Below are positions 1-64,000 of a stretch of DNA of 64,000 bases, one piece after another. Origin of the DNA: an uncultured virus (IMG/VR IMGVR_UViG_3300031746_000009) (Duplodnaviria; Heunggongvirae; Uroviricota; Caudoviricetes); the IMG/VR virus record IMGVR_UViG_3300031746_000009. One strand, 5' to 3'. The translations under genes and the position numbers were made by a program. Under the pieces are notes generated by a model. It worked only from the letters and a program-made list of their open reading frames with translations. It searched no databases and had not been told where the DNA came from. Position 1 is the first letter of the stretch. Each line of letters begins with the position of its first letter.

Positions 1-126
1 TTGGGGAAACATATTTGCGGAAGCGTAGTCGGGGTCGAAGCAAGTTTTATCATGTGGACTGTTTTGAGGCGATGAGCCTATGAAAGGTCGCAAGTGTAGC
101 ATAATTTCGAAAAGCGAGGGAAAGAA

Positions 127-333
127 ATGAGCGATGAAAACTACGAGGACTATTTTGAACCAGAGGATGAAGAATCACCTTGCGATTACGGTATGGACTC
201 ACCATGTGTGGAGCCAGCATTGCGGAATATGGGCAATTGTTTTGAATGTTGGCTATATCTGGAAATGTGTGAAGAGCAAGAAACAGAACAAAAGAAAAAG
301 GTTGAACCGAAGGGTGAGGCTGAAGCCAAATGA
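127..333 (+). CDS. small acidic Cys-rich hypothetical protein
   Basis: ATGA-coupled member of early array; CxxC motif. Confidence 0.6.
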   Translation: MSDENYEDYFEPEDEESPCDYGMDSPCVEPALRNMGNCFECWLYLEMCEEQETEQKKKVEPKGEAEAK

Positions 334-527
334 AGGACTGTACTAGGGTTAGGCGTCTCACAAAACTGTATGTTGCCATGAACGCTATGGCGATTGACTT
401 GGTTAGTGCCACTGTTGTTCTTGAACGGTTGTTGCCTGACACGAATTTGAAGGACACCTTCTGGGTCAAATTTAATGGCTTGACGGATTTGGGGCGGGAA
501 CGGTTCCTAAAGGAGATTCAACCATGA
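330..527 (+). CDS. hypothetical protein
   Basis: 4-nt overlaps with both neighbours. Confidence 0.6.
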   Translation: MKDCTRVRRLTKLYVAMNAMAIDLVSATVVLERLLPDTNLKDTFWVKFNGLTDLGRERFLKEIQP

Positions 528-829
528 CTCAGCGTCTAGACACATATCACCTTCCCGACAAGATATTCACGCTTAAAGAAAAGGACATGGCTACCACATT
601 CAGAAGCTTATGCAACATCGACGAGCACACCACTTTTTCGAGTGACACTTTCCGCATGTACGGACTAGACAGGTTCATCATGGACAGGGCGCATGGGACT
701 GGAGGGTTTTTTGCGAAGCTTGTTGCTAACGGGCTTGTCGTGCAGGTTGGGTGGGTGCGGAGCTGTTTGCCTAGTAATCATGGGCGTATGATTCGGACGT
801 ATAGGTGGCTTGGAGAAAAGAGAACATGA
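524..829 (+). CDS. hypothetical protein
   Basis: ATGA coupling; GGAG SD upstream. Confidence 0.65.
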   Translation: MTQRLDTYHLPDKIFTLKEKDMATTFRSLCNIDEHTTFSSDTFRMYGLDRFIMDRAHGTGGFFAKLVANGLVVQVGWVRSCLPSNHGRMIRTYRWLGEKRT

Positions 830-1104
830 AGAAAAAATATGAGATAGCCTTTTTCCTATGCTTCGTCTTCGTTGGCGGACTCATGTTGATAGTGGGGCAA
901 GTTCTGATGTGGAGAGGAACCACAGTTGAATGGAAAGACACAAGTTGGTTCTCGGGTCATTGGGTCGCAAGGTACACAACTGAGTTTTATAATGGGCAAT
1001 GGCTGTTCTTTTTCGGCTTAATTATAACGGGGTTTGGTGCCATTGGTGCTTTGGCTATTGGAAGCTCTAGACTAATGGACAAAATTAGGGGGGAAAAGGC
1101 TTGA
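826..1104 (+). CDS. two-TM membrane protein
   Basis: Two hydrophobic segments; ATGA overlap at 826. Confidence 0.65.
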   Translation: MKKKYEIAFFLCFVFVGGLMLIVGQVLMWRGTTVEWKDTSWFSGHWVARYTTEFYNGQWLFFFGLIITGFGAIGALAIGSSRLMDKIRGEKA

Positions 1105-1274
1105 GTGATGTGTGTTTGGAAGGGTTAAGCCACGGCAACATCGAAGTCAGTCAGCTTCGTTTGGGTGGGAAAAAGAGGCGTAAGCCAAATGAGTGCACAG
1201 AGAGCGATGAGGTGGGGAAGGCTTGGACGGTTATCAATCCAACAGTGTTGAAGGAGTGGAGCGGAGAAAAATGA
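1101..1274 (+). CDS. 57-aa protein, allele of 40304..40489
   Basis: Manual translation MSDVCLEGLSH...AWTVINPTVLKEWSGEK shares both termini with 40304..40489. Confidence 0.65.
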   Translation: MSDVCLEGLSHGNIEVSQLRLGGKKRRKPNECTESDEVGKAWTVINPTVLKEWSGEK

Positions 1275-1585
1275 GTGAAGATTTGGTTACCACAAAACAG
1301 CAGTTCATAGACGCGATTTTCAAGCTTGCAACGGAAGAGAATGTTTCGCAACGTTGGAATCTTAGTACTATGCCTTGGAGTTCCGGTTTTGTTTTTGATG
1401 CTCTTGCGAAGGCTGGTTTTGTGGTGTTGAACAAAAAAGCCTTACAGCAACTCGCTAAAAGTATTGACCCAAGAAACTGTAAAGATTGCAAACTAGACCA
1501 GTGCGGTGAATCTGATGATGCATATTGTGGTGGTGGCATGATGCGCTTGTTCATTGAGGCAATTTGTGGGGGCAAACCAGAATGA
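1271..1585 (+). CDS. hypothetical protein, allele of 40581..40835
   Basis: Shared QQFIDAIFKLATEE...VVLNKKAL; different C-terminus. Confidence 0.8.
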   Translation: MSEDLVTTKQQFIDAIFKLATEENVSQRWNLSTMPWSSGFVFDALAKAGFVVLNKKALQQLAKSIDPRNCKDCKLDQCGESDDAYCGGGMMRLFIEAICGGKPE

Positions 1586-1845
1586 GTTTGAAGCAGAAAA
1601 TCGAGCAAAAAGCACTGGACATGCTCAATCGAGTAGACGATGAAAGAGGTCTTACCATAATTGAAAAGGGCAATGTCAAACGGTTTCTTTCATACTATGT
1701 TGATGATGTTGTGGGTTTGCTAGACAAGGCAACCGAGCAGATTCTTTTCAGATTACGAACTTATGTCAAGACGGTTCCTGTTGATATGGCTATTTCCATT
1801 GTAGAACAAGAATTGGGTGTTGAAGGGAGAGAAACCAAGAAATGA
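1582..1845 (+). CDS. hypothetical protein, allele of 40832..41113
   Basis: Shared MSL, GLLDKAxEQI and ETKK. Confidence 0.75.
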   Translation: MSLKQKIEQKALDMLNRVDDERGLTIIEKGNVKRFLSYYVDDVVGLLDKATEQILFRLRTYVKTVPVDMAISIVEQELGVEGRETKK

Positions 1846-2129
1846 GAAAGTGTCCTGAATGTGGCCATGAGGATAATCCTTTGTGGGAGTATAGCCGCTT
1901 CGAGTTCAACGCTGAGTACATGCGTTTTGAAGAGGCCATGCAACAGCCTGAACTTGAAGGGATTTGTTTGGCTCTCGTTGATGCAAAGACCCATGAACCG
2001 CTTGTCATTCCAGAACTGAACCTTGTTTATTATCGTCGTGGAACTGGTGGCCTAGAACTGTATCGGCAATCTATTCCAGATTTTCAGGTGAATCGAGAAC
2101 GAAAAAAGCATAAGAAGGTTGAGGGGTGA
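1842..2129 (+). CDS. CxxC zinc-ribbon protein (paralog of 2435..2776 and 43094..43396)
   Basis: CPECGHED..W..SR motif. Confidence 0.7.
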   Translation: MRKCPECGHEDNPLWEYSRFEFNAEYMRFEEAMQQPELEGICLALVDAKTHEPLVIPELNLVYYRRGTGGLELYRQSIPDFQVNRERKKHKKVEG

Positions 2130-2135
2130 ACTGGT

Positions 2136-2438
2136 TTGGGAGATAAAAGTTCAGGTGTGAAGCCTAGAGAGCGGGATTCACCGTCCATTTCTCTTGTGGG
2201 TTCAGTCGCATCTCCTTTCTCCGTACAAAACCAGCATCCCACCAAGTGGCATTGTGAAGAATGTGGTGTTCCACTGCCTCAATATTCAGGCAAACCTAGT
2301 GCGTGGAAAAAGAAGCAAGATGGAAAACCTATTCTTTGTATTAAATGTGCTAGATCGAAGAATATACAGAGGTATATACAGAAGTGTAGAAAGATGAAGG
2401 CGCATTTCTTGAAGAGGATAGGAGAACAAAAAACATGA
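2136..2438 (+). CDS. zinc-finger protein, allele of 41613..41897
   Basis: CEEC...CIKC; first 35 aa near-identical to partner. Confidence 0.65.
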   Translation: MGDKSSGVKPRERDSPSISLVGSVASPFSVQNQHPTKWHCEECGVPLPQYSGKPSAWKKKQDGKPILCIKCARSKNIQRYIQKCRKMKAHFLKRIGEQKT

Positions 2439-2776
2439 GAGTCTGCCCGAAATGTAGATTTCATGACTTGCCAATTTGGAGAAATAGTAGATGGTATCAC
2501 GATGTGGACGCCGCACGCATTAGTGACATTGAATATTGGGACAAGGTACTTGCAACCAAAATACAATTGAATGGTTTCTGGGAAGACGGAATTTTCTCTT
2601 ATCTCCTTACTACAAACGGAATGGTTTTGAGAAAAGAGACAGAGTTTCTAAATAAAAATACAGATGGAAATACGGCAACGGAAAAGAAAGAAAAGTGGTT
2701 CAAAATTAGCATAGAAAAACATCGGAAGAAACAGGATTTGAAACAGTCTAAGTTGTTGGAGGTTTCGGGGGTTTGA
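2435..2776 (+). CDS. CxxC zinc-ribbon protein
   Basis: CPKC..D...WRNSRW. Confidence 0.7.
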   Translation: MRVCPKCRFHDLPIWRNSRWYHDVDAARISDIEYWDKVLATKIQLNGFWEDGIFSYLLTTNGMVLRKETEFLNKNTDGNTATEKKEKWFKISIEKHRKKQDLKQSKLLEVSGV

Positions 2777-3303
2777 GAAGCCTTCATCTTAGTGAAGAGA
2801 AAAACGCTGAAAGAAAACGGCTATACGATAAAGGCTTAACTGACAAGCAAATGGCTGAGGAACTCGGCATCCACAAAACTACCTTAGTGTCTTGGCGAAA
2901 CAAACACAAGTTGCCATTACACCCTTCGAGAGGTAACATGCTTTCTGATGAAGATGAGGCTTTGAGGCGCAAACTCTATCGCATGGGCTTGAGTGATGGA
3001 GTGATTGCTAGGAAAGTTGGGGTAGCACCTATAACAATTTATGGTTGGAGGCACAGCAGGAAACTAAAACCAAACTTTGAAACGTCCGTTTCCTCAGCAC
3101 AGAGGCGACAGCGTTGCGAGCAAACTAAGCAGATTTTGAGATTATATAAGCGAAAAAAGAGCCTGAACGAGATTGCTGAAACAGTTGGCTTGCCCTATCA
3201 GTCTGTTAGCGTTACGGTTGGACATTATCTTATGCGTTTGTGTCGAACTGAGTCGAGTTGCCCGTTTAAGGCATTGCTTCCAGAAACGGAGTTGAAATCT
3301 TGA
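2773..3303 (+). CDS. tandem helix-turn-helix DNA-binding protein
   Basis: Three HTH-like units (GLTDKQMAEELGIHKTTLVSWR; GLSDGVIARKVGVAPITIYGWR; SLNEIAETVGL). Confidence 0.8.
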   Translation: MRSLHLSEEKNAERKRLYDKGLTDKQMAEELGIHKTTLVSWRNKHKLPLHPSRGNMLSDEDEALRRKLYRMGLSDGVIARKVGVAPITIYGWRHSRKLKPNFETSVSSAQRRQRCEQTKQILRLYKRKKSLNEIAETVGLPYQSVSVTVGHYLMRLCRTESSCPFKALLPETELKS

Positions 3304-3617
3304 GGAGCCTTCTCACATGCCACGGCGACTATCTTTGGGCTGACGCAGACGACTTTTGCCTCACAGAATGCACACAGGTTGAAGAGTGCAAACGGTTTTC
3401 CGAGCTACTTCATGTTCCTAACATAGTATTCTGTAACGTGGAGAAGAGGGCGAGGGCGCAACAGCGTTGTGAGGCTTGGTTGAAACGTACTGAAATCTAC
3501 GTTAAATCTTATGTGGTTGGGTTCAGTCCTAGTATGCGGTTTAAGCGAGCGATTCAGTTTGGCCAGTTGAGGCGTGGCTTGGTACTTCGAAAGAGGATGG
3601 AGGAAAAACGGCGATGA
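3300..3617 (+). CDS. Cys-rich hypothetical protein, near-identical to 42780..43097
   Basis: 105 aa; 2 substitutions versus partner. Confidence 0.8.
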   Translation: MRSLLTCHGDYLWADADDFCLTECTQVEECKRFSELLHVPNIVFCNVEKRARAQQRCEAWLKRTEIYVKSYVVGFSPSMRFKRAIQFGQLRRGLVLRKRMEEKRR

Positions 3618-4276
3618 ACGAAATAGCGATAGACCACATAGATTATTCAAGAACTATGCTCAGAGAAATTGACGGCCAAACAATCGCAGATTTAAAAGAA
3701 AGCATCAAAAAACATGGCGTCCTGCAGCCTATCATCGTTTTCTTGAATGAAAAGCAGAGGTACGAGGTTATTTGTGGGAATCATCGTCTTTGCGCTGCGA
3801 AAGGTGTCGGATTGAAAACGATTCCTTACATAATCAGGCAACTCTCTCACCCTCAAGATGCTCTGATTTTGGCTTTAAACGAGAACATTCAACGTTTGGA
3901 AATGAATCCGTTTAGAGAAGGCGAAATCTATGTTTCTCTGCTTGAGGACTTCACTATTGATGTTCTGTGCGGGAAACTTGGTAAAAGCCGATACTATGTT
4001 GAGGGAAGAGTTAAGCTTTTCAAGAATCTACATGTTGACTTAAAAAACCAAGTTGGAAAAACGTTGACTCTTGGTAATGGTCTTAGTTTAGCTCGATTGC
4101 CTCAGAGTCAACAGCTTGAGGTTTACCAGAAGATAGTAGAAAATCTCAATACAGTTCCTCAAAAAATAAGATACGGAGGAGATGGTGGTTGGAGCAATTC
4201 GCCTTATTGCACTTGCGAGAAATGTGGTGCAAAACATTTGAAAGGAGTCAATGTTATTGATGAGCGAAAAACTTAG
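3614..4276 (+). CDS. ParB/Spo0J-like protein
   Basis: SIKKHGVLQPI, GNHRL, ENIQR and HTH. Confidence 0.9.
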   Translation: MNEIAIDHIDYSRTMLREIDGQTIADLKESIKKHGVLQPIIVFLNEKQRYEVICGNHRLCAAKGVGLKTIPYIIRQLSHPQDALILALNENIQRLEMNPFREGEIYVSLLEDFTIDVLCGKLGKSRYYVEGRVKLFKNLHVDLKNQVGKTLTLGNGLSLARLPQSQQLEVYQKIVENLNTVPQKIRYGGDGGWSNSPYCTCEKCGAKHLKGVNVIDERKT

Positions 4277-4715
4277 TTGTCCTAGATGTCGTAGCGACCA
4301 AATAGTGAAAAGTGGAACACACTATAATTTGAAAGGTGTTGTGCAGCGTTGGCAATGCAAGTTATGTGGCACTTCATTCTGTAATAGCGGATACTTCAGG
4401 GGAAAACATGCTCTTGCGCTCGTGCAATATGCCGTGGTTCTATACAGTCAAGGTTTAAGTTACGAGAAAGTAGCCTCTAAAATAGAGGAGCAGTTCAAAC
4501 AAAAAGTGTCTCGAACCACAATCAAAAATTGGGTAGACATGCTACATGTCCAACCGAGACCTAAAAACTCTGGAAACCAGAAAGACAAGACCGTGCGGGA
4601 ACTCATAGAAATAGGCATGGTTACGACGGTACGTTTTGCTTCTTCAGAAGTGCCTGAAAAATTCTTGATACTTGATAATCAGTCTAGGCTTTTGGTGGGG
4701 GAGGAACAGCGTTGA
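4260..4715 (+). CDS. InsA-like zinc-ribbon plus HTH protein (no transposase catalytic domain)
   Basis: CPRC..IVKSG...QRWQCKLCG then HTH. Confidence 0.7.
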   Translation: MSEKLSCPRCRSDQIVKSGTHYNLKGVVQRWQCKLCGTSFCNSGYFRGKHALALVQYAVVLYSQGLSYEKVASKIEEQFKQKVSRTTIKNWVDMLHVQPRPKNSGNQKDKTVRELIEIGMVTTVRFASSEVPEKFLILDNQSRLLVGEEQR

Positions 4716-4894
4716 ACACTTTGAAACAGCAAGTGTACGAACGATTTTTCTGGTGTACATGGACTTTCTTTACCGCTATCATATGTGGTAACCAGCTTCT
4801 CAGTGCCTTTTTTGCCACGGTTGGGATGGTTTGGCTTATCATGTTTCTTGATGTGTGGCTTGAACCTGAAAAATGGAAGCAAAAACAATGTTAA
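4712..4894 (+). CDS. small membrane protein, allele of 43393..43584
   Basis: MNTLKQQ...FLDVWLEPEKWKQKQ shared. Confidence 0.75.
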   Translation: MNTLKQQVYERFFWCTWTFFTAIICGNQLLSAFFATVGMVWLIMFLDVWLEPEKWKQKQC

Positions 4895-5130
4895 AGTTTA
4901 AGCACAGCGTCATAGATTTATGCGAGTTCGGTTTCTCAGGTGACGGCCTAAACCTGTTTCTGGCAAGCAAAGCGGTTCCTATTGTGGTTTCTGAGTTTCT
5001 GAGCCGTGAACTGTTGGATGCTATGGACGTTTTCAAACATGTTTTCCAGTGGCATTTCTGCGACAGGGCGAATGGGCGAAGCGGAGGCGGGTTCAGTTGT
5101 GACAGCGTGAGGTGTATGGTTTCTGAGTAA
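4888..5130 (+). CDS. hypothetical protein
   Basis: ATG at end of conserved linker. Confidence 0.5.
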   Translation: MLKFKHSVIDLCEFGFSGDGLNLFLASKAVPIVVSEFLSRELLDAMDVFKHVFQWHFCDRANGRSGGGFSCDSVRCMVSE

Positions 5131-5899
5131 ATCTTCTAGCTCTCCCGATTCGACACACATCAGTGAATATGACAGTAAGCAAGGTAACATTCCTAGCATC
5201 AGGTCACAAGTATTCCACGAGTTAGACCAGAATCCATTAAACACGGCTAAGTATCTTGCGAAAATATTGAACCTTCCATACCAAAAATATCGTGGTTACT
5301 TGAACAAGCTACGGTACGAGTGGAAATATGACCACAAAAATGAGCGAGGTTCAAAGCCTTCAAAGTTGCATTGTTTTCGGGCGTGGGTTTTGTTGCGTGG
5401 TTTTGAGTGTCCGAGTAGGGTTGAGGCTTTGAGGGTTGGTTGGGAGCCGACTCGGGCTAAGAACCGTTTTATAGTTTTTAAGGAGTCGTTGGGTCGTGTT
5501 GTGTGGTTTGAGACTGGCCTTGTTCTAGTTAGTGTTAGGGCTCCTGGCAATTTGGGTAGGGCGAAGCAGCTTTTCTGTGATGCTTTCGTGAACACGGGGC
5601 TTATCTGTGATATTAAGGTTATGAATGGGGTTCTTGAACGTGTCAGGAACGATAATGTTCATGCTCCGTATGTGACAGGTCAAAGGCTGCCGAAGTTGGT
5701 GATCACGGATTTCGCTGAGAGCCACGGCATCATCATAAAGGTTGGTGACAGGTCGCATCCTAACGCGGTTGAAGTGATCGCTGGGTTTACTGAGAGCATG
5801 AGGAGTATTGCGAATTTCTTTGACGATTTGAGGATGGGTCTAAACGGCAAAACTGAGAATGGGAATGGGCATGATAATTCTGGGGGAATGGTTGTTTGA
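5123..5899 (+). CDS. putative winged-helix DNA-binding protein (probable CTG start)
   Basis: Frame open upstream of TTG 5267 to CTG 5123 with GAGGTG SD; the extension completes an HTH-like segment. Confidence 0.6.
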   Translation: MSKSSSSPDSTHISEYDSKQGNIPSIRSQVFHELDQNPLNTAKYLAKILNLPYQKYRGYLNKLRYEWKYDHKNERGSKPSKLHCFRAWVLLRGFECPSRVEALRVGWEPTRAKNRFIVFKESLGRVVWFETGLVLVSVRAPGNLGRAKQLFCDAFVNTGLICDIKVMNGVLERVRNDNVHAPYVTGQRLPKLVITDFAESHGIIIKVGDRSHPNAVEVIAGFTESMRSIANFFDDLRMGLNGKTENGNGHDNSGGMVV

Positions 5900-6174
5900 A
5901 GGAGGGTGAGAAAGTCTATCGTTTGGTTGCTTATTCTGATGTTCAATGTGAGGAAAGCGGTAGAACCATTCCTGCAGGTCAGACGTTTTTATTAGACGTT
6001 ATACCATATCCAGATGGAAGCAAACATAATCACAAAATTGGTGAGGAGTGTTGGCATGGTCCTAAAGACGTTATTATCGATCTGACGAAGAAACCTTGGA
6101 GAAAAGGCTTCAGAGAAGATGGCTATCGTCAAATGATGCGTCGTGCTAGAAGGCAACCTTGGAGAAATTATTGA
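5896..6174 (+). CDS. hypothetical protein
   Basis: TTGA overlap; Cys/His residues suggest metal binding. Confidence 0.6.
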   Translation: MKEGEKVYRLVAYSDVQCEESGRTIPAGQTFLLDVIPYPDGSKHNHKIGEECWHGPKDVIIDLTKKPWRKGFREDGYRQMMRRARRQPWRNY

Positions 6175-6347
6175 AGGTTTTGGGGTTGATGAAATGAAAA
6201 AAGAAACTTTAGCTTGGGACTATCAAACCTTCAAGACGATTAGTGAAGCTTCAAAAGTTAACAGGGTTAGTTTGCGTCGGGATGTGATGCGGCTGGCTGA
6301 ACTGTTGGGTGTAGAGTTTGAAGGATTCAGGAGGGAGCTGAAGAAAC

Positions 6348-7220
6348 GTGGTTAAGCTTGATGTTGTGATGTGGACTAAGAATGGCTCTAACACGTTGCC
6401 CTCTGTCTTGAAGCGGATAAACGAAGTTGTGCCAGGCGAGTTTGTTGGCCAAAAACTCATTGTTGACGATAAGAGTGTTGACAACACCCGAGAGGTTGCG
6501 AAGGTTTTTGGATGGACTGTTGTTTTCAATGAGGGAACAGGAATAAGTGATGGTGCAAACACAGCCCTCAAACATGTCAAGGCTGAGCGCTTCATAAGTT
6601 TTGAACAGGATTTGCTTTTGTCGCGGGATTGGTGGAGCAAGATACCCTGTTACCTTGAGAATCCCCAAGTGGCTGCTGCGTCTGGAATGCGGTTTGCTGA
6701 CATGCCCGGGGGCGTTAGAAAACTGCAACAGTATGTGGCGAAAAAGTATCGTGGTGAAGCGAGTTTGGCTTCTTGGTTGAGGACTAGGCAGATGGCCGCG
6801 TTTACACTTGGGAAAACTTTGGACAACACGATTTACAAAACAAAAATAATTAAAGCACTTGGAGGGTTTCCAAAGATGCGTGTGAATGCTGGTGTAGATA
6901 CTATTCTTGCTTACAAGGTTGAGCAAGCTGGTTATCATTGGGTTGTTGATTATAATGTGCAATCTATCCATATTCGAAAGGGGTTAAAGCAAGAACTGAA
7001 TCATCAATACTGGTACGGAACGCAACTGAACGAGATATGGCGAAGAATAGAAACTGAAACAAACAAAAGCCCACCAGTGACAAGATTCGGCATAATATAC
7101 CGTTTCTTTACATCTCCTTTCACAGGACTGTTTGTGGCGTTCAAGACAAATGAGCCGTCGATAACGTACATTCACCCGTTGATACGTTTCTATTACATGA
7201 AGGGTTTGTTGAGGAGTTGA
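6348..7220 (+). CDS. glycosyltransferase family 2
   Basis: IVDDKSVDNT; GT-A N-terminal pattern. Confidence 0.85.
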   Translation: MVKLDVVMWTKNGSNTLPSVLKRINEVVPGEFVGQKLIVDDKSVDNTREVAKVFGWTVVFNEGTGISDGANTALKHVKAERFISFEQDLLLSRDWWSKIPCYLENPQVAAASGMRFADMPGGVRKLQQYVAKKYRGEASLASWLRTRQMAAFTLGKTLDNTIYKTKIIKALGGFPKMRVNAGVDTILAYKVEQAGYHWVVDYNVQSIHIRKGLKQELNHQYWYGTQLNEIWRRIETETNKSPPVTRFGIIYRFFTSPFTGLFVAFKTNEPSITYIHPLIRFYYMKGLLRS

Positions 7221-7224
7221 TTAA

Positions 7225-7341
7225 ATGATGAGTAATAAGGAAGAGGTTTATGACCCATGCTGTGACTGTGTGATTGAAGTAGCTAAACAACAAGGAAAAT
7301 ACTTCTGTCAGCTCTGTCGAAAAGTGAAGGGAAAAGTTTGA
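7225..7341 (+). CDS. 38-aa Cys-rich peptide
   Basis: Manual translation MMSNKEEVYDPCCDCVIEVAKQQGKYFCQLCRKVKGKV; GAGGAG upstream. Confidence 0.5.
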   Translation: MMSNKEEVYDPCCDCVIEVAKQQGKYFCQLCRKVKGKV

Positions 7342-7372
7342 TTACTAACTTGCTTCATGGAGGTTTTGAATT

Positions 7373-8392
7373 TTGTTTGAGGTTAAACGAGTAAAATCTG
7401 TGCTTCAAAGGTTCAAGCATTCTGTGTCCGACAAGGATTTTCCTCGTTGGATGTATCTTATGTTTGACCGTTGTAATAGCCGTTGCCAAACATGTAATAT
7501 TTGGAGCCAGGAACCGTGTTCTAAGCCGTTGAAGCCTGAAGATTTCCGCAGGATTCTTTCATCTGAACTGTTCAGGAACATAGAGTACATTGGGATAACA
7601 GGTGGAGAACCAACACTTTTCGACTTGTACGGTTTTTTCAGAGCGGGACATGAGGTGCATCCGAAGGCGACTTTAAATGTAAGTAGTAATGGTCTACTTC
7701 CGCATAAACTGTATGATGTTGTCAGCCGATGCTTGAAGGAGGGTATGCGTCTTGAAGTTGGGTTGAGTTTGGATGGTGTGGGCGAATTTCACGATTATTG
7801 GCGCGGTGTAAAGGATAATTTCGTTAAGGTTGACTGGCTCATCCACAAACTGTCGGAACTGCGACTTCTTTATCCTAACCTGTTAACCGTTGGAGTCGGA
7901 AGCACATTGACTCTTGAAACTGCAGGGCAAGCTGACGCTCTTGTTTCCTACTGTCGGAAGCTGAATGTTCCGTTTATGTGGCACTGGTTCAATTTCGCAT
8001 CCTTTTACCATAATGATCCGAGGCCGATGGACACTGCTGTTTTCGAGTCTGCGGTCTTGAAAGTTATGGGTAAAAGCATATTCCGTGACATGTGGCTGTA
8101 TCACTTGCGTACCAGAAAGTTTCCACGTTTAAAATGTCGTGCGCTCTCAAGCTATTTTCTTTTAAACTGTGATGGAACAGTACGCCCATGTCTGACGCTG
8201 TGGGATCATAGTGCGGGAAACATGTTAGAGCATGGTCCGTTGACAGTATGGCATTCTGAACAGGCTGAACTTGTGAGGAAAATCGTTGCATCATGTCATG
8301 GTTGCTTGAATAAGTGGGCTTGCGACTGGAATCTCACAATGTCGTATCCAGCGTATCTTGTTAGGAAAGCCAAGGTGAGGCTAAGTTCTTGA
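7373..8392 (+). CDS. radical SAM protein with SPASM/twitch-like C-terminus
   Basis: CNSRCQTC, TGGEP, C...DGTVRPC...CHGC. Confidence 0.9.
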   Translation: MFEVKRVKSVLQRFKHSVSDKDFPRWMYLMFDRCNSRCQTCNIWSQEPCSKPLKPEDFRRILSSELFRNIEYIGITGGEPTLFDLYGFFRAGHEVHPKATLNVSSNGLLPHKLYDVVSRCLKEGMRLEVGLSLDGVGEFHDYWRGVKDNFVKVDWLIHKLSELRLLYPNLLTVGVGSTLTLETAGQADALVSYCRKLNVPFMWHWFNFASFYHNDPRPMDTAVFESAVLKVMGKSIFRDMWLYHLRTRKFPRLKCRALSSYFLLNCDGTVRPCLTLWDHSAGNMLEHGPLTVWHSEQAELVRKIVASCHGCLNKWACDWNLTMSYPAYLVRKAKVRLSS

Positions 8393-9390
8393 AGGTCAAC
8401 TTCAACGTGGTGTGGCTTACATGTGATGGTGGTTCAAGAGTAGTCTGCGAGCTTGCCAACGGTCTTGTCAGCCGAGGCGAAACGGTTTCGATAACGAGTT
8501 TGGCTCCGCTTAATTTGGGTTGGATGGATTACAAGCCGTTAAGCAAGAAAGTAGAGGTCAAAGTTGTTAGGCCAACTTTGTTGATGAGAATGTTTAGGAA
8601 AGCCTATTTGACACGGAACGGCTGGAACTACAATTTGAAAGAGGTGTTGACTCAGGCTATGCCTGACTGTGACATTAACGTGGCCGTTCATTCTCAGCTT
8701 GCGTTTGCAACGTTACTGTCTGGAAAAGGGAAGCCGGTGCATTTGATTCAAGCGTATGAACCGCAGACGCAATGGTACGGTGATCCTGTTCGTGCGAGAG
8801 AATCTGAACTGTCTTACATGTTGCCTTTGAAGAAGCTTTGTGTTTCACAGTTTTTAGCCGAGAAAGTTGACGGTTTCAACATTGGTAACGGTGTAGACCT
8901 TGACATTTACAAGCCACTGCATGTTGCGAAGGTTAAAGGTTCAGTGATGGGCATAAACACACGTTCACGTATTCCTTGGAAAAACGGGGCTATGCTTGAA
9001 CAAGTTTTTGCAGAGCTACATCGCAGAGGCATTCCTACTCTTTCGCCGCCGCGTGGCATAAGGGATTCAGAGTTTGTGCAATATTATCGTAGGGCTTGCG
9101 TCTATGTTTTCCTTAGTTGGGGAGGCTATGAAGGTTTTGGATTGCAACCTTTAGAAGCTATGGCTTGTGGAACGCCAGTGATTACTTCTCCATCAGTATC
9201 TTATGCTAGTCATTTGGAGAACGCTTTTGTGCTACCTAAAACTTTCACTGTCGCGGATGTTGTGAATGCAGTAGAGAAATTGCTTAATGATTTTGAGCTG
9301 CAATTTAAACTTATTACAAATGGGTTTGCGACGGCTGAAAAATACAGTTTCACCAAAGTTGTTGATAACTTTCTAAAAGAGGTTCAATGA
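8389..9390 (+). CDS. glycosyltransferase family 4 (GT-B)
   Basis: EGFGLQPLEAMACGTPVI. Confidence 0.92.
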   Translation: MKVNFNVVWLTCDGGSRVVCELANGLVSRGETVSITSLAPLNLGWMDYKPLSKKVEVKVVRPTLLMRMFRKAYLTRNGWNYNLKEVLTQAMPDCDINVAVHSQLAFATLLSGKGKPVHLIQAYEPQTQWYGDPVRARESELSYMLPLKKLCVSQFLAEKVDGFNIGNGVDLDIYKPLHVAKVKGSVMGINTRSRIPWKNGAMLEQVFAELHRRGIPTLSPPRGIRDSEFVQYYRRACVYVFLSWGGYEGFGLQPLEAMACGTPVITSPSVSYASHLENAFVLPKTFTVADVVNAVEKLLNDFELQFKLITNGFATAEKYSFTKVVDNFLKEVQ

Positions 9391-9866
9391 TGAAACTGGA
9401 TGTTGGCTCAGGCGATAGACCCTCTGGCGATGTGAACTGTGACACTTTCAAAGATAGAACTCCTCACATTAGATTAAGAGACAACAAAATAGTTGTCAAG
9501 TGTAATTTTGTGTTATGTGATGGTGAACATTTGCCTTTCAAAGATGGAGTCTTTTCTGAAACGTATTCTAGTCACACTATTGAGCATGTGCCTAACCCTT
9601 TCGATTTTTTAAAGGAAATGTTCAGAGTTACTCGGGCGAATGGCACTGTACTGGTGAAGTGTCCTCATAGGTTCTCAAGAAACGCGAAGTTTAAGCCTTA
9701 TCATCTTAACTATTTTAATTCAAAATGGTTTAAGAAAGTTTTGGACAAGTTCGAATTGACAGTTGACAGCACATATTATTATCCGTTCGGAGAATACCTA
9801 TCATTTTTCAGGCTTCCTGACGAGCTCATAGTAAAAGCTGTGAAAAAAAACAGGTGGAGAAATTGA
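9387..9866 (+). CDS. class I SAM-dependent methyltransferase
   Basis: LDVGSG, LPF, SHTIEHV. Confidence 0.9.
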   Translation: MMKLDVGSGDRPSGDVNCDTFKDRTPHIRLRDNKIVVKCNFVLCDGEHLPFKDGVFSETYSSHTIEHVPNPFDFLKEMFRVTRANGTVLVKCPHRFSRNAKFKPYHLNYFNSKWFKKVLDKFELTVDSTYYYPFGEYLSFFRLPDELIVKAVKKNRWRN

Positions 9867-9867
9867 C

Positions 9868-11283
9868 ATGAGGATTGTTCTGGTTAATCCACCGTTAAAG
9901 TTGCCTAAGTCTTGGGGTGTTCCCAGTGTTTCTCAGAACCTTGGTTTAATGTATGTGGCTTCAGCTCTGCGAAGTCAAGGGCATGGTGTAAAGGTGATTG
10001 ATGCTGTTGGAGAAAACTGGAAACAAATCGTAGAGACAGAAGATTCTTACTATTGTGGAATGGGCTTCAAAGACATAATAAAAGCGGCTTCAACTTTTGA
10101 CCCGCAAGTTGTCGGAATATCATCCACCTTCACTGTTAACGCTCAAACCGTTAAGAACCTGATTCTTGACCTTAAACAAGAGATGCCCACCGTAAAGGTG
10201 ATGGTTGGTGGACCAGACGTAACAGTAAGACCACGGGAATATGACATGACAGACTACATCGTGTTAGGCGAAGCGGAAGACACGATGAAAGACTTTGCGT
10301 ACACCCATGTTCACTTTCAAAAATTCACTGAAAACTTGGATGAGCTGGCTTTTCCCGCTAGGGACCTGTTTCCGATGCAAGAATACTTTAAAGCCTATGA
10401 CCAGGGAAGGGCGTGCCGGAACAAGTATGTTGCTGACAGACGGTGGACAACTATGGTTACGACACGCGGTTGCCCGTATAACTGCGTTTTCTGCTCTGTG
10501 CATTTGTCTATGGGTAGGAAGCTGCGGAAGAGAAGCATAGAAAACGTGGAGGCTGAAATAAACGAGTTGGTTAAAGGAAAACTGCGGATTAAGCACATCA
10601 ATTTTGAAGATGACAACATTAGCCTAGACCAAGCATTCTTCAGAAACTTTCTTGAAATGCTGGGCCAGTATGATGTGTCTTGGAGCTTGCCTAATGGGAT
10701 AAGGGCTGACACTTTGAATGAGGAGACTGTGCGGGCAATGAGCCGGACTGGATGTTCGAGGCTGTTTGTTGCTCCTGAAGTTGGAGTGCAACGTGTCTTA
10801 ACTGAAATAGTGCATAAGAACATGCAGCTTTCGGCAGTGGAAAAGGCTGTTAAGCTTTTTGTTCGGTATGGAATCAAGGTGGACGCCACGTTCATAATTG
10901 GGTTCATTGGAGAAACTAAAAAAGACATTGTAGACACGATAAGGTATGCGTGTAAGTTGAAGAGGCTTGGCGTAGACGGGATTGCCATAAGTATTGCGGC
11001 TCCGCTTTATGGGACAGAACTTTATCAGCAAGCGGTAGCTGGCGGGTATATTTCGGAAGACTTTGATTTGTCGCAGATGTCGCCGTTTGAATCTGTGATT
11101 TCTACTGAACAGTTTAGTTCAGACTGGATATTGTGGGCGAGAGATTTCAGCAAATGGTATGTGAACCTGCAGGACTGGTTTAAGCCGTTGTCAACAGCCA
11201 AAATGTTGTTGGTGAATCCGAGGCAAGCATACAGTTTTTGCAGGTTTTGGACACGATATATTTTGCCTAAGATACTTCGTTAG
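9868..11283 (+). CDS. cobalamin-binding radical SAM protein
   Basis: B12-binding N-terminus (LGLMYVAS, VGGP, GEAE) and TRGCPYNCVFC. Confidence 0.92.
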   Translation: MRIVLVNPPLKLPKSWGVPSVSQNLGLMYVASALRSQGHGVKVIDAVGENWKQIVETEDSYYCGMGFKDIIKAASTFDPQVVGISSTFTVNAQTVKNLILDLKQEMPTVKVMVGGPDVTVRPREYDMTDYIVLGEAEDTMKDFAYTHVHFQKFTENLDELAFPARDLFPMQEYFKAYDQGRACRNKYVADRRWTTMVTTRGCPYNCVFCSVHLSMGRKLRKRSIENVEAEINELVKGKLRIKHINFEDDNISLDQAFFRNFLEMLGQYDVSWSLPNGIRADTLNEETVRAMSRTGCSRLFVAPEVGVQRVLTEIVHKNMQLSAVEKAVKLFVRYGIKVDATFIIGFIGETKKDIVDTIRYACKLKRLGVDGIAISIAAPLYGTELYQQAVAGGYISEDFDLSQMSPFESVISTEQFSSDWILWARDFSKWYVNLQDWFKPLSTAKMLLVNPRQAYSFCRFWTRYILPKILR

Positions 11284-11396
11284 TTTAGTTGTGCTTCTCT
11301 GATGTAGCTTTCTGGAATCTTTGCTTCAATCGCCAACTGTGCCAGTCTCAAAAAGTGTCGAAGAAGCGGATTCTCAACATAGACGACGATTTCAGG

Positions 11397-11413
11397 TGTT
11401 CGACACTCGACCA
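11397..11413 (+). repeat. 17-bp quasi-palindrome TGTTCGACACTCGACCA, copy 1
   Basis: Exact copies at 21552 (reverse), 26065 and 30781. Confidence 0.9.
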
Positions 11414-11770
11414 CTTCACTCATACCCTTTTCCTCAACGTTTGAACCGTAATTTTCGTCCACAATCCAAAAGCTATCAAAACAAAAACTTCCTCCATGAT
11501 AACCAGAGCCGATTCAACGAACATCGAATGCTCTAGGAATATTTGGAAAACCCACAAAAAGAGAATGAACAAACAGGACACCAAAAACGTTGTAAAGATA
11601 TGTAGCAAATCAATATTTCTCACGCTTTCACCTCTTTCTCGGTGGTTTCTATATTGCTTTTCGTCCTTTCTTCTGGCGCTTGCCACTTCTTAACACTTGT
11701 AAACTTGCCTTCAGAGTCTCTTGTGACAATGCGATAATGACCTTTAACTCTAATTCTTTTACCCATTTTC

Positions 11771-12577
11771 TTAACTCCTTTTCCTCAATAGTTTTGGAAA
11801 GTAGTCTTCCCACGGCAACACATCATAATGCACCAGCGCCGAGCTCGTTCCAGCCATAGTCTGCATCGTCCACCCACCATAGGCGCTGATTTCGAAGGCG
11901 TCGAACCGATAGTTTCTTCTAAGCTCATTCTCTCGAATCTTGCGTAGGCTATGAACCGTGAAAGGCTTAACATGCTCTGGAATCATCTTCATCAAGTGCT
12001 TTCCTTTTCCGTCTAGCTCAGGCAAGGTTTTACGGTAATGCGTGATCTTCACCGATAAGCCTTCAAACACCTGCCTTGAAAGCGCGTGAACTTTTCGCCT
12101 GTAAAATGGGAAGATCGGTTGCTTCAAGACTTGCTGTTTCTGGAAATATTCTAACAGTTCCTTTGTCCAAGGCTCAAACTTTGCATCTAAGGGTAACGCT
12201 ATATCTCTTCTAGTTCCTTGCCGTTTCAAGCCTTTGCGCTTTTCAGTCCAAACGTGGAATAGGGCGACGGGTTCCCGAATCTTAGCGATTTGATGAAGCG
12301 TAAGCTCTTGTTCTTCCGCGAGAGCAATCATCATCAAAGTTCCTACTGTTCCAGAATCTTCGATATTTGGCGTATAGCTTGTTTCTTTGGCTGTGAGTTT
12401 GTGGCCTGTTGTTCCTGCCGTATAGTCACTGGGGTAAGTGTAGGCGATGATTTCGCCGACCCTAGCACAGAATAGGTAGGCTGATTTGAGTAGGTTGCGG
12501 AATGATTCTTCTCTGACTTGCTCTATTCTTTGGCGAACTTCAGCGACATCTGGAAGACTCAAGATTTTTGCTCCCAC
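11771..12577 (-). CDS. tyrosine recombinase (catalytic domain only)
   Basis: ARVGEI (R), TEKRK (K), HSLRK (HxxR), GGW, HY (Tyr). Confidence 0.75.
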   Translation of the reverse strand: MGAKILSLPDVAEVRQRIEQVREESFRNLLKSAYLFCARVGEIIAYTYPSDYTAGTTGHKLTAKETSYTPNIEDSGTVGTLMMIALAEEQELTLHQIAKIREPVALFHVWTEKRKGLKRQGTRRDIALPLDAKFEPWTKELLEYFQKQQVLKQPIFPFYRRKVHALSRQVFEGLSVKITHYRKTLPELDGKGKHLMKMIPEHVKPFTVHSLRKIRENELRRNYRFDAFEISAYGGWTMQTMAGTSSALVHYDVLPWEDYFPKLLRKRS

Positions 12578-13110
12578 TGTTCTCTAATGCCTTCAGCAAC
12601 TAATATTTTATTGTCTTTACGATTTAGCCTTCGTTTGCCAACATTTTCCGCTAGACATATTTCTCTAAACTTATGATCTAGCTTTAGTAGTAACTTCTCT
12701 CGGAGTAACTTTGGTGGCCTTTTCCTACCTCTTACTTTCTTGATGATTGTTAGTTCTTCGAGTATTATTTGTGCAAGCTCCTTCTTCAAGATTAGGAACG
12801 GAATGATTTTCGGCAATAATATTCTGAGAACTGTCGGATGGAATCTTAGCGTAAATGCGCTATGATGTGTAGTCTGCTCTGGTTTTCTCTTATGTTCACA
12901 AAGTTCGCATTTCTCTCCGATCATTTCTTGAACCTTGTTAAGTAGGTCTTTGTTTGAATTGCATATGTTGACTCTGAATTCTCTGGCATATCCCTTCTTC
13001 ACGTTTTTCCTAAAATAAGGATTCGTGTGTAGGAATATATCCAAGTATCCTTCTCCGTCTATTAGTCCTGCAATGTAGGCCCACTTTGTTTCTTCAAGCT
13101 GTACGGACAT
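12559..13110 (-). CDS. single-motif LAGLIDADG endonuclease-like protein
   Basis: AYIAGLIDGEG; later LPKIIPFLILKK pattern. Confidence 0.85.
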   Translation of the reverse strand: MSVQLEETKWAYIAGLIDGEGYLDIFLHTNPYFRKNVKKGYAREFRVNICNSNKDLLNKVQEMIGEKCELCEHKRKPEQTTHHSAFTLRFHPTVLRILLPKIIPFLILKKELAQIILEELTIIKKVRGRKRPPKLLREKLLLKLDHKFREICLAENVGKRRLNRKDNKILVAEGIREQWEQKS

Positions 13111-13242
13111 AAAGCTCTATTATTATTCTTTTAATATTAAAGCTTTCTCATTTCAATTAAAATGGGCGAACAACATGCTTGGCGGAAATTCGGAGGGCGA
13201 TCTGGGCTGTAAAGAGTATATATTATTCTAAAAGGGGAATGT

Positions 13243-14205
13243 CTACTGCGCATGCGCATCGTCAATGGCACGTTCTTTAGCATACCTAACATTGGCTAAT
13301 GCTCGCGCTGCTTCGCTCGCTGCGTTTGGTTCAATGATTGATACTTGTTTTTGTTTGCGTTTCTCAAGCAGGTTCCTGAATCGGGTGTACGCTGTTTCAG
13401 TAAGATGCAATCTTCTTTCCCAATATACACGGAATTTTTCTATTGAAACACCTAGCAAGAAAGCTTTTTCCTTATAGAATTTTTCTCCTATCCATTCACG
13501 GCCACCGTAAATGTATTTGACTGAGCGTATTTCTGCGTCTAACACGAATGCTTCTGGAATTAGTGGAAACATGATTTCTTCTACACGGATTAGCTTGGCT
13601 ATTTCTTTTGTTGGGTCTTTAATGTTTCTTAACCATAGCCAACGTTGATAGTCGTAATGGCTTTTGATGTCGCCTGTTCTGTTAAAGCATAGGATGTCGC
13701 CTGTGATGTCTTCTAAGATGAATGCGGCAACCTTGTTTTTTCGGGTCATTGAGAAGTCGAAGCAACTCATTTTTGTGCGTACTGTCTCCCAAGAGCTTTT
13801 CAATTCTGTGTATAGTTCTCTATCTGAATTGTAGAGACTGCTTGGAAAAATTGTGCCAATATCATCTACGCCTATCCACGGTATCAAGTCTTGTGTGTCT
13901 AGCAAATTCATTAGTTGATCTCTTTCTGTTACGACATGTCTGAAAACTTTGTCCCAGTCTTGATAGATTGCAAATCCTCTCTGTAACAGTAGGTTGCTTT
14001 TTCCACTTCCCTTGTCTCCTACGAGAGCGGTTGATTCCCAACCGTGATCTCTGGCTGCCTTTCGTAAATAATCTATTGCTGTGAATCCTGGGATTATTGT
14101 TCCGTATTTGATTGCTAGTCTGAAAAGTTTTTGCACTTTGGCTTTTGATAGTTCTCGATTTATCTGTTCTAATGCGGTTGCTTCTGTCGTAATGGTTTCA
14201 GTCAT
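13243..14205 (-). CDS. P-loop ATPase, candidate genome packaging/extrusion ATPase
   Basis: Walker A GDKGSGKS and Walker B IGVDD; function inferred from context. Confidence 0.75.
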   Translation of the reverse strand: MTETITTEATALEQINRELSKAKVQKLFRLAIKYGTIIPGFTAIDYLRKAARDHGWESTALVGDKGSGKSNLLLQRGFAIYQDWDKVFRHVVTERDQLMNLLDTQDLIPWIGVDDIGTIFPSSLYNSDRELYTELKSSWETVRTKMSCFDFSMTRKNKVAAFILEDITGDILCFNRTGDIKSHYDYQRWLWLRNIKDPTKEIAKLIRVEEIMFPLIPEAFVLDAEIRSVKYIYGGREWIGEKFYKEKAFLLGVSIEKFRVYWERRLHLTETAYTRFRNLLEKRKQKQVSIIEPNAASEAARALANVRYAKERAIDDAHAQ

Positions 14206-14210
14206 AATGG

Positions 14211-14597
14211 TTAAACCTTGCTGCTTGTTCTTTCCGGAAGAGGCTTGCTATCTGGTGGCGGCCTTTTTTCTGGAAGTGAACTTGAAGGCACGATTCCCGT
14301 GTGAAATTCGACAAAATAGGTTTTGTTTAGATAACCTGTTAATTTTCTATAATGGCTTTTCACATCTTCCGACGTGTATTTTTGTTGCCCTGAGTCGCAT
14401 CGTTTCAATGTTTCGTATAGCTCGTCAAGTCCTTTTTTACATTCATCTGGTACGGTGTCAATTATTTCGCGCATTATTGCCACTCCAAGAGAGCCTTCTT
14501 TATGCTCATAAATTGCGGTGGATGCTAGAAATGTTTTTGCGATTAGTTGTAATAGATAGGCTTTTACTGGTTCTGGTGAGAATCCGTCAATACTCAA
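14211..14597 (-). CDS. hypothetical protein
   Basis: Co-oriented upstream of ATPase; GGGTGA SD. Confidence 0.65.
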   Translation of the reverse strand: MSIDGFSPEPVKAYLLQLIAKTFLASTAIYEHKEGSLGVAIMREIIDTVPDECKKGLDELYETLKRCDSGQQKYTSEDVKSHYRKLTGYLNKTYFVEFHTGIVPSSSLPEKRPPPDSKPLPERTSSKV

Positions 14598-14611
14598 AAT
14601 CTTTCACCCTT

Positions 14612-14716
14612 TCACATTGGGTATGCGCTTGTTAGTATGCTTGCTCTATTCTTGTCGTATGCTGCGAGAATGTTTTTTGGTACTCTCTTTTTACGTTTCT
14701 TCTTGTGGCACGGCAT
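14612..14716 (-). CDS. 34-aa basic peptide
   Basis: Manual translation MPCHKKKRKKRVPKNILAAYDKNRASILTSAYPM, downstream of a TATA-like sequence. Confidence 0.4.
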   Translation of the reverse strand: MPCHKKKRKKRVPKNILAAYDKNRASILTSAYPM

Positions 14717-14758
14717 ATTTTTAAATAGTTAGCCTACACATATAAACTTTGACGAATT

Positions 14759-16852
14759 ATGCCATTACAAAGTCTTGGTGAACGGCGTAAGAATGTTTCT
14801 TTGACACGTTTAGAGCCTGAACGCCAAGTTGAATCGGAGCGTGATTGGCGAAGCTACCGCAAGCCTTCTGAACAAATCTTTTACAGTGACACTGGACACG
14901 GATATGTTAAACAGTATCAGAGGAAACCCAGAGATTTCATGGGGAGAAGACAGCCTCAAGGCGTGTTCGCCAGCGACGTGGGCGTTATGTATGGGCTTAG
15001 ACCTGCTTATCCAAGTCCTCCACTGAATCGTGAAGAATGGCTTTTTGATCTACAAATATCGGAAGCGCAAAAGGAAATAAAGTTTACCCGTATGGTTTCG
15101 AAGCTTGATATTTCGCAAGAGGAAAAGGAGCGTTTGCTCTCGCTTTACGTTCCTGGCGCGGCTGAAGCTATTACGTATGGGAAAGCGGTTACCGCTAGTC
15201 ACAGCTTCTATCGTGGGCTTGGTTATCCCGAGTTTGGTGGGCGATATGCGCCTTTCACGGTTCCAAGTGGCGCGAAGATTCAGAGTATTGTTGAAACTGA
15301 ATCGGGTTTGAAGATCACGTTTGAAGGCACCAGAGAAAAGATTGAGGATTATGTGCAAACTGAAGATGAACCGTTGAAGTTGCCTAAAGCATTGGGAACC
15401 TCTGCTTTCACTGAAAGTCTTTTGGCTCCAGTGGAGAAGAAGGTTGTTAAAGAGGAATGGTTAAGCGAACAGCTTTACAATGTTCAAATGGGAAGCGAAC
15501 TTGTTGTTACTGGTAAAGGAGCAACCACGCAATCTATGCGTCCATTTGCGCCTTTAGCGTTCTTGATTGCTCCAGCCGAATACTTTGTCTATGGTTTAGT
15601 TACGATGATTAGAGGCCCAGATTTTCCGTCTGTTTCTACGCCACCTAGCACACCCACACTGTTCACGAATCCAGTGGGCGTTATTCAAGCGGGACGGACT
15701 GCTATGGCTGCAAGTCTTTTGGGTGAAATCTTGCTTTCTGAAACGATAGGTTTCGGCTTCAACGTTGGCTTAGAAACAGTTGGAAAAGCCGTGAGCCCAG
15801 TTTCGAAGCTTGTCCAAACCTCTAAGCCTTACATTGGAGCTAGGGGAAGCTACTTCAGCTTCGTGAACTGGCTTAAGAATCCTGAACCATTCAGTGAGAA
15901 CAGGGTTTTCTATGATGTTTATTCGGACACTTTGAAAGGCAAGTCTTCAACGTCTAAGGAATTGTTGAAGGGAACGGATTGGTTGAAAGGCGAATCAGAC
16001 GAGTTAATACAGGTTGTCAGTGAAGGCTCAGATGATTCAATGCAACAGTTCACTAAAAGCTTGAAGTATGAAAAGCCTCAAGGGGGATTCACAAGTCGCA
16101 AGTTGCCACTTGCTTCAGAAATCAAGATTATTCAGCCTTCCGAGGAAGAACTTTACACTAGAGTTTTCGCAAGCGTTAGCGAACAACCTTTTGTGAGCCA
16201 AGGAACAAGTCAAGTTCTTATCATGGAGAAACCAGTTTCGAAAGTTGCGGTTGCTGTTTCAACGAAGGAGCTGTCTTTTGCCGAGATGACGCCTATTCCA
16301 ATGTTGCAGTTTTGGACTGGCAAGGCTTACCCGTTCATGTCTTCAAGTCGAAGGCAACAGGAAGAAACTGAGATAGAAGTCTTAAGTTATCCGGCGAGTG
16401 CTATGGGTTTTGCGGTGGCGAAGCCTATTGGTCAAACTGACTTTCTACAACGAAGCCGAGCCGTGCAGGGATTGTCTGGGTTTGAGGTTGCTCCTCGCCT
16501 CAAGCCCACGACAACCATTTCAACGGTTAGAACCGGATTGTTCAAAGGATTAAAAGGCTCAAGCATCATGGCTCCTAAATCTGCGTCACGCTTCACACAA
16601 TCCACGAACTTGAAGCCCATGTCTCTTTCAGAATCCGGCTTAAAACTGGACCAAGGCTTAAAACAGAACATGGCTCAAGCTTCCAGAATTGCAGAGCAAT
16701 ATCAGCTTAAACAAAAGTTTCAGTTTCCAGAAGAACCTTTTAAACGTAAGGGTGGAAGGCGAAAACGTAAAAAGGCGAAAGGCGGTATAGCTGACTGGTA
16801 TGTGGTTGATTGGCCATTATCCAAACCGGAAGATTTCTTAAAGAGGTTTTAA
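14759..16852 (+). CDS. large hypothetical protein heading the structural operon, basic C-terminus
   Basis: 697-aa ORF; KRKGGRRKRKK near C-terminus. Confidence 0.75.
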   Translation: MPLQSLGERRKNVSLTRLEPERQVESERDWRSYRKPSEQIFYSDTGHGYVKQYQRKPRDFMGRRQPQGVFASDVGVMYGLRPAYPSPPLNREEWLFDLQISEAQKEIKFTRMVSKLDISQEEKERLLSLYVPGAAEAITYGKAVTASHSFYRGLGYPEFGGRYAPFTVPSGAKIQSIVETESGLKITFEGTREKIEDYVQTEDEPLKLPKALGTSAFTESLLAPVEKKVVKEEWLSEQLYNVQMGSELVVTGKGATTQSMRPFAPLAFLIAPAEYFVYGLVTMIRGPDFPSVSTPPSTPTLFTNPVGVIQAGRTAMAASLLGEILLSETIGFGFNVGLETVGKAVSPVSKLVQTSKPYIGARGSYFSFVNWLKNPEPFSENRVFYDVYSDTLKGKSSTSKELLKGTDWLKGESDELIQVVSEGSDDSMQQFTKSLKYEKPQGGFTSRKLPLASEIKIIQPSEEELYTRVFASVSEQPFVSQGTSQVLIMEKPVSKVAVAVSTKELSFAEMTPIPMLQFWTGKAYPFMSSSRRQQEETEIEVLSYPASAMGFAVAKPIGQTDFLQRSRAVQGLSGFEVAPRLKPTTTISTVRTGLFKGLKGSSIMAPKSASRFTQSTNLKPMSLSESGLKLDQGLKQNMAQASRIAEQYQLKQKFQFPEEPFKRKGGRRKRKKAKGGIADWYVVDWPLSKPEDFLKRF

Positions 16853-16853
16853 C

Positions 16854-17138
16854 ATGCGAAACTTTAGACATGACCAGCGCGGTTTGGCTGGCGTTATTAT
16901 TATGTTTCTTGTTTCAGTTGTGCTGTTTAGCATATGCTGGTACGCAGTCGGAATCCCATTTATTCTTTTCAAAACCTCTATGGAATCTTTAGTCACGTTT
17001 CCCGCGCCCTTCAATGCTGCCGTAGCTTTCATCAGCTTCGTGTTCGCCATAATTCCATACATTATTTTGCTTGCGTTGATTGGCTACGTGATTGCGAGCG
17101 CGATTTATCCGCATTGGGCAAGCCAGCCAGGAGCCTAA
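16854..17138 (+). CDS. two-helix hydrophobic capsid-like protein with class III signal-like leader
   Basis: DQRG|LAGVIIMFLV then two long hydrophobic helices. Confidence 0.65.
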   Translation: MRNFRHDQRGLAGVIIMFLVSVVLFSICWYAVGIPFILFKTSMESLVTFPAPFNAAVAFISFVFAIIPYIILLALIGYVIASAIYPHWASQPGA

Positions 17139-17141
17139 CAT

Positions 17142-18884
17142 ATGCGGAAGCTTGCCTTTTTTCTCATGTTCTTATGTTCACTAAGTTTTCTTGCTGGCTT
17201 CAGCTTCAAAGAAGCAAAAGCAACACCGATCATAGTTACGAGAACTTTCTCAGCTTTAACTTCTGATGGGCAACTTCTCAACTATGGTTCATCTTACAGC
17301 TCTAAACATGATTCAATGTTTGGATATGTTGCTGCTGACGATGTTTATGGATTAGTCGGTCAAGAAAAGGTTATCTCATATTACATTAGGCGGCAATGCG
17401 AATTTTTTGACACCTCTGTTCTCTCTGGCAAGAATTTGACTTCAGCAACTCTGAAACTTTACATTGAAGCTGATTTTTCAACAACCGATTTTAATATGAC
17501 AATTCAATATGCGATAATTGATGCTCCATTAACAGACATGGATTATTGGTATCGGTGGTTTCTAGGAGATTATGGTTCAGCTAACACAACCACAATAAGC
17601 GGAGTTGGGTACTGGAACATTGCCTTCTCAAATTTAAGCATCATAGATTTGGATGGTATTACCACGCTTGGCTTGCGTAGTTCCCGAGACATAAATTCTG
17701 ATGTGCCTACTGGTGATGAGGCAATCCGATTTTACGCGGCAGAACAAGGATCTGCTTACGCGCCAGTTCTTTCCGTGACTTATGAGACGGAAGGCTACCA
17801 CTACGTTGTTCATGGACCATACTCAGAAAATGGGACGGTTGCTAATGCCTTCGTGAACATAACATTTTCTATTCAGAACATGGATTCAAACAGCACATAC
17901 TTGAACGGCACTGACGGCGTGGTTGACACCTTAGACTTTCAGGTTGAACAGAAAGGCGTGAGCTTCACATGGAACATTAGCGCGTCTGGCTACAATTACA
18001 CACGCATCGTCATGCTAAAGTCTGACACCTTTGAAGAAATCTACATATTCATTCCGAACAGTGCTGAGGTTGCAAACATTTACTATTTTAACTTCATAGA
18101 TTTGGTGGGAATAACAAACGGCTACCTTGAAACACGAATAACCTTCAACGGTTCCAGCACAATTGTAGAACGCCAAAAGGCAGACGTTTACAGTCTCAAA
18201 CCGTTCTGGCTAACATGGAACCATCACTATGATGTTCGGCTTGTCTGCGATCAGGGCTCATACACTTGGAGCGATCAAGTGGCTACTGAACCTTACACGT
18301 GGACTTTTGCGGTGAACAGTGGCATGTTTCCCATCACCTTGCCGGGCATGAACTTGACGATTTATGCGGAAAGAAAGAATCACACGTACATTCAGGTGAA
18401 TTATAGTGACGCTGAATCTTTGACGAGCTGGGTGAACGTGGCTTTCAAGCACAAGCTCAACGGCGTCTACGTGACGGATTATAGTCTTAACCAGACGGGC
18501 AACAGTGTTCAAGTCAACTGGTATAGTGCAGACGAAGACTTTGGGTATCGTGTTTTGGTTCAGTATTACCGTAACGGCACAACAGAGTCGGGTTACTTGT
18601 TTGTGAATCAGCTTCCATCGGACGCATTGGTTTTTGAAGGGCAACTTGATTTGCTGGGCTTGTTCCCATTCGATTCAAGACAGCTCATAGGCATCTTTAT
18701 CTTATTCATCATTGGAACCATTTTCACTTATGAAGACGTGGTTATCGGAGGCTTCACCATCCTAATCTTAGCCTCGTTCCTGAACCTGATCGGATTCTTG
18801 GCTATCGGCTGGACGCTTATCGGGGTAGGCTTCATAATCATTTTCCTTGCGGCATTGGCTAACGCGAAAAGGGGAACGGTCTGA
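17142..18884 (+). CDS. secreted glycoprotein with C-terminal membrane anchors (spike/adhesin-like)
   Basis: Signal peptide, SATLKLY beta-domain, many NxS/T sequons, about 3 C-terminal TM segments. Confidence 0.75.
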   Translation: MRKLAFFLMFLCSLSFLAGFSFKEAKATPIIVTRTFSALTSDGQLLNYGSSYSSKHDSMFGYVAADDVYGLVGQEKVISYYIRRQCEFFDTSVLSGKNLTSATLKLYIEADFSTTDFNMTIQYAIIDAPLTDMDYWYRWFLGDYGSANTTTISGVGYWNIAFSNLSIIDLDGITTLGLRSSRDINSDVPTGDEAIRFYAAEQGSAYAPVLSVTYETEGYHYVVHGPYSENGTVANAFVNITFSIQNMDSNSTYLNGTDGVVDTLDFQVEQKGVSFTWNISASGYNYTRIVMLKSDTFEEIYIFIPNSAEVANIYYFNFIDLVGITNGYLETRITFNGSSTIVERQKADVYSLKPFWLTWNHHYDVRLVCDQGSYTWSDQVATEPYTWTFAVNSGMFPITLPGMNLTIYAERKNHTYIQVNYSDAESLTSWVNVAFKHKLNGVYVTDYSLNQTGNSVQVNWYSADEDFGYRVLVQYYRNGTTESGYLFVNQLPSDALVFEGQLDLLGLFPFDSRQLIGIFILFIIGTIFTYEDVVIGGFTILILASFLNLIGFLAIGWTLIGVGFIIIFLAALANAKRGTV

Positions 18885-19339
18885 TGGGTAAGGATGCTTT
18901 CCTATTTGTGATTTCGCTTCACCTAGCCACATTCCTATTAACTCTTAGCGGCTTCGCTAGTGTGGTGCTTGGCTCTTACACTTCACCTCAGAGCATGGTA
19001 GGCGCGGGAGGCTTATTCAACATTGAAAACTTGACTGTTCTCACGATTGGAACCACTATTGTTGGAGCTGTGTTTAGCGGCTTGCTTTCAGTTGTCACAA
19101 AGAATTTAGCCTATGGAACCGTTGCCATCTTGATTTGGGTTGTGAGTATGATGTGGACTCCTATCGGATGGGTTGTGAACAGCACACCCTTGTTTCTCAA
19201 GAACATTGTTTTAACGATTGGAGGCGCTGCGCCTGAAGCGGTGATAATTGCGGATGCGGTGATGTGGCTTAGTACGGCATTGTTCGTTTACATAGTGTTC
19301 ATGTTTGTGATGGAAATTTATGCGGGAAGACAACTATGA
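18884..19339 (+). CDS. integral membrane protein
   Basis: About 4 TM segments. Confidence 0.8.
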   Translation: MGKDAFLFVISLHLATFLLTLSGFASVVLGSYTSPQSMVGAGGLFNIENLTVLTIGTTIVGAVFSGLLSVVTKNLAYGTVAILIWVVSMMWTPIGWVVNSTPLFLKNIVLTIGGAAPEAVIIADAVMWLSTALFVYIVFMFVMEIYAGRQL

Positions 19340-20238
19340 GGTTGCTTAAGCTTTCCATGTTGCTTCTTCTGTTCTTGTTCCTTGTTCCCAGAGCGCACGG
19401 TTCCGTATCTGAGGTTGACTGGTATCTTCAAAGCAATGTTTCAACCGTGAACGGTGTTACTGGATATGCTTTGAACACGACGCAGACGGCGAGCGCGGTT
19501 CTTTTGAATGCAAGTTTCACTGATACCGAAGGGTACACGACAAGCTATTGGAGTTGGCGCGTCTACAAAGTGGACAGCGCAAACGAATCCACAGAGTTGA
19601 CATCAGATTATTCGGCTGTGGTTTCACGATCCGCAAACGGTTTAGGCTATCAGTCTGCAACTTGGACTTGTCCAGAAACCAGTTTGATTTGTGGTTTGGA
19701 TAGTTTGAAGCTTGAAGTCTATATGAAGCTTAACGATGCGGACTGGCTTTTGAAAGCAACATTCACAAGCGGCAAGCTTTGGTATGCGGGTTTAGAGGAG
19801 GCAGAATGGACTTTTAATGTTTGGACAAATCACACTCGTACAGCTTTAGGCTATTTTTACAGAACCAATACTACGTTAGGTTTCGGAATTAGCACATATG
19901 GATCAAGCGTAACAGACATTCTGTTTCAAGATCCTGACACGTTTGAGAATCAGGGCGCATACTTCTACAATTTGGACTTTATAGGTTTCATTATGGCTCC
20001 GTGGACTTTCTTGATGGGTGCTGACTTGTTTACTGGCGCGTTGACGGGTACGGTTCTGATAGCGATTGCGTTGAGGACAAGAAGCCTTCTGATTCTGGTT
20101 GTGTTCTCCATAATTTTGGGTGGTTCGGGTGGGTTTTTGACGATGATGCTTCCTGCGGCTGGATATGCGATGTTGACGGTTTGCGTGTTGTTTGCTGTTG
20201 CTGGAATAATTTATATGGCCGCGAAAAGGATAGTCTAA
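19336..20238 (+). CDS. secreted protein with C-terminal TM helices
   Basis: Signal peptide, sequons, about 3 TM at C-terminus. Confidence 0.8.
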   Translation: MRLLKLSMLLLLFLFLVPRAHGSVSEVDWYLQSNVSTVNGVTGYALNTTQTASAVLLNASFTDTEGYTTSYWSWRVYKVDSANESTELTSDYSAVVSRSANGLGYQSATWTCPETSLICGLDSLKLEVYMKLNDADWLLKATFTSGKLWYAGLEEAEWTFNVWTNHTRTALGYFYRTNTTLGFGISTYGSSVTDILFQDPDTFENQGAYFYNLDFIGFIMAPWTFLMGADLFTGALTGTVLIAIALRTRSLLILVVFSIILGGSGGFLTMMLPAAGYAMLTVCVLFAVAGIIYMAAKRIV

Positions 20239-20582
20239 AAGTAGATGCTTTGTCTTTCTCGGCTTCTTCTATGCCCCTTCTTTTTTCTGCGTGTTCTATC
20301 ATGCCGTTTAGGTGGAGGTATTCCAGAAACCAATGCTTGCCCGAGTGATCCTAAAAGGCTAGGTCGGTTTGCTTTCGCGTAACCTTCACGTTTAGCGCGT
20401 TCTATGCGTCCTTTCTCGTAGCCTTCTTTTCTGGCGTTTGCTTCTTTCTGCATTAAATCTCGTTTCTCAAAGGTTCTAACTGACTGTTCATAGTGCTGTT
20501 GGTTTCGACGCGCCTGACTTTTCTGTTTGTCTTCCTCATGTATTTCATGCATACGTTTTTTGAGGGCTTCGAAGAGTGGCAT
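20235..20582 (-). CDS. basic coiled-coil hypothetical protein
   Basis: K/R/E-rich 115 aa. Confidence 0.65.
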   Translation of the reverse strand: MPLFEALKKRMHEIHEEDKQKSQARRNQQHYEQSVRTFEKRDLMQKEANARKEGYEKGRIERAKREGYAKANRPSLLGSLGQALVSGIPPPKRHDRTRRKKKGHRRSRERQSIYF

Positions 20583-20594
20583 AGCTTTTAATAT

Positions 20595-21428
20595 CTAGTG
20601 CATTGAATATAAAACTTTAGGAGTTTCAGGTTTGGATAAGACTTTACCGTTTTTTATTCCTGAGAAGAAACCGTAAACAAGTAGTATGCCGAAGACTCTT
20701 GGAATCCATTGCGCGTAATAAGGGTTTAACGGTTCCAGATGCATGTTGTTGTAATAGAGTGCGAAGAATAAAGCGTAAACTAACACGCTTATGCTCATTG
20801 TTTTTGTCCATGTCCACTTGTATCTGAAGAGCATTGCAACCATAAAATAGTATGATAGTATGTCGGTTGATATTAGGAGTGGCTGCGTCAAATGAGTGTA
20901 TCCTCCTACCATGTGTGCGGAATAATGGTATATTGGAGCTTCATATATGAAACCGATGGCGGTTACAGCAAGAACAAGTAGTGTGGTTTTGTAATCTGCC
21001 TCGCCTATTTTCTTGTCTAAGACATGTTTTAACAGTAGGTAAGTGATTGGATAGGTTAGCATTGCCTCGTAGCTCCAGTCAAAGTCTTGGCTGAACCAGA
21101 ATGTTGTAGAAAGCTTCAGCAATATTCCAGTGACCAATATTAGGATTGAAGCAACAGTGAGTAGGGTTAAGCATTTTGAAAGTAGTTTAAAAGGTCTTGT
21201 GAAAGGCTTTGTTTTGAATCCTTCATTCAGAAGGTATATGCCGAAAATGATTATGGGAAACAGTTTGGGAAAGTGGAAGCGGAAATAATATCGGGGGTCA
21301 TAGAAAAATCCTTGGGTGAGGAAGTTGCTTGTTAAAGACACGATTTGCGCGGTGCATGACATAAGGAAAAGTAAACCGAAAGTTATGATTATGCCTTGTT
21401 TGGTTTCAGTGTCGAAATAATCATGCAA
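20595..21428 (-). CDS. polytopic membrane protein
   Basis: About 8 hydrophobic segments. Confidence 0.75.
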   Translation of the reverse strand: MHDYFDTETKQGIIITFGLLFLMSCTAQIVSLTSNFLTQGFFYDPRYYFRFHFPKLFPIIIFGIYLLNEGFKTKPFTRPFKLLSKCLTLLTVASILILVTGILLKLSTTFWFSQDFDWSYEAMLTYPITYLLLKHVLDKKIGEADYKTTLLVLAVTAIGFIYEAPIYHYSAHMVGGYTHLTQPLLISTDILSYYFMVAMLFRYKWTWTKTMSISVLVYALFFALYYNNMHLEPLNPYYAQWIPRVFGILLVYGFFSGIKNGKVLSKPETPKVLYSMH

Positions 21429-21551
21429 TTCATAATGTAAATCTTTTAGATTCTTCGTTTGTATTCTCGTCCTTGCCTTGCGGGTTTATGTCTTACTGGT
21501 TAGCTAGCATAGATTTTAATAGCTAATACATTAAATATAAAACTTAATGGC

Positions 21552-21568
21552 TGGTCGAGTGTCGAACA
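21552..21568 (-). repeat. 17-bp quasi-palindrome, copy 2 (inverted)
   Basis: TGGTCGAGTGTCGAACA between divergent TATA-like boxes. Confidence 0.9.
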
Positions 21569-21625
21569 GAAACAAAACCATTTTAAATAGAACAAACACA
21601 AATAGCATTATTAGAGGTTTCAAGT

Positions 21626-22396
21626 TTGAATAACAAGTTTGTCGTGTCTGTTTTAGCTTTGCTTCTTCTAGTTTCCGTCAGCGTCCAAATTGGGAACACG
21701 AGTTTTCAGGGCAGTTTTGAGGCGTTGCCGATTTATGTGGATGCGCCGCTTCCATACAGCTACCTGATTGATTCGAATTCGACGCATTACTTCCTGTTTA
21801 ATGGGACAACGAAGAAGCTGGACAATAATCCGAGCACGAACAGAACCTATTTGGAAACTTTGGCGGTTGGTAATCTTACGGCGAATGGTGGCACAGTTTT
21901 TCTTAGGGATGTTCAATGGAACACAAGCATAACTTTGCCGAGTAACGTTCAAATTTACAGCACCTATCAGGGCAACTATTATGTTTGGGGTGACAACGGT
22001 TTCTGGGTTAACGGCGTCAACAAGACCGAAACTTTGGACAATCTTGATTGTCCAGTGGCAACGTCAGACACGTTCACCTTAGCCGATTCCGTAGCTGAAC
22101 AGACTCTGCTAGAGTTTAACGTGGCAACCACGAACATCACAGAAGTCAACCAGCTCTATCTTGACTTGGATGCGCTCACAAAAAACTGCACAATCAAAGT
22201 GTACTTCAAAATTGACGGAACCAATTACCGTGAATCTATGGCTATGCGGTTGACGAATCTTGGTTCAGCCGATCAGCTTGCGCTTGTGCTTTCCGAATTG
22301 AAGTTGGCGTGTGACATGAAGGTCACGATAACAAGCATAGAGTTGGAAGGTGCAACACGCGCAATTCCGTACTTGTATATCTTGACGGTTTGGTGA
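21626..22396 (+). CDS. secreted adhesin-partner protein, paralog of 53730..54527
   Basis: Signal peptide; long identical stretches, e.g. WNTSITLPSNVQI and VNKTETLDNLDCPVATS. Confidence 0.85.
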   Translation: MNNKFVVSVLALLLLVSVSVQIGNTSFQGSFEALPIYVDAPLPYSYLIDSNSTHYFLFNGTTKKLDNNPSTNRTYLETLAVGNLTANGGTVFLRDVQWNTSITLPSNVQIYSTYQGNYYVWGDNGFWVNGVNKTETLDNLDCPVATSDTFTLADSVAEQTLLEFNVATTNITEVNQLYLDLDALTKNCTIKVYFKIDGTNYRESMAMRLTNLGSADQLALVLSELKLACDMKVTITSIELEGATRAIPYLYILTVW

Positions 22397-22402
22397 CAAG
22401 AC

Positions 22403-24694
22403 ATGAAACTTGAAAACTTTGTTTCAACAACGTTCCTAATCGCCCTGTTGACGGTGGTTCTGTTTGTGGGCGTGTGGCAAATCAAACCTGTCTACGCTGA
22501 AGACACATTCGGTAATACGTCAGCTTACTCCCTCACAGACGATTTCTACGCAAATACTATGATGGCTTACAATTTCACGGCCAGCACATCGGGGACAATA
22601 GTGAAAATTGCTGTTTACTGCAATGCTTCCTCTGGAACGATTAATCTGAAGTCGGCAATCTTCTCGGTCAATGCTTCAGGCTACTATCCTGACGTAGCTT
22701 TAAGCAATTCTTCTGATACTGTGAGCGTTTCAACAACGGTGGGATGGTATAATACGACCCATAGTTTAGCGGTCACGGCTGGCACAAACTATTGTTTGGT
22801 TTTTCTGGCTAATGGAAACGGCAAGTATTATTATGCTTATCCCAGTGGTTATCCAGCGGAATATCAAAAGGCTGCTACCTACCCAAACTTTGCATCTCCT
22901 TTCGGTAATCCCTCTGTTAGTGGACGATCAGCGTCCATCTACGCCGTTTACGGAACTGGCGGAGGACCATCAAGCGGCGGTGGCACAGTTTCAACAAACG
23001 AATACATCACGGTGAATACAACAGGCACATACGAATGGAACAGTTCAGGACATTGCGTGTCAAGCGGAACCAACGCGGTTGCAATAATCAATAATGCCAC
23101 GACTCATGTTTCTCCTCTTCATGGTTCAGTCTATGTCTATAACGAGACCTATCAACTCTCAGGAACGTTGACCATGCCGAGCAACGTAAACATGACATTA
23201 AACGATGGCGTATATTTCAATCATACGAGCAACAACCACATTTTCGATTGGGTTGGAACGCAAAACAGTACTCTATGGGCATATACTAATGCGACAATTC
23301 ATGGAGTTGGAACAAACGGGTATGATTTTGAAAAAGGTTTTTGGCTTGATAACGTTGTCAACATCACTATTGGAGCACAAAGCGAAAATGGTCTAACAAT
23401 CTTCAACACCGCGGCCCAATGTATAGAAAGCGATGACGGTCCTAATAATTGGGTTAACAATTCGCTTTTTCAAAACTTCAACGCTTCATTCTGGTGTCTC
23501 TCAACAAGTTACCAAATACATGGCATCGTCTTGGACGGAGTACAAAACTGCCAATTCATCAACCTTACAGTAGATGGTAGACAAGGAGTAAATACGCGAA
23601 GTTGCCTTGTCATAGGCGGAGATAGTGAACCAAGCAACAACATCAACATTACAGGCGGCATCTATGAAAGAAGTTATCGCGACAATGGCATCTATCTTGG
23701 CGGATGGTATTATAATGTCACAAATTGCAGAATAACCAATGTCACGACCTACGCTAACAATGGAGCGCATTCAGGACATGCAGGATTGAAGATTCGACCT
23801 GCAAGTAACATAACTATTACTGGATGGAACAGTACGGATGATTATTACGGTATGGAAATGGGAACAAACTATGATACCGTGACAAACGGGGAAAGCGGTT
23901 CAAGATTCAATTATGTTCAAGGCACAATCACAACCCCATACATGAACGGTCTGATTCTAGCGACTGACGGTTCAGATCAAGCCCAATCAGTCATCTATAA
24001 CACATTCAACCTCACCATAAACAACGCAACAATCCATAGTGCCGTTTGGATCAACAATTATTATCCTAGCACTTTAGACGAAATAAGCTACAACACATTC
24101 TACATCAATGCAACAGGAAATAACAGGCAAATCATAGATTTCGGCTCCACAGGAGGATCAGCAGACCACAACACATTCTTTGTAGAAGGCTATGATAACG
24201 GAAAAGCAGGGTACCCAGACTTAAGCGTTGAAAACACGACAGGTTGCACTTACAATACCTTCAATTACTATGGCACGACTGACAATCCAAATGGTCTGAT
24301 GGACTTCGTAAATGGGACAGGAAACAATTGGGTCTATGATGGGTATCTTGGAACAAACACCACTGTCATCCTCACAGTCACAGTGAATCTTCCGTCAAAC
24401 ACAACTTACACATATAGTTCTGTCCCCGTGAAATTGTCGGTTATAGTTAATGGAGGCAGTCTTGACAAAATCTGGTGGAACTGCACCCTTATAGACGGCA
24501 CTGTGGTTTATGCGAACACAACATATACCGTACCAACAACAATGGTTCTGGGAATCGGAACCTATATCTTCCACGCTATGGCAAACAACACAGACGGAAT
24601 CAGTGACGAAGCAATAGTGATGTTCACCGTCGTAACTTTATCTTTCACTTCGGAGTGGGGTGGGTATTGGGGCAGATGGTGGGGCTACCCATAG
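22403..24694 (+). CDS. secreted beta-helix adhesin / receptor-binding glycoprotein
   Basis: Signal peptide, Asn/Thr-rich beta-helix-like repeats, Ig-like C-domain, ends WGGYWGRWWGYP. Confidence 0.8.
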   Translation: MKLENFVSTTFLIALLTVVLFVGVWQIKPVYAEDTFGNTSAYSLTDDFYANTMMAYNFTASTSGTIVKIAVYCNASSGTINLKSAIFSVNASGYYPDVALSNSSDTVSVSTTVGWYNTTHSLAVTAGTNYCLVFLANGNGKYYYAYPSGYPAEYQKAATYPNFASPFGNPSVSGRSASIYAVYGTGGGPSSGGGTVSTNEYITVNTTGTYEWNSSGHCVSSGTNAVAIINNATTHVSPLHGSVYVYNETYQLSGTLTMPSNVNMTLNDGVYFNHTSNNHIFDWVGTQNSTLWAYTNATIHGVGTNGYDFEKGFWLDNVVNITIGAQSENGLTIFNTAAQCIESDDGPNNWVNNSLFQNFNASFWCLSTSYQIHGIVLDGVQNCQFINLTVDGRQGVNTRSCLVIGGDSEPSNNINITGGIYERSYRDNGIYLGGWYYNVTNCRITNVTTYANNGAHSGHAGLKIRPASNITITGWNSTDDYYGMEMGTNYDTVTNGESGSRFNYVQGTITTPYMNGLILATDGSDQAQSVIYNTFNLTINNATIHSAVWINNYYPSTLDEISYNTFYINATGNNRQIIDFGSTGGSADHNTFFVEGYDNGKAGYPDLSVENTTGCTYNTFNYYGTTDNPNGLMDFVNGTGNNWVYDGYLGTNTTVILTVTVNLPSNTTYTYSSVPVKLSVIVNGGSLDKIWWNCTLIDGTVVYANTTYTVPTTMVLGIGTYIFHAMANNTDGISDEAIVMFTVVTLSFTSEWGGYWGRWWGYP

Positions 24695-24704
24695 GACGGT
24701 TGCC

Positions 24705-25421
24705 ATGCGCAAAACCCTGCCTCTCCTAACCGTCTCGTTATTGCTGTTTGGACTGGTAGGTTCAGCCTTCGCCACAACCATCATAGACAAGCCCACCTTT
24801 TTCGGGAGCAGCAACGGAAGCTACATAACATTTAGCCCAAGCCTTTTGCCTTTGACGTTTTCTACGCTGTATCGTGGGTCGGATGGTTACTGGAATTTTA
24901 ATTCAACCAAAATCAGAACCACTGTTTCGATGACGATAACGGTTTTCTGTGGTGGCAACTGGACAAACTATACTATCTCAGGCGCGGGAACACAGAACAT
25001 CTACAACGGAAGCAAACCCGACACGGTTTACATTGATGGTCTTTCGAGGAACGAAAATAACGGTTGGACATATTCTGGAGGAACAACCACCGTCACAACG
25101 GCGACGGCGAGCGTTAACATAAATTTTGGGTCAGCAAGCATTTCAACTCCTACAGACGAAGATGACGATGGTTTTGCGTGGCCTGACTGGACCGTGTATC
25201 TTCCAAACTTCAGCCTCAACATTTACACGACATTGATGCTTCTTGGCGCGTTGCCCTTGATTGTTGCCATGATGTACGTGGTAGCATTGTTCCTTCGCGG
25301 CACGTTTCCACCAGTCTTTCAGCTTGTTGAAGTTGTGGGCGTTTTGGCGATGGTAAGCTTTTTGACGCTCGCGTTGGTTCCTGTTATCACAGCGATTCTT
25401 GAAGGGTACGGGTTTGGTTAA
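24705..25421 (+). CDS. secreted protein with two C-terminal TM helices
   Basis: MRKTLPLL signal peptide; hydrophobic C-terminus. Confidence 0.75.
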   Translation: MRKTLPLLTVSLLLFGLVGSAFATTIIDKPTFFGSSNGSYITFSPSLLPLTFSTLYRGSDGYWNFNSTKIRTTVSMTITVFCGGNWTNYTISGAGTQNIYNGSKPDTVYIDGLSRNENNGWTYSGGTTTVTTATASVNINFGSASISTPTDEDDDGFAWPDWTVYLPNFSLNIYTTLMLLGALPLIVAMMYVVALFLRGTFPPVFQLVEVVGVLAMVSFLTLALVPVITAILEGYGFG

Positions 25422-25629
25422 TCGGAAGCGTGTTCAAAAGAAAGTGCCTAGCTTGCTAGTTGATGACATCGTTTCTGAAACCAAAAACGAATATGAAAAC
25501 AAACGGTACTGGTGGGAGCAACTCAGGCGTAAGCAGCCGAGTAAGTATTCAGGGTTTGAAAATAATCTTGTGGACTTGCTTGAAGAGATAGATAAATCGT
25601 TTGAAGCTATGAAAAAGCGTCTTTTGTAG
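25399..25629 (+). CDS. hypothetical protein
   Basis: Fills operon gap. Confidence 0.5.
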   Translation: MKGTGLVNRKRVQKKVPSLLVDDIVSETKNEYENKRYWWEQLRRKQPSKYSGFENNLVDLLEEIDKSFEAMKKRLL

Positions 25630-25667
25630 TGATTTTCTGTACTTGTACATACGGATTTTAAATAATA

Positions 25668-26000
25668 ATGACAAATTCATTCTTATTAAAGGCTAAAACC
25701 TTGTTCGAAAAACTGTTGAAAAACAAGAGAGCTAACGCAGGCGTAGTCATCGGCGTCGTCTCAGTGCTTCTACTGATAACCGTCATGGTTCCCATCGGCG
25801 TCTACATCACCTACACAATGCAGGACACCATCCTAGACTTGGGCATGACACCATATTCTGCTGCTGACAATGCTTCGGACGCTGTGTTTGACCGTGCTTG
25901 GGTTGGCTATAACCTTGTAAGCATCTTGTCCATAGTGATTGCGGCTGTGGCTATTATCACGGCTGTTATTGGCGCTTTCGTCACTCGACGTGTAGACTGA
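25668..26000 (+). CDS. putative major capsid protein of spindle-shaped-virus type (likely start TTG 25701)
   Basis: Basic leader KNKRA, two hydrophobic helices joined by a short linker with NAS sequon, own TATA (TTTAAATA 25657) and T-rich terminator; architecture like SSV1 VP1 / His1 MCP. Confidence 0.7.
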   Translation: MTNSFLLKAKTLFEKLLKNKRANAGVVIGVVSVLLLITVMVPIGVYITYTMQDTILDLGMTPYSAADNASDAVFDRAWVGYNLVSILSIVIAAVAIITAVIGAFVTRRVD

Positions 26001-26064
26001 TCTGAAACCTAGAAACTTGGACAAACGTTTACGGGTTCAACAACCCTCTCCTTTTTCTGAACAC

Positions 26065-26081
26065 TGTTCGACACTCGACCA
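26065..26081 (+). repeat. 17-bp quasi-palindrome, copy 3
   Basis: Directly upstream of AAAGCTTATAAA BRE/TATA. Confidence 0.9.
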
Positions 26082-26141
26082 CTATAAAGCTTATAAACCT
26101 AAACCCTCTCTAATTTCTTTATCATAAAGAAGGTTACGCAC

Positions 26142-26282
26142 ACGAGTTTAGAAAAATGCAAATGCCTTAAATGTGGACACTCATGGACCAAACGTGTACT
26201 TACGCCTCTCAAATGCCCGAAATGTCGCAATGTTCTTGAAACCAAACTTTATAAGAAAAAACGAGGTAACATTAAACCATGA
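26142..26282 (+). CDS. zinc-finger protein (no canonical start; ACG candidate)
   Basis: CKCLKCGHSWTKRVLTPLKCPKC; stop overlaps next ATG. Confidence 0.55.
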   Translation, partial: TSLEKCKCLKCGHSWTKRVLTPLKCPKCRNVLETKLYKKKRGNIKP

Positions 26283-26572
26283 CAACCGTAGAACTTGTCG
26301 TGTACTTGCTCATGTTCGCCCTCTCTGTAATATGGAGCATTATGGCAGCCGAAAACAACAAGGAACTCATGGGAATAGTTTACGCGCTCTTAAGCTTCGT
26401 CTCCTGGCTAGTGCTTGCAACCATCCACATCATCATCGCATGGGACACCAGCGTGATGGTGGTTTGCGTCATGTACTCGGGAATGTCGCTGATGTTCTTC
26501 ATATTGACTATCACATGGGGCATAAGGAACACTTTGAACGTGAACCAGAGCAAGGAGTGGACTGTTGACTGA
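26279..26572 (+). CDS. three-TM membrane protein
   Basis: Hydrophobic; GAGGT SD. Confidence 0.8.
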   Translation: MTTVELVVYLLMFALSVIWSIMAAENNKELMGIVYALLSFVSWLVLATIHIIIAWDTSVMVVCVMYSGMSLMFFILTITWGIRNTLNVNQSKEWTVD

Positions 26573-27099
26573 GTTTCTTCAAAAAACTTGTCTATAAACT
26601 TCAACGCAAAACCCCAGAGCTAAATGAGCAAGAAAAGAATTTTGTTCAAGGCATAGCTTTCGGTGAAGCTCAGAAATCAAGCGACGAAATCGCAAACATG
26701 CGTGATCTGAACATAAACTATCATATGCTTCACGATGATAAATTGGAATCTCTGTTAGACACTATGATTGCTTCGATGCTTCAACAAGGTGTGTTGGACT
26801 ATAACTTGGTGGCTTTACGAACAACATTGAGTCCATTAATGCGTATAACTTTCATAGATGATTTAGAAGCGGAAATCTTGAAAATCCGTGTCTCAAGAGA
26901 ATTGGGAAGAATTGAGATGAGCATGTCGGAAGAAGATTATGAGGAAGGCGGAGTAAACTTTCTGGAGAGTATGCAAACTCTAGCTGAAGGAAACATTAAC
27001 TGTGCGCGGGATGGTCGCTTGACGAAATGGTTGAAGGTTACTCCGAAACAGTTTGAAATCACAATGGGCCCAATAGAGAAACGTAAGGGAGGCAACTAG
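26569..27099 (+). CDS. hypothetical protein (probable CTG start in CTGA overlap)
   Basis: 43 open codons upstream of ATG 26698; GGAG SD. Confidence 0.7.
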   Translation: MSFFKKLVYKLQRKTPELNEQEKNFVQGIAFGEAQKSSDEIANMRDLNINYHMLHDDKLESLLDTMIASMLQQGVLDYNLVALRTTLSPLMRITFIDDLEAEILKIRVSRELGRIEMSMSEEDYEEGGVNFLESMQTLAEGNINCARDGRLTKWLKVTPKQFEITMGPIEKRKGGN

Positions 27100-27100
27100 A

Positions 27101-27823
27101 ATGGCGGCGGAGATTCCGTTTCTATTCATGTTTGCATCCTATGCCTTCTGGGTGTTGATGCCTATTTTCTTGGCCACAGTGATCTACAATTTCATTTACG
27201 GTTATAGAACGCCACGTGAAGCTAAGAAACTTCGCAAAGCGGCTTTATCTCATAAACCTATCAACTTGACCGTGGGCGATGACGGTTACATGGACATTGA
27301 AATTCTCGAAGTTGGCAACCCTGAAGGCGCTGCATCAACCAATAAGGATATGGATAGTCCGAAGCGTTGGACAGGGTACTTTACTCGGAAGCAAGCCATA
27401 TCTAGCAAATTAGATGTTGCTGCGAACCCTGAGATAGCTAAAGCCTTCAACGTATTAAACGAGATTGCCACAGCAAAAACTTTTCTAAGGGGTTCCAAGA
27501 TTCCAGTGTGGGTTAGCTATCGTGGTAAAGGTCTTCTTGCAAGCATACAATCTTTGGCAACCATGACTTTGGCTGACGAACTGAAAGAGAAACTTCAAGA
27601 TACGAAAGTAGATATTCAAATGTTAAAGAGTCTTTTTCTAGCAAGTTGGAACGAGAGTCAAATTCGTAACAATGAGATTAAAGCTTTCCAAGAGGGACGC
27701 ATGGAAGAGAAGCGGCGTAACAAGAAGGGTTCAGAGAAAATGTTTATGTATCTTGTGTTGGGCGTTGGGTTCGCGTTTGGCATGGCCGCAATCATGGTGG
27801 TTGTTCTTTACCTGACAAAATAG
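27101..27823 (+). CDS. membrane protein with N- and C-terminal TM helices
   Basis: Hydrophobic termini; GGAGG SD. Confidence 0.8.
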   Translation: MAAEIPFLFMFASYAFWVLMPIFLATVIYNFIYGYRTPREAKKLRKAALSHKPINLTVGDDGYMDIEILEVGNPEGAASTNKDMDSPKRWTGYFTRKQAISSKLDVAANPEIAKAFNVLNEIATAKTFLRGSKIPVWVSYRGKGLLASIQSLATMTLADELKEKLQDTKVDIQMLKSLFLASWNESQIRNNEIKAFQEGRMEEKRRNKKGSEKMFMYLVLGVGFAFGMAAIMVVVLYLTK

Positions 27824-28027
27824 GTGAAAGACATGGATAAGACAGTTAAAACTTTGATAGTTTTCTTGGTTGGAATTGCTCCTTTTGCTTGGGGCTGCAC
27901 TCTCCTACTTTTGGGTAGAACGGAGACGGTGCTTTTTCTTGGCGCTTTGCTGTTCACTGTAGGCATCAGCATTCTGATTGTTTCTGGATTGCAGATGTTG
28001 AAGCTTGCTGGTAAGCCTAAACCGTGA
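27824..28027 (+). CDS. small two-TM protein
   Basis: Hydrophobic 67 aa. Confidence 0.7.
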   Translation: MKDMDKTVKTLIVFLVGIAPFAWGCTLLLLGRTETVLFLGALLFTVGISILIVSGLQMLKLAGKPKP

Positions 28028-28063
28028 AAGCTTTTAAATAAGAAAAGGAGAATATGATAGAAT

Positions 28064-28663
28064 ATGCAAAATCAAAGTAAGAATCAACCCAAACATTTTG
28101 TAGCCATCCTAATTGCAACCATCTGTATTTCAATGCTGTGCGGAGCCTTCATAACTTACACGTTGTTGCCTAAGCTAATTCAAATCGGCTCAAACAATGA
28201 GATTGCGTTTAGCTTTAGCAAGCACAGCGTTCACACGGTCATCACGATCTACAAGGGCGACCAAGTGATTCTGCATGAGTATCATGCTGGTGCAGTAACG
28301 AAATGGGGTTTGAACAGCACGTTTGCGAAGCTTCTGGGAAACACCACGGTCTACAACATGACCACATACAATTTGAACTTAACCTACGTGGGCATCGGAA
28401 ACAAGGGAACACTTGACGCTGACAGCCAAATTCTTCCAGGTGAATGGAACCGGACTGCTGGAGCTCAACATGCGAGTCTTTATAATGGTTTCAATTTGAC
28501 AGCAACTTTTCATCCTGACGCGGGGCCGTACACGGCTGACTGTCTTGGAGTATATTTTGATGCTGCTGGTGCTTCACTGTTTGCGTATGACACGTTTGCT
28601 GAAGTCACAGGCATTGACGCAAGCTTTACGATTGTTCTTGAGATTCAAGTGTCAGCAAGCTAG
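28064..28663 (+). CDS. membrane-anchored beta-rich structural protein
   Basis: N-terminal TM, sequons, own TATA (TTTTAAATA). Confidence 0.75.
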   Translation: MQNQSKNQPKHFVAILIATICISMLCGAFITYTLLPKLIQIGSNNEIAFSFSKHSVHTVITIYKGDQVILHEYHAGAVTKWGLNSTFAKLLGNTTVYNMTTYNLNLTYVGIGNKGTLDADSQILPGEWNRTAGAQHASLYNGFNLTATFHPDAGPYTADCLGVYFDAAGASLFAYDTFAEVTGIDASFTIVLEIQVSAS

Positions 28664-28677
28664 GGAGAGAGCTCGAT

Positions 28678-30777
28678 GTGCTACACAAAAAGGCTCTTTC
28701 AACCATTTTAGTTTGCTTTTTGTTAGCTCAAATACTCTTTTTTGTTTTTCCTGTTTATGCGGTTGATTCCGAAAATTTCATAGACAATGATTCCAGCGAT
28801 GTTGACACTCATGCAGATCACGGAACATCCAGCAACTTTACAGCTCAACAGGATTCAAACGTTGCGTACAATGATACTTTGACTGAAGCAAACACGGCAG
28901 CAGCGGCAAGCAACACTACAGTTTTAAATAACGGCTTTGAAGTCGGAGCTTGGAACAGCCTATTCGATCAGACCACTGGAACGTGGATTCGCTGTCTTTC
29001 AGGAACGCCTACTGGATATACACCTCACGCTGGAACAAACGCAACATATTGTGGCTCAACCAATGACGGAAGCATTTACAGTGATGATGTCGATATGACA
29101 ACTGCTACAAAAATCTATGTTACTTTCTGGTGGATGGACGATGACTTGGATGGGGGTACTGACTTCGAGTTCTATGTTTATGATGGTTCAGCGTATGATT
29201 TGATTGTGCAGTTAGACGCGACTGGTCAAACATACGCAGAAGACACATGGTATCAATATTCATGGTCATCAACAGACAACCAATACTTTGACACTACATT
29301 CAGACTATGTTTTTCTGCTACTCCAGAACCTAATGAAGCGGCTTTCATTGATGATGTTGTGATAATACGGGAAGTGACTCCAGCTAACAATTATGAACTT
29401 GATATGGAGTTTCAATGGACAACTATTGATTATGCTCAAACAAATGAATATATTTGCATACGTACAGGTTCTACTTTTGGCGCTGAAAACATCGTTGTGA
29501 AATATAGGAACGGTGGATCATGGACGACTCTTGTAACAATGACGACGGTTAACACTTGGTACAATACTAGCCTAGCTCTTACATCGGGAACTTTGACGCT
29601 TCAGTTTCTAGGCGGAACCGAAACCTCAGATACAGTTCAAAGCACATGGCAAATAGAATGTTCGCTTGTTCACGTTTGGACTGTAAGCGAACTCAACTTT
29701 TTCGGTAATATACTTTTAACCTTTCTTACTAATACGCATCGTTCAATATTGTTCAGTCGGCAAGGTGTGGTTCCTTTAAGCTTCAACGTTGCCAGCATAT
29801 ATGCAAGGTTAGCCAGCATTCTAAACTTTTTCGGCGAGATTCTCTTCCAGTTTACCATGAACAGTCAGAGAGCAATGGCCTTTACCCGTGAAAGCGGAAC
29901 ATCATTAACCTTCTCATTTGACAAGCAAAGAACGGTTGCATGGGTTCTCGGTTCTTCTGTTCCTTTAAGCTTCATAGCCACAAGCACATATGCGCGACTA
30001 GCTAATATTCTAAACTTCTTCGGAAACATTCCATTCAACATTGCCACTGGCCTACAAAACGCGCTATCATTCACTAGGCAAGGCGTAGCATCTCTAAACT
30101 TTCTTACTGGAACACAAAGGGCATTAACTTTGAATCGTGAAAACAGCATCCCATTAGCCTTTAACATGCTCTCCAAATACGGTCAAGCACGTTCACTTGC
30201 CTTTCTAGGAAACATAGTTTTCCAGTTCGCTGAAGCCTTCCAGAAAGCAGTTTCCATAACCTACTCATCCACTATTCCGTTAAGCTTCACAATCTCCACT
30301 TTATACTCTCAAGCCGTGCAAGGTTTCCTATACTTCTTCGGATACATACCCATCAGCTTTGCTTCAAACCTAGAAAGAATCATAAGCTTCAACGTTCAAG
30401 GCGCGGTCCCATTAACATTCATAATGAACAGAGCATACAGTAGGCTTGCAACATTGCTGAACCTGTTTGGAACCATTATATTCAACTTTGCAATCAACAT
30501 GGCTAAAACGTTTGGCTTCAACATTTTCAGCACAGAAACCTTAGCGTTCACAGTAAACAGCATCACAAACATCATAGGCGCACCTGTAAGCCTATTCATC
30601 TTTGGCCTAGTAAACTTCATATTCAACATTGGCAACGTGGGCTATGCGACAATCCCGCTTTCTGGATTAGCCGAAATGGGGTTGCTTGAGGCGCTGTTCT
30701 ATGTGGGTTTCGTGTTTGGTTTAATCGCATTGTCCGTCGTTTTGGTTATGAAAACTAAGCGTCGCCGCGAAGAATAA
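28678..30777 (+). CDS. secreted, membrane-anchored protein with repetitive stalk
   Basis: Signal peptide, acidic beta-domains, about 7 LNFFG-type repeats, C-terminal TM plus KRRR. Confidence 0.8.
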   Translation: MLHKKALSTILVCFLLAQILFFVFPVYAVDSENFIDNDSSDVDTHADHGTSSNFTAQQDSNVAYNDTLTEANTAAAASNTTVLNNGFEVGAWNSLFDQTTGTWIRCLSGTPTGYTPHAGTNATYCGSTNDGSIYSDDVDMTTATKIYVTFWWMDDDLDGGTDFEFYVYDGSAYDLIVQLDATGQTYAEDTWYQYSWSSTDNQYFDTTFRLCFSATPEPNEAAFIDDVVIIREVTPANNYELDMEFQWTTIDYAQTNEYICIRTGSTFGAENIVVKYRNGGSWTTLVTMTTVNTWYNTSLALTSGTLTLQFLGGTETSDTVQSTWQIECSLVHVWTVSELNFFGNILLTFLTNTHRSILFSRQGVVPLSFNVASIYARLASILNFFGEILFQFTMNSQRAMAFTRESGTSLTFSFDKQRTVAWVLGSSVPLSFIATSTYARLANILNFFGNIPFNIATGLQNALSFTRQGVASLNFLTGTQRALTLNRENSIPLAFNMLSKYGQARSLAFLGNIVFQFAEAFQKAVSITYSSTIPLSFTISTLYSQAVQGFLYFFGYIPISFASNLERIISFNVQGAVPLTFIMNRAYSRLATLLNLFGTIIFNFAINMAKTFGFNIFSTETLAFTVNSITNIIGAPVSLFIFGLVNFIFNIGNVGYATIPLSGLAEMGLLEALFYVGFVFGLIALSVVLVMKTKRRREE

Positions 30778-30780
30778 GCT

Positions 30781-30797
30781 TGTTCGACACTCGACCA
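30781..30797 (+). repeat. 17-bp quasi-palindrome, copy 4
   Basis: Fills gap between convergent stops at 30777 and 30804. Confidence 0.9.
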
Positions 30798-30803
30798 GAC
30801 TAG

Positions 30804-31022
30804 CTAAGAAGTTTTTACCTTGAACCTAGGCATCTTCTCATAGACGAAACGGATAATGTTTTCTATTATCCAAGCCAGCAAAACTATCAACAACAATTCG
30901 CCTAACATCGAGCCAGCTAAACTTCTTTTGTCAATCTTGTTGAGGTCAGGATTTGTTGCCACAGAAAATAGGATTAGAGCGAACCATACGATAAGAACGA
31001 TTGCCCATGTTGCCTTTTTCAT
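30804..31022 (-). CDS. small two-TM protein
   Basis: ATGA-coupled to parB-like gene. Confidence 0.65.
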   Translation of the reverse strand: MKKATWAIVLIVWFALILFSVATNPDLNKIDKRSLAGSMLGELLLIVLLAWIIENIIRFVYEKMPRFKVKTS

Positions 31023-31837
31023 AGTAAAGCCTTTTTGACATGTTCACGTAATACGTCTTTCGCATACTCGTTGACCTGTTGATTCCGTGCCTTCGCCAAC
31101 TTTTCTAAGCCTTCAAACAGTTTCATATCATCCTTGCTTCTTTTCTCAAGCGTGGTTCTGATTACAACGTATTTGCCTCTTGGAACCCCACGCCTCTCCA
31201 CCTTGCCACCAGTGATCTTAGCGAGCGCCGCATAGTAAGCATCTAAGCCTTCCACATCCAAAACCTTTGCCAGCTCTTCCTCTTGCAATTCGCCGAGCTT
31301 AAGCTTCACAAGTTTGAGAGAGTTGTAGAAATCAAGTTTTCCCTCTCGAATCAAGCGATCCCAATTTCCATGAAGTTGCAGAATGCTGATGTACTCGGTA
31401 AATGTGCTGTGCGGTATGCCTAACGCTTTTGCTATGGTTCGTTGACTCAAACCCACGCCAAGGTCAATGATTTGTTGTAGACCTTTGGCGCGTGTCCAAG
31501 GATCCATGTTTTTCCTGAAAAGTTCAAGGTTTTCCACGATGCTTTCTTCTCTTGCTTGGTCATCATCTACTTGGTTGATTGTCATGTCTTGTCGTTCAAC
31601 AAATTTTTGTGTACCAGCCAATTTCTTGGCTTGAAACCTTCTTCCACCCACGTAAACGCCAAATCCGTTTCCTTCCGGCCTCATCTTGAAAGGTTGAACT
31701 ATTTTGCCTTTTCTCACGCTTTCGGTTAAGGCTTTATCTTCTTCTGATTCGCCAAATGGTATGCCGTACCGCACATTCATTTTGCTGATGTGGACTTGGT
31801 CTACTGGAATGATTCTTGCTGCTTCCACCCAGACCAC
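31019..31837 (-). CDS. ParB-like protein with HTH and RHH-like C-terminus
   Basis: NVR, IVQP, GGRRF, SIVEN and SQRTIAKALG. Confidence 0.85.
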   Translation of the reverse strand: MVWVEAARIIPVDQVHISKMNVRYGIPFGESEEDKALTESVRKGKIVQPFKMRPEGNGFGVYVGGRRFQAKKLAGTQKFVERQDMTINQVDDDQAREESIVENLELFRKNMDPWTRAKGLQQIIDLGVGLSQRTIAKALGIPHSTFTEYISILQLHGNWDRLIREGKLDFYNSLKLVKLKLGELQEEELAKVLDVEGLDAYYAALAKITGGKVERRGVPRGKYVVIRTTLEKRSKDDMKLFEGLEKLAKARNQQVNEYAKDVLREHVKKALL

Positions 31838-32074
31838 CAGTATGAAAGATTAACGTTGTAGAATATAAGGCTTGACACCAAGTTAAACCACGAAATAACA
31901 CCTTTCACCATGAAACTCGCTTGGACTTTAACGGGGCCTCATAGACGATTTACAACATGTCGAAGTGTGAAGGCTTGTTCTCGGATTAAAGCTGTGTAAT
32001 ATATGCTTTTGTAGGGTTTAATCGAACGCCTTTTATGTTGCCACGCCTTGTTGTTCTTTGGTGGTCTGGGTGGA
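31824..32074. promoter_or_regulatory. Divergent promoter region flanked by perfect 16-bp inverted repeats (31824-31839 / 32059-32074)
   Basis: TGGTGGTCTGGGTGGA on opposite strands; leftward AAGCCTTATATT BRE/TATA, weaker rightward TTTTATG. Confidence 0.8.
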
Positions 32075-33164
32075 GAGCTGGCTTGCTTGTTTCTCATCGG
32101 GCAGTAGAACCATGTATGCGCTTGGTTTTAAGACTTTCTTGCGGTTTCTTGAGGCGCGTCTGGGTGGCGAGTGGAATGCAGAGCGTGTTCTTAAAGAAAG
32201 AAAAACGGATCTTGCGGCTGAGGTTTACCGTTTTGAGGATTTGACGGTTGAGTTTTATGTTTGGCTGCGGAGTACGAGTTTGAATCGTGAGACTCAATAC
32301 AGTCGGGTTCGTCTTGGACGTGAAGAATCGGTTCACATGGTTAAGCAGGGTACGAGGCCGAGCGACAATTACGCGAAGGGCATGGTTACGGCTGTACGCA
32401 GTTTCTTTGGTTTTCACCGTGTTGCTTTGAATTTGACGGTTCAGCAGCGTCGGGCTCTTGGTGGTGCGAGTAAGCCTAAGGAGTCGGATTACCTGTTTAA
32501 CGTGGACGATTTGGAAAGGATGAGTAAGGTTGCTTCGCCTCAGGAGGCGTACATTCTTTTGGTGGGCAAGGATGTAGGCTTGAGGGCTTCAGACTTCATA
32601 GGGTTAAAGCAAGGCCAGTTCGCCAAGATCACTAGGCTTCGGCAACGTGAAGAACAACCTTGGTTCTTTGGCGAAGTGTGGACTATGAAGGAGCGCGTGA
32701 AAGCTTATCCTTTTCTCACAGAAGACGGTTTAGGTGCGGCTGAGGCTTGGCTCACGGTGCTGAAGAGTAAGAACATGAGGAATGATAGTGAACCCATGCT
32801 GGCGATTGATGAGAAAGAACTGACTGAGAACCTGAAACGTGTCGCATCGAAAGCGGGAATAGAAACGTTTGGGAGCCGCATAAGGTTTCACTGTCTAAGA
32901 AAGTTCTTGATAGACCGCTTATCACTAAAAATGAGTGAGAGCAAGTGGAAGCAGATCGTGGGCAAAAAGATAGGGGAAAGCGCGTATGTTAGTTCGTTGA
33001 ACCTGAAAGAAGCGTATGCGGATGTTCTTGAGCACCTGACGATTGGGCAGCGCGAAGGCTTGCTGGGTTTGAGCGCGGAGGACTTGAAGATGCTGCGTTT
33101 TGTGGCTGAGTTAGTGAAGAAGAATCCTGATGTTATGCGAAAAATGCTGGACTCCACACTTTAA
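32058..33164 (+). CDS. tyrosine integrase/recombinase
   Basis: N-terminal core-binding-like region, GLRASD, RFHCLRK, ESAY. Confidence 0.88.
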   Translation: MVVWVESWLACFSSGSRTMYALGFKTFLRFLEARLGGEWNAERVLKERKTDLAAEVYRFEDLTVEFYVWLRSTSLNRETQYSRVRLGREESVHMVKQGTRPSDNYAKGMVTAVRSFFGFHRVALNLTVQQRRALGGASKPKESDYLFNVDDLERMSKVASPQEAYILLVGKDVGLRASDFIGLKQGQFAKITRLRQREEQPWFFGEVWTMKERVKAYPFLTEDGLGAAEAWLTVLKSKNMRNDSEPMLAIDEKELTENLKRVASKAGIETFGSRIRFHCLRKFLIDRLSLKMSESKWKQIVGKKIGESAYVSSLNLKEAYADVLEHLTIGQREGLLGLSAEDLKMLRFVAELVKKNPDVMRKMLDSTL

Positions 33165-33365
33165 CTCTTTTTCCATTATTTTCTCCATTTTCGGTTACCT
33201 CTGTCTCCACGGTTGAAACACCGTGATGCTTCATAAGTTTTAAATCGTATGTAACCTAACTGATTTGACACTGAAAGGTGTCTATGATGGTAAAACGTGT
33301 TGATGTTCAAATTGACGCTGGTTTGCTTGCTGAAGCTAAAAAGTGGAATGCGAACATTGAAGAAG

Positions 33366-33560
33366 CTACTTTACAGCATTTCGAGGACGTGAAACGTAGG
33401 CTTTCTTGAGTTCTTGGATTCGTAGGCGCGTGGATTCCTGTACGAAGTCGCTAATGCTTTTGTATCCAGCTTCTGGATGTTCCTTGATGAACTGTTCTAT
33501 GGCTGCAACCAAATCTTTTTTTAGGCTTGTGCCTCTGAAACCTGTTTCTTTACTAGGCAT
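33366..33560 (-). CDS. ribbon-helix-helix regulator
   Basis: FRGTSLKKDL...GYKSISDFVQESTR. Confidence 0.8.
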   Translation of the reverse strand: MPSKETGFRGTSLKKDLVAAIEQFIKEHPEAGYKSISDFVQESTRLRIQELKKAYVSRPRNAVK

Positions 33561-33616
33561 GGTATATCTATAATGATTAGAATGTATGGACTTATTTAAA
33601 GTTTACCACAAGCCTA

Positions 33617-34231
33617 CTAGAATATTAAGCTCTGTTGTTTGTTCGGAACGATAAACTTCTTAAAAAAATAGCCTTTCTTGTCAAATCGATCCCAAGGAAC
33701 TACGCAAAAAGTTGCTGCGCCATTTTTATCTACGGATTGGACATAGTAATCTTTGTCATACCCTTCTTGTCCTTGCTGAATGTATTCTATTAGGTCAGAT
33801 GTTTGACATAGTGCAACAGAGTGAAGTTTTTTTAAGGGTTTAGTTGGAGATATATAGGCATGACAGAACCAGTATGGATGTAACCATTGTTCTTTTATCG
33901 CATATCTTAATTTGTCAAATTCAGTTCTTGCACCAGACTCGCGACTTTGCCTAATTGTGAAAGTGTTGCAAGTGTAATCATATTGTACGCGACTCGCAAG
34001 CCCTCTAATTCCAGTATTCTTTCTAATATACCATGCGTCTATGCTTGAATATTGGTCAAGCTTTGTGGCCATATTATTTTCTGTGACTGACTCAACAGGA
34101 ATTAGTTCTCCTTCGCCTAACCAGTTTTCATCTTTAATTTTTGGATAAACATAGTCGAGAAAGTCTCTTGCTGATTTCGAGAGAGCAACTTGGAACTTAT
34201 CCAGTTTGAACGCATCCTCTCGTTGTAGCAA
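33617..34231 (-). CDS. hypothetical protein, possible restriction-like endonuclease
   Basis: Coupled downstream of a DNA MTase; IDAW...ASRVQ pattern; function inferred. Confidence 0.5.
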   Translation of the reverse strand: MLQREDAFKLDKFQVALSKSARDFLDYVYPKIKDENWLGEGELIPVESVTENNMATKLDQYSSIDAWYIRKNTGIRGLASRVQYDYTCNTFTIRQSRESGARTEFDKLRYAIKEQWLHPYWFCHAYISPTKPLKKLHSVALCQTSDLIEYIQQGQEGYDKDYYVQSVDKNGAATFCVVPWDRFDKKGYFFKKFIVPNKQQSLIF

Positions 34232-35480
34232 TGTTAACCATTTCAGAGTCTATTTCAGAACCGATATTTTGGCATCCTAGTTCTGCTGCTGCTAAAAGAA
34301 ATGTGCCAGTGCCTGCAAAGGGATCAATTACTAAGGAATCTTTTGTTGCGCTATGTTTGATTAGGCGTTTTGCAAGTTCTAAAGGTTTTTCCCAACGGTG
34401 ATACCGTGTGCCACTGCGTCCATCTGGAGCATTAAATTCTTGGACACAGAGCTTATTTATTAATTGTGTTTCGTTCAGTTTTGGTGCTTTTGGTGCTCTC
34501 AAGTATAGTATTGCTTGCCAGTTTAGGCTGTAACCGTTTTGTTTATCTGGACCCAGAGTGTTTTTGTAGGTCCACACTAAAATTTGCGGTTCTCCAAATC
34601 GGGTTTCAACCTTTTTAACCGCATTAAGATAAGTTCTTAGTTCCCATGCGTATGCGCCTATGAAAATGTAGGCTTGCCCTGTATCTTTCAGTTTCTCCAA
34701 AGCCAAATAGAGCCATGAGTCAACGAAAGCATCCAAGTTCTTGATTTCAGTCGAATATGGTGGATCGGTTAATAGTAAATCAACGCTTTTGTCCGAAATA
34801 CTATTTAAGAACTCTACAGCATCCTTATGTTTTATTATTGCGTCAACTTTAAGTCTGCTAATGGCTTGCCGCTGTTGCCGTTGAACTTTCTCGGCTTTCT
34901 GAATAATTTGGCTGACTCTTGGTCGGGCGATTTTAAAATTGGCTGCGATTTGCTCTTGGGTTTCACCTTTCTTATAACGTTCAATAATGGTTTCCTGTGC
35001 ACCTTTAGGCAACTTCAGCCGACAGTCAAGTGCAACATTGTAAGCATTACAAGTGCTTGTATTACTTACATTGTTGTTTTCCCATTGATCTACAGTTTGT
35101 TGAGTTACGCCAACAATCTTCGCGACTTCTTCCTGAGTTTTTCCAGTCTTCCTAAGTTCTAAGGCAATCCTTTTTTGACGTTCTCGAATATCCTTAATCT
35201 GTTCAAAAGAAAGTTGACGTCTAGCCACATTCAAGACAATGCCTAACGCAAAAGCATCATCATCATTCAAATCAACAAAATCATGCGGGCAATCAACCTT
35301 TAGTTCTTGACTGATTTCCCATCTGTGAAAACCATCCATTATTCTGCCGTCTAAAAGAATCAGAATCCGATTTTTTACACCATGTTTCTGAATGCTCTCT
35401 CGCAAACTTTCCTTTTCAGTTTTTGAAAGAACAGGCAGAAACCCAATCATCCTATCCCACGGTTTGATTTGTATTTCCAT
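34197..35480 (-). CDS. ParB-HTH-DNA amino-methyltransferase fusion
   Basis: DGFHR, TQEEVAKIVGV, TDPPY, DPFAGTG. Confidence 0.9.
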   Translation of the reverse strand: MEIQIKPWDRMIGFLPVLSKTEKESLRESIQKHGVKNRILILLDGRIMDGFHRWEISQELKVDCPHDFVDLNDDDAFALGIVLNVARRQLSFEQIKDIRERQKRIALELRKTGKTQEEVAKIVGVTQQTVDQWENNNVSNTSTCNAYNVALDCRLKLPKGAQETIIERYKKGETQEQIAANFKIARPRVSQIIQKAEKVQRQQRQAISRLKVDAIIKHKDAVEFLNSISDKSVDLLLTDPPYSTEIKNLDAFVDSWLYLALEKLKDTGQAYIFIGAYAWELRTYLNAVKKVETRFGEPQILVWTYKNTLGPDKQNGYSLNWQAILYLRAPKAPKLNETQLINKLCVQEFNAPDGRSGTRYHRWEKPLELAKRLIKHSATKDSLVIDPFAGTGTFLLAAAELGCQNIGSEIDSEMVNIATTRGCVQTG

Positions 35481-35615
35481 AAGCCATCCACAGGGTTGAG
35501 GTAGTATTCGCCAATTCAGTTTATAAGTTTTGCCTTAACCCATCCGCAACCTTACCACAAATCTTAAGTACCTAAACAGCAGACTAAGGCAACACTAAGG
35601 AAAGGTTGAAGAAAA

Positions 35616-35786
35616 ATGCCTGAAGGCGATTTTAGGGGAATAAGCCTAAGAAAAGATTTAATGAAAGAAGTAGAAAAATTCATCAAACGCTTCGGCAGAT
35701 ACAAAAGCCCAACCGACTTCATCACAGAAGCCACACGCCTGCGACTTGAAGAATTGCAGAAACAGTATGCGTCACAGGGGGTCTAG
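35616..35786 (+). CDS. ribbon-helix-helix regulator, paralog of 33366..33560
   Basis: Manual translation MPEGDFRGISLRKDLMKEVEKFIKRFGRYKSPTDFITEATRLRLEELQKQYASQGV. Confidence 0.8.
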   Translation: MPEGDFRGISLRKDLMKEVEKFIKRFGRYKSPTDFITEATRLRLEELQKQYASQGV

Positions 35787-35792
35787 TTTTCT

Positions 35793-36029
35793 TTGTCTTC
35801 TGCTGAGTTGAAAAAGGTTCTCCACGATCTTTGTCGTGCTGTTGAGCCTTACTACATTGCTTACCAGTTGGCTCAGGCTCGGCGTGGTCGAGACTCGACC
35901 AGTGCTGGCGAAAACTCGCAACTAGCGTCTAAGAATCACCCAGATTCACCATCGTCGGTGGTTTCTTTTTCGTCGTGTGGTGCGGGTTCGCTAGAAGCAC
36001 CAGAAACAAAGGAGCAAACCAAAAAATGA
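35793..36029 (+). CDS. hypothetical protein
   Basis: Fills operon; ATGA overlap with next gene. Confidence 0.5.
   Translation: MSSAELKKVLHDLCRAVEPYYIAYQLAQARRGRDSTSAGENSQLASKNHPDSPSSVVSFSSCGAGSLEAPETKEQTKK
35885..35901. repeat. perfectly palindromic variant of the 17-bp motif
   Basis: TGGTCGAGACTCGACCA, 15/17 to the other copies. Confidence 0.7.
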
Positions 36030-37003
36030 GTGATGAATACGATTTAGCTAAATCTTCAAAGAAGCTAGGTCCGCTTGTCCCGATTCTGAAGGACAAAAAC
36101 GGCAATATCATAGACGGGTTTCATAGGCAGAATGCTAACCCTGATTGGCCTACGATCACGGTTGATTCGGTTGATTCTGACGCAAAGCTCGAGCTGGCGC
36201 GTCTAGCAACGAACTTTTGTCGCAGACGACTTGAACCCAGCGAGATCCAGAACCGACTAAGCTTTCTTGTTGGAAAATGCGGAATGAAGCCCGAGGAGAT
36301 CGCTGAACAAACCGGAATCAGTTTGACTACGATTTACAAGTATCTTCCTCAAGAACTTAAAGACGAAAAGAAGGTTGAAGCGGGCAAGGCTTCGGGTGAG
36401 GCTCGTTCTGTTCCGTCTGCGGAACACACTGTTAAGACTCACGATATGGTTATCTGTGAATTCTGTCACATAGCTTCAAGCGACATTCAAACCGAAGTCG
36501 TCAACAGTAAACCCCGCAAACTCTGCGTCCGTTGCCAAGGAAACTTTGTTTTAGCGCCTGAACGGTTCACCGCGTTTTTCCGCAACGTGAACGGCGAAGT
36601 TAAGACGTTGGAAGAACGGCTTGCAGAGAAGCCTGGGCCAGCTTTCAAGGAAAAGTGGGAACAAACGCTAGGCACTATGCAAACAGATGATCCGAAGGTT
36701 GAAAGGATTTTCAGTGAAGAAGCTCAGGCTCTTGGACTTCATGGGTTCCGTGTTAAGCCAGAGATTCCGGTGATAAGTGTTTGGCCTGACAATTTTCATG
36801 TGGAAACTAACACGTTGTTCTGGATGGATAATGAGGAGCTTCACAAGGGCAAACGAAGCGACAAGGACGATCAGTATCGGGCAATCTTGGAGGGACGTGG
36901 TTTCAAGAATGAGGTTTTCCGTTACAAGGGTGAGCCGTCTCGGGCAAAGGTTCGTGAGTTTCTTGTGGCGTGGCAGAAAAAGGTGGAGGCTAAAACGCAA
37001 TGA
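36026..37003 (+). CDS. ParB-like / HTH / zinc finger / Vsr-DUF559-like fusion
   Basis: IIDGFHR, EEIAEQTGIS, CEFC..CVRC, PDNF...H...D...GF. Confidence 0.75.
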   Translation: MSDEYDLAKSSKKLGPLVPILKDKNGNIIDGFHRQNANPDWPTITVDSVDSDAKLELARLATNFCRRRLEPSEIQNRLSFLVGKCGMKPEEIAEQTGISLTTIYKYLPQELKDEKKVEAGKASGEARSVPSAEHTVKTHDMVICEFCHIASSDIQTEVVNSKPRKLCVRCQGNFVLAPERFTAFFRNVNGEVKTLEERLAEKPGPAFKEKWEQTLGTMQTDDPKVERIFSEEAQALGLHGFRVKPEIPVISVWPDNFHVETNTLFWMDNEELHKGKRSDKDDQYRAILEGRGFKNEVFRYKGEPSRAKVREFLVAWQKKVEAKTQ

Positions 37004-37374
37004 GCATAAACATAGAGGACGCGCAAACTATTGTTGATTGCATAGCGGAAATCATTGATCCAACACACAAGTACACGATCAAGAAATTCAAGAGAACATG
37101 CGCTTTCACATGGGAAACATTTGCCAGAGGAAAACGTCGAGTCATAGGGGTAACTCATGCTACACTAACTAACCATTCCATAAACCGCTTCATCAGAGTA
37201 ATGCTTCACGAAATCGCCCATTTCATCCATGACAAACGGTACAGGAAAAGGCTTTATCTTCTCCGTAAACGTAGAGCGCATAGAAAAACTTTCCACAAAT
37301 TAGAATCAACATTAAAGGCGAAATTTGAGAGTGCTTACGGCGAAATGCTGCCTGAACACTGTTGGGAGGTTTAA
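37000..37374 (+). CDS. HExxH zinc metalloprotease-like protein (SprT-like)
   Basis: VMLHEIAH ... AHRKTF. Confidence 0.7.
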   Translation: MSINIEDAQTIVDCIAEIIDPTHKYTIKKFKRTCAFTWETFARGKRRVIGVTHATLTNHSINRFIRVMLHEIAHFIHDKRYRKRLYLLRKRRAHRKTFHKLESTLKAKFESAYGEMLPEHCWEV

Positions 37375-37377
37375 AGG

Positions 37378-37605
37378 ATGGAGTCTGTTTCTCACGTCAA
37401 TCATAAGGGTGATGTTCTTGCTGTGATGCGTTTCAAGCTTGAGCTAGGCATCTTCCGTTACTTCGACGATTACCTCACAGATTTGAGGAGGAAGGTTCGG
37501 GATGCGGAAATAGTGCCTTCGGAGGCCACATGGTTGTGGGAGAAAGTCAAGTACCCATGCTACTTGTGCAGTAGGCGGAATGTTGGGAAACTGTTGGAGG
37601 TTTAG
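37378..37605 (+). CDS. hypothetical protein
   Basis: GGAGG SD; in operon. Confidence 0.55.
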   Translation: MESVSHVNHKGDVLAVMRFKLELGIFRYFDDYLTDLRRKVRDAEIVPSEATWLWEKVKYPCYLCSRRNVGKLLEV

Positions 37606-38007
37606 ATGATGAAGATAAGGAAGAACGTTAAAGCCCTTAGCCCCGTCGTCGCATCAATCATACTCATCGCTGTTACAGTCGCAGTAAGCATTGCCGTAGC
37701 AGCATGGATGGGAGCACTGACCTTCACATTCATGCGACCGCAGGAATTAGTCTTCACATACAAAGTTGAAATCCCTAATTTCCAGAATGCGACGCACTGC
37801 ACTTTTAGCATGTGGGAGTCATGGAAGATTTATAATGAAAGCAAAACGCTTGTTCCATTGCCCTACACGTTTGAAGCTTCCACAAGATATGATGTTCAAT
37901 GTCCCCTTTACGTAAACTATTACGAGTGTTTGGGTGAGGGCGTTTTCCGTGAGTTGGGTTCGCAGAAGTTTATGGTTCTGTTGCAGAAAGAGGTTGATGT
38001 GCCGTGA
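37606..38007 (+). CDS. archaeal type IV pilin-like protein
   Basis: KNVKA|LSPVVASIILIAVTVAVSIAVAAWM class III signal and pilin helix. Confidence 0.85.
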   Translation: MMKIRKNVKALSPVVASIILIAVTVAVSIAVAAWMGALTFTFMRPQELVFTYKVEIPNFQNATHCTFSMWESWKIYNESKTLVPLPYTFEASTRYDVQCPLYVNYYECLGEGVFRELGSQKFMVLLQKEVDVP

Positions 38008-38131
38008 GGTCGAAAGAGGAAATCTTAGAGAATTTTCGAATAACTAACGATGATTACTGGTTCAAGCGTTTGTTGCTTGAGGTGCTGTGCGACATTCGCG
38101 ACGAGCTAGCCAAAAAGGAGGAAACCAAAAA

Positions 38132-38437
38132 ATGAATAAATACAAATCCAAACTTGCAGAATATGGAAAATCAATTAACGTGAAAACAGGGCATCGTCCA
38201 AGCACAGAATTTCTTAATGCTAAACTTCAAAATAGGCTTGAGGCAATCAATAAACACTACGCGGAAATTTTGAGGGAGTACGCTAAACTCGATGAAAAAA
38301 TAGCGAAACTTGACGAGGAAACTTTCGACCATTTGGGACCTGAAAGTGTCAATCTTGGCGTGGCATTAGACTGGCTTGGGGTTTTGCTTTCACCGAAAGA
38401 GCTTGACCAGAAAACGAGGGAAGGCGACATAAAATGA
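38132..38437 (+). CDS. coiled-coil hypothetical protein
   Basis: GGAGG SD upstream of ATG 38132. Confidence 0.65.
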   Translation: MNKYKSKLAEYGKSINVKTGHRPSTEFLNAKLQNRLEAINKHYAEILREYAKLDEKIAKLDEETFDHLGPESVNLGVALDWLGVLLSPKELDQKTREGDIK

Positions 38438-38637
38438 CGAAGAATGAGGAAACATTCACCGCAAACCGCAACCACATGCGCCTAATGCGTCGGCTAGGCT
38501 GTGAACTGGAATGTATGAAACAAATTTGTTTGCATGGTTCGAGGGCGATTGTGGTTGGGGAAACATATTTGCGGAAGCGTAGTCGGGGTCGAAGCAAGTT
38601 TTATCATGTGGACTGTTTTGAGGCGATGAGCCTATGA
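38434..38637 (+). CDS. small Cys/His protein; 3' part duplicated at 1..83
   Basis: C..C..C...HVDC. Confidence 0.7.
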   Translation: MTKNEETFTANRNHMRLMRRLGCELECMKQICLHGSRAIVVGETYLRKRSRGRSKFYHVDCFEAMSL

Positions 38638-39632
38638 AAGGTCGCAAGTGTAGCATAATTTTCATGCGAAAGGTAGCTAATCGGCTTGAGGTTCTGGAAG
38701 AACGATACAAAGATTTATCACCTAAACTACGTGCTGGCAAAATCAATGAACAGTTACTTTCTGAGTTTTGCGTTGGTAGAAGCGAGATGTTCAAATGGAA
38801 ACAAGCCGTAAAAATTATGGAAAAGAGTAAGAACGTTAGTCTCATTAATGAGACTGAAGACGTTATACAGCCAACTCACGCTATGGAAATCGCAAGACTT
38901 CCAGAAGAAAAACAGGAAGAAGCAATACAAAAAGTCCAAAAGGAAAATCTAACAGTCAAACAAACAGAATTATTAGTGAAAGAGGTTCTTGGCGAATTAA
39001 AGAAGCCAGAGCCAATCCCAGAAAATGAATATGACGACGTTACCCTTTTACATGGAGACTTCCGAGAGGTTGGCAAACAGATACCTGATAATTCCGTTCA
39101 CTGTATAATCGTTGACCCACCCTATGGAAAACCATATTTGGAACTGTGGAGTGCTTTAGGAGAACTTGCAAAAAGAGTCTTAGTTCCTAGCGGTTTTCTG
39201 ATAAGTTACAGTGGACAATTATATCTTCCAGAAGTATTTTCAAGCCTAAGCAAGTTCCTAGAATATTATTGGACAGCTTGTTTAACTCTACAACATCGAA
39301 ACCTTGTTGATGTACGGAATGTTTACAATCTATGGAAACCGTTACTTATTTGGAATAAACCGCCACGAATGGCGCCAAGCAAGTATTTCACCGACCTAAT
39401 CAATGGTGCCGGAAAAGAAAAGGATTTTCACGATTGGCAACAAGGACTAGCAGAACTTGAAACTTTAATCGCAACCTTCTGTCCTGAGAATGGAGTAATT
39501 CTTGATCCTATGGCTGGAAGTGGAACAACTCTTGTCGCCGCAAGAAAGGCCAAACGAAAAGTTATCGGTATAGAACTTTCGGAAGAAACTTTTTCCATAA
39601 TGAAAAGGAGACTTGGCTATGACAATCAGTGA
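38634..39632 (+). CDS. DNA amino-methyltransferase with ParB-C-like helical N-terminus
   Basis: HAMEIARLP, VDPPY, LDPMAGSGTT. Confidence 0.9.
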   Translation: MKGRKCSIIFMRKVANRLEVLEERYKDLSPKLRAGKINEQLLSEFCVGRSEMFKWKQAVKIMEKSKNVSLINETEDVIQPTHAMEIARLPEEKQEEAIQKVQKENLTVKQTELLVKEVLGELKKPEPIPENEYDDVTLLHGDFREVGKQIPDNSVHCIIVDPPYGKPYLELWSALGELAKRVLVPSGFLISYSGQLYLPEVFSSLSKFLEYYWTACLTLQHRNLVDVRNVYNLWKPLLIWNKPPRMAPSKYFTDLINGAGKEKDFHDWQQGLAELETLIATFCPENGVILDPMAGSGTTLVAARKAKRKVIGIELSEETFSIMKRRLGYDNQ

Positions 39633-40002
39633 ACTTGTCAGAAAAGCCAAGAATGAACATTACTACGGTTCTCCATTAAACCGTTTCATAGACGAAAAAT
39701 GTAGCCATGAAATGACCTGTATAAACATTGACTGTCTCTTAGTCAAAATTAGCAAACGGAAAGTTCGAATCATAGAATCCAAACATCTGAATGAAATGTT
39801 ACCTAGATCACAAAGAACTGCATTAACAATTTTGAAACAAATTGTTGACAGTTCGCCACAAACAGATTGGAGTATAGAGTTTTATGAAGTTCGTGGAGAT
39901 TACCCATACCACAAAGCAGAAATCACTAGATTAAATCATCCAGAAACTAGAATGATACTTTCCCAGAAAGCTCTCATAAATTGGTTAAATTTTGGAGACT
40001 GA
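39613..40002 (+). CDS. putative PD-(D/E)xK nuclease-like protein
   Basis: IDCLL...IIESKH; coupled to MTase. Confidence 0.55.
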   Translation: MAMTISELVRKAKNEHYYGSPLNRFIDEKCSHEMTCINIDCLLVKISKRKVRIIESKHLNEMLPRSQRTALTILKQIVDSSPQTDWSIEFYEVRGDYPYHKAEITRLNHPETRMILSQKALINWLNFGD

Positions 40003-40303
40003 AACATGAATTTGGTTTATCATGGACGCGGAAACCCGAAGCAATGCTACCATGAACCAAACTGTCTCAAGTGCTATCTACACTTGCTTGTGTTTCTTGT
40101 GACGTTGAAGGTGAAAAACAGATGAGATGCCGAAATTGTTACATGTGGTCTTACGGTGAAGGAAGATGCCAGTCTTGCGTGAAATGTGTCAATCAAAACC
40201 AGTATGTTTCAAGAAGGACGATGGATTTTCGCTATTGCAAAACTTGCGATGATTTTGTCATTTTGAATAAAGGTGAGAAGCATCGGCATGAGACGGTGAG
40301 AGC

Positions 40304-40489
40304 ATGAGGGATGTGTGTTTGGAAGGGTTAAGCCACGCCTTCTGCGCGTTCAAAGGATGCGGAAAACGTCTTTCACGTGGAAGCAAAACGGGGTTTTGTC
40401 GTCAACATAGTGGGGGAAAAGGGGTTTATGAGAATACGGCTTGGACGGTTGTTCGTCCTGACTTGTTGAAGGAGTGGGTTGGAAAATGA
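40304..40489 (+). CDS. small zinc-finger-like protein, allele of 1101..1274
   Basis: Shared termini; C..C..C..H middle. Confidence 0.65.
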   Translation: MRDVCLEGLSHAFCAFKGCGKRLSRGSKTGFCRQHSGGKGVYENTAWTVVRPDLLKEWVGK

Positions 40490-40580
40490 AGCCTCTCAAG
40501 TTTAAGGGTGTGAACTGGAACTTTTGCGTTACATGTTCCTACTATCACAAGTGTGAGCAAAGGAAACAGAGGTATGGAAA

Positions 40581-40835
40581 ATGAGTGAGTTGGTTGTCAC
40601 AAGACAGCAGTTCATAGATGCGATTTTCAAGCTTGCAACGGAAGAGGATGTGTCGCAACGTTGGAATCTTAGTACTATGCCTTGGAGTTCAGGTTTTGTT
40701 TTTGATGCTCTTGTGAAGGCTGGTTTTGTGGTGTTGAACAAAAAAGCCCTATTTGGTCGTTTGACTAGTGGAAACGCGAAAGCCGAGATTGCGAACAAGT
40801 TAATCAAGGAAATCTTGGGGGACAAACCAGAATGA
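40581..40835 (+). CDS. hypothetical protein, allele of 1271..1585
   Basis: Direct similarity. Confidence 0.8.
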   Translation: MSELVVTRQQFIDAIFKLATEEDVSQRWNLSTMPWSSGFVFDALVKAGFVVLNKKALFGRLTSGNAKAEIANKLIKEILGDKPE

Positions 40836-41113
40836 GTTTGAGGGTGAAGATTCGGGAACAAGCAAAAACCTATGAGGACTACGCAAAAGAGTTCATTGAA
40901 TTGTGTCACTCAAAAGCCGGATGGGATGTTCGTGCAAACTATAAACAGCAAAAGCTGGTTTCGGTTGATGTGGTTTCTGGCTTGCTAGACAAGGCAATCG
41001 AGCAAATTGAAGCGAAAGCGTTTCGTCATGGCGTGAACTATTGGGAAAGGCCTGTCATGCTGGATGATGTTAGAAAGGTTCTTTTGGGTGCTGAAGGGGA
41101 AACCAAGAAATGA
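40832..41113 (+). CDS. hypothetical protein, allele of 1582..1845
   Basis: Direct similarity. Confidence 0.75.
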   Translation: MSLRVKIREQAKTYEDYAKEFIELCHSKAGWDVRANYKQQKLVSVDVVSGLLDKAIEQIEAKAFRHGVNYWERPVMLDDVRKVLLGAEGETKK

Positions 41114-41607
41114 GTAAGCCAGACAAATTCATTTTGGATGCTACGGCGGGGTTCCGCATGATGTGGTTCAACAAGCATGAGCCTCATACGATTTATCTTG
41201 ACCAGCGACCAGAATGCGAGCCCGACATTGTGGGTGATTTTCGGGATTTGAAACAGTTTCCAGACAAAACATTCAGACTAATAGTATTCGACCCACCACA
41301 CATGATAGGTAAATGGCATACTATGGATACGCCTATTATGCGAAATTTTGGTGGTCTAGTTGCTGAAACTTGGCAATCTGACATTAGGAAAGGCTTTTCA
41401 GAGTTATGGAGAGTTCTAAAACCTTTCGGGGTTTTATTATTTAAATGGAACAATCACGATATACCGACAGAAAAAATCGTTCAACTTTTTCCTATTACAC
41501 CCTTGTTTGGTCAGCAAGTGATGCAACGGATTAACAAACATGGAGATAATCGAACTTTGTGGTTTTGTTTCATGAAAATTGAAAACGAAAAGAAAGAGGG
41601 GGTGTAG
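41110..41607 (+). CDS. small SAM-dependent (probable DNA adenine) methyltransferase
   Basis: ILDATAG...FDPPH. Confidence 0.85.
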   Translation: MSKPDKFILDATAGFRMMWFNKHEPHTIYLDQRPECEPDIVGDFRDLKQFPDKTFRLIVFDPPHMIGKWHTMDTPIMRNFGGLVAETWQSDIRKGFSELWRVLKPFGVLLFKWNNHDIPTEKIVQLFPITPLFGQQVMQRINKHGDNRTLWFCFMKIENEKKEGV

Positions 41608-41612
41608 CTGGT

Positions 41613-41897
41613 TTGGGAGTTAAAAGTTCAGGTGTGAAGCCTAGAGAGCGGGATTCACCGTCCATTTCTCTTGTGGGTTCAGTCGCATCTCCTTTCTCCT
41701 TACAAAACCAACACCCCAAATCTGACCGAGTAAAATATCACTGTGAAAAATGTGGTATTCCTTTGCATCACAGGGAAAGTAAGCCTAGTCGCTATGAGAT
41801 GAGGCAACAGGGAAAACCGATTCTTTGTCATAAATGTTCTGCGAGAGAAAATGGGAAGAAGCGAAACCAACATCCCACATTGGAGATGAAAACATGA
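41613..41897 (+). CDS. zinc-finger protein, allele of 2136..2438
   Basis: CEKC..CHKC. Confidence 0.65.
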   Translation: MGVKSSGVKPRERDSPSISLVGSVASPFSLQNQHPKSDRVKYHCEKCGIPLHHRESKPSRYEMRQQGKPILCHKCSARENGKKRNQHPTLEMKT

Positions 41898-42036
41898 AGC
41901 ATCAGACTAAGTATTGTTGTGTGGTTTGTGGTAAGCCTTTGCCGTATGTTGCTGGCAAGTGGAGGATTATGCTGTTGCGGTGGGGTTTTGTGGCTTGTAA
42001 GACGCATTTCTTGAAGAGGATAGGAGAACACAAAAC

Positions 42037-42783
42037 ATGAGCCAAAAAGAGAAACTCTTTCACTTAATCAAATTTGGTGAAGCATTAGAGGAGTGCAGAA
42101 AACTAGATGATAAAAGCGTGGATTTGGTTTTGACAGATCCACCATTCAACCATGAAACAGAACACTATGATACTAGGCAAGAAAAATTCTTGAAGGTTTC
42201 CAAATCATTTGCCGATTTTGCGATAATGCGAAGTTTCTTCGGAGATTTAGCTTCAGAATTCCAACGTATTTTAAAACCAAAAGGCAGAGTATTACTTTTT
42301 TGCGACTGTTATAGTTACCCTATTTTTTGGAGTGGCTTCTATAATCTATTTGACCATGTTAGAGCCTTGATTTGGTATAAAGGAAGAGGCTATTATTCGT
42401 TAGGTTGTAATCAAGCCTTCCGTTATTCTTATGAAATGATTCTTCATGCTTTCAATACTGATAGTTGGTTTGATATGAGTCAACGTCAAGACGTATTAGA
42501 ATGTAAAAACGTGCCTTCTACCGAAAGAGAACATCCAGCGCAAAAACCTATTGAACTACTGATGAAGTTAATTTTCGCAACATGCCCCAGATATGGAGTT
42601 GTTCTTGACCCGTTTGTTGGAAGTGGTTCAATAATTCTAGCGGCAAAATATTCCGAGCGTTCTGGTTTAGGCTTTGAAGCAAATCCCACATTTGTGGAAC
42701 TCGCACAAAAAAATCTTGGACAACCAAACTTGTTTACGATTGAACCAGAAAAGAAAGAAATGCGGGAGGTTTCGGGGGTTTGA
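42037..42783 (+). CDS. N4/N6 DNA methyltransferase
   Basis: TDPPF, HPAQKP, LDPFVGSG. Confidence 0.92.
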   Translation: MSQKEKLFHLIKFGEALEECRKLDDKSVDLVLTDPPFNHETEHYDTRQEKFLKVSKSFADFAIMRSFFGDLASEFQRILKPKGRVLLFCDCYSYPIFWSGFYNLFDHVRALIWYKGRGYYSLGCNQAFRYSYEMILHAFNTDSWFDMSQRQDVLECKNVPSTEREHPAQKPIELLMKLIFATCPRYGVVLDPFVGSGSIILAAKYSERSGLGFEANPTFVELAQKNLGQPNLFTIEPEKKEMREVSGV

Positions 42784-43097
42784 GAAGCCTTCTCACATGC
42801 CACGGCGACTATCTTTGGGCAGACGCAGACGACTTCTGCCTCACAGAATGCACACAGGTTGAAGAGTGCAAACGGTTTTCCGAGTTGCTTCATGTTCCTA
42901 ACATAGTATTCTGTTATGTGGAGAGGAGGGCGAGAGCGCAACAGCGTTGTGAGGCTTGGTTGAAACGTACTGAAATCTACGTTAAATCTTATGTGGTTGG
43001 GTTCAGTCCTAGTATGCGGTTTAAGCGGGCGATTCAGTTTGGCCAGTTGAGGCGTGGCTTGGTACTTCGAAAGAGGATGGAGGAAAAACGGCGATGA
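42780..43097 (+). CDS. Cys-rich hypothetical protein, near-identical to 3300..3617
   Basis: Direct similarity. Confidence 0.8.
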   Translation: MRSLLTCHGDYLWADADDFCLTECTQVEECKRFSELLHVPNIVFCYVERRARAQQRCEAWLKRTEIYVKSYVVGFSPSMRFKRAIQFGQLRRGLVLRKRMEEKRR

Positions 43098-43396
43098 GTT
43101 TCATTTGCTCTAATTGTGGAACAAGAGATAATGCGTGCTGGAGAAATAGTCATTGGTTTCTGCATATCCAGACATGTAAAATTGATGATTTAGACATTTG
43201 GGAACCTGAAATTGCTAAACGTTTGCGAGAAGAAAAAGAGTTTGAAGATAAAGGTTACTATTACAAGATTAGCAAGTTTGGCAGAGTCTACCGTGTCCCG
43301 GCGGATTTGAAAGACGAATACAAACGTGGTCACATTCAAGAGCATCCGAAAGATGGAAAACAAAAACGGCTTTTGGTGGGGGAGGAACGGCGTTGA
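43094..43396 (+). CDS. CxxC zinc-ribbon protein
   Basis: CSNCG..D...WRNSHW. Confidence 0.7.
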   Translation: MSFICSNCGTRDNACWRNSHWFLHIQTCKIDDLDIWEPEIAKRLREEKEFEDKGYYYKISKFGRVYRVPADLKDEYKRGHIQEHPKDGKQKRLLVGEERR

Positions 43397-43584
43397 ACAC
43401 TTTGAAACAGCAAGAATATCTTCTATTTTCAGTTTGCCTTGTCTGCTTCGCTTTGGCAATAGTTGGTGCAACTCTTGTTAAAGACGGTTTTACCGGTGCC
43501 TTATTCACTATTTTGGGGATGCTGGGTCTTGTCGCTTTTCTTGATGTGTGGCTTGAACCTGAAAAATGGAAGCAAAAACAATGA
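43393..43584 (+). CDS. small membrane protein, allele of 4712..4894
   Basis: Shared termini. Confidence 0.75.
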   Translation: MNTLKQQEYLLFSVCLVCFALAIVGATLVKDGFTGALFTILGMLGLVAFLDVWLEPEKWKQKQ

Positions 43585-43952
43585 ACAACTATAAAGAAAG
43601 AATGAAAGTGCCAGTCAGCAAAGGCGAATATCAGCTTTTCATAGCGTTGAAGAGGGCAAGTTTAGGGGATGGCATAATTACTCAACGCAGAATCGAACTT
43701 CGTGAACCAGACGAAACGCATCCTCATGGCTTAGTGACGACGCCTGATTTTCTTTATCCTAGAAGAATGCTTGCCCTCTACCTTGACGGAAACAACGTTC
43801 ACCGAGGTTACCGTCTTGAACGGGATGAGGAGATTGACGAGCTGATGAAGTTGAAGGGTTGGACGGTGGTGCGGTTTCCTTATCATGCGCCGTTGTCGGA
43901 TAAGCGTAAACGTGAGATTGTTGAGGAAGTAAGGAGGTTGAAACAGAAATGA
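43581..43952 (+). CDS. Vsr/DUF559-like endonuclease
   Basis: PDF...LYLDG..H...RD...GWTVVRF. Confidence 0.8.
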   Translation: MNNYKERMKVPVSKGEYQLFIALKRASLGDGIITQRRIELREPDETHPHGLVTTPDFLYPRRMLALYLDGNNVHRGYRLERDEEIDELMKLKGWTVVRFPYHAPLSDKRKREIVEEVRRLKQK

Positions 43953-44134
43953 ATGAAGAATTGAGGGATTTGCTAGTTTTCACTGTGGCTTTAGCAAGTG
44001 TTTTCGGCGGGTTAATACTGATGCTTCTCAAACCTTACCCAAAAATCGTATCTCCAGTAAATGTTCTCGGGGGCGTTGTCTTTGCTTTGGGAATGTCGGG
44101 GTTACTGTACGTTACTGTTAGGATAAGTGAGTGA
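43949..44134 (+). CDS. small two-TM protein
   Basis: Hydrophobic; ATGA overlap. Confidence 0.65.
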   Translation: MNEELRDLLVFTVALASVFGGLILMLLKPYPKIVSPVNVLGGVVFALGMSGLLYVTVRISE

Positions 44135-44313
44135 AAGTGGAGAACAGAAAATACGTGTCGCTAAAATATTGTGGTCACTGTGGACGCTGGCTTATTGAAA
44201 CTAAACTGTGGATTGGCGCAAATGGCGCATTTCGATGCTTGAAGTGTGGTCACCAAGTGCGGTTGAGACCGAGGTTGGCGAAGTTTGCTGAACATTATCG
44301 GGGAGTCAGATGA
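44131..44313 (+). CDS. zinc-ribbon protein
   Basis: CGHC...CLKCG..RLRPR. Confidence 0.7.
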   Translation: MKVENRKYVSLKYCGHCGRWLIETKLWIGANGAFRCLKCGHQVRLRPRLAKFAEHYRGVR

Positions 44314-45245
44314 AACAGCATGACCATAGGTGGAACGCTATACGTAGTTGTGTGTGTGGGAAGCCGATTAAGGGTCCAAGCCGCAACAAGAGCGGACTAT
44401 GTGAAAGGTGTGTGAAGTTGAAGGTGGCAAGGTCTAACAGTTTGAGGTGGAAGAAATGAGTGATGAAGGCGAATTTAAGAAGCGCATTCTTTCTATGGAT
44501 ATTGAAGAGGAAGATGCGGTTCGAGTAGCAACATTCTTGGATGTTTTGGTTGAGGCTAAGAAAGAGTTTCCCAAAGAGGAAGATTACCAAGGATGGAAGT
44601 TTGAAGACTATCTTAAGATAGTTGACAAGTGGTTCAAGAAATGGTTTGGAGAGAAAGAGAAGTGAAGCGGGTTCATGTGAACGGACGAAACAAGAACAAG
44701 GTCTGCCATAAATGTTGCAGAATCATCCAGACGGTTAATAAGAAGTGGGCTTACGCGGTGCGGGCACGTGGCGGGTCTTTGCGGACGAAGTGGTGTGCAG
44801 AGTGTGGACCAAAAACGGAGATTTGAAAACATGAGTGAAAAATGCTACACGAAAGAGCCATTAATCCATAGCCACATCGAAGATAGCGTCAGCAGTTTTA
44901 CGGTGAACAAGAATCCAAAGGAACCTTGTACCTATTGCGTTGCTTGCGACAAGTGCGGGCACGATGTTCAGTCAGGTTGGGAGTGTATGGAAACTTGGGT
45001 TGAAACAGAGTTTGGCAACTACTGCACCAAATGTTGGCATCTGGTTTCTGTGATGGAAATTCTTGAGGACAATTTTGCTAAAGGAGATAATGTTTAAAGG
45101 TGGTGATTTGATGGAACCAGAAATAATCAGGGCGTTCGCAAACTACATTAACCTCATGGGCATAGGCTCATTCATCATTTTGACTGCGTATGGGTTTGCA
45201 AAGATTGCGGAGGCTATGAGAAGAACATGGAAGGTAGCGAAGTAA
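44310..45245 (+). other. run of tiny overlapping early genes, several with CxxC motifs
   Basis: ORFs 44447-44665, 44629-44826, 44768-45097 and 45063-45245. Confidence 0.55.
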
Positions 45246-45246
45246 A

Positions 45247-45669
45247 ATGGGAGGTGATAGAATGGATTTGGAAGAATTAGTAGCGAAATGGGAAAAGGCA
45301 TTCAATGAGATACAGCACCAAGAGAAAGTCGTGCAGAAAGAGGAAAACGAAATCTGGAAGGTTGTCTACGAAATCGAGTTTGATGAGAAAAAGCTTAAGG
45401 AAAAGGCTGAGGAGTTGATGGAAGAAGAAAACTATGGGCCGAAGCTTGCGAAGGTGAAAGCAAAGGAAGAACTATTGGACGAAGCATTCTCTGGGAGGCG
45501 ACGCAAAAACAAGACAATCATAGATGCCGCGAACTTGATTGAGCAGAACCGTGCAGTCTTCATGTCTGGAGTTTATGAAGGGCAACTGGTTACGGTTGAG
45601 AGTATGTATCGTCCCGCGTTTGACGTAGCTAAGGCTCTTGCGGAAACTCTGAAGAAGGAGGTGAAATAG
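45247..45669 (+). CDS. coiled-coil hypothetical protein
   Basis: E/K-rich; GGAGGTGA SD. Confidence 0.7.
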   Translation: MGGDRMDLEELVAKWEKAFNEIQHQEKVVQKEENEIWKVVYEIEFDEKKLKEKAEELMEEENYGPKLAKVKAKEELLDEAFSGRRRKNKTIIDAANLIEQNRAVFMSGVYEGQLVTVESMYRPAFDVAKALAETLKKEVK

Positions 45670-45672
45670 AAT

Positions 45673-45906
45673 ATGGTTGATGAAAAGAAGTTTAAGGAAC
45701 TGTTGGATTTGAAGCGGAAGCTAAAGCCTATGAATCTTGGAGGGCAAACTAACGCGTTCTGGAGAGCCGTTGCTGAGGTGGACGGGTTGACTGACCAACA
45801 ATTTTCGGAGCTTATCCATGACAATTATGTGGCTACTGCCGTTGCCTATGACGTGTACGTTTTGAAGTGGAAGGTTGCGAAACTAGAACAAAAAAGGAAG
45901 AGGTAG
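45673..45906 (+). CDS. hypothetical protein
   Basis: GGAGGTGA SD; last gene before convergence. Confidence 0.65.
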   Translation: MVDEKKFKELLDLKRKLKPMNLGGQTNAFWRAVAEVDGLTDQQFSELIHDNYVATAVAYDVYVLKWKVAKLEQKRKR

Positions 45907-46096
45907 GGTTTGCACATGACGATGGAAAGGCTTGACTAAAAGTGAGTGGAAAAGGTAGGCTATTTAGTTGAAAGAAGCCGACTCATTTTAGCTTATGTTT
46001 GCAGAGAAGATGAAGCAGGTACATGATTATGATTGGTTCTTGGCAGATCGTGAAAACCAAAACCCAATGTAGCGAATCCAAACTTTTCACCTCTTT

Positions 46097-47932
46097 TTAA
46101 CCGTAATCTTCTTTCAAGCGTGGAACCCGAATATCTATGCCGCCTGCCTTCATGCTTGAACTCTGCCTGTCCTGAAACTCTGGTCGTGCGGCAGACGCAA
46201 CGATCTTGTTCCAATCTTCGTAGGCTGGTCGTGGGTGGCTGTTGGTGACGTCGTCGGTTAACGTGATGGCACTTGCTATCTCTGTATTTGATATGACATG
46301 TTCAACTTTGGTCACGCGCATTTCCGTGCCGTTAATGTTATATGTTCCCCCAACCGTCTTCTTAGCGTAAATCTTGAAAAGTTGCCCAGGCAACAGGTCT
46401 TTTATCATTAGTGTTTTAATCCACCCGACTAGACTGGTTGTTTGGGTTCTGAGCAGTTCAGCGTAGGCCATTCGCGCCATTAATCCTATGTCAGTTACAC
46501 CCAACGTTCCTGATAGGAGGGTGTCGTCTTTTCCTACGTCGTCTGTGATTACTTTTATTTTCAGTTTATTGGCAGCGATGTTTGTGCTGTTGTAGGCTAC
46601 CCTGCAAACTGCCGCGTCGCCGAAGTGCATTCCGTCTATGTGTAGGGTGGCTCCGACGACAGCATTGGCTATGAAGGCAACGTAGTCTATGTCGTCCCAT
46701 GTTCCTCCACCAGAGTCGTCCCAGATACTGCCGCCTGCCGTTTTGTAGTAGTCGCCTATTGGAAGGCTGATGTGGTACCACTGGTTTGCATTAGCCAAGT
46801 CTGCGTCGATGTCATAGTCGAAGCAGTTGCCTGCAGCGTCACTAAGTCTTACGCCGGCACCAGTCAACGTGGCATTCTTTTTTGCCCAGAAGTTGAAGTT
46901 GGGCACATTGTATTCTCGAAAACTTGAGAAGTCATAGTTCCAGTTGGTTGTGCTGGGGTAAACGGCTGTTATTGGGTTGACAGCATGGTTGCCTGTGATT
47001 AGGATGCTAGCACCATTCACTCTCACGTCTGCGACGTCGGTGTCGTTTCCGATTGTGCATCCTGCGCCTGCTGGAACTGCCCAGTCTGCTGCGTTATTCT
47101 CGGTCCAAGCATCACCATTGCTTGGTCTACGCCATGCCCCATAGTATATTATGTAGTTGGCTTCTGGGCCTATTTTTTCAAAGTCGTATTCAATGAAGTC
47201 TATGCCTTGATAGAGAGAAGCGTCAGTGCCTGCAGCGGTTGAGTTGTAATATTTGTGCCAATCCGCATCATCTGTGTTGATTTCCTTCATGCGAAAAACG
47301 TCGTCTGTTGTGACGATCCAATGTGGTCCCTTGTTGGTTGCAGCTGTACGTATGGCTGTGGATAGGTCGCATAGGTCATCTATCGCCTTGTTGCAGGGCT
47401 TGTATGGGAAACAGATGTATGAGATTGTGTCCGTTAGTCCGACAATGTCAGTTGTGTAGGCAAACCCGCTGTCGGTTGCGGATTCCATTTGCTTGTTCAC
47501 CCATTTGGTTATAATGCCGTGGCTTGCCTCTGTCAAGATTTCTGGAATCGTGTCTACAGCCGTCTTGTATCGGGAGACGGAACCATATTCTTGCCCGCAA
47601 ACCGTGTCTCCGAACCCGTATCCTGAACCATCACATTTGAGCGCAACCGTTTCGCCTAACCCGCTGAAAGGCATATTTGGGAACCGAACGACGCCTTTGA
47701 ACAGCGGGTTTGTTGGGTATGCGGATTCGCTTTTGTCTTTCACATCCACTTGGATTGCTGTTCCAGTTGTCACGACTGAGGGATAAAGTGAGCTTTTGTC
47801 ATCTGACAGTTCTATGGTTGCTGTGTCAAACCCACATTCGACGCGTTTCACCTTTAGGCTGATGGCTTTTTCGTTCGTGTAGACTGTCGTGCCCAACGTG
47901 ATCTTGATGTCTGGGCTACGTAGAAAGCGCAT
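46097..47932 (-). CDS. baseplate hub / tail protein with inserted carbohydrate-binding-like domain
   Basis: Hub-like N-terminus (ATIELSD...LFKG) and C-terminus (LLPGQ...RVTKVEH); terminal position in module. Confidence 0.65.
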   Translation of the reverse strand: MRFLRSPDIKITLGTTVYTNEKAISLKVKRVECGFDTATIELSDDKSSLYPSVVTTGTAIQVDVKDKSESAYPTNPLFKGVVRFPNMPFSGLGETVALKCDGSGYGFGDTVCGQEYGSVSRYKTAVDTIPEILTEASHGIITKWVNKQMESATDSGFAYTTDIVGLTDTISYICFPYKPCNKAIDDLCDLSTAIRTAATNKGPHWIVTTDDVFRMKEINTDDADWHKYYNSTAAGTDASLYQGIDFIEYDFEKIGPEANYIIYYGAWRRPSNGDAWTENNAADWAVPAGAGCTIGNDTDVADVRVNGASILITGNHAVNPITAVYPSTTNWNYDFSSFREYNVPNFNFWAKKNATLTGAGVRLSDAAGNCFDYDIDADLANANQWYHISLPIGDYYKTAGGSIWDDSGGGTWDDIDYVAFIANAVVGATLHIDGMHFGDAAVCRVAYNSTNIAANKLKIKVITDDVGKDDTLLSGTLGVTDIGLMARMAYAELLRTQTTSLVGWIKTLMIKDLLPGQLFKIYAKKTVGGTYNINGTEMRVTKVEHVISNTEIASAITLTDDVTNSHPRPAYEDWNKIVASAARPEFQDRQSSSMKAGGIDIRVPRLKEDYG

Positions 47933-48298
47933 TCAATACCCCCGTGTCGCATCATACCACATTGTTGATGCCATAACTCCTGCACTTATGATGCTTATTG
48001 CTGCAAGTGTCCAACCGTAGGGACTAGTTGACTCCATGAGCATTATTGCTGAGTGTAATATGCGAATGGTGGTTATCAACTGCTGTATCTTCATGATTGC
48101 TTTGTCTATGTTTGGGGGTAAGCCTAGTCGCCCTAGAATGCTGACTGTTCGGAATAGTATGTACTCCATTTCTCTGAGTTCGCCTGAGGCATGTCCTACC
48201 TCAGTACGCATTGTTTGCGCTTTAAACTCAACTTGACTCAGCATCTTGTCGACTTCACTGAGGGTTGAAAGGATGGCGGATGCTTCAGCCAGACTCAT
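47933..48298 (-). CDS. helical protein in the tape-measure position (only 121 aa)
   Basis: Amphipathic helices; SPYGW plus hydrophobic tail. Confidence 0.5.
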   Translation of the reverse strand: MSLAEASAILSTLSEVDKMLSQVEFKAQTMRTEVGHASGELREMEYILFRTVSILGRLGLPPNIDKAIMKIQQLITTIRILHSAIMLMESTSPYGWTLAAISIISAGVMASTMWYDATRGY

Positions 48299-48609
48299 TT
48301 GAAGAGTGGTGCCCCCTCAATACCGTTTAGTCGTGCTTGAACGGTTTCGTGGATGCTTTCAACACGGGCTAGAAGGTCATGCATTTCCACTATGAAGCTT
48401 ATATGGCATCGGCAGTTTCCTTTATGTCCATGTGCTTCTGAACCGCGAACAGAATCCCACACTATGCCGTAAGTTGGATGTTCAAGGAACCCTGCTTGCA
48501 GACTATCTGTGCCTGCTAAGAATGTCCATGTGTATCCTTCAAGTTCCTTGCAGATAGGACACACTTTGCCATCTTTCATGGTGTGCCAAGTGATAGAAAT
48601 TGATGCCAA
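48295..48609 (-). CDS. Mu gpF / SPP1 gp7 C-terminal-like domain protein
   Basis: W.T..D.KVCPIC..LEG ... H..NCRC. Confidence 0.65.
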   Translation of the reverse strand: MASISITWHTMKDGKVCPICKELEGYTWTFLAGTDSLQAGFLEHPTYGIVWDSVRGSEAHGHKGNCRCHISFIVEMHDLLARVESIHETVQARLNGIEGAPLFK

Positions 48610-49479
48610 CTAGACCAGTCCCGCTCTTGTCACATAAGTTTGTGTGTCGGTTGAACTGACATATTCTTTTAAGACAACTTGGTAAGTGCGCATCGCAAAC
48701 ACTTGATCTTGCCTCAGACGACACGAATCTAACGTGACACGTATTCCATACGGGTAAAGATCACATGTGAACCATTGGAACGGCTCTGAACTGGCACTCA
48801 AGGCTATATCATAGAAGACTTCGCCTATCACGTTGTCTCCTTTCCATCCTGAACCAGTGTCCATGTCTCCTGTGATGATTATGGGAAAGGATGAGGTGCC
48901 AAGATTCTGCGTTACATCTCCATCTCTTCCCGGAATCGGAATATACACGTTTCTTGGCTCCAAAATGGTTTCTACACTTCCGTTTACATAGGGAAAAGTG
49001 AAAGTGCCGTGATGTATGAGCATGAACTCTAGGTACACGTAATGGGTGCTGGGTGCGAGTGCGTCAGGAGATTTTGCCGCATACACGTCTATTTCGTCTA
49101 TGGTTCCGGTTCCAGCGAATGTTCCAGAAGTTCTTTCCGTTGTTGTGCTGAATACTGGTGTCGTAACGTTTCCAACAAGCCATTCTGTTTCTCCAGTTGC
49201 ATAGTGAACGGCAACCATGATTCCCGCGCCATTCGAAGAGGCACTGGTCTTGTATCCTAGCACCCATTTCGGATAGAGGGTTGCATCTATGCTTGTGTGA
49301 AGGTGAAAGTATTCGCCAGACGCTAAAGCATCCGTGAACTGTGCAGTGATTTTGAATAGCCCATTTGCGACAGCTAACGTGTAGTTTCCGTTGCCCCAAC
49401 CGCCTCCATCCGCCCACGTACCTACGGCTTGACAGGTTTCACAGAATCCGTGATCGTGGCTTATGGTTGGCGTTGTCAA
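48610..49479 (-). CDS. putative distal tail protein
   Basis: IPIPGRDGD..Q.LG C-terminal motif and position. Confidence 0.55.
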   Translation of the reverse strand: MTTPTISHDHGFCETCQAVGTWADGGGWGNGNYTLAVANGLFKITAQFTDALASGEYFHLHTSIDATLYPKWVLGYKTSASSNGAGIMVAVHYATGETEWLVGNVTTPVFSTTTERTSGTFAGTGTIDEIDVYAAKSPDALAPSTHYVYLEFMLIHHGTFTFPYVNGSVETILEPRNVYIPIPGRDGDVTQNLGTSSFPIIITGDMDTGSGWKGDNVIGEVFYDIALSASSEPFQWFTCDLYPYGIRVTLDSCRLRQDQVFAMRTYQVVLKEYVSSTDTQTYVTRAGLV

Positions 49480-50306
49480 GTGGTCTTCAACCTTCTATAT
49501 TTGAGTTCAACGTCAGTCACGTAGACTGGGAACCCGCCGAAGCTTTCAACCTTGCTGCTGCGTCTTTCTATGCCACGTTGTGAACCTGTTGTGTCCGGCA
49601 CTGCATAGGTTTCCGCTATTCTTCGCAACTCTGCTTCCATGCGCCAGTTCAGTTGATGTCCACTGCATCCTGTTGAATCTATGGTTACGATTGTGATTGG
49701 CACAGTTTCCTCGTAGCCGTAAGGCGCCTGCAACGTGGCATCCATCAACGGCTTCATGATAGGCTGGTTCACCACGTATAATCCTTGAACGGGGTCGGCT
49801 GTTGCGCGAAACTCTTGCTCCACCGGATAGGGTGCTGTGTCGAAGATGCACGCCCAACTTGCTTGTGTTGCGGCGTCATCCTTCAAAATGTTCGCATCAA
49901 GAATGTAGGTGGTTATCCAAACTTTTGTGCGGCTACGAGCGTCTGACGGGCTTGTTTTCCATGATGCGGTTGCGGATGGTTCAGCCTGATAAAGCGGAAG
50001 ACAAGTCATTTGGATTTCACGGTATTGGAAGCTGTCTAACACGTAGACTGGTTTGGCGATTTGCGCCATGAAATATTCGCCTGACTGTGTGAGTATTTGG
50101 TCGCATGTGAACACTGGGTCAGCGGTTAAGCCTGCTGCGTCCATGTAGGCGAAGATGCCCATGTTGCCCATTCTGAAGCTTTGTCCTTTTGGAACAATTA
50201 TCATGTCTATGGTTGACTCTGTTCTGGTGATTGTTCGCCAGCCTGTTACAGCGTCTCGCGTGCCAAGTGTGATTGCTCGGCGTGTGACTTCTGCTAGTAA
50301 TGGCAT
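49476..50306 (-). CDS. putative head-closure / tail-terminator fusion
   Basis: RDAVTGW N-terminal pattern; two-domain size; position. Confidence 0.5.
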   Translation of the reverse strand: MPLLAEVTRRAITLGTRDAVTGWRTITRTESTIDMIIVPKGQSFRMGNMGIFAYMDAAGLTADPVFTCDQILTQSGEYFMAQIAKPVYVLDSFQYREIQMTCLPLYQAEPSATASWKTSPSDARSRTKVWITTYILDANILKDDAATQASWACIFDTAPYPVEQEFRATADPVQGLYVVNQPIMKPLMDATLQAPYGYEETVPITIVTIDSTGCSGHQLNWRMEAELRRIAETYAVPDTTGSQRGIERRSSKVESFGGFPVYVTDVELKYRRLKTT

Positions 50307-50333
50307 AAGAATGAAGTGTCGGCTGGTTGCCGA

Positions 50334-50720
50334 CTACGTGTGTCCTTTCGCGTCCACAAAGTTCTTGAATACCCAATCCTTCTGTGCACAACAAATACTG
50401 TGCCTAGAGGTACTGGGTATGCTGTTCCATGTCCAGTTGAAGACATAGTCTCCAGACGGGACACCATTCAACTTTATTGCACCGTTTAGGTCTGTGAGAA
50501 ATTCCCCATGGTGGTTGCCATAGGTGACACCTACTTTCAAGCCTTCAACGGGCCAGTTTAGGTTGTTTTCGCCAAAAAGGGTCGGGTCCAGTTCCGTGTA
50601 GTAGAAGAACTTTGTTATGGACATCGCGGGACACTTAGGTCGGCAACCTTCCAACGTTGGGGTTAAGAATAGGAGCATGAATCCGACGGCTGTTAAGGCG
50701 AAGACTACTCGCATGTTCAA
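50334..50720 (-). CDS. secreted protein with prealbumin/CarboxypepD-like beta domain
   Basis: Signal peptide; TDLNG...GVPSGDY. Confidence 0.6.
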   Translation of the reverse strand: MNMRVVFALTAVGFMLLFLTPTLEGCRPKCPAMSITKFFYYTELDPTLFGENNLNWPVEGLKVGVTYGNHHGEFLTDLNGAIKLNGVPSGDYVFNWTWNSIPSTSRHSICCAQKDWVFKNFVDAKGHT

Positions 50721-50889
50721 GCTGTTTCACCTCCAGCCTCAGCGTAGACATGTCCACAACTTTTGCATTGAAGAAGCTGTTTGCGGCTGCCATTGCCCAT
50801 TAGGCGGAATCCGTGTTTGCGTGTGTCTTTGCGGTGGCAGCGTGGACAAGTCATAACGTGTTAGATAGATTGAGGTTGGATAAAAAGGT

Positions 50890-53724
50890 TTAGGGGTAGC
50901 CCCACCATCTGCCCCAATACCCACCCCACGTGACTGTGACACTTGAGTATTCATAGTCCACGGTGAACATGACTATCGCGTAGCCTTCGGCGCCGTCCGT
51001 GTTGTTCGCAAACGCATACAGAGCATAATGGTCACTATTTGCCAAGCCAACTGCCATCTCATAGCCAGGGTAAGTTTGGTTTGACGTGTAAACCCATGCT
51101 GTGCCATTTTTGATGTTGAACCATTTTTGGTGTATTGTTCCGCCAGTCGCTGAGAAACCCACGGAAATTGTGGAGTCAGCATAAGTCGTATTGGTCGGAC
51201 TTAATATTGTTACTGTAACAATGGACACATCCACGTAGGTTGCCGTTAGTGTGGTGTTCACCGTTAGACTCACGATTATGGTTGTTTCTTCTGATGCGTC
51301 TTGCCAATGGTCAAAATCATAGGTGTAGCCACCGCTAGTTACCTGTGATGGAACAGCAATGCTGTATGTTGCTTCACCTAAAGGTATCGTGCTGTTTGTT
51401 GTTCCCCCTGAACTGATTACTGCAAGCGGATGCGGATACGTGTAAGCCGTGTACGTAAAGCTGTCATTAGTCATGTCAGGTGCTCTAAGGAAATAGTTTA
51501 CGTTCACCGTGTAGCCTCCTTCATTGCCTACTCGACTGTTAAAGTTTATGAGAGTCCCATTGTCCCATTTTGCCGTGTTGTTCCAAATGTAAAATTGTTC
51601 AACATCATAGGGCGGAGATGATCCCACATTTAAAAGTCTAACTACCATAGCATTAGGATAGGGCGAAGCGAGAATCACGGTATTGTTCCAAGTTACGCCT
51701 CCCCCACCCGCAATTTGCAATGCTGAACATTGCCCGTTAGAATAACTTTGGTCTGTCAAATTGAATGTGTTGCCGTAAAGTTCATAGCCTCTGCTAGTGG
51801 GATGCAGGTCGCATGAGGCATAAAACGCTTTTTCAAAATGACAGTTTCGCACAACATAATAGCCTTCACCTGTTGCTGCAACCGCGTGCCTATTTCTACT
51901 GAAATTACAGTCTTCAATATAAGTCGGCTGTGGTTCAAGCAAACCGTTAACCGTAGTGGTTGGATAATAGTTGCCGAGAAGACTCTGTATATTTGGCGTC
52001 CAAGTGAAAGAGTCTTGAACAACAATTATGCCGTAGCCACCCAGAGAATAGTAAGCGCCTGTTGCGTTGTGAGGTTGAAGTGCATCTCTATATGGATTGT
52101 CAAAAGTGCAATGGTCTATAACGCCCCTATTTACCAACTTGTAGGTTCCTCCTGTATTGACATCTGTATATATTGCTGAACCGCAGAAATTTTGAAAACT
52201 ACAATGGTCAATACGGAAATCTTGGGTGCACTTGATGGCGATTGCATTATTCGCCTGTTCATTCCAATCGTCTAGTGACGATCCATTATTTGTATCTACA
52301 AATCCAACAAAAGAGATTCCTGAGATGCGGACTGCTGAACCATTATAGTTTTGTCCGATCCAAACACGTTTAAACATGGATGAAGTAGCTGCATATGCAG
52401 GCAGTGTAGTTTCTTGTAGGGTTGTGATGCCTATTCCAGCTCCTATGATGTTGATTGGAACAGTTGTGAAAGTAATGTTAACTGTGTTTGGATTAAACGT
52501 GAAGGTTCCAGCAGGAATGTAAACCGTTCCGCCGCCAGCCGCTACAATGGTATCTATTCCTGTTTGAATGTCAGACGGAGAACCCGAAGCAGCAGTTACG
52601 GATGCGCCAGAGATTGTTCCGTTAATCGTGTATGTTACCGCAACGGGAATGCTATTGATTGTCAAATAGTAGGTTCCAGAATCCAATGTTAGGCTTTGCA
52701 TTGCTGAACTTGCCCAATTGCCTGCTGTGTCGTTAGCATACCATCTATACTGAACAACGTTGCCTACTGTGGCGTTCAAGGTTTTTGTCACGTTGAGCCA
52801 AGCAGAAACAGCCGAGATGTCAACAGCCGTTTCATTAACCCACACACCCGTGTTGTTTGTTCCGAAGATGCCGAAGTCCACTTCCACATCGTCACTTATG
52901 TTACACGAGAAATCGCAGGATGTTCCAACTTTTGTAGTGGTTGGCGCTCCAACTGAAAACGTTGGTACGCTATAATCTGCCCAAGTTTCCACATCAGCAT
53001 AAGATGAGCCAATGGCAACATTATCGAAAAATTCTTGAACAACATAATTACTGCCGTAGCCTCCACCAGTGTTTAATGAGCCTGCACAAATGTGAGTGAA
53101 CTGTTGGTTTGCCCCATTCACCCACGTGCTTGTGACGGTGAGGGCGCCATCAACCCACAAACTCATTTTGTCGGACAAAACATTACTGCCGTTGAAGACG
53201 AGTCTATACCAAGTGTCAGCAACAACATAGGCACCTACCGATTGGTTAGTGCCACAATCGTATTGTTGGTCCCAAAGTCTCCAGATTGCTCCGGACCCAT
53301 TATACACTACGCCTATGTTGAATAGGAAAGGATAGGTTGCTATGCCGATGCCGATAAAATTCACCATTTTGTTAACTGCTGTCGGCACTGCCGTACAGTA
53401 CCAGTCTAATCCCACATAAGCGCTGCTCTTGCTGGAAAAAGTAGAGTTCAGATAACTGTTAAGTGACCCACCATTTGAATTGCTGAGCTTCAGCGAATAG
53501 GTGCCTGACTTGACGATTGTACTGTTCACCGTCAAGTAACTTGTAGAGACATGTGTGCCGTTCCATATGCCAGTGTCCGTGATGTCTGAACCTGCGCTGA
53601 GTTCCCACCCTGAAGCAAAGGACGTTGTTCCTTGTGCTGGCTTGATTTGCCAGACACCCACAAACAGAACCACCGTCAACAGGGCGATTAGGAACGTTGT
53701 TGAAACAAAGTTTTCAAGTTTCAT
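50890..53724 (-). CDS. secreted multi-domain adhesin (lectin-like, pectate-lyase-like beta-helix, Ig-like)
   Basis: Same signal peptide as 22403..24694; IQTGID..GGGTVYIPAGTF; ends WGGYWGRWWGYP. Confidence 0.82.
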   Translation of the reverse strand: MKLENFVSTTFLIALLTVVLFVGVWQIKPAQGTTSFASGWELSAGSDITDTGIWNGTHVSTSYLTVNSTIVKSGTYSLKLSNSNGGSLNSYLNSTFSSKSSAYVGLDWYCTAVPTAVNKMVNFIGIGIATYPFLFNIGVVYNGSGAIWRLWDQQYDCGTNQSVGAYVVADTWYRLVFNGSNVLSDKMSLWVDGALTVTSTWVNGANQQFTHICAGSLNTGGGYGSNYVVQEFFDNVAIGSSYADVETWADYSVPTFSVGAPTTTKVGTSCDFSCNISDDVEVDFGIFGTNNTGVWVNETAVDISAVSAWLNVTKTLNATVGNVVQYRWYANDTAGNWASSAMQSLTLDSGTYYLTINSIPVAVTYTINGTISGASVTAASGSPSDIQTGIDTIVAAGGGTVYIPAGTFTFNPNTVNITFTTVPINIIGAGIGITTLQETTLPAYAATSSMFKRVWIGQNYNGSAVRISGISFVGFVDTNNGSSLDDWNEQANNAIAIKCTQDFRIDHCSFQNFCGSAIYTDVNTGGTYKLVNRGVIDHCTFDNPYRDALQPHNATGAYYSLGGYGIIVVQDSFTWTPNIQSLLGNYYPTTTVNGLLEPQPTYIEDCNFSRNRHAVAATGEGYYVVRNCHFEKAFYASCDLHPTSRGYELYGNTFNLTDQSYSNGQCSALQIAGGGGVTWNNTVILASPYPNAMVVRLLNVGSSPPYDVEQFYIWNNTAKWDNGTLINFNSRVGNEGGYTVNVNYFLRAPDMTNDSFTYTAYTYPHPLAVISSGGTTNSTIPLGEATYSIAVPSQVTSGGYTYDFDHWQDASEETTIIVSLTVNTTLTATYVDVSIVTVTILSPTNTTYADSTISVGFSATGGTIHQKWFNIKNGTAWVYTSNQTYPGYEMAVGLANSDHYALYAFANNTDGAEGYAIVMFTVDYEYSSVTVTWGGYWGRWWGYP

Positions 53725-53729
53725 TTTTG

Positions 53730-54527
53730 TCACCAAACCGTCCAAATGTACAAGTACGGAATATATCGGGTTGCGCCTTCCGATTCGAGACTCATAATGG
53801 TGATCTTCATGTCACATGCAAGCGTCAAATCATGCAGCACAAGCGCTTTTTGGTCTGCGTAACCAAGATTCGTAAGCCTCATCGCCGTGCATTCGCGGTA
53901 GCTGGCTCCATCCACTTTGAAATATATTTTTATGGTACAGTTCTTCGTGAGGTCATACAGGTCTACGTAGAGTTGGTTGACTACGGTGATGTTTGCGGGT
54001 GTCACATGAACTTCGAAGATTATCTGCTCGTAGACTGGCACGTTTGGCATGGTGAATGTGCCGCTGGTTGCCACTGGACAATCAAGATTATCCAAAGTTT
54101 CGGTCTTGTTGACACCGCGAATCCAGAAGCCGTTGTCACCCCAAACATAATAGTAGCCCTGATAGGTGCTGTGAATTTGAACGTTACTCGGCAAAGTTAT
54201 ACTCGTGTTCCATGCGACGCCTTTCAAGAACACTGTTCCGCCTGCCGCAGTCAAATTGTTGACGCACAAGGTTTCCACGTGGGTGAGGTTCGTGTTGCTG
54301 AACTCCACAAACAACGTGCTCATGTTCCGCATAGCGTAATGTGTAGTGTTACGTTGCCAGACGAGGTAATCAAATTCGCTCCATGCTTCCAGCGGATCAG
54401 TTGGCCCACTAGAAACTATTTGAGCCGTATTCAAGAAGACATACTGGTTTATGCCTGCTCCGAGAGCTAAACAAAGACAAATCAGGAAAGCTGTTCCAAC
54501 AAACTTTTTGTGTTTCATGTTTCTCAC
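53730..54527 (-). CDS. secreted adhesin-partner protein, paralog of 21626..22396
   Basis: Direct similarity over C-terminal ~180 aa. Confidence 0.85.
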   Translation of the reverse strand: MRNMKHKKFVGTAFLICLCLALGAGINQYVFLNTAQIVSSGPTDPLEAWSEFDYLVWQRNTTHYAMRNMSTLFVEFSNTNLTHVETLCVNNLTAAGGTVFLKGVAWNTSITLPSNVQIHSTYQGYYYVWGDNGFWIRGVNKTETLDNLDCPVATSGTFTMPNVPVYEQIIFEVHVTPANITVVNQLYVDLYDLTKNCTIKIYFKVDGASYRECTAMRLTNLGYADQKALVLHDLTLACDMKITIMSLESEGATRYIPYLYIWTVW

Positions 54528-54529
54528 TT

Positions 54530-54964
54530 CTATGCTGTTACTATAGCTATATAAAAGAATGTGACAGCGTCGCCGCCGTTATGGTAGATGCTGATGTTTG
54601 TGGCGTCCACGTTGACTCCATGCGCGTAGCCTTGAACCGCGTTTGGTGAAGCAATCACTTTCGGCGTGCCTGTTAAGTGGTGGGCGAACGTGGTGCCTGC
54701 GGGTCCGGGTGCGATGCTGACTGTGCCAACTTTGATTTGACTTATATTTGAACAAAATATGTCACTGCCAACGTTTATGGCTGTTTCGATTCCCACTACA
54801 TGAAGGTTGGTTTGTCCCGCCACCTCTAATGTGCCTGAAAGAGTTATTGCGCTTTGAATGGTTTGGGCTGTAGTGTCTGACTGACTTACATAGTCGGTTA
54901 TAATTGGGTTGATTGCTCCCGCTTGAGCTTGCGTGTGCGCTGTTACTTGACTTGCTCTAACCAT
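54530..54964 (-). CDS. putative fibre-tip / minor structural protein
   Basis: HHLTGTP..V beta-rich C-terminus. Confidence 0.6.
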   Translation of the reverse strand: MVRASQVTAHTQAQAGAINPIITDYVSQSDTTAQTIQSAITLSGTLEVAGQTNLHVVGIETAINVGSDIFCSNISQIKVGTVSIAPGPAGTTFAHHLTGTPKVIASPNAVQGYAHGVNVDATNISIYHNGGDAVTFFYIAIVTA

Positions 54965-54979
54965 TTTTCATTCATCCTC

Positions 54980-55171
54980 CTAAGCCCAAAAACATTCGTC
55001 CCAGTCACCCTCATCCCATATCAAGATGGTTTCGGTTGGTCCTCCGCCGCTTGAGGAAACCGGGGACTGGTTCTCCAACTGTTTGATTAAGTCGTCAAGG
55101 TAGATGGGGCCTTTTACGCCGACTCTTGCGTAGCCGACGTGTGCTGTTCCTACTATTGCTGGGTCTGCCAT
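54980..55171 (-). CDS. small structural protein with WDxxxW tail
   Basis: IWDEGDWDECFWA. Confidence 0.55.
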   Translation of the reverse strand: MADPAIVGTAHVGYARVGVKGPIYLDDLIKQLENQSPVSSSGGGPTETILIWDEGDWDECFWA

Positions 55172-55178
55172 AATTTAA

Positions 55179-55667
55179 TCACTCATAATAGGCTAAAACT
55201 TCAATGCCCAAGGTTACATCCCACCCGACAGCTTCGGTCATCGATAGGATGTATTCTATGACTTGACCTGTATCCATTCCTATGGGTATGACCAGTGTTT
55301 CGAAGCCTCCAGCTACTGGTGCTTCTATGTCAATCCTTATTACTGGATAATAGGTGGGAGTGGTTCCGTTCTTGCGAACCCCAAACTGGCATACTCCTGA
55401 TGCACCGACAGTGTTAGGGGTTAATTTGAGTTGGATGATTGCAATTTTGGCTGTTGCGCTAGTGACTGCTGTGAGGTCAACATCAGTCCAGTTCACGCTT
55501 GTCACCGCGTTTGCTATGGGAAATGGGGTTGGACTCGCGCTTGCGTCTTTCCAGACAAGCTCTATTCCCGCGCCTGTAGTGCTTGCCACTTTGCTCCTGT
55601 TCAAGTTTGTGGCTGAAAGAGGGTCTCCATCAAGCCAAGTTACGTCTCTAACCATTTTTTTCACCAT
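55179..55667 (-). CDS. putative fibre protein
   Basis: W.DGD.LSATNLN N-terminal motif typical of fibre attachment segments. Confidence 0.6.
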   Translation of the reverse strand: MVKKMVRDVTWLDGDPLSATNLNRSKVASTTGAGIELVWKDASASPTPFPIANAVTSVNWTDVDLTAVTSATAKIAIIQLKLTPNTVGASGVCQFGVRKNGTTPTYYPVIRIDIEAPVAGGFETLVIPIGMDTGQVIEYILSMTEAVGWDVTLGIEVLAYYE

Positions 55668-55674
55668 TTATTAC

Positions 55675-56079
55675 TTAAATAAGGTCTCCATCGTCTGAAC
55701 CAACTGTGAACGACACGCCCACATGACCCTTCAGCTTCTCTATGCAAGCCTCGAAAGCCTTGCTCCAGAACGCGTATTGAGGGTCAGCAATCAACGTGGA
55801 AATGCTGATGCCCGTAATACTGGCGTTTGGTCCGCGATCCAAATATGCTTTCAACATCAACAGTGAACCTGCCTTGACAGTTATGATTTCGCCGTCAGCC
55901 GCCGTCAACGTTGCTGCGCCTGCTAAGGGCGTGAAGCTGATTGATGTGCCTGCTTGCAGGTTAATGTAGTCTACCGCGTTTTTGATTATGTACTCCATGT
56001 TTGTGAGGGTGATGTTGCCTGGGGCAGCATAACGGTTTTCGTCTAGGATTCGTTGGGCGATCAATGCTATAGCTGTCAA
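55675..56079 (-). CDS. putative head-tail adaptor
   Basis: Helical 134 aa (I..A.DYIN...G); position downstream of MCP. Confidence 0.55.
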   Translation of the reverse strand: MTAIALIAQRILDENRYAAPGNITLTNMEYIIKNAVDYINLQAGTSISFTPLAGAATLTAADGEIITVKAGSLLMLKAYLDRGPNASITGISISTLIADPQYAFWSKAFEACIEKLKGHVGVSFTVGSDDGDLI

Positions 56080-56187
56080 TTGGTTTCCTCCAGGTTTTTC
56101 TCTTTGTTTGCAATGTAGAAGGTTAGAATCCAGATGGTTACAGTTGCAACTGCGCCTAACGCCAGATTTATCGTGGTTTTCTGCCTC

Positions 56188-56499
56188 CTAATTCATTATC
56201 ATGAAGACGGGGTGGTTTCTGTTGAGGTTAAGCATCACAAGCCCGTCTGGGGTCACGTAGACTCCGTTGAGGTTTAGGAATATTTGTCCGTCAAGGGTTA
56301 CTGCCAAAGTTTTCTCGTCAAACAACACTTGTCCGTCTGTTGTTATGAACAGGTTTTTGGCGTACCCTATCATTCCGCCAAGAAATGCGGGTGCTGTGAC
56401 TGCGGGCGCAGGTGTTCCGTATTCGGGCCAGTAGTCTTCCTGCCAATAGTTGCTAGGCCAATAAGTGGTTTGCCAATACCCTGCCTTCAGCAACGCCAT
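56188..56499 (-). CDS. small protein with YWxxx repeats
   Basis: YWQTTYWPSNYWQEDYWPEY; three T.DG repeats. Confidence 0.6.
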   Translation of the reverse strand: MALLKAGYWQTTYWPSNYWQEDYWPEYGTPAPAVTAPAFLGGMIGYAKNLFITTDGQVLFDEKTLAVTLDGQIFLNLNGVYVTPDGLVMLNLNRNHPVFMIMN

Positions 56500-56512
56500 C
56501 CTAATCTGGCTC

Positions 56513-58099
56513 CTACGGGTCAGTGGCTATTGCTGTTCTGTTTCCGTTAGCATCCACGGTTGCTCTTATGCGGTCTGTGTTGTCGGCTTGGTTGCGGAAG
56601 CGGATGTCGTTTGTTCCTCCGCCCGACGATTTGCCCGCTAATGCTGCAAGCATGAGCCTTACTGATTGGCGAAGGGTGACTCCTGTTTCTGTGACTTCAT
56701 CATGGACTGCGTCTGCGATTGCTGCAAGAGTCAACAGGTCAGTTACCGCTTTTGCATTCACCACGTCTAGGTCAACAACGGCCACATCAGTTAGAAGGTC
56801 GTCGGTGTTGGTTTTGATTAAGTCAAGTATCAAGTCTAAACGTCCACCGTTAACCCAGTCCGTTTGAAGTTCATTGGTGTCTGCGAGGGTTGCGTCAATT
56901 AGAAGGTCTAAGCGTCCACCATCATGTAGATCAGTCTGCAACTCGTTGGTATCTGCCACTATCGCCATCGTGTCCGCCAAGATTGCAGATAGGTCGCCGT
57001 TCACGTCCGCTATTTCTGCGTTTCGAGTCTGGTAGATTGCGACGGTCGCTTCTTCCCATCCGAATTCGACTGTTAAGGATTCTTCGGTTGCGTCGTTTGC
57101 TACTTTGACGAAGCAGAAGAACTTTCCCGCTGCGTCTCTTTCAAGTGCTCGCCAACCGTCTGCCGCTGGAAAAGTTACGAGGTTGGTTGCGTTGTCTAAA
57201 GCGTTGGCTAAACCGTTTTCTTTGTAGAGGGTTGCGGTGATGAATGTGCCGTCGTCTTTGACTAGGCGGATTATGACTTCAGCGTTGTCGGGGTCTTCCA
57301 TGTTTCCGACTGTGTCGTAAAGGTTGCTGGATATTCTGTAAGCCTCATTTCCCGCGTCAGGCTTGCTCAAATATGCGGGTACGGCTGCGGTGAATCTTGT
57401 GTTGTTCTGTACTGCGGTGACTGCGGTGAGGACTGCTAGTAGGTCTGTGTCGTGGATGTTGTCTACGACTGTTTTCAACGCGGGCAAGTCGGTAGCATGT
57501 ACATCACCGATATTTGTGATTGCGGTTCCAACATCAGTGTGAATGTCCGCAACGTCAGTATGTAAGTCGGGCAAGTCAGTATCGTGGATATTATCCAGCA
57601 CCACGTCAATCTGGTCTTTCAACAGGTCGTTGACGCTTCCCGCCGTGTTCACCGCTGGAACCGCGTTGTCTAATCCTGCATCTACTGCTGTTTCCAAACT
57701 GGCTTTCATGGTTGCTCCGAAGTCTATGTTGTCTATGCTTGCCACGTTCACGTTCTGTGTTGCCGTGTCCAAGTCGAACGCATGCTGTGCTGAGGCGTGC
57801 CCGTAGGTTTCTATGACCAGGCATCGGTCAAGCCATATCTTCGGGCTGGTTTGGTCTATAATGTATAGGACGACTCTTGCAGCCGTCATCTCCGTTGCGG
57901 TGAGCACGAGTGAGTAGCCTGTGCCCTCATCCGTGAAGCTGTTGGTTGTGTTGGCTTCCGCGCCTTCATCCTTCATTATTTTGACGTCGCCTGCGGCGTA
58001 TGCGGCTGTGGCAACTAAGTCTGTGCCGTCGAGCTCGTAGAGGCAGAAGTCTAAGGTTGCGGCTTCCGCGTACTTGCGCTGGTATATGGCTCCCATCAA
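56513..58099 (-). CDS. fibre-like virion protein with acidic coiled-coil repeats
   Basis: DNIHDTDL and ADTNELQTD..GGRLDL repeats; C-terminal DANGNRT. Confidence 0.7.
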   Translation of the reverse strand: MMGAIYQRKYAEAATLDFCLYELDGTDLVATAAYAAGDVKIMKDEGAEANTTNSFTDEGTGYSLVLTATEMTAARVVLYIIDQTSPKIWLDRCLVIETYGHASAQHAFDLDTATQNVNVASIDNIDFGATMKASLETAVDAGLDNAVPAVNTAGSVNDLLKDQIDVVLDNIHDTDLPDLHTDVADIHTDVGTAITNIGDVHATDLPALKTVVDNIHDTDLLAVLTAVTAVQNNTRFTAAVPAYLSKPDAGNEAYRISSNLYDTVGNMEDPDNAEVIIRLVKDDGTFITATLYKENGLANALDNATNLVTFPAADGWRALERDAAGKFFCFVKVANDATEESLTVEFGWEEATVAIYQTRNAEIADVNGDLSAILADTMAIVADTNELQTDLHDGGRLDLLIDATLADTNELQTDWVNGGRLDLILDLIKTNTDDLLTDVAVVDLDVVNAKAVTDLLTLAAIADAVHDEVTETGVTLRQSVRLMLAALAGKSSGGGTNDIRFRNQADNTDRIRATVDANGNRTAIATDP

Positions 58100-58656
58100 T
58101 AATCATACTCTTCAATCAAGGTTTTCGTTTGCTGTGTAGAAGCAACCGTATAAGTGATTTTGAGTCTAGCCCTTCTGACCCTGATTGCGCCGCTTGAGGG
58201 TCTGTGGCTTGTGCATCTTAACGTGCAACTGTTGATGTTTGCGAGAGACGCGAAAAACGCTGTAACATCTACCGCCACATACATCCAAGTGTCTGAATCG
58301 TCAATCGGACAATTCAGTTTTTCAGTGAAGTTGACGCCGTCCAAAGAAAGTGCACAATGAACATAAGTGCCTAATACGCCTGAACGGGATTCTACTTCTA
58401 ACTCGATTTGGGTTATGGTTGCAAAATCGGTTATTGCGGTGTTTGCGAAATCGTAGTTGCGGTCTATTTGGTCGGTTACTTGTGAGCTGATATAGTTTGC
58501 GTCAGAGTCATTCAGATAAGGAGTTAAACCTGTCGGTGTCCAAGTTTGTACGTCTGCTGTGAAGTTGTTGACATAGAGATATTCGGTTGCCACGGTTAGC
58601 CTTCCATCCTCTGTTATCTTCTCATAATCTTGCTTATGGAACCGTCTGGGTTCCAA
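58096..58656 (-). CDS. beta-rich minor structural protein
   Basis: Coupled in structural operon. Confidence 0.6.
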   Translation of the reverse strand: MEPRRFHKQDYEKITEDGRLTVATEYLYVNNFTADVQTWTPTGLTPYLNDSDANYISSQVTDQIDRNYDFANTAITDFATITQIELEVESRSGVLGTYVHCALSLDGVNFTEKLNCPIDDSDTWMYVAVDVTAFFASLANINSCTLRCTSHRPSSGAIRVRRARLKITYTVASTQQTKTLIEEYDY

Positions 58657-58898
58657 GCGAAATCCAGTTCATACAGAACTTCACCGTTCTTATATGCTAC
58701 TAGACGGTTTAATGTGCCGTCTGAATTCCAGTCCACATCTAAATCGTCCCACTTGTCACTGTTCTGTTGATTCAACTTCTTTTCACGGTACTGCTTCAAA
58801 ATCTTGGTCGAATCAACTTCTGGTTCTTCCTCTACCTCGGAGATACCTTTGAGTCTAAGCAGTTTAGACGCTTGTTCAGACATAACCTTTTTCACCAA
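58614..58898 (-). CDS. hypothetical protein
   Basis: Two WNxDG motifs. Confidence 0.6.
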   Translation of the reverse strand: MVKKVMSEQASKLLRLKGISEVEEEPEVDSTKILKQYREKKLNQQNSDKWDDLDVDWNSDGTLNRLVAYKNGEVLYELDFAWNPDGSISKIMRR

Positions 58899-59254
58899 AT
58901 GGGATAGTTAGCGAAGAACTCGCAGAACTCCATCAGCGGCTTCTCTGTCCTGCGGAACCTGTTCATAATCTTGTCTAACGCGACTATTATGGCGCAACGC
59001 AACATTGCGAAGTGGCCGCGTGGATCAATTTCGATGGTGTGCCACATGGTCACGTATGATTGTGGATGGTTTTGCTTGTCTAGGAAGGCGAAATGCTCGA
59101 CTTTCCACAGGTTAGTGTAGTTGATCCAGTAGGGCGGGCGAGTCCATTTGCCGAGGTGTCTGCGGCGTGGGCGACAGTAGAGGCATGTGAAGTGAAACCG
59201 TTTCAATTCGGGGTGGGGGCACAGTTTTCCCGCGCACCAGAGTCTAGTCAACAT
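58892..59254 (-). CDS. hypothetical Cys/His protein
   Basis: Fills operon. Confidence 0.5.
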   Translation of the reverse strand: MLTRLWCAGKLCPHPELKRFHFTCLYCRPRRRHLGKWTRPPYWINYTNLWKVEHFAFLDKQNHPQSYVTMWHTIEIDPRGHFAMLRCAIIVALDKIMNRFRRTEKPLMEFCEFFANYPIW

Positions 59255-59471
59255 GTGGTTTTATCTCTTTAGGCTTCGGTTTAACCATTTCTGGTGTTGT
59301 GACGGTGCTTTTGTTTCCAAAAGTTGCTACTTGCGCGTCTCCGGATGTTGGTTCAAATAAAGGTAATGTGTCAGTCATTCTAATGACTGTTTTCGGCTCT
59401 TCAATCTTCACCATGCGGCAAGGGTCAAAGTCTTCTGAATCAACGTCTGTAACGTGGCCTGCAACATACAC
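59244..59471 (-). CDS. hypothetical protein following MCP
   Basis: In operon; true start uncertain. Confidence 0.5.
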   Translation of the reverse strand: MYVAGHVTDVDSEDFDPCRMVKIEEPKTVIRMTDTLPLFEPTSGDAQVATFGNKSTVTTPEMVKPKPKEIKPHVD

Positions 59472-59540
59472 TCTTTGCTTGTACCTGAATATTGGCGTGG
59501 TTATTTTGACTTTAACAGCGGTTCACCTCCATCGATTATT

Positions 59541-59567
59541 TAAAAAGAAAAAGGGGAAAAAGAAGAA
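59541..59567 (-). terminator. oligo-T archaeal terminator after MCP
   Basis: Minus strand TTCTTTTTCCCCTTTTTCTTTTT just after the stop. Confidence 0.6.
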
Positions 59568-59579
59568 TGATATGTTTGC

Positions 59580-60494
59580 TTATGCTAGGCAGGTTGTGAA
59601 TTCCCAGATTGCGTTTGGCCTTTTAATGACGGGTACGACGGCTTCCCACACTTTTCCTTGATAGTTCATTGTTGGCAGTTGAGCCAAATAGTTGGTTATG
59701 TCTGCGCCTATGAGTAGTTCAAAGTTGCCGGGTGTAGTGTCAACGAGTAATGCAGAGTCTAATATGCCTGTTGCGCTGTAGCAACTGTCGCTGACTATGA
59801 TGTTCTGTTGTCCGCCAAGCAGTTCGCCTAAAGCTTCAAAACCCCATTTCTCTGAGGGTGTTGGCAATAGTTGTTCGAAGCATGGTCCGTAGACTGCGGA
59901 GGGCATGATGGTCTTGTATGGTCCCATGTGGCCTAATGCTCGTAAGCCTGCTTTTCCTGTGGCAATATCCGCTAACGCGGCTATTGGGCCTGCGCCTGCG
60001 GCTGCGTCCCAGTTGGCGCCGTTAGTCGTGTTGGCTGCTGCGCGTCCTGATCGTAGGCCTGCGAGTCCCATTGCTGGCCAAGTGGTGTCTTCGCCTGAAA
60101 TAATCAGACGGTCTTCTTCTTCTGCTACTTGTCGGGCTGCGTTTGTAGCATGTTGAGTGTTCAAGTCTTCGCCTGAGTCTCTGCGTTTTAGTACGTCTCT
60201 CCAGTGTAGGTTGTAGTCTTTGCTTATGATTGGAATATGCACATGAGATTCAGTCAGGTCCACTAGGTCCATTGACTGTTCTTCGCCTGTCATGCTGATG
60301 GTTGCTTGTCCCATGTCGTTTTCAGTGTAGTACGTGTACTGTGTGAAGCCTGCGCTTGCCAGCGACTTTGTGGGCATGAGTGTTCTACCTACGAGTAACG
60401 GGCGAACGGTTTTGACTATGCTTGTTTCGATAAGGTTGATTTCGTAGTCTGTGAGTGTGCCTGTTGCGAGTCCAATTCGTTTCATAGTGTTCAT
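59580..60494 (-). CDS. major capsid protein, HK97 fold (encapsulin/linocin-M18-like)
   Basis: LVGRTLMP, IPIISKDY.L.WRD, AARQVAEEEDRLIISG, PVIKRPNAI. Confidence 0.85.
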   Translation of the reverse strand: MNTMKRIGLATGTLTDYEINLIETSIVKTVRPLLVGRTLMPTKSLASAGFTQYTYYTENDMGQATISMTGEEQSMDLVDLTESHVHIPIISKDYNLHWRDVLKRRDSGEDLNTQHATNAARQVAEEEDRLIISGEDTTWPAMGLAGLRSGRAAANTTNGANWDAAAGAGPIAALADIATGKAGLRALGHMGPYKTIMPSAVYGPCFEQLLPTPSEKWGFEALGELLGGQQNIIVSDSCYSATGILDSALLVDTTPGNFELLIGADITNYLAQLPTMNYQGKVWEAVVPVIKRPNAIWEFTTCLA

Positions 60495-60504
60495 GTCAAG
60501 TCAC

Positions 60505-60984
60505 CTAAATGATGAGTTTGACGAGGACCCAGTCGCAGCATGCAGAAATGTCAGTGGTCTTGTTTTCTAAGCTGTAGCCTATACATTGTCCTGCGGTTGC
60601 TCCAGCCTTAACCATGCCTGCGGCGGCAGAGACCAGTTTTGTTCCTACGGCGATTGTTTCGCCGCTTTTAGCGACAAGTTTAACGACTATGTCGCCTCTG
60701 AGGACGCGTATCTGGTCGGCTGCGGTGAATGTTTTGGTTAATGCTCCTCCTGCGGTTGGCACGTAGTACGCGGTGAGTTTCTGGTCGCTTGGAACGTCTG
60801 CGACGCCCAACACGATGGCTGAAGCGTCTCCTGCAACTTGGGCTTGATATTCTGCTGTGTTAGCAATCACAAGTCTGCCGGGGCCGAATGTGGTGACTGT
60901 TTCAACTTCCATCTCTTGGATTTCGGGTTCGCCAGCATAAAGTATGGCGTTTTTCGCCATTTCATGGTTTAATCCTTGTGGCAT
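60505..60984 (-). CDS. capsid decoration/cement protein
   Basis: Ala/Gly/Val-rich; IAVGTKLVSAAAG...IGYSLE; directly upstream of MCP. Confidence 0.7.
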   Translation of the reverse strand: MPQGLNHEMAKNAILYAGEPEIQEMEVETVTTFGPGRLVIANTAEYQAQVAGDASAIVLGVADVPSDQKLTAYYVPTAGGALTKTFTAADQIRVLRGDIVVKLVAKSGETIAVGTKLVSAAAGMVKAGATAGQCIGYSLENKTTDISACCDWVLVKLII

Positions 60985-61394
60985 TAGAAGTTGCCCCCTT
61001 CAGCGAGGATTTGCTCACGCGTTTTCCCATACAAGTCGCCGACTGTGGTTCTGCCAGCTTGACTGTCGCTTCCCGTGCGGATAGGCTTATAGGATGCGGT
61101 GTCTCCGCCTCTTGTTCTGCTCAATGTAGCGTCTATCTGCTGAAGCTGCTCAACCTTCATGGGTTCCAAGTCAGTGTCTTTGAAGTCGCTTTTGCTCATA
61201 ATCTTTATTTTCAAGTCTGCTTTCAAGTCGGTTTCGATGACGCTTGCAAGTTGGATGTTCTGTGCTTTGAGGGCTGTGTTTTCGTCTGCGAGTTCCGTGT
61301 TTATCTTGGCTAATCTAGCGTTGTCCAATGTTATTGAGGCTAGTTGCACTTGAACTGTTGAATCTAAAGCCGTTTCTTTCTGTTTATCAGTCAT
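60984..61394 (-). CDS. scaffolding protein
   Basis: Coiled coil; position between protease and MCP. Confidence 0.6.
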   Translation of the reverse strand: MTDKQKETALDSTVQVQLASITLDNARLAKINTELADENTALKAQNIQLASVIETDLKADLKIKIMSKSDFKDTDLEPMKVEQLQQIDATLSRTRGGDTASYKPIRTGSDSQAGRTTVGDLYGKTREQILAEGGNF

Positions 61395-61537
61395 AAATTG
61401 TTTTCTCCTCGTTTTGTTATGTTGCAGATTTCTTTAGCCACGCCTGCGTTGGGCGTGAACAACCCATTTGAGAAACCCAGCTTGTTGTCCACTGAGGAGA
61501 GCTTGCTCCCTGTCTCTCTGAAGGGGTCTAGCTATGA

Positions 61538-61732
61538 CTATGCGTTCTTCCACACTATGACGGCGACCGCGTTTGGAATTCCGTTAAGCCAACCGAACCA
61601 AACAACGTTGACCGATGTTACAGATGTGGCCGCTGCACACACGTCGTTGATTGCTTTAGCTAATGATCCAGCGGTTGTATCGATGTCTCCTGTAGCGCAG
61701 GTTCCCGTTACGGTGCTTGTTTTAAAAGCCAT
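61538..61732 (-). CDS. small hypothetical protein
   Basis: GAGGTGA SD. Confidence 0.55.
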   Translation of the reverse strand: MAFKTSTVTGTCATGDIDTTAGSLAKAINDVCAAATSVTSVNVVWFGWLNGIPNAVAVIVWKNA

Positions 61733-61749
61733 TTGTCATTCACCTCACC

Positions 61750-62856
61750 TTACAGTGGGTGTCTTCGGTCTGCCCTGTTCTTTTCAATGACGCTTTGCTC
61801 CCGCATCTTCAAGAGTTCTTTGCTTCTGTCTATGAGTTGTTCAACGGTCTGTTCCGGTTCAGGAGCTGATGGCGGTATTGTGGGTGGTGGTGTTATAGGT
61901 GGAACTGGTATTGTTGGCGTTTCTACTGGTTTAGCGGGTAATGCCGGACTTGCAGGCGGTGTAATCGTTGGTGCTGGCGGAAGCTCTTTTGTTCCCACAT
62001 ACGCATCCCAATAGTCTTTAGCCTGTTGCTCAGTGTAACCTTCAATCTTACGTTGCTTCACAAACTCTAGGAACTCTTCGGGTTTTGTTTCACTCAATCC
62101 TTTCTTACCTCCTACAACTTTCTTTTCTTGAACTGTCACCCCTGACGCGGCAGCGATAAACCGTCTCACATTTTTTTCGCTTCCAATCCCACAATTTGGA
62201 AAAGTACAACGTCCACGCCAGACCCCGGCAGCTACGTGGTCAATCAACATGTCCCGCATAACCAAATCATAAGGAATTCCATGCCAAACGCCGGGAGTTG
62301 GGTCGGTTGCGTAGTAGAAGCCTATGCTCACGTCTTTGGGTGGTCCAGTCTTTGCGGCTGCTGCTCTGATTTCTTGGAGAAAGTCTTGCGGGCACTGTTC
62401 TTTGTCAAAGTTTAAGATGCCACGAATGCGGTCCCGGTCAAAGAAAGGTTTCTCAACTGTGCCGTACATGTCATGTTGGCTCACGATAACCTTTTCTGGG
62501 GGATGATCCTTAACGATGATTTTGGCTGCTCGCGCAGTACGTGTGGCATTCAGTAATTCCTGTCTGCTCCATAAACATTGTTTGTCTTCGCCTTTTGGTC
62601 CTGCGGGGAAGGTGTAGACACCTTCCTTGGCGATGACGGCTTGAACTTTGAGGCAGCAGTTACTGTCTTCAACGATTTGCATGGGTTCCGCAAAGACGGC
62701 TAATTGGACAGTTGCGGATGCTGGTGTAGAGTCTCCTTTGAATTTGCTGTGGCAGATGGCGGCACGTTGTTCGGAGTCATATTTCTGCATGTCTGGGTAT
62801 GCCATGCAACGTTGCATGAATTGTTCTTCTGTTTCTCCCTCATTAGGTTCGGGCAT
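61750..62856 (-). CDS. DUF2213-like prohead protease
   Basis: IAKEGVY, DHP, DVSIGF, DHVA...GRC; Pro-rich tail. Confidence 0.78.
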   Translation of the reverse strand: MPEPNEGETEEQFMQRCMAYPDMQKYDSEQRAAICHSKFKGDSTPASATVQLAVFAEPMQIVEDSNCCLKVQAVIAKEGVYTFPAGPKGEDKQCLWSRQELLNATRTARAAKIIVKDHPPEKVIVSQHDMYGTVEKPFFDRDRIRGILNFDKEQCPQDFLQEIRAAAAKTGPPKDVSIGFYYATDPTPGVWHGIPYDLVMRDMLIDHVAAGVWRGRCTFPNCGIGSEKNVRRFIAAASGVTVQEKKVVGGKKGLSETKPEEFLEFVKQRKIEGYTEQQAKDYWDAYVGTKELPPAPTITPPASPALPAKPVETPTIPVPPITPPPTIPPSAPEPEQTVEQLIDRSKELLKMREQSVIEKNRADRRHPL

Positions 62857-62904
62857 GTTTTTTCACCTTTATGTTGTTGTATCCGATTTTTGTCATGTTT
62901 TAAG

Positions 62905-63618
62905 TCACCATGACTTGGGAAACCTTGCGGAACATAGAGTCAACCGTTCCCTCCAAGGATGCAAGAGACGTTGCAGTTGACAGGTACGCACATAGTCTGC
63001 GCATCGGCATTGCGGCACATGTTTGAATGCAGCGTAAATGTAGCCGTAGACTGATAGGATGTGACGCCAACCCAACCTTGTCTTCGCCAACATGTGCAGT
63101 GGTTCGACGCCTAACTGATAATAGGCGATGCCCTGTTCAACCCAATACATGAGGCTGTGGGTTGCGCCGGGCTTTCTAAGCATGGCAGGGTCTACCTTGT
63201 AGTAGACGGCTTTGAGGCCGTGGCGTTGAAATTCGAAGTGGATTGCCGAGTCGTCGCTGTACGGGTCAAATTTGCCGTGCATGATTTTTTGGAAGCTGGA
63301 CACTTTGATTAGTTGCGCCAGTCCGAGGCCGCACACGTCGGGCTTGTCTTTGAGGTTGCCTTCTATGAAGTTTGGTGGAAGCCATGCGTCGCTGTCAACA
63401 CGCAAGATATAGTCAAAGTCATTGAGTCTAATGTGTTTTAGTCCGTTGTTCAATATTTTTGCTACGCGGGCAGGCCATGTGGATGCTTCCACTTTTTCTG
63501 TGAGCAAGACCATGAGTGATATGGGAACCGTTTGGCTTGCTAGGCAAGAAAATATTTGCGGTTGCAAGTCTGATGGTTGAATGAGCATGACGCAGAGGAT
63601 TCTTATTTTATGATCCAC
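62905..63618 (-). CDS. glycosyltransferase (GT-A, family 2-like)
   Basis: DYILRVDSD. Confidence 0.75.
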   Translation of the reverse strand: MDHKIRILCVMLIQPSDLQPQIFSCLASQTVPISLMVLLTEKVEASTWPARVAKILNNGLKHIRLNDFDYILRVDSDAWLPPNFIEGNLKDKPDVCGLGLAQLIKVSSFQKIMHGKFDPYSDDSAIHFEFQRHGLKAVYYKVDPAMLRKPGATHSLMYWVEQGIAYYQLGVEPLHMLAKTRLGWRHILSVYGYIYAAFKHVPQCRCADYVRTCQLQRLLHPWRERLTLCSARFPKSW

Positions 63619-63995
63619 CAGTCGGGGAACACGTTGTGAAACTCTAGTTCACTGTGTTGTTGCCTGAATTCGTCTACGGCTTGGCAGACTTCTAACACTT
63701 TGCGGTGAAGATAGTCGTGTCCTCCGATTACTCCGCCCTTTTTCAGTAGCGGATAATAGTTTTCTATGTCCTGTTTCACGTTGACGTAGTTGTGGTTTCC
63801 GTCTATGTATATGAAGTCTAAAGGTTCAGTTATGTCATCGTGGGCTTCGTTGGATGGTTTTCTGATAAATACTGTTTCGTTGAAGTTGCCCAGTTTGTCT
63901 TTAGCCGTTCTGTCTTTTCCCTGATAGTTTAATTGTCTTCCATGCTCCAAGTATGGAACGTAAGGGTCTATGAGGAACAGTTTCTTGACTGGCAA
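63603..63995 (-). CDS. class I SAM methyltransferase (Methyltransf_24-like), 5'-truncated
   Basis: DFIYIDGNH.Y..V..D...LKKGGVIGGHDY. Confidence 0.85.
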   Translation of the reverse strand: MPVKKLFLIDPYVPYLEHGRQLNYQGKDRTAKDKLGNFNETVFIRKPSNEAHDDITEPLDFIYIDGNHNYVNVKQDIENYYPLLKKGGVIGGHDYLHRKVLEVCQAVDEFRQQHSELEFHNVFPDWWIIK

Positions 63996-64000
63996 CTCTT

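Follow-up and report, generated by a model that had tools for sequence, protein, structure and literature searches.

Unit B is a temperate HK97 head-tail virus

The window analyzed here is a 64,000-nt stretch of an uncultured virus record (IMG/VR IMGVR_UViG_3300031746_000009), and it contains two units, designated A and B. Unit B runs from 38662 to beyond 64000, and represents the early arm and the tail-head arm of a temperate HK97 head-tail virus. Its early array (38662 to 45906, plus strand), annotated with Pfam and PHROG, includes three DNA methyltransferase genes (38634 to 39632, 41110 to 41607, and 42037 to 42783). All of the structural genes lie on the minus strand. The major capsid protein (59580 to 60494) matched Pfam Linocin_M18 (6.8e-19) and DUF6260 (2e-10) as well as phrog_264 (major head protein), and it shared 58 to 72% identity with proteins of eight IMG/VR contigs. 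Next to it are a decoration/cement-like protein of 159 amino acids (aa) and a 136-aa head protein (60505 to 61394; phrog_673/766). The former (60505 to 60984) matched scaffold/decoration families, and its homolog in the B-type genome G001 matched Pfam Phage_cement (5e-5). The prohead protease (61750 to 62856; DUF2213, 9e-10; phrog_530, 3.5e-11) is followed by a 237-aa protein and a methyltransferase that is open at the window end (62905 to 63998; Methyltransf_24, 1.2e-11). The capsid and protease profile matches uphold the HK97 head-tail module that the original prediction placed at 46 to 64 kb.

Nine of the 10 tail and head-tail connector genes (54530 to 59471) had homologs in one to seven B-type genomes or loci each, the exception among these genomes and loci being 58096 to 58656, and the product of 54530 to 54964 matched a tail needle family (phrog_1219, 7e-4). 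The distal tail/baseplate-side genes (46097 to 50306; 611, 121, 104, 289, and 276 aa) had homologs with 30 to 43% identity, in the same order, in G001 and G002. The G001 gene set comprises the major capsid protein, cement protein, protease, portal (1.2e-31), large terminase, and integrase, with portal and large terminase coming after the protease; those of unit B are expected beyond 64000. Direct terminal repeats are recorded for both G001 and G002 (127 nt by our own script), and complete B-type genomes of 46 to 47 kb lack A genes.

Unit A combines an archaeal-virus-type ATPase with membrane proteins

Unit A (108 to 38661) begins with an early array of small open reading frames (ORFs) (108 to 4894, plus strand), a mosaic relative of 38662 to 43584, in which Pfam and PHROG identified a helix-turn-helix (HTH) protein (2773 to 3303), a ParB-like protein (3614 to 4276), and a Zn-ribbon protein (4251 to 4715). 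The head of this early operon lies at the other end of the unit (35793 to 38392, plus strand) and encodes a 78-aa protein, a 342-aa HTH protein with homologs in the tailed viruses G001 and G002 (34% and 29% identity), a 124-aa SprT-like protein, and small ORFs. A glycan/modification cluster (5267 to 11283, plus strand) comprises by Pfam a GT2 glycosyltransferase (6348 to 7220), a radical-SAM/SPASM protein (7373 to 8392), a GT1 glycosyltransferase (8389 to 9390), a methyltransferase (9387 to 9866), and a B12-radical-SAM protein (9868 to 11283); the last two had homologs in A-type loci L013 and L018. Toward the right end are a ParB-like gene (31019 to 31837, minus strand; ParB_N/HTH_ParB), a 45% homolog of which adjoins the adhesin in L013, and a strain-variable segment (32058 to 35480) with 64-aa and 204-aa genes, a second tyrosine-recombinase-like gene (32058 to 33164, plus strand; phrog_216, 3e-5; R..HxLR..Y pattern), and a ParB/HTH-fused DNA methyltransferase (34197 to 35480, minus strand; N6_N4_Mtase, 3.9e-24).

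The minus-strand core starts with a 268-aa tyrosine recombinase (11771 to 12577) showing the R..K..HxLR..W..Y pattern in the alignment. Its homologs adjoin the ATPase in six A-type loci, and the ATPase-adjacent proteins of L027 and L040 matched Pfam Phage_integrase. A free-standing LAGLIDADG homing endonuclease (12559 to 13110; phrog_5046, 2e-15; LAGLIDADG_1, 7e-4) precedes a P-loop AAA+ ATPase of archaeal-virus type (13243 to 14205; phrog_11254, "DnaA-like," 6.7e-12). Archaeal non-tailed viruses accounted for 19 of the 20 records matched by this ATPase in tBLASTn searches (best, SMV4, 1e-3). In phmmer searches it matched AvPV1 gp10 (3.7e-7) and the ApPV1 AAA+ ATPase (5.2e-5), and members of its family (63 homologs) matched SSV1 B251 (1.5e-5), so that its nearest viral relatives are SMV3/4, ATV, APOV1, thalassapleoviruses, and SSV1 B251. 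A 128-aa protein (14211 to 14597) is constantly found upstream of the ATPase, with homologs in 21 A-type loci, and showed no similarity to the ORFs preceding the thalassapleovirus ATPase. The core of the A family consists of the 128-aa protein, the ATPase, the recombinase, small two-helix proteins, and an adhesin that binds glycans and is anchored in the membrane; the family comprises 31 metagenome loci with conserved synteny. Unit A is a member of this large undescribed family.

Hydropathy analysis showed that many proteins of the 13- to 31-kb module have a hydrophobic segment at the N-terminus, anchors at the C-terminus, or both. On the plus strand, the divergent membrane block opens with a 697-aa protein (14759 to 16852) that is weakly homologous (4e-7) to three positional equivalents; such equivalents in A-type loci are 573 to 1,244 aa long. 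It is followed by a 94-aa two-helix membrane protein (16854 to 17138), a second capsid candidate for which the only lead came from the Atlas (VP1_VP3/His1_capsid clusters, 0.82). The membrane-anchored adhesin (17142 to 18884) has a signal peptide, a carbohydrate-binding module (CBM), three FN3-like domains, and three C-terminal helices. Residues 29 to 215 of its AF2 model (pLDDT, 90.5) matched 8wab_B (Z, 16.8; root mean square deviation, 3.5; 167 aligned residues), the protein also matched FN3 domains (Z, ~10), and 1,005 representative relatives were found. A 151-aa multi-pass membrane protein and a 300-aa secreted, C-anchored protein (18884 to 20238) complete this block and have A-type homologs.

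The candidate major virion protein is a helical hairpin of 99 to 110 aa (25668 to 26000, plus strand), for which AF2 predicted helices at residues 9 to 46 and 54 to 98 (pLDDT, 70) and which had nine homologs in addition to those in L014 and L035. Like the 94-aa protein, it is about 100 aa long with two hydrophobic segments. Conserved beside it are genes for two proteins, one of 133 aa and one of 240 aa that is anchored at both its N- and C-termini (26698 to 27823, plus strand); both had homologs in L014, and in L035 the former was found by phmmer and the latter by tBLASTn at the locus end. By hydropathy, the remaining plus-strand genes (27824 to 30777) encode a 67-aa membrane protein, a 199-aa signal-anchored protein, and a secreted protein of 699 aa that contains internal repeats and is anchored at its C-terminus.

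Early genes and a secreted pair are shared by the two units

The arrays at 1 to 4890 and 38555 to 43583 had been described as co-linear relatives, and this description was confirmed by 11 co-linear segments (1,318 nt in total; 71 to 100% nucleotide identity by repeat search and BLASTN) and five protein pairs detected by BLASTP within the ORF set of the window. These pairs are 1223 to 1585 and 40581 to 40835 (91% over 58 aa), 2136 to 2438 and 41613 to 41897 (67.5% over 80 aa), 2435 to 2776 and 43094 to 43396 (24% over 84 aa; E value, 6e-10), 3300 to 3617 and 42780 to 43097 (98% over 105 aa, with 97% DNA identity), and 4712 to 4894 and 43393 to 43584 (52% over 63 aa). Several of the short shared pieces span gene junctions (e.g., 2397 to 2439 and 4687 to 4748). 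As judged from these alignments, the arrays are co-linear mosaics with a likeness far above chance.

An inverted gene pair common to the A and B structural arms, absent from the original prediction, was also observed. The unit A copy (21626 to 24694, plus strand) encodes secreted, sequon-rich proteins of 256 and 763 aa with 9 and 33 N-x-S/T sequons, and the unit B copy (50890 to 54527, minus strand) encodes proteins of 951 and 265 aa. BLASTP identities were 59% over 261 aa between 21626 to 22396 and 53730 to 54527 and 79%/42% between 22403 to 24694 and 50890 to 53745, the N-termini of the latter two sharing 79% aa identity and 97% nucleotide identity over 86 nt. Outside homologs of the A pair were found only in tailed-virus genomes; homologs of the B pair in G001, G002, L002, and L004 bear N-terminal hydrophobic segments.

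The A early genes starting at 524, 1842, 2435, 3614, and 35975 and the secreted pair starting at 21626 and 22403 found matches in B-type genomes alone, with none in the 29 A-type loci. These loci were compared over roughly 10 kb to either side of the ATPase, and distant early genes in large relatives would escape. A-core genes matched only A-type loci. That the early genes and secreted pair have only tailed-virus relatives suggests that the A core module gained parts from the tailed lineage. Parts of the A early operon (35.8 to 38.66 kb plus 0.1 to 4.9 kb) and of the pair (21.6 to 24.7 kb) are 94 to 100% identical to B in DNA sequence, and nucleotide identities of up to 97 to 100% support a recent exchange.

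Unit A closes on itself

Positions 1 to 107 (plus strand) are identical to 38555 to 38661; the window start cuts this repeat on the left, which makes it at least 107 nt long, and may be an arbitrary cut, in which case the repeat may be longer. Four sequencing runs were compared, X1 being the possible source sample and X2 to X4 three other sediment runs, possibly of one sampling campaign. In contigs of X2, X3, and X4, the letters beyond 38661 are those of 108 to 130. This continuation, together with the repeat, indicates that A is a 38,554-bp unit. Contigs of similar size occur in other assemblies: one of 38,237 bp has 95.9 to 99.8% identity across 3300 to 23147 (its circularity is suggested by size alone), and one of 38,251 bp is the longest contig in the cluster of the hairpin protein. 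An independent contig (L010) joins 3300 to 4894 to the A core. The passage from A into B also runs through the shared 269-nt segment (38393 to 38661, plus strand), a stand-alone unitig in X3 (38392 to 38661 in X4), and loose ends show that the assembly graph forks on both of its sides in all four runs.

Coverage per unit, proposed originally as a check, separated the two units. With word depth of contigs as a coarse measure, the X1 mismatch-free contigs had depths of 21.3, 21.5, 23.6, and 22.6 on the A side (26.5 to 35.8 kb) and 30.6, 35, 33.3, and 36.5 on the B side (38.6 to 46 kb), where a contig of 7,370 nt spans 43554 to 46000 and, judged by its length, would reach about 50.9 kb in the tail arm. 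A-side and B-side depths moved in opposite directions in X2, where A-side contigs had depths of 128 to 137 (one of depth 137 covers 36443 to 37604 with one mismatch) and the sole B-side piece listed had a depth of 8 with 17 mismatches, and in X3, where bins at 43.3 to 45.3 kb had depths of 47 to 59 and A-side pieces had depths of 3 to 7. A and B thus behave as different populations.

The junction falls within the branching shared segment, so that co-integration is unproven and the adjacency could be that of a true cointegrate or a product of assembly. A real adjacency, in which homologous recombination in the shared segment inserted circular A into the early operon of B (genome or provirus) in part of the population, is possible but doubtful. 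It predicts the order B-left, shared segment, A, shared segment, B-right, and the window has the expected direct repeats 38,554 nt apart flanking A. In length the shared region suffices for recombination, with 269 nt here and further near-identical pieces at 36 to 38.4 kb, where the X1 depth rises to 29 to 50. The depth of the X1 node (53.7) fits either model; since 22 + 22 plus about 12 for free B fits it too, all A copies in X1 could even lie in cointegrates with part of the B population. However, the forks recur in every run, the A and B depths differ or move oppositely, complete B-type genomes lack the A core, and A-length contigs are found alone. The adjacency most probably reflects a path taken by the assembly through the shared segment; a cointegrate, if there is one, would be in the minority.

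Nature of unit A

The module at 13 to 31 kb had originally been called spindle-like. The two-helix architecture was borne out, but for the hairpin candidate Pfam gave neither a VP1_VP3 nor a His1_capsid match, hhalign detected no resemblance to either His1 VP21 or SSV1 VP3, and fold comparison yielded nothing specific. These negative results come close to refuting the spindle assignment. More broadly, A proteins did not match known capsid proteins by sequence, profile, or specific fold; Pfam found no capsid, portal, or terminase among 94 proteins from seven A-type loci; and Pfam and PHROG gave no HK97, capsid, portal, or terminase signal in ORFs of the window at 1 to 38.6 kb.

This lack of any capsid homology would also suit a non-viral element, either an integrative plasmid or an island that forms vesicles or remodels the cell surface; its membrane proteins and adhesins would then target the surface of the host cell. 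The adhesin is a generic CBM-plus-FN3 surface protein with more than 1,000 representative relatives, some relatives encode a type IV leader peptidase, an enzyme usual in filament systems of the cell surface, and no relative was found in IMG/VR. Such an origin is nevertheless rather unlikely, given that virion-forming archaeal viruses make up nearly all records matching the ATPase, that the recurring compact gene set resembles those of His1 and thalassapleoviruses, and that no conjugation or replication-initiator Pfam match was found. The ATPase family and gene order indicate an archaeal virus that lacks a tail and is membrane-assembled. We infer a virion nature for unit A, with a pleomorphic shape as good a candidate as a spindle. 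The host would be an uncultured sediment archaeon of uncertain identity; among 401 Bathyarchaeia genomes, only 2 matched the ATPase profile.

Probably two elements with exchanged parts

A composite replicon of at least 64 kb that carries genes for both particle types and switches between them, the other alternative offered originally, would explain why one assembled record holds both modules with early genes in common, but it is highly improbable given that A closes on itself (with near-unit-length contigs elsewhere), the depths are unequal, the sole link is a branching repeat, and each module occurs without the other. We favor, at a probability of roughly 55%, a reading in which two different mobile elements, both from one uncultured community of archaeal hosts, were joined end to end by a path through short shared sequence. 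Of the original picture, two unrelated morphotype modules on related early arrays and their recent exchange are retained, the composite element is not, and co-integration and the spindle type stand as possibilities.

In the favored two-element reading, unit A would be a circular, integrase-bearing, virus-like element with two membrane-protein blocks. One, leading away from the core trio, holds the big protein, a small two-helix protein, the C-anchored glycan-binding adhesin, and multi-pass proteins; the other holds the hairpin, the 133-aa protein, and the doubly anchored protein. The hairpins and the anchored adhesins may enter the host membrane, where the glycosyltransferases of A may help to glycosylate them. 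The ATPase would then power DNA entry into the particle, which may leave by budding or extrusion without lysis, like spindle-shaped or pleomorphic archaeal viruses. The early operon and secreted pair may have passed from one virus type to the other in co-infected cells, through homologous recombination at sequences conserved around gene boundaries, and they may have been retained because host take-over, regulatory, anti-restriction, and secreted surface-acting functions are independent of particle type.

The compact set of unit A, which recurs in contigs of about 18 to 19 kb (ATPase, integrase, two-helix proteins, doubly anchored protein, and anchored adhesins), mirrors those of His1 and thalassapleoviruses. 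The genes at 26698 to 27823 share their order of membrane topologies with His1 ORF21 to ORF23, and His1, like unit A, also has a divergent ATPase and a GT1. A precedent for such an exchange is provided by Tebi-SV1 and Tebi-PV1.

Two elements in one contig

The original prediction had left two interpretations of the window, either two viruses of different particle type drawing on a recently shared gene pool or one composite element encoding two kinds of particle. The first was upheld, without proof of the spindle form that had been assigned to one of the two particles, and the second was not. Unit A (108-38661, 38,554 bp) is a membrane-protein-based virus-like element and unit B (38662 to beyond 64000) is a tailed virus, and the exact repeat has a spacing of 38,554 nt. 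Logan contigs of four sediment sequencing runs (X1 to X4) were placed on 26001-46000. The 269-nt segment shared by the two units (38393-38661) is a stand-alone unitig in X3 (depth 75) and X4 (depth 36), and contigs have loose ends before it at 38374 in X1, 38220 in X2, and 38393 in X3. After 38661, the letters of X2, X3, and X4 are those of window 108-130, which indicates that what precedes the second copy of the repeat continues into the unit A array and that unit A closes as a circle or tandem. In all four runs, X1 included, the contigs read TC at 38429-38430, where the window has AT.

With 95% of the query words, run X1 is possibly the source sample. Its mismatch-free contigs have word depths of 21 to 24 on the A side and 31 to 36 on the B side, with 53.7 in the shared segment, and one X1 contig of 7,370 nt spans the unit B early array from 43554 past 46000 and, by its length, into the unit B tail arm. 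In X2, the A-side contigs, including 36443-37604, have depths of 128 to 137 and the listed B-side piece has a depth of 8; based on the depth over 36443-37604, the head of the early operon (35.8-38.4 kb) was assigned to unit A. The depth balance of A and B in X3 is the reverse of that in X2. Regions without cover in X2 (33.3-35.3 and 38.67-39.3 kb) and with little cover in X3 and X4 (much of 26-35 kb) were not counted as evidence. These depths show that the excess of unit B is unlinked to unit A and that the two units vary independently. A single element with two particle types is very unlikely, since unit A closes on itself and the units differ independently in depth. The physical join between A and B is doubtful; some molecules may be cointegrates, which is compatible with the coarse depth data. 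Another X1 contig (depth 9) joins 33018, in the 3' part of the second recombinase gene, to 38959, in the first unit B methyltransferase gene, with 36 other letters between them, and probably represents a third related genotype.

The joins near 5-7 kb and 11 kb, which had been questioned earlier, were confirmed by a 38,237-bp metagenome contig that is colinear with the window over 3300-23147. The ATPase encoded by this contig is 100% identical in amino acid sequence to that of the window, and the compared part of the contig is 99.8% identical to 3300-17133, 97.8% to 17142-20246, and 95.9% to 20227-23147. Upstream of 3300, it is unlike both arrays, which is another sign of cassette exchange. The longest contig in the cluster of the two-helix hairpin protein (25668-26000) is 38,251 bp.

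Unit B

Judged by its genes, unit B is a tailed virus (Caudoviricetes, HK97 head-tail). Its HK97 module has family-level Pfam and PHROG matches, comprising a major capsid protein (MCP) (Linocin_M18, 6.8e-19), a protease (DUF2213, 9e-10), and scaffold/decoration genes, with PHROG matches to phrog_264, phrog_530, and phrog_673. MCPs with 58% to 72% identity occur in eight IMG/VR contigs, and two of these records (G001 and G002), of 46,947 and 45,660 bp, are classed as carrying direct terminal repeats, with 127 identical terminal bases in each. G001 encodes an MCP, cement protein, protease, portal, large terminase, integrase, and PAPS reductase, with the portal (Phage_portal_3, 1.2e-31) and large terminase (Terminase_6N/6C) coming after the protease. 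No portal or terminase gene of unit B lies inside the window, which stops at 64000 within the head arm. Unit B and the two related genomes have a common plan, an early arm converging on a tail-head arm, and 19 of the 25 genes of 46-64 kb, including a pair with signal-like segments, match at least one B-type genome or locus (phmmer). The unit B MCP had three weak tblastn matches in a phage collection, all to enterobacterial phages (29% identity over 27% of the query), and this collection may not include exemplars of Fuxiviridae and Kunpengviridae. No MCP homologue was found in species genomes by a scan that depends on conserved words.

Core genes and relatives of unit A

No ORF of 1-38.6 kb matched an HK97 capsid, portal, or large terminase family in Pfam or PHROG, and the sole head-and-packaging rows in unit A were small-terminase-subunit PHROGs matching the HTH motifs of 2773-3303 and 34197-35480. 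Capsid, portal, and terminase families (Pfam) were also absent from all 94 scanned proteins of seven A-type loci, i.e., metagenome loci around ATPase homologues; these were 94 of 134 proteins of at least 120 aa, a selection without L018 and L035, which are near duplicates of other loci, and without some short proteins of L027 and L012.

The ATPase (13243-14205) has 63 homologues in a large protein collection, none with a Pfam domain or an informative name, and its profile retrieved 31 metagenome loci and one locus in a Bathyarchaeia-titled genome. It is an AAA+ ATPase of the SSV1 B251 and His1 ORF16 kind. In total, 19 of the 20 records matched by tblastn in a phage and archaeal virus collection are archaeal nontailed viruses (SMV3/4, ATV, APOV1, SMV1, and thalassapleoviruses), all at weak levels, the best being SMV4 at 1e-3 (23% identity over 63% of the query), followed by SMV3 (3e-3) and ATV (6e-3). 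The best phmmer matches in four reference genomes are thalassapleovirus AAA+ ATPases, AvPV1 gp10 (3.7e-7) and then that of ApPV1, and ATPase family members match SSV1 B251 at 1.5e-5 in a small database. PHROG matches were to "DnaA-like" families (6.7e-12 and 2.8e-8). Since this ATPase is common to spindle, pleomorphic, and droplet-shaped viruses, it does not discriminate between those types. Neither the ATPase profile nor the ATPase, the adhesin, or the 240-aa protein was found in IMG/VR, and the ATPase was not found in species genomes, by scans that depend on conserved words; the ATPase profile gave nothing meaningful against PDB sequences.

The A-type relatives have a syntenic core of a 128-aa protein, the ATPase, and a tyrosine recombinase. 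The 268-aa recombinase of the window aligns with the R..K..HxLR..W..Y pattern, and the ATPase-adjoining proteins of L027 and L040 match Phage_integrase (Pfam); both unit A recombinases had no tblastn match in the phage collection. A divergent block in these relatives encodes a 570- to 1,240-aa protein, a small protein with two to four transmembrane segments (TM), a protein of approximately 550 to 610 aa with a signal peptide and C-terminal anchors, and a multipass protein of approximately 150 aa. L014 and L035, contigs of approximately 18 to 19 kb, also encode one or two two-helix proteins of approximately 100 aa, a 133/176-aa protein, and a 240/252-aa doubly anchored protein. The ATPase profile was found in only 2 of 401 Bathyarchaeia genomes, a sparse occurrence that makes any host assignment tentative. 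In G338, a genome of the same class as that behind L009, the trio of a 133-aa protein, ATPase, and 268-aa recombinase lies beside small membrane proteins; the genome behind L009 has no adhesin, and its ATPase gene is truncated at a contig end.

In unit A, a LAGLIDADG homing endonuclease gene (12559-13110, minus strand) lies between the ATPase and recombinase genes, overlapping the latter by 19 nt; L040 has another LAGLIDADG gene elsewhere in the locus (Pfam), and L013 has a TnpB/Cas12f-like gene (13542-14714; TNB domain, 1.9e-21). The 699-aa secreted protein (28678-30777) contains a run of approximately 63-aa repeats before its C-terminal anchors, with a 189-nt DNA spacing and an LNFFG-type motif. 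The 131-aa ORF at 26173-26568 has an odd His/Arg-rich composition and no relatives, and X2 has 175 other letters for 26105-26273; it may not be a gene.

Related early-gene arrays and the shared secreted pair

The ORFs of the window were called mechanically, yielding a nonoverlapping set of 105. The G+C fraction is 0.42 to 0.46 up to 46 kb and 0.48 at 46-64 kb. Scans of the 64-kb window found neither a tRNA nor an Rfam family, which leaves no tRNA as a candidate att site.

Within-window blastp and DNA repeat searches verified that both units carry related arrays, which form a colinear mosaic of 11 segments totaling 1,318 nt with 71% to 100% nucleotide identity. Unrelated cassettes break up the shared segments. 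In the gaps, unit A encodes one HTH, one ParB-like, and one Zn-ribbon protein, and unit B encodes three DNA methyltransferases (Pfam/PHROG). Several short conserved pieces span stop/start junctions, as expected if gene-boundary sequences serve recombination. In total, the window has four DNA methyltransferase genes (34197-35480, 38634-39632, 41110-41607, and 42037-42783) and a Methyltransf_24-type gene (63603-63998) that PHROG labels as a DNA methyltransferase, a set that suggests heavy investment against restriction. Two of the methyltransferases are fused to or associated with ParB/HTH parts (Pfam/PHROG).

A second shared block, beyond those originally noted, encodes a pair of secreted proteins. 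The smaller proteins (21626-22396 in A and 53730-54527 in B) share 59% amino acid identity, and the larger ones (22403-24694 and 50890-53745) share 79% at their N termini and 42% at their C termini; the blocks are oppositely oriented in the two units. The large proteins contain 33 and 29 N-x-S/T sequons in A and B, respectively. They have a common W/G/Y-rich aromatic C-terminal motif ending in GYP, with a similar W-rich motif in the G001 homologue (45705-46913), which may be an anchoring or sorting signal. Pfam at an E value of ≤10 gave no match for this pair or other unit A proteins, and an impression of beta-helix-like repeats in the 763- and 951-aa proteins was dropped after that search. 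A PDB sequence search with the 951-aa protein gave nothing meaningful. The 53730-54527 product and its relatives in G001, G002, and the B-type loci L002 and L004 have N-terminal basic-plus-hydrophobic, signal-anchor-like segments and many sequons. Tails are assembled in the cytoplasm, and signal-like segments are unexpected in their parts. The signal-bearing tail-arm proteins of these tailed viruses may be secreted rather than virion proteins.

Direction and meaning of the exchange

All window proteins were compared by phmmer with the ORFs in 211 kb of B-type genomes and 235 kb of A-type loci; L010 and L034, which are nearly identical to the window, were excluded from the latter. The A-core genes match only A-type loci. 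The tail and head genes match only B-type genomes, a single domain in the 951-aa protein being the exception. Every early gene with an outside relative matches only B-type genomes (524-829, 1842-2129, 2435-2776, 3614-4276, 35975-37003, 43094-43396, 43566-43952, and 44447-44665), where the A-type loci reach 10 kb on either side of the ATPase. The secreted pair of unit A (21626/22403) likewise has matches only in B-type genomes, and the A-type contigs of approximately 18 to 19 kb contain neither the B-matching early genes nor this pair. The direction of exchange appears readable, the simplest reading of these matches being that a small A-type core took up the early operon and the surface-protein pair of a tailed lineage and thereby approximately doubled in size.

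A bolder reading, to which we give a probability of about 0.35, is that one uncultured archaeon hosts both a tailed HK97 virus and a membrane-assembled virus (spindle or pleomorphic), and that the two trade near-identical early-operon cassettes and a secreted, heavily glycosylated protein pair located within both structural arms. If so, modules for host takeover and the host surface would be able to pass between virus realms, either virus may use the common early operon to control or shut out its partner, and the cointegrate in the window may be a genuine step in the gene traffic between A and B. To our knowledge, gene sharing between unrelated archaeal virus types consists mostly of ancient weak links or of one cultivated spindle/pleomorphic pair. 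The link in the window is recent, with DNA up to 97% to 100% identical, and crosses the widest structural gap, HK97 tailed versus membrane type. Searches of the openly accessible literature on the A family and on tailed/nontailed sharing found no description of this family. The analysis also brings to light a large family of such compact archaeal elements, not found in the viral contig collection, and it cautions that 269 nt in common are enough for two replicons to be threaded into a single 64-kb "virus" contig.

Virion type of unit A

We regard unit A as a non-HK97, membrane-assembled, virus-like element. The original prediction that it is spindle shaped is unproven, because its hairpin proteins have no sequence or profile match to SSV1 or His1 capsid proteins and their fold matches are generic. 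The capsid candidate (25668-26000; 99 aa from the TTG at 25701) has nine close homologues and 25%-identical homologues in L014 and L035. Hydropathy and an AlphaFold2 model (helices 9-46 and 54-98; pLDDT, 70) agree on two hydrophobic helices, in keeping with the capsid proteins of approximately 80 to 100 aa in spindle viruses. This architecture is generic, with ATP-synthase c subunits and designed hairpins at the top of the fold matches. The best VIA Z score of the model, 10.3, is below the noise level of approximately 13 for helical models and came from generic helical hairpins only, and Foldseek found no PDB match at an E value of ≤0.001. No Pfam match of any kind, PF06281 (SSV1 VP1/VP3) and PF25665 (His1 VP21) included, was obtained at an E value of ≤10 for 25668-26000 or 16854-17138 or at ≤1 for their relatives, and PHROG gave no match for 25668-26000. 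A nine-sequence hairpin profile aligned to His1 VP21 and SSV1 VP3 with hhalign probabilities of 0.3% and 0.2%, respectively, a comparison of low power (Neff 2, single-sequence templates). In an Atlas feature search, VP1_VP3 and His1_capsid were the nearest named clusters for both proteins, with lead-level scores only (0.82 to 0.86). A spindle virion is thus a tentative reading, at less than even odds.

A pleomorphic or other enveloped virion is an equally likely reading. The anchored 580-aa protein (17142-18884), which has 1,005 representative relatives at an E value of ≤1e-3, was modeled from an alignment of 65 rows (pLDDT, 90.5) as a carbohydrate-binding module (CBM), three FN3-like domains, and three C-terminal helices. 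The CBM part matches 8wab_B (VIA Z, 16.8; root mean square deviation, 3.5; 167 aligned) and 7vbo_A (Z, 14.3), and the Foldseek list contains FN3/Ig ectodomains, adhesins, and phage structural proteins. The Foldseek and VIA matches listed for this model, which represents one of four signal-plus-anchor candidates (the others being 19336-20238, 24660-25421, and 28678-30777), include no VP4-like spike of pleolipoviruses. That unit A is not a virus at all is only somewhat less likely than either virion type.

Two of the A-type relatives have a gene for a type IV leader (prepilin) peptidase, Peptidase_A24 (L014:10163-10675, minus strand, 1.7e-7; L040:7263-7763, plus strand, 3.1e-6). Several small two-helix proteins (cf. 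16854-17138 and 25668-26000) start with a basic stretch followed by [KR][GA] and a hydrophobic run, resembling class III signals. The virion protein candidates may be processed like pilins.

Comparison with known archaeal viruses

Like temperate archaeal Caudoviricetes, of which Fuxiviridae and Kunpengviridae of Bathyarchaeia are examples, unit B together with its relatives combines an HK97-type MCP and protease with a portal, large terminase, integrase, and PAPS reductase, and the early and late arms of unit B converge. Unlike in those viruses, the tail arm of unit B encodes proteins with N-terminal signal-like segments.

Unit A resembles spindle viruses, such as His1 (Halspiviridae) and SSV1 (Fuselloviridae), in its virion protein candidate of approximately 100 aa, in which a loop with a sequon links two hydrophobic helices, its AAA+ ATPase without a membrane domain, and its glycosyltransferases and membrane-anchored adhesins. 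As in SSV1, a tyrosine integrase adjoins the ATPase. As in the annotated genome of His1, it has a divergent ATPase and a GT1 gene, and the topology order (2-TM, N- and C-anchored, 3-TM, signal plus C-anchor) is that found after the His1 capsid gene. Published descriptions of Huangdivirus of Bathyarchaeia (VP1-3, AAA+ ATPase, integrase, and glycosyltransferase; PMC10848311) and of wyrdviruses of Asgard archaea (MCP, adhesin, five-gene block, and ATPase; bioRxiv 10.1101/2021.07.29.453957) list the same kinds of parts. However, the hairpin proteins of unit A have no sequence or profile similarity to VP1/VP3 or VP21, VP2 and a protein-primed polymerase are absent, the 38.5-kb genome is more than twice the size of those of His1 and SSV1, and the early operon is common with tailed viruses.

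Thalassapleoviridae supply the best phmmer matches of the ATPase among four reference viruses (AvPV1 gp10 and the ApPV1 AAA+ ATPase), and in them, as in unit A, an ORF of approximately 125 to 155 aa precedes the ATPase. With Thalassapleoviridae and Pleolipoviridae, unit A shares the order of small membrane protein, large signal-plus-anchor protein, and small membrane protein, an integrase, and minimal relatives of approximately 18 kb. However, the structural genes of unit A are divergent from the ATPase rather than codirectional, the 128-aa ORF family aligns with thalassapleovirus gp09 and gp11 at an hhalign probability of 0.1%, and, unlike in Pleolipoviridae, the one modeled anchored protein of four candidates is a CBM-plus-FN3 adhesin.

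A precedent for the exchange is described for Tebi-SV1 (spindle) and Tebi-PV1 (pleomorphic), which coinfect Halorubrum, co-occur in hosts, and have in common a repressor, endonuclease, small proteins, integrase, and 88%-identical noncoding region (PMC13612827). As described there, these are also two archaeal viruses of unrelated particle type with genes in common. The structural gap is wider in the window than in the Tebi pair, with a membrane-type element and a tailed HK97 virus as partners; their shared DNA is up to 97% to 100% identical, and the secreted pair inside both structural arms is also shared. The window thus widens the Tebi precedent to include a tailed virus, DNA that is nearly identical, and proteins encoded within the structural arms.

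Follow-up and report, generated by a model that had tools for sequence, protein, structure and literature searches.

Two virus genomes lie end to end in the window

The window, a stretch of 64,000 nucleotides from an uncultured virus (IMGVR_UViG_3300031746_000009), contains two regions with matching sequence in the same order. These regions belong to two different virus genomes placed end to end and are not a duplication within one genome, as against the earlier note, which had treated both copies as one cassette-exchange array. Genome A (1..38554) is present as one full lap of 38,554 bp, opened within a long early operon. Genome B (38555..64000) is a partial genome of a different tailed virus, with an early array on the plus strand (38434-45906) and structural genes on the minus strand (46097-64000). 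In a related contig of 38,237 bp (L002), whose positions 10001-20315 match window 3300-13614 at 99.8%, counterparts of window 38416-38554 continue directly into counterparts of 1-517. Likewise, contigs assembled from four runs (X1-X4) pass from 38661 onward into the sequence of window 108 and beyond. The first 107 nt of the window (1..107, plus strand) are identical to 38555-38661, and this block is clipped by the window edge, because in related contigs and in the runs counterparts of 38393-38554 sit immediately upstream of the counterpart of window position 1. The unclipped copy (38393..38661, plus strand) runs through the 3' part of a 67-aa gene (38434-38637) and on into the following gene, of which it covers the first 9 codons.

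The join between A and B may itself be a path through this shared segment, because of its depth in the runs and an alternative join. In X1, segment 38393-38661 has a depth of 60.8, approximately the sum of A-specific (20-28) and B-specific (31-37) pieces, and other upstream sequence joins at 38374 in run contigs. The A closure is present in X2-X4, where B-specific bins have depths of 0-4, and in X2 and X4 a single contig piece covers the segment.

Outside the early array, only two adjacent tail proteins match between A and B. Genome B is a tailed virus by its gene content, which includes an HK97-type capsid protein (59580-60494; Linocin_M18, E 6.8e-19; phrog_264), a maturation protease (61750-62856; phrog_530) and tail genes, among them a tape-measure-like ORF of 951 aa (50890-53745). 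Neither a terminase large subunit nor a portal was recognised within the window, and B extends past the window end. No capsid family was matched in A, whose sole tie to tailed viruses is the two tail proteins held in common with B. A and B are two different but related sediment viruses, tailed and probably infecting archaea.

The archaeal setting proposed in the earlier note is consistent with a 133-aa protein in A (37606..38007, plus strand) whose signal peptide is of the archaeal type IV pilin/archaellin kind (TIGR02537, E 4.1e-6; 26.2 bits, above the curated cut-off of 20). This gene is missing from L002 and from the X3 and X4 contigs. HTH_45 and DUF2116 domains, which we take to be mainly archaeal, were found in variable genes of the arrays. 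Searches for a spacer match, a tRNA or a host flank found none. The host of A and B is probably archaeal, an assignment based on one domain match, and the gene concerned is a cassette too.

Conserved junctions and exchanged genes in the early arrays

The two early arrays share sequence far in excess of chance. BLASTN of 1-38554 against 38555-64000 returned 11 collinear plus-strand matches, spanning 1-4890 and 38555-43583, with E values from 1e-4 to 1e-151. The nine short blocks that the earlier note had paired are all present in the same order with at most one mismatch each (0, 0, 0, 0, 1, 1, 0, 1 and 0 over 107, 28, 19, 16, 92, 39, 28, 47 and 47 nt), and for one 19-mer (2758/42765) shuffling gives 0.00 expected matches. 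That list was accurate in what it named and left out the largest blocks, each of them a gene or part of one: 1268-1444 with 40578-40751 (93%), 2123-2351 with 41599-41840 (79%) and the whole gene 3300-3617 with 42780-43097 (97% nucleotide identity). The content between blocks, described there as unrelated, is so in the three swaps that it quoted, but several other genes between linkers are diverged homologues at 35-52% amino-acid identity. In total, 1291 of 4900 nt fall within A/B matches. Sharing therefore extends beyond the junctions.

Conserved backbone genes, conserved junction islands and variable cargo can be followed along the plus strand of both genomes. Near the left end, B encodes a 332-aa protein with ParB-HTH and N6_N4 DNA methyltransferase domains (38634..39632), of which just the first 9 codons are left in A (80-130). 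The first island, K1 (1099..1134; partner 40302-40337), is 36 nt long and 94% identical, between unrelated upstream genes and downstream genes that are 39% identical. Island K5 (1813..1850; partner 41084-41118) forms the left edge of a slot that we call W, and its motif, GAAACCAARAAATGA, appears at 4 places in the window, where 0.05 would be expected. In the 5 sequences that carry it, K5 follows 1 upstream family and precedes 4 downstream families. Slot W holds a 95-aa Zn-ribbon protein in A (1842..2129) and a DNA methyltransferase in B (41110-41607; phrog_954, E 3.9e-45), and the cargo of A and of three relatives (L005, L006 and L007) ends in KVEG before the stop. The backbone gene fam4, for a Zn-ribbon protein (2136-2438, within 2123..2439), follows and ends in island K7 (2397-2439; partner 41999-42041), which has 2 upstream and 5 downstream families in 6 sequences. 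Islands K1, K5 and K7 are each 36-43 nt at 94-95% identity between A and B, set between flanks with little or no detectable similarity.

Slot X is filled in A (2435..3303) by a 113-aa Zn-ribbon protein (2435-2776) and a 176-aa HTH protein (2773-3303), the latter flanked by a 13-nt repeat, TTGAG[AG]AGCCTTC, and in B by an N6_N4 methyltransferase (42037-42783). Both the Zn-ribbon protein and the methyltransferase end in EVSGV. This shared end lies in island K8 (2758..2785; partner 42765-42792), which combines an SD, an EV[SL]GV tail ending at the stop and a TTGA start/stop. The K8 19-mer is exact in 10/10 sequences covering the junction and has 6 upstream and 2 downstream families. The next backbone gene, fam0 (3300..3617; partner 42780-43097), encodes 105 aa of no family, and a search of 5.8 billion proteins turned up only 5 relatives. 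Slot Y holds a ParB-like protein of 220 aa and an InsA-like Zn-ribbon protein of 154 aa in A (3614..4715) and a Zn-ribbon protein in B (43094-43396), with RLLVGEE[QR]R at the end of both fillings. This tail, an SD and a TTGA make up island K10 (4687..4733; partner 43368-43414), which leads into fam3 (4712..4894; partner 43393-43584), a 60-aa membrane-like protein that is 52% identical between A and B and carries a further island (4844-4890) at its 3' end. Backbone genes often begin with the weak codon TTG.

Slot content varies among related viruses

We compared 11 related sequences, namely A, B and nine metagenome contigs. In the nine contigs, too, conserved backbone genes alternate with the three slots, each with 5-7 fillings, which supports fixed slots with swapped, unrelated cargo between conserved junctions. 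The fillings include C5 and N4/N6 DNA methyltransferases, HNH, PAPS reductase, ParB, Zn-ribbon and HTH proteins, or nothing. For slot W, 7 sequences show 5 states; the 8 sequences complete for slot X carry 6 cargo families, with another, partial one in L004; and slot Y, covered by 8 sequences, is found in 7 states, of which one, in L005, is empty. The 3' end of fam0 is followed by 6 downstream families. Even between A and L002, which agree at 99.8% over 10.3 kb, the content of slots W and X and the upstream gene order are not the same.

Breakpoints cluster at the gene junctions

The SD-like runs and overlapping stop/start codons noticed at the linkers are real, with an overlap of exactly 4 nt at 56/106 junctions in the 11 sequences. 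The left edge of the cargo lies exactly at the overlapping NTGA start/stop, and its right end is an in-frame, slot-specific tail bearing the SD of the next gene. All readable upstream ORFs of slot X (9/9) end at a TGA overlapping the TTG start of the following gene, which is fam0 or, in A and L004, the inserted HTH gene. At slot Y, 6/7 cargos end at the TTGA of fam3, and four unrelated cargos have approximately 30 nt in common before it. There are three exceptions. The L010 cargo stops 22 nt short of fam3 and leads into a copy, matching at 22/22 nt, of the fam0 3' end in its L002 version; in L007 the cargo takes the place of K7 entirely; and the HTH gene is bounded by merely 13 nt of repeat.

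The ends of homology follow the same anatomy. Counting unique ends, which are not independent events, 156/219 homology onsets fall at -60..+5 nt from a stop codon (null 19%) and 137/197 terminations at -15..+45 nt (null 16%). Similar pairs among junction 28-mers number 88 against 0.3 expected, although linkers of different slots are unrelated except for the SD. Gene ends are more conserved than interiors in 4/6 families tested; in fam3, compared across 8 sequences, identity is 0.77 and 0.88 at the two ends and 0.60 in the interior. The slots thus withstand the objection raised in the earlier note, that conservation might be spread evenly through genes, because breakpoints cluster at junctions and gene ends exceed interiors in 4 of the 6 families. 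None of the 9 junction windows folds better than its shuffles (z -0.73 to +1.25), and so no hairpin or other structure was found at these linkers.

Recombination signals are also present inside a backbone gene. Across the 318 nt of fam0, the four-gamete test fails for 94/253 site pairs, which corresponds to at least 9 events, with the qualifications that these counts are not independent events and that metagenome contigs may be strain chimeras, which would inflate apparent recombination. Two sites that straddle the fam0 start at a distance of 15 nt occur in all four combinations. A crossover at a linker was not seen directly, as all run data are contigs and not reads. No recombinase gene was recognised in or beside 1-5130 and 38434-45906, and the sole weak tyrosine-recombinase match lies at 32058-33164 (phrog_216, E 3e-5; XerA, 19 bits against a cut-off of 220).

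Origin of the slots

We consider it reasonably probable that these arrays arose by ordinary homologous recombination among members of a diverse virus pool, under selection that favours translational coupling and anti-restriction cargo. A and B share one early-operon design of very small genes chained by NTGA overlaps, with an SD-like run before each, in which conserved backbone genes of no assigned function alternate with fixed slots, whose content co-circulating relatives would trade. Exchange could proceed at any shared sequence, both the backbone genes and the 20-45-nt pieces beside the junctions. The flanking backbone genes give slots X and Y 200-320 nt at 79-98% identity, and therefore short homology is not required there. 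Refilling by short-homology recombination, as suggested in the earlier note, fits some islands (K1, K5 and K7, at 36-43 nt) but is not needed at these two slots, and recombination signals also run through fam0. The junction pieces may be kept because they carry the SD and stop/start overlap needed by the next gene, and because the downstream operon would be expressed only if an incoming ORF stays in frame to the overlap. Unrelated cargo proteins would then share a slot-specific tail since only in-frame recombinants keep the rest of the operon expressed. Since DNA methyltransferases, along with other proteins that modify or bind DNA, make up most of the cargo, escape from host restriction is a likely driver. 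Whatever the later route, each new cargo must at first have been captured by illegitimate recombination.

Illegitimate, homology-independent recombination could also account for the whole pattern if joints arise anywhere, those at gene boundaries survive selection, and the conserved pieces are mere ends of conserved neighbours with no role in exchange. This is the favoured general view of phage mosaics, boundary sequences being absent at most joints according to PMC3029335. Most junction clusters are indeed tied to one backbone gene on one side, and the L010, L007 and HTH-gene exceptions resemble one-off joints. We nevertheless regard it as unlikely here: six unrelated upstream genes break within a few nucleotides of the same place before K8, all in frame, and the common sequence of the four slot Y cargos, the islands between dissimilar flanks and the events within fam0 all speak against it. 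A further possibility is that assembly fused co-occurring strains at k-mers common to them, in which case the cargo combinations, and even the join of A to B, would be chimeras and not real genomes. The depths and the alternative join at 38374 are compatible with this for the join, but each local cargo/linker/backbone adjacency recurs in separate contigs with five data-set prefixes and in the independently built contigs of the 4 runs. Linkers of 28-47 nt are also short against usual final k-mer sizes, which would count against an artefact. Wrong pairings of distant slots could come from misassembly, but the junction pattern cannot, and as a general explanation misassembly is very unlikely.

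The linkers might also be recognition or crossover sites of a specific activity, encoded by virus or host, that captures promoterless ORFs in frame on SD and start/stop junctions, much as integrons do. That single islands have different genes on both sides (K8 and K7) and that every cargo's left edge lies exactly at a start codon would suit such a system. In addition, the K5-type motif occurs at 4 junctions, 2 of them non-orthologous; related methyltransferases occupy slot X in L006 and slot Y in L003, and a GGGGGA(GG) run marks the switch; and L002 has a second copy of one cassette, both linkers included. Set against this are the unrelated linkers of different slots, the lack of a recognised recombinase beside the array, the exceptions to the boundary rule and recombination signals equally present inside fam0. 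A dedicated cassette machine is improbable, because recombination runs through a backbone gene and the linkers lack hairpins. Similarly doubtful is the idea that the junction pieces are portable adaptors and not passive gene ends. They would constitute a limited set of SD and start/stop linkers, some of them employed again at non-orthologous junctions, by means of which a virus or host recombination activity captures promoterless ORFs and moves them in frame between slots and viruses. If true, it would amount to integron-like gene capture without attC or integrase in archaeal viruses, supplying new anti-restriction genes.

The arrays bear on an old and unsettled question in phage biology. With many alleles per slot in one habitat, and backbones up to 99.8% identical carrying different cargo, crossover positions, minimal homology and the role of coupling could become directly measurable. 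The results further suggest a hot spot at which uncultivated viruses of archaea gather DNA methyltransferases and other likely anti-restriction genes.

Comparison with known systems

Integron cassettes are promoterless ORFs in an ordered array, expressed from upstream, with fixed insertion points and very diverse cargo, and they depend on attC hairpins and an integrase. The arrays are alike in order, upstream expression and fixed insertion points, but their boundaries lie at start codons and inside ORF 3' ends. No attC-type inverted repeats and no integrase with attI and Pc were found by the array, and linkers of different slots are unrelated, so that the arrays do not fit the integron type. 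Morons, inserted between genes with their own promoter and terminator, do not match either, as the cargo overlaps the stop of the gene before it at one end and the start of the gene after it at the other. The PeSL cassettes of hyperplastic regions in T4-type phages (PMC2839356, PMC4122927), with similar motifs reported in haloarchaeal virus HGTV-1 (PMC3950731), also place hypervariable small accessory genes between conserved blocks, with short repeated motifs flanking shuffled genes. PeSLs are described as a promoter and stem-loop in intergenic DNA. Here, genes are chained by overlapping codons, so that the 56 junctions with a 4-nt overlap have no intergenic DNA; with the unstructured junction windows, this does not match PeSL cassettes.

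The closest parallels are the boundary sequences, or linkers, which are short and conserved and mark the mosaic joints of lambdoid phages, a model cited in PMC3029335 (its refs 21-22). In both cases, islands of short conserved sequence occur where genes meet, with segments on either side that are otherwise unrelated, one island has different neighbours in different genomes (for K8 upstream; for K7, K5 and the fam0 3' end downstream), and homologous recombination at the islands is the proposed route of exchange. Unlike lambdoid linkers, the islands here occur at most joints of a 5-kb array, coincide with an SD and an overlapping start/stop, give unrelated proteins a common in-frame C-terminal tail, and probably belong to viruses of archaea. 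A similar joint in mycobacteriophage Island3 (gp67/gp68) is described in PMC3029335: the last 18 codons (~50 bp) of the inserted gene equal those of the upstream gene, interpreted as insertion or deletion through recombination at short boundary sequences. This pattern is that of L010 and of empty versus filled slot Y, but Island3, as described there, is a single event in one phage pair, whereas here the design repeats in three slots with 5-7 states each. With islands between unrelated genes, joints at gene boundaries and variable neighbours, the array is an unusually clean variant of the boundary-sequence mosaicism known from bacterial viruses, in that almost all joints of a compact array carry linkers, whereas in known phages most joints lack them (PMC3029335).

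Two viral genomes in the window

The first part of the window (1-38554) is one full lap of a ~38.5-kb virus genome, A, because its end joins its start in two related metagenome contigs, L002 and L005, and in contigs of four sequencing runs (X1-X4). In L002 (38,237 bp), the equivalents of 35474-37612, 38004-38101, 38220-38389 and 38416-38554 lead straight into 1-517, and L002 10001-20315 matches window 3300-13614 at 99.8%. The order is the same in L005 (38,500 bp), and in the contigs of the four runs the sequence past 38661 is that of window 108 onward. The early operon of A extends from ~35975, through the segment shared with the second genome, to 11283. From 38662 the window follows a partial genome, B, whose minus strand encodes tail genes, among them a 951-aa tape-measure-like ORF, as well as an HK97-type capsid protein and a maturation protease. 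The two regions are not copies of one locus within a single genome, a reading contradicted by L002, L005 and the run contigs.

The A-to-B join itself may be an assembly path through the shared segment. This is suggested by depth in run X1, where A-type pieces stand at 20-28, B-type pieces at 31-37 and the piece 38393-38661 at about the sum of both, by an alternative upstream sequence that joins at 38374 in the same run, and by X2-X4, in which A closure is present and B-specific bins have depths of 0-4, values that do not prove those parts of B absent. A physical A-B concatemer is possible, the run evidence consisting of contigs. We consider tandem integration at the shared segment unlikely, since the coding operon that surrounds it is continuous in L002. 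No tRNA genes were found in the window, leaving no evident tRNA-type attachment site, and no host flank was found for it. The edge of the window clips the 107-nt repeat at this segment and hides how long it really is.

At the joint, the 332-aa ParB-HTH/MTase gene of B survives in A (80-130) as its first 9 codons only, followed by 7 other codons and a stop, which leaves a 16-codon remnant ORF. A stretch of B with two ORFs, 45220-45897, gives way to 18 other letters in X2, X3 and X4 contigs, a further presence/absence polymorphism at gene boundaries.

Outside the early array, only two adjacent tail proteins are common to A and B. In this module (A 21626-24694, plus strand; B 50890-54527, minus strand), one tail gene is 59% identical in amino acids, and the neighboring long tape-measure-like gene is alike at both ends only (79% over the N-terminal 38 aa, 97% over the 3'-end 39 nt). 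The orientation of the tail module relative to the early array is opposite in A and B.

The early arrays of A and B form a mosaic

All nine block pairs listed in the earlier note proved exact or nearly so: 1-107/38555-38661 (107 nt, 0 mismatches), 1107-1134/40310-40337 (28, 0), 1573-1591/40823-40841 (19, 0), 1831-1846/41099-41114 (16, 0), 2131-2222/41608-41699 (92, 1), 2401-2439/42003-42041 (39, 1), 2758-2785/42765-42792 (28, 0), 4687-4733/43368-43414 (47, 1) and 4844-4890/43537-43583 (47, 0). BLASTN of 1-38554 against 38555-64000 yielded 11 plus-strand matches (E 1e-4 to 1e-151) that align 1-4890 collinearly with 38555-43583, and a separate repeat search of the window recovered the same families. 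The 19-mer at 2758/42765 had zero matches in 100 shuffles. BLASTN also found the three largest shared blocks, absent from the original list, at 1268-1444 (93%), 2123-2351 (79%) and 3300-3617 (97%), the last being an entire 105-aa gene, fam0.

The swaps described between the blocks, including a Zn-ribbon at 1842 against the ORF at 41110, a DNA methyltransferase (phrog_954, E 3.9e-45), are correct, as are the common protein tails EVSGV and RLLVGEE[QR]R. The further statement that content between blocks is unrelated applies to some genes, which are replaced, but several are diverged homologs with 35-68% amino acid identity: 1101 versus 40304 (39%), 1564 versus 40832 (35%), 4712 versus 43393 (52%) and 2136 versus 41613 (68%). 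Given these homologs and the large shared blocks alongside the replaced genes, the sharing between A and B is a mosaic: some genes are conserved, others have diverged but keep conserved ends, and others again are replaced.

Fixed slots hold interchangeable cargo

Slots and junctions were compared across 11 sequences, namely nine related metagenome loci (L002-L010), A and B. Along the array, fam2 is followed by slot W, fam4, slot X, fam0, slot Y and fam3, with several states at each slot, which bears out the proposal of fixed slots with swapped cargo. Slot W has five states among seven sequences: a Zn-ribbon (A), a 165-aa DNA methyltransferase (B, L008), DUF4326 (L005, L006), a 79-aa ORF (L007) and a 123-nt spacer (L002). 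Six cargo families occupy slot X among eight complete sequences: the Zn-ribbon fam13 (A, L008; followed in A by an HTH gene), N6_N4 methyltransferases of 248 aa (B) and 426 aa (L006), a 427-aa C5 methyltransferase (L002; PF00145, E 1.5e-84), short C5-methyltransferase-like proteins (L003, L005) and a winged HTH (L007); beyond these eight, L004 has a different, partial upstream ORF. Slot Y, with seven states among eight sequences, holds ParB plus InsA-like genes (A, L002), a Zn-ribbon (B), a 466-aa N6_N4 methyltransferase (L003), a Cys-rich 114-aa ORF (L004), an HNH endonuclease (L009) or a PAPS reductase (L010), and is empty in L005, with the stop of fam0 and the start of fam3 fused. DNA methyltransferases make up about a third of slot fillings and are joined by HNH, ParB-like and PAPS-reductase proteins; judged by these families, the cargo points to restriction escape as the likely driver of exchange.

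A small cassette, fam8, occurs twice in L002 (5866-6057 and 6573-6779) with two other genes between; both copies are flanked by the same junction pieces on either side.

How the joints are built

On its left side a cargo begins at its start codon, which overlaps the prior stop as ATGA or GTGA, and similarity is gone 1-2 nt further on. The right edge lies 20-35 nt ahead of the cargo stop, and the last codons of unrelated cargos therefore come from a conserved, slot-specific piece that carries an SD-like run and overlaps the next gene as TTGA or ATGA. Cargos of slot W thereby end in KVEG*, those of slot X in EV[SL]GV* and those of slot Y in RLLVGEE[QR]R*. All 9 readable upstream ORFs of slot X run in frame to the start/stop overlap, as do 6/7 slot-Y cargos, L010 being the exception. 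Across the 11 sequences, 56/106 junctions have an overlap of exactly 4 nt.

Between all sequence pairs, the ends of homology cluster at junctions: 156/219 unique starts fall at -60 to +5 nt from the stop (null 19%) and 137/197 unique terminations at -15 to +45 nt (null 16%), counts in which ends are not independent events. Junction 28-mers form 88 similar pairs against 0.3 expected. Among the conserved junction islands, a 19-mer of K8, which precedes fam0, is exact in all ten sequences that span that joint. K8 is found with six upstream families and K7, which ends fam4, with five downstream; in L006, K7 also lies behind a different upstream gene. The motif type of K5, left of slot W, occurs at four window junctions, two of them non-orthologous (0.05 expected). 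Linkers of different slots have the SD alone in common. Higher conservation at gene ends than in the interior was seen for fam2, fam3, fam4 and fam6, for fam0 at its 5' end only, and not for fam7.

Signals of recombination in slots and backbone

Several slots differ between A and L002, yet the following 10.3 kb are 99.8% identical, and in between, patches at 99, 92 and 67% identity alternate. Such a pattern marks genomes that recombine often with a diverse virus pool. How slot Y may fill or empty is shown by its own pieces: the left piece (the fam0 3' end) resembles the right one, L005 has a single hybrid of the two, and in L010 a 22/22-nt copy of the 3' end of fam0 comes after the cargo. The related methyltransferases of slot X in L006 and slot Y in L003 match over 100 nt at the 5' end (90%) and 99 nt at the 3' end (84%); their middles differ and each has its own slot's tail.

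Refilling by short-homology recombination had been proposed, and slots and swapping are indeed present, but exchange appears not to be confined to the short linkers, because fam0 itself bears signals of crossover. In a four-gamete test of nine sequences (L010 excluded as too divergent), 94/253 informative site pairs fail, which implies a minimum of 9 events within 318 nt. Structured linkers of the attC or PeSL kind are rejected, as junction windows folded no better than shuffles in 9/9 cases. We conclude that general homologous recombination most likely performs the exchange, acting through backbone genes and junction pieces, with new cargo entering by rare homology-poor joints. Selection would maintain the junction pieces, since many backbone genes start with TTG in a stop/start overlap and probably need translation of the preceding gene.

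Host, relatives and other features of genome A

An archaeal host is probable for these viruses because a 133-aa ORF (37606-38007) has an archaellin/type IV pilin N-terminal domain over the curated cut-off (TIGR02537, E 4.1e-6), the single match on which the assignment is based. This pilin-like gene lies upstream of the slots and comes and goes with breaks placed exactly at the gene boundaries; A has it, and it is cleanly missing from L002 and from contigs of X3 and X4.

By tblastn against phage records we found no close known virus: the capsid protein gave three weak matches (29% over 27% of its length) and a 697-aa protein none. PDB sequence searches with two proteins of A, of 697 aa and 580 aa, returned nothing below E 0.07, and Atlas look-ups for fam0 and the 697-aa protein stayed at noise level (scores 0.78-0.83, TM 0.26 or less), too low to inform function or taxonomy. 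The fam0 protein has only five relatives in a large protein collection, and it led to the nine metagenome loci. Its only matches in viral_contigs (L001, 37% over 40 residues) and genome_contigs (L011, a bacterial MAG, 44% over 37 residues) are too weak to rely on. A 44-nt stretch of the shared segment, searched exactly, had 0 matches in viral_contigs.

A 19-nt motif, which probably serves a dimeric regulator as its operator, has five copies with up to 3 mismatches (0.01 expected), in genome A only and always intergenic: 11397-11415, 21550-21568 (minus strand), 26065-26083, 30781-30799 and 35885-35903. At 35885 the motif forms a perfect palindrome, placed shortly before the long early operon begins. 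The end of this operon (6348-11283) encodes GT2 and GT4 glycosyltransferases, a radical SAM/SPASM protein, a methyltransferase and a B12-binding radical SAM enzyme, and may constitute a virus-encoded glycan or modification pathway; L005 has a GT2 gene 81% similar to that of A. On the minus strand at 11771-13110, a 268-aa ORF without a family match adjoins a homing-endonuclease-like ORF (12559-13110; phrog_5046 'HNH endonuclease', E 2e-15, and weak LAGLIDADG_1), next to which comes a DnaA/AAA-like ORF (13243-14205). An 88-nt direct repeat (29770-29857 and 29959-30046, 73% identity, 189 nt apart) within a 699-aa ORF (28678-30777) hints at domain repeats in what is probably a tail or fiber protein.

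Comparison with known systems

Integrons have attC sites and an integrase, and in these they differ from the array described here. The PeSL cassettes of T4-type phages combine an intergenic promoter with stem-loop motifs (PMC2839356, PMC4122927), and PeSL-like motifs are reported in a haloarchaeal virus (PMC3950731); the array's linkers differ, being start/stop overlaps with no stem-loop. According to a mycobacteriophage study, boundary sequences are not findable at most mosaic joints, and one case, Island3 gp67/gp68, with ~50 bp of common 3' ends, matches the pattern of L010 and slot Y (PMC3029335). Relaxed homologous recombination by phage recombinases is the topic of two further papers (PMC2327257, PMC3945230). 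A term search of a Bathyarchaeia-virus paper (PMC10848311) gave no mention of these contigs or of a mosaic array, and a limited literature search turned up no account of junction-linker arrays for viruses of archaea. The array is a new form of known viral mosaicism, notable for its density, its in-frame common tails and its probable archaeal host.
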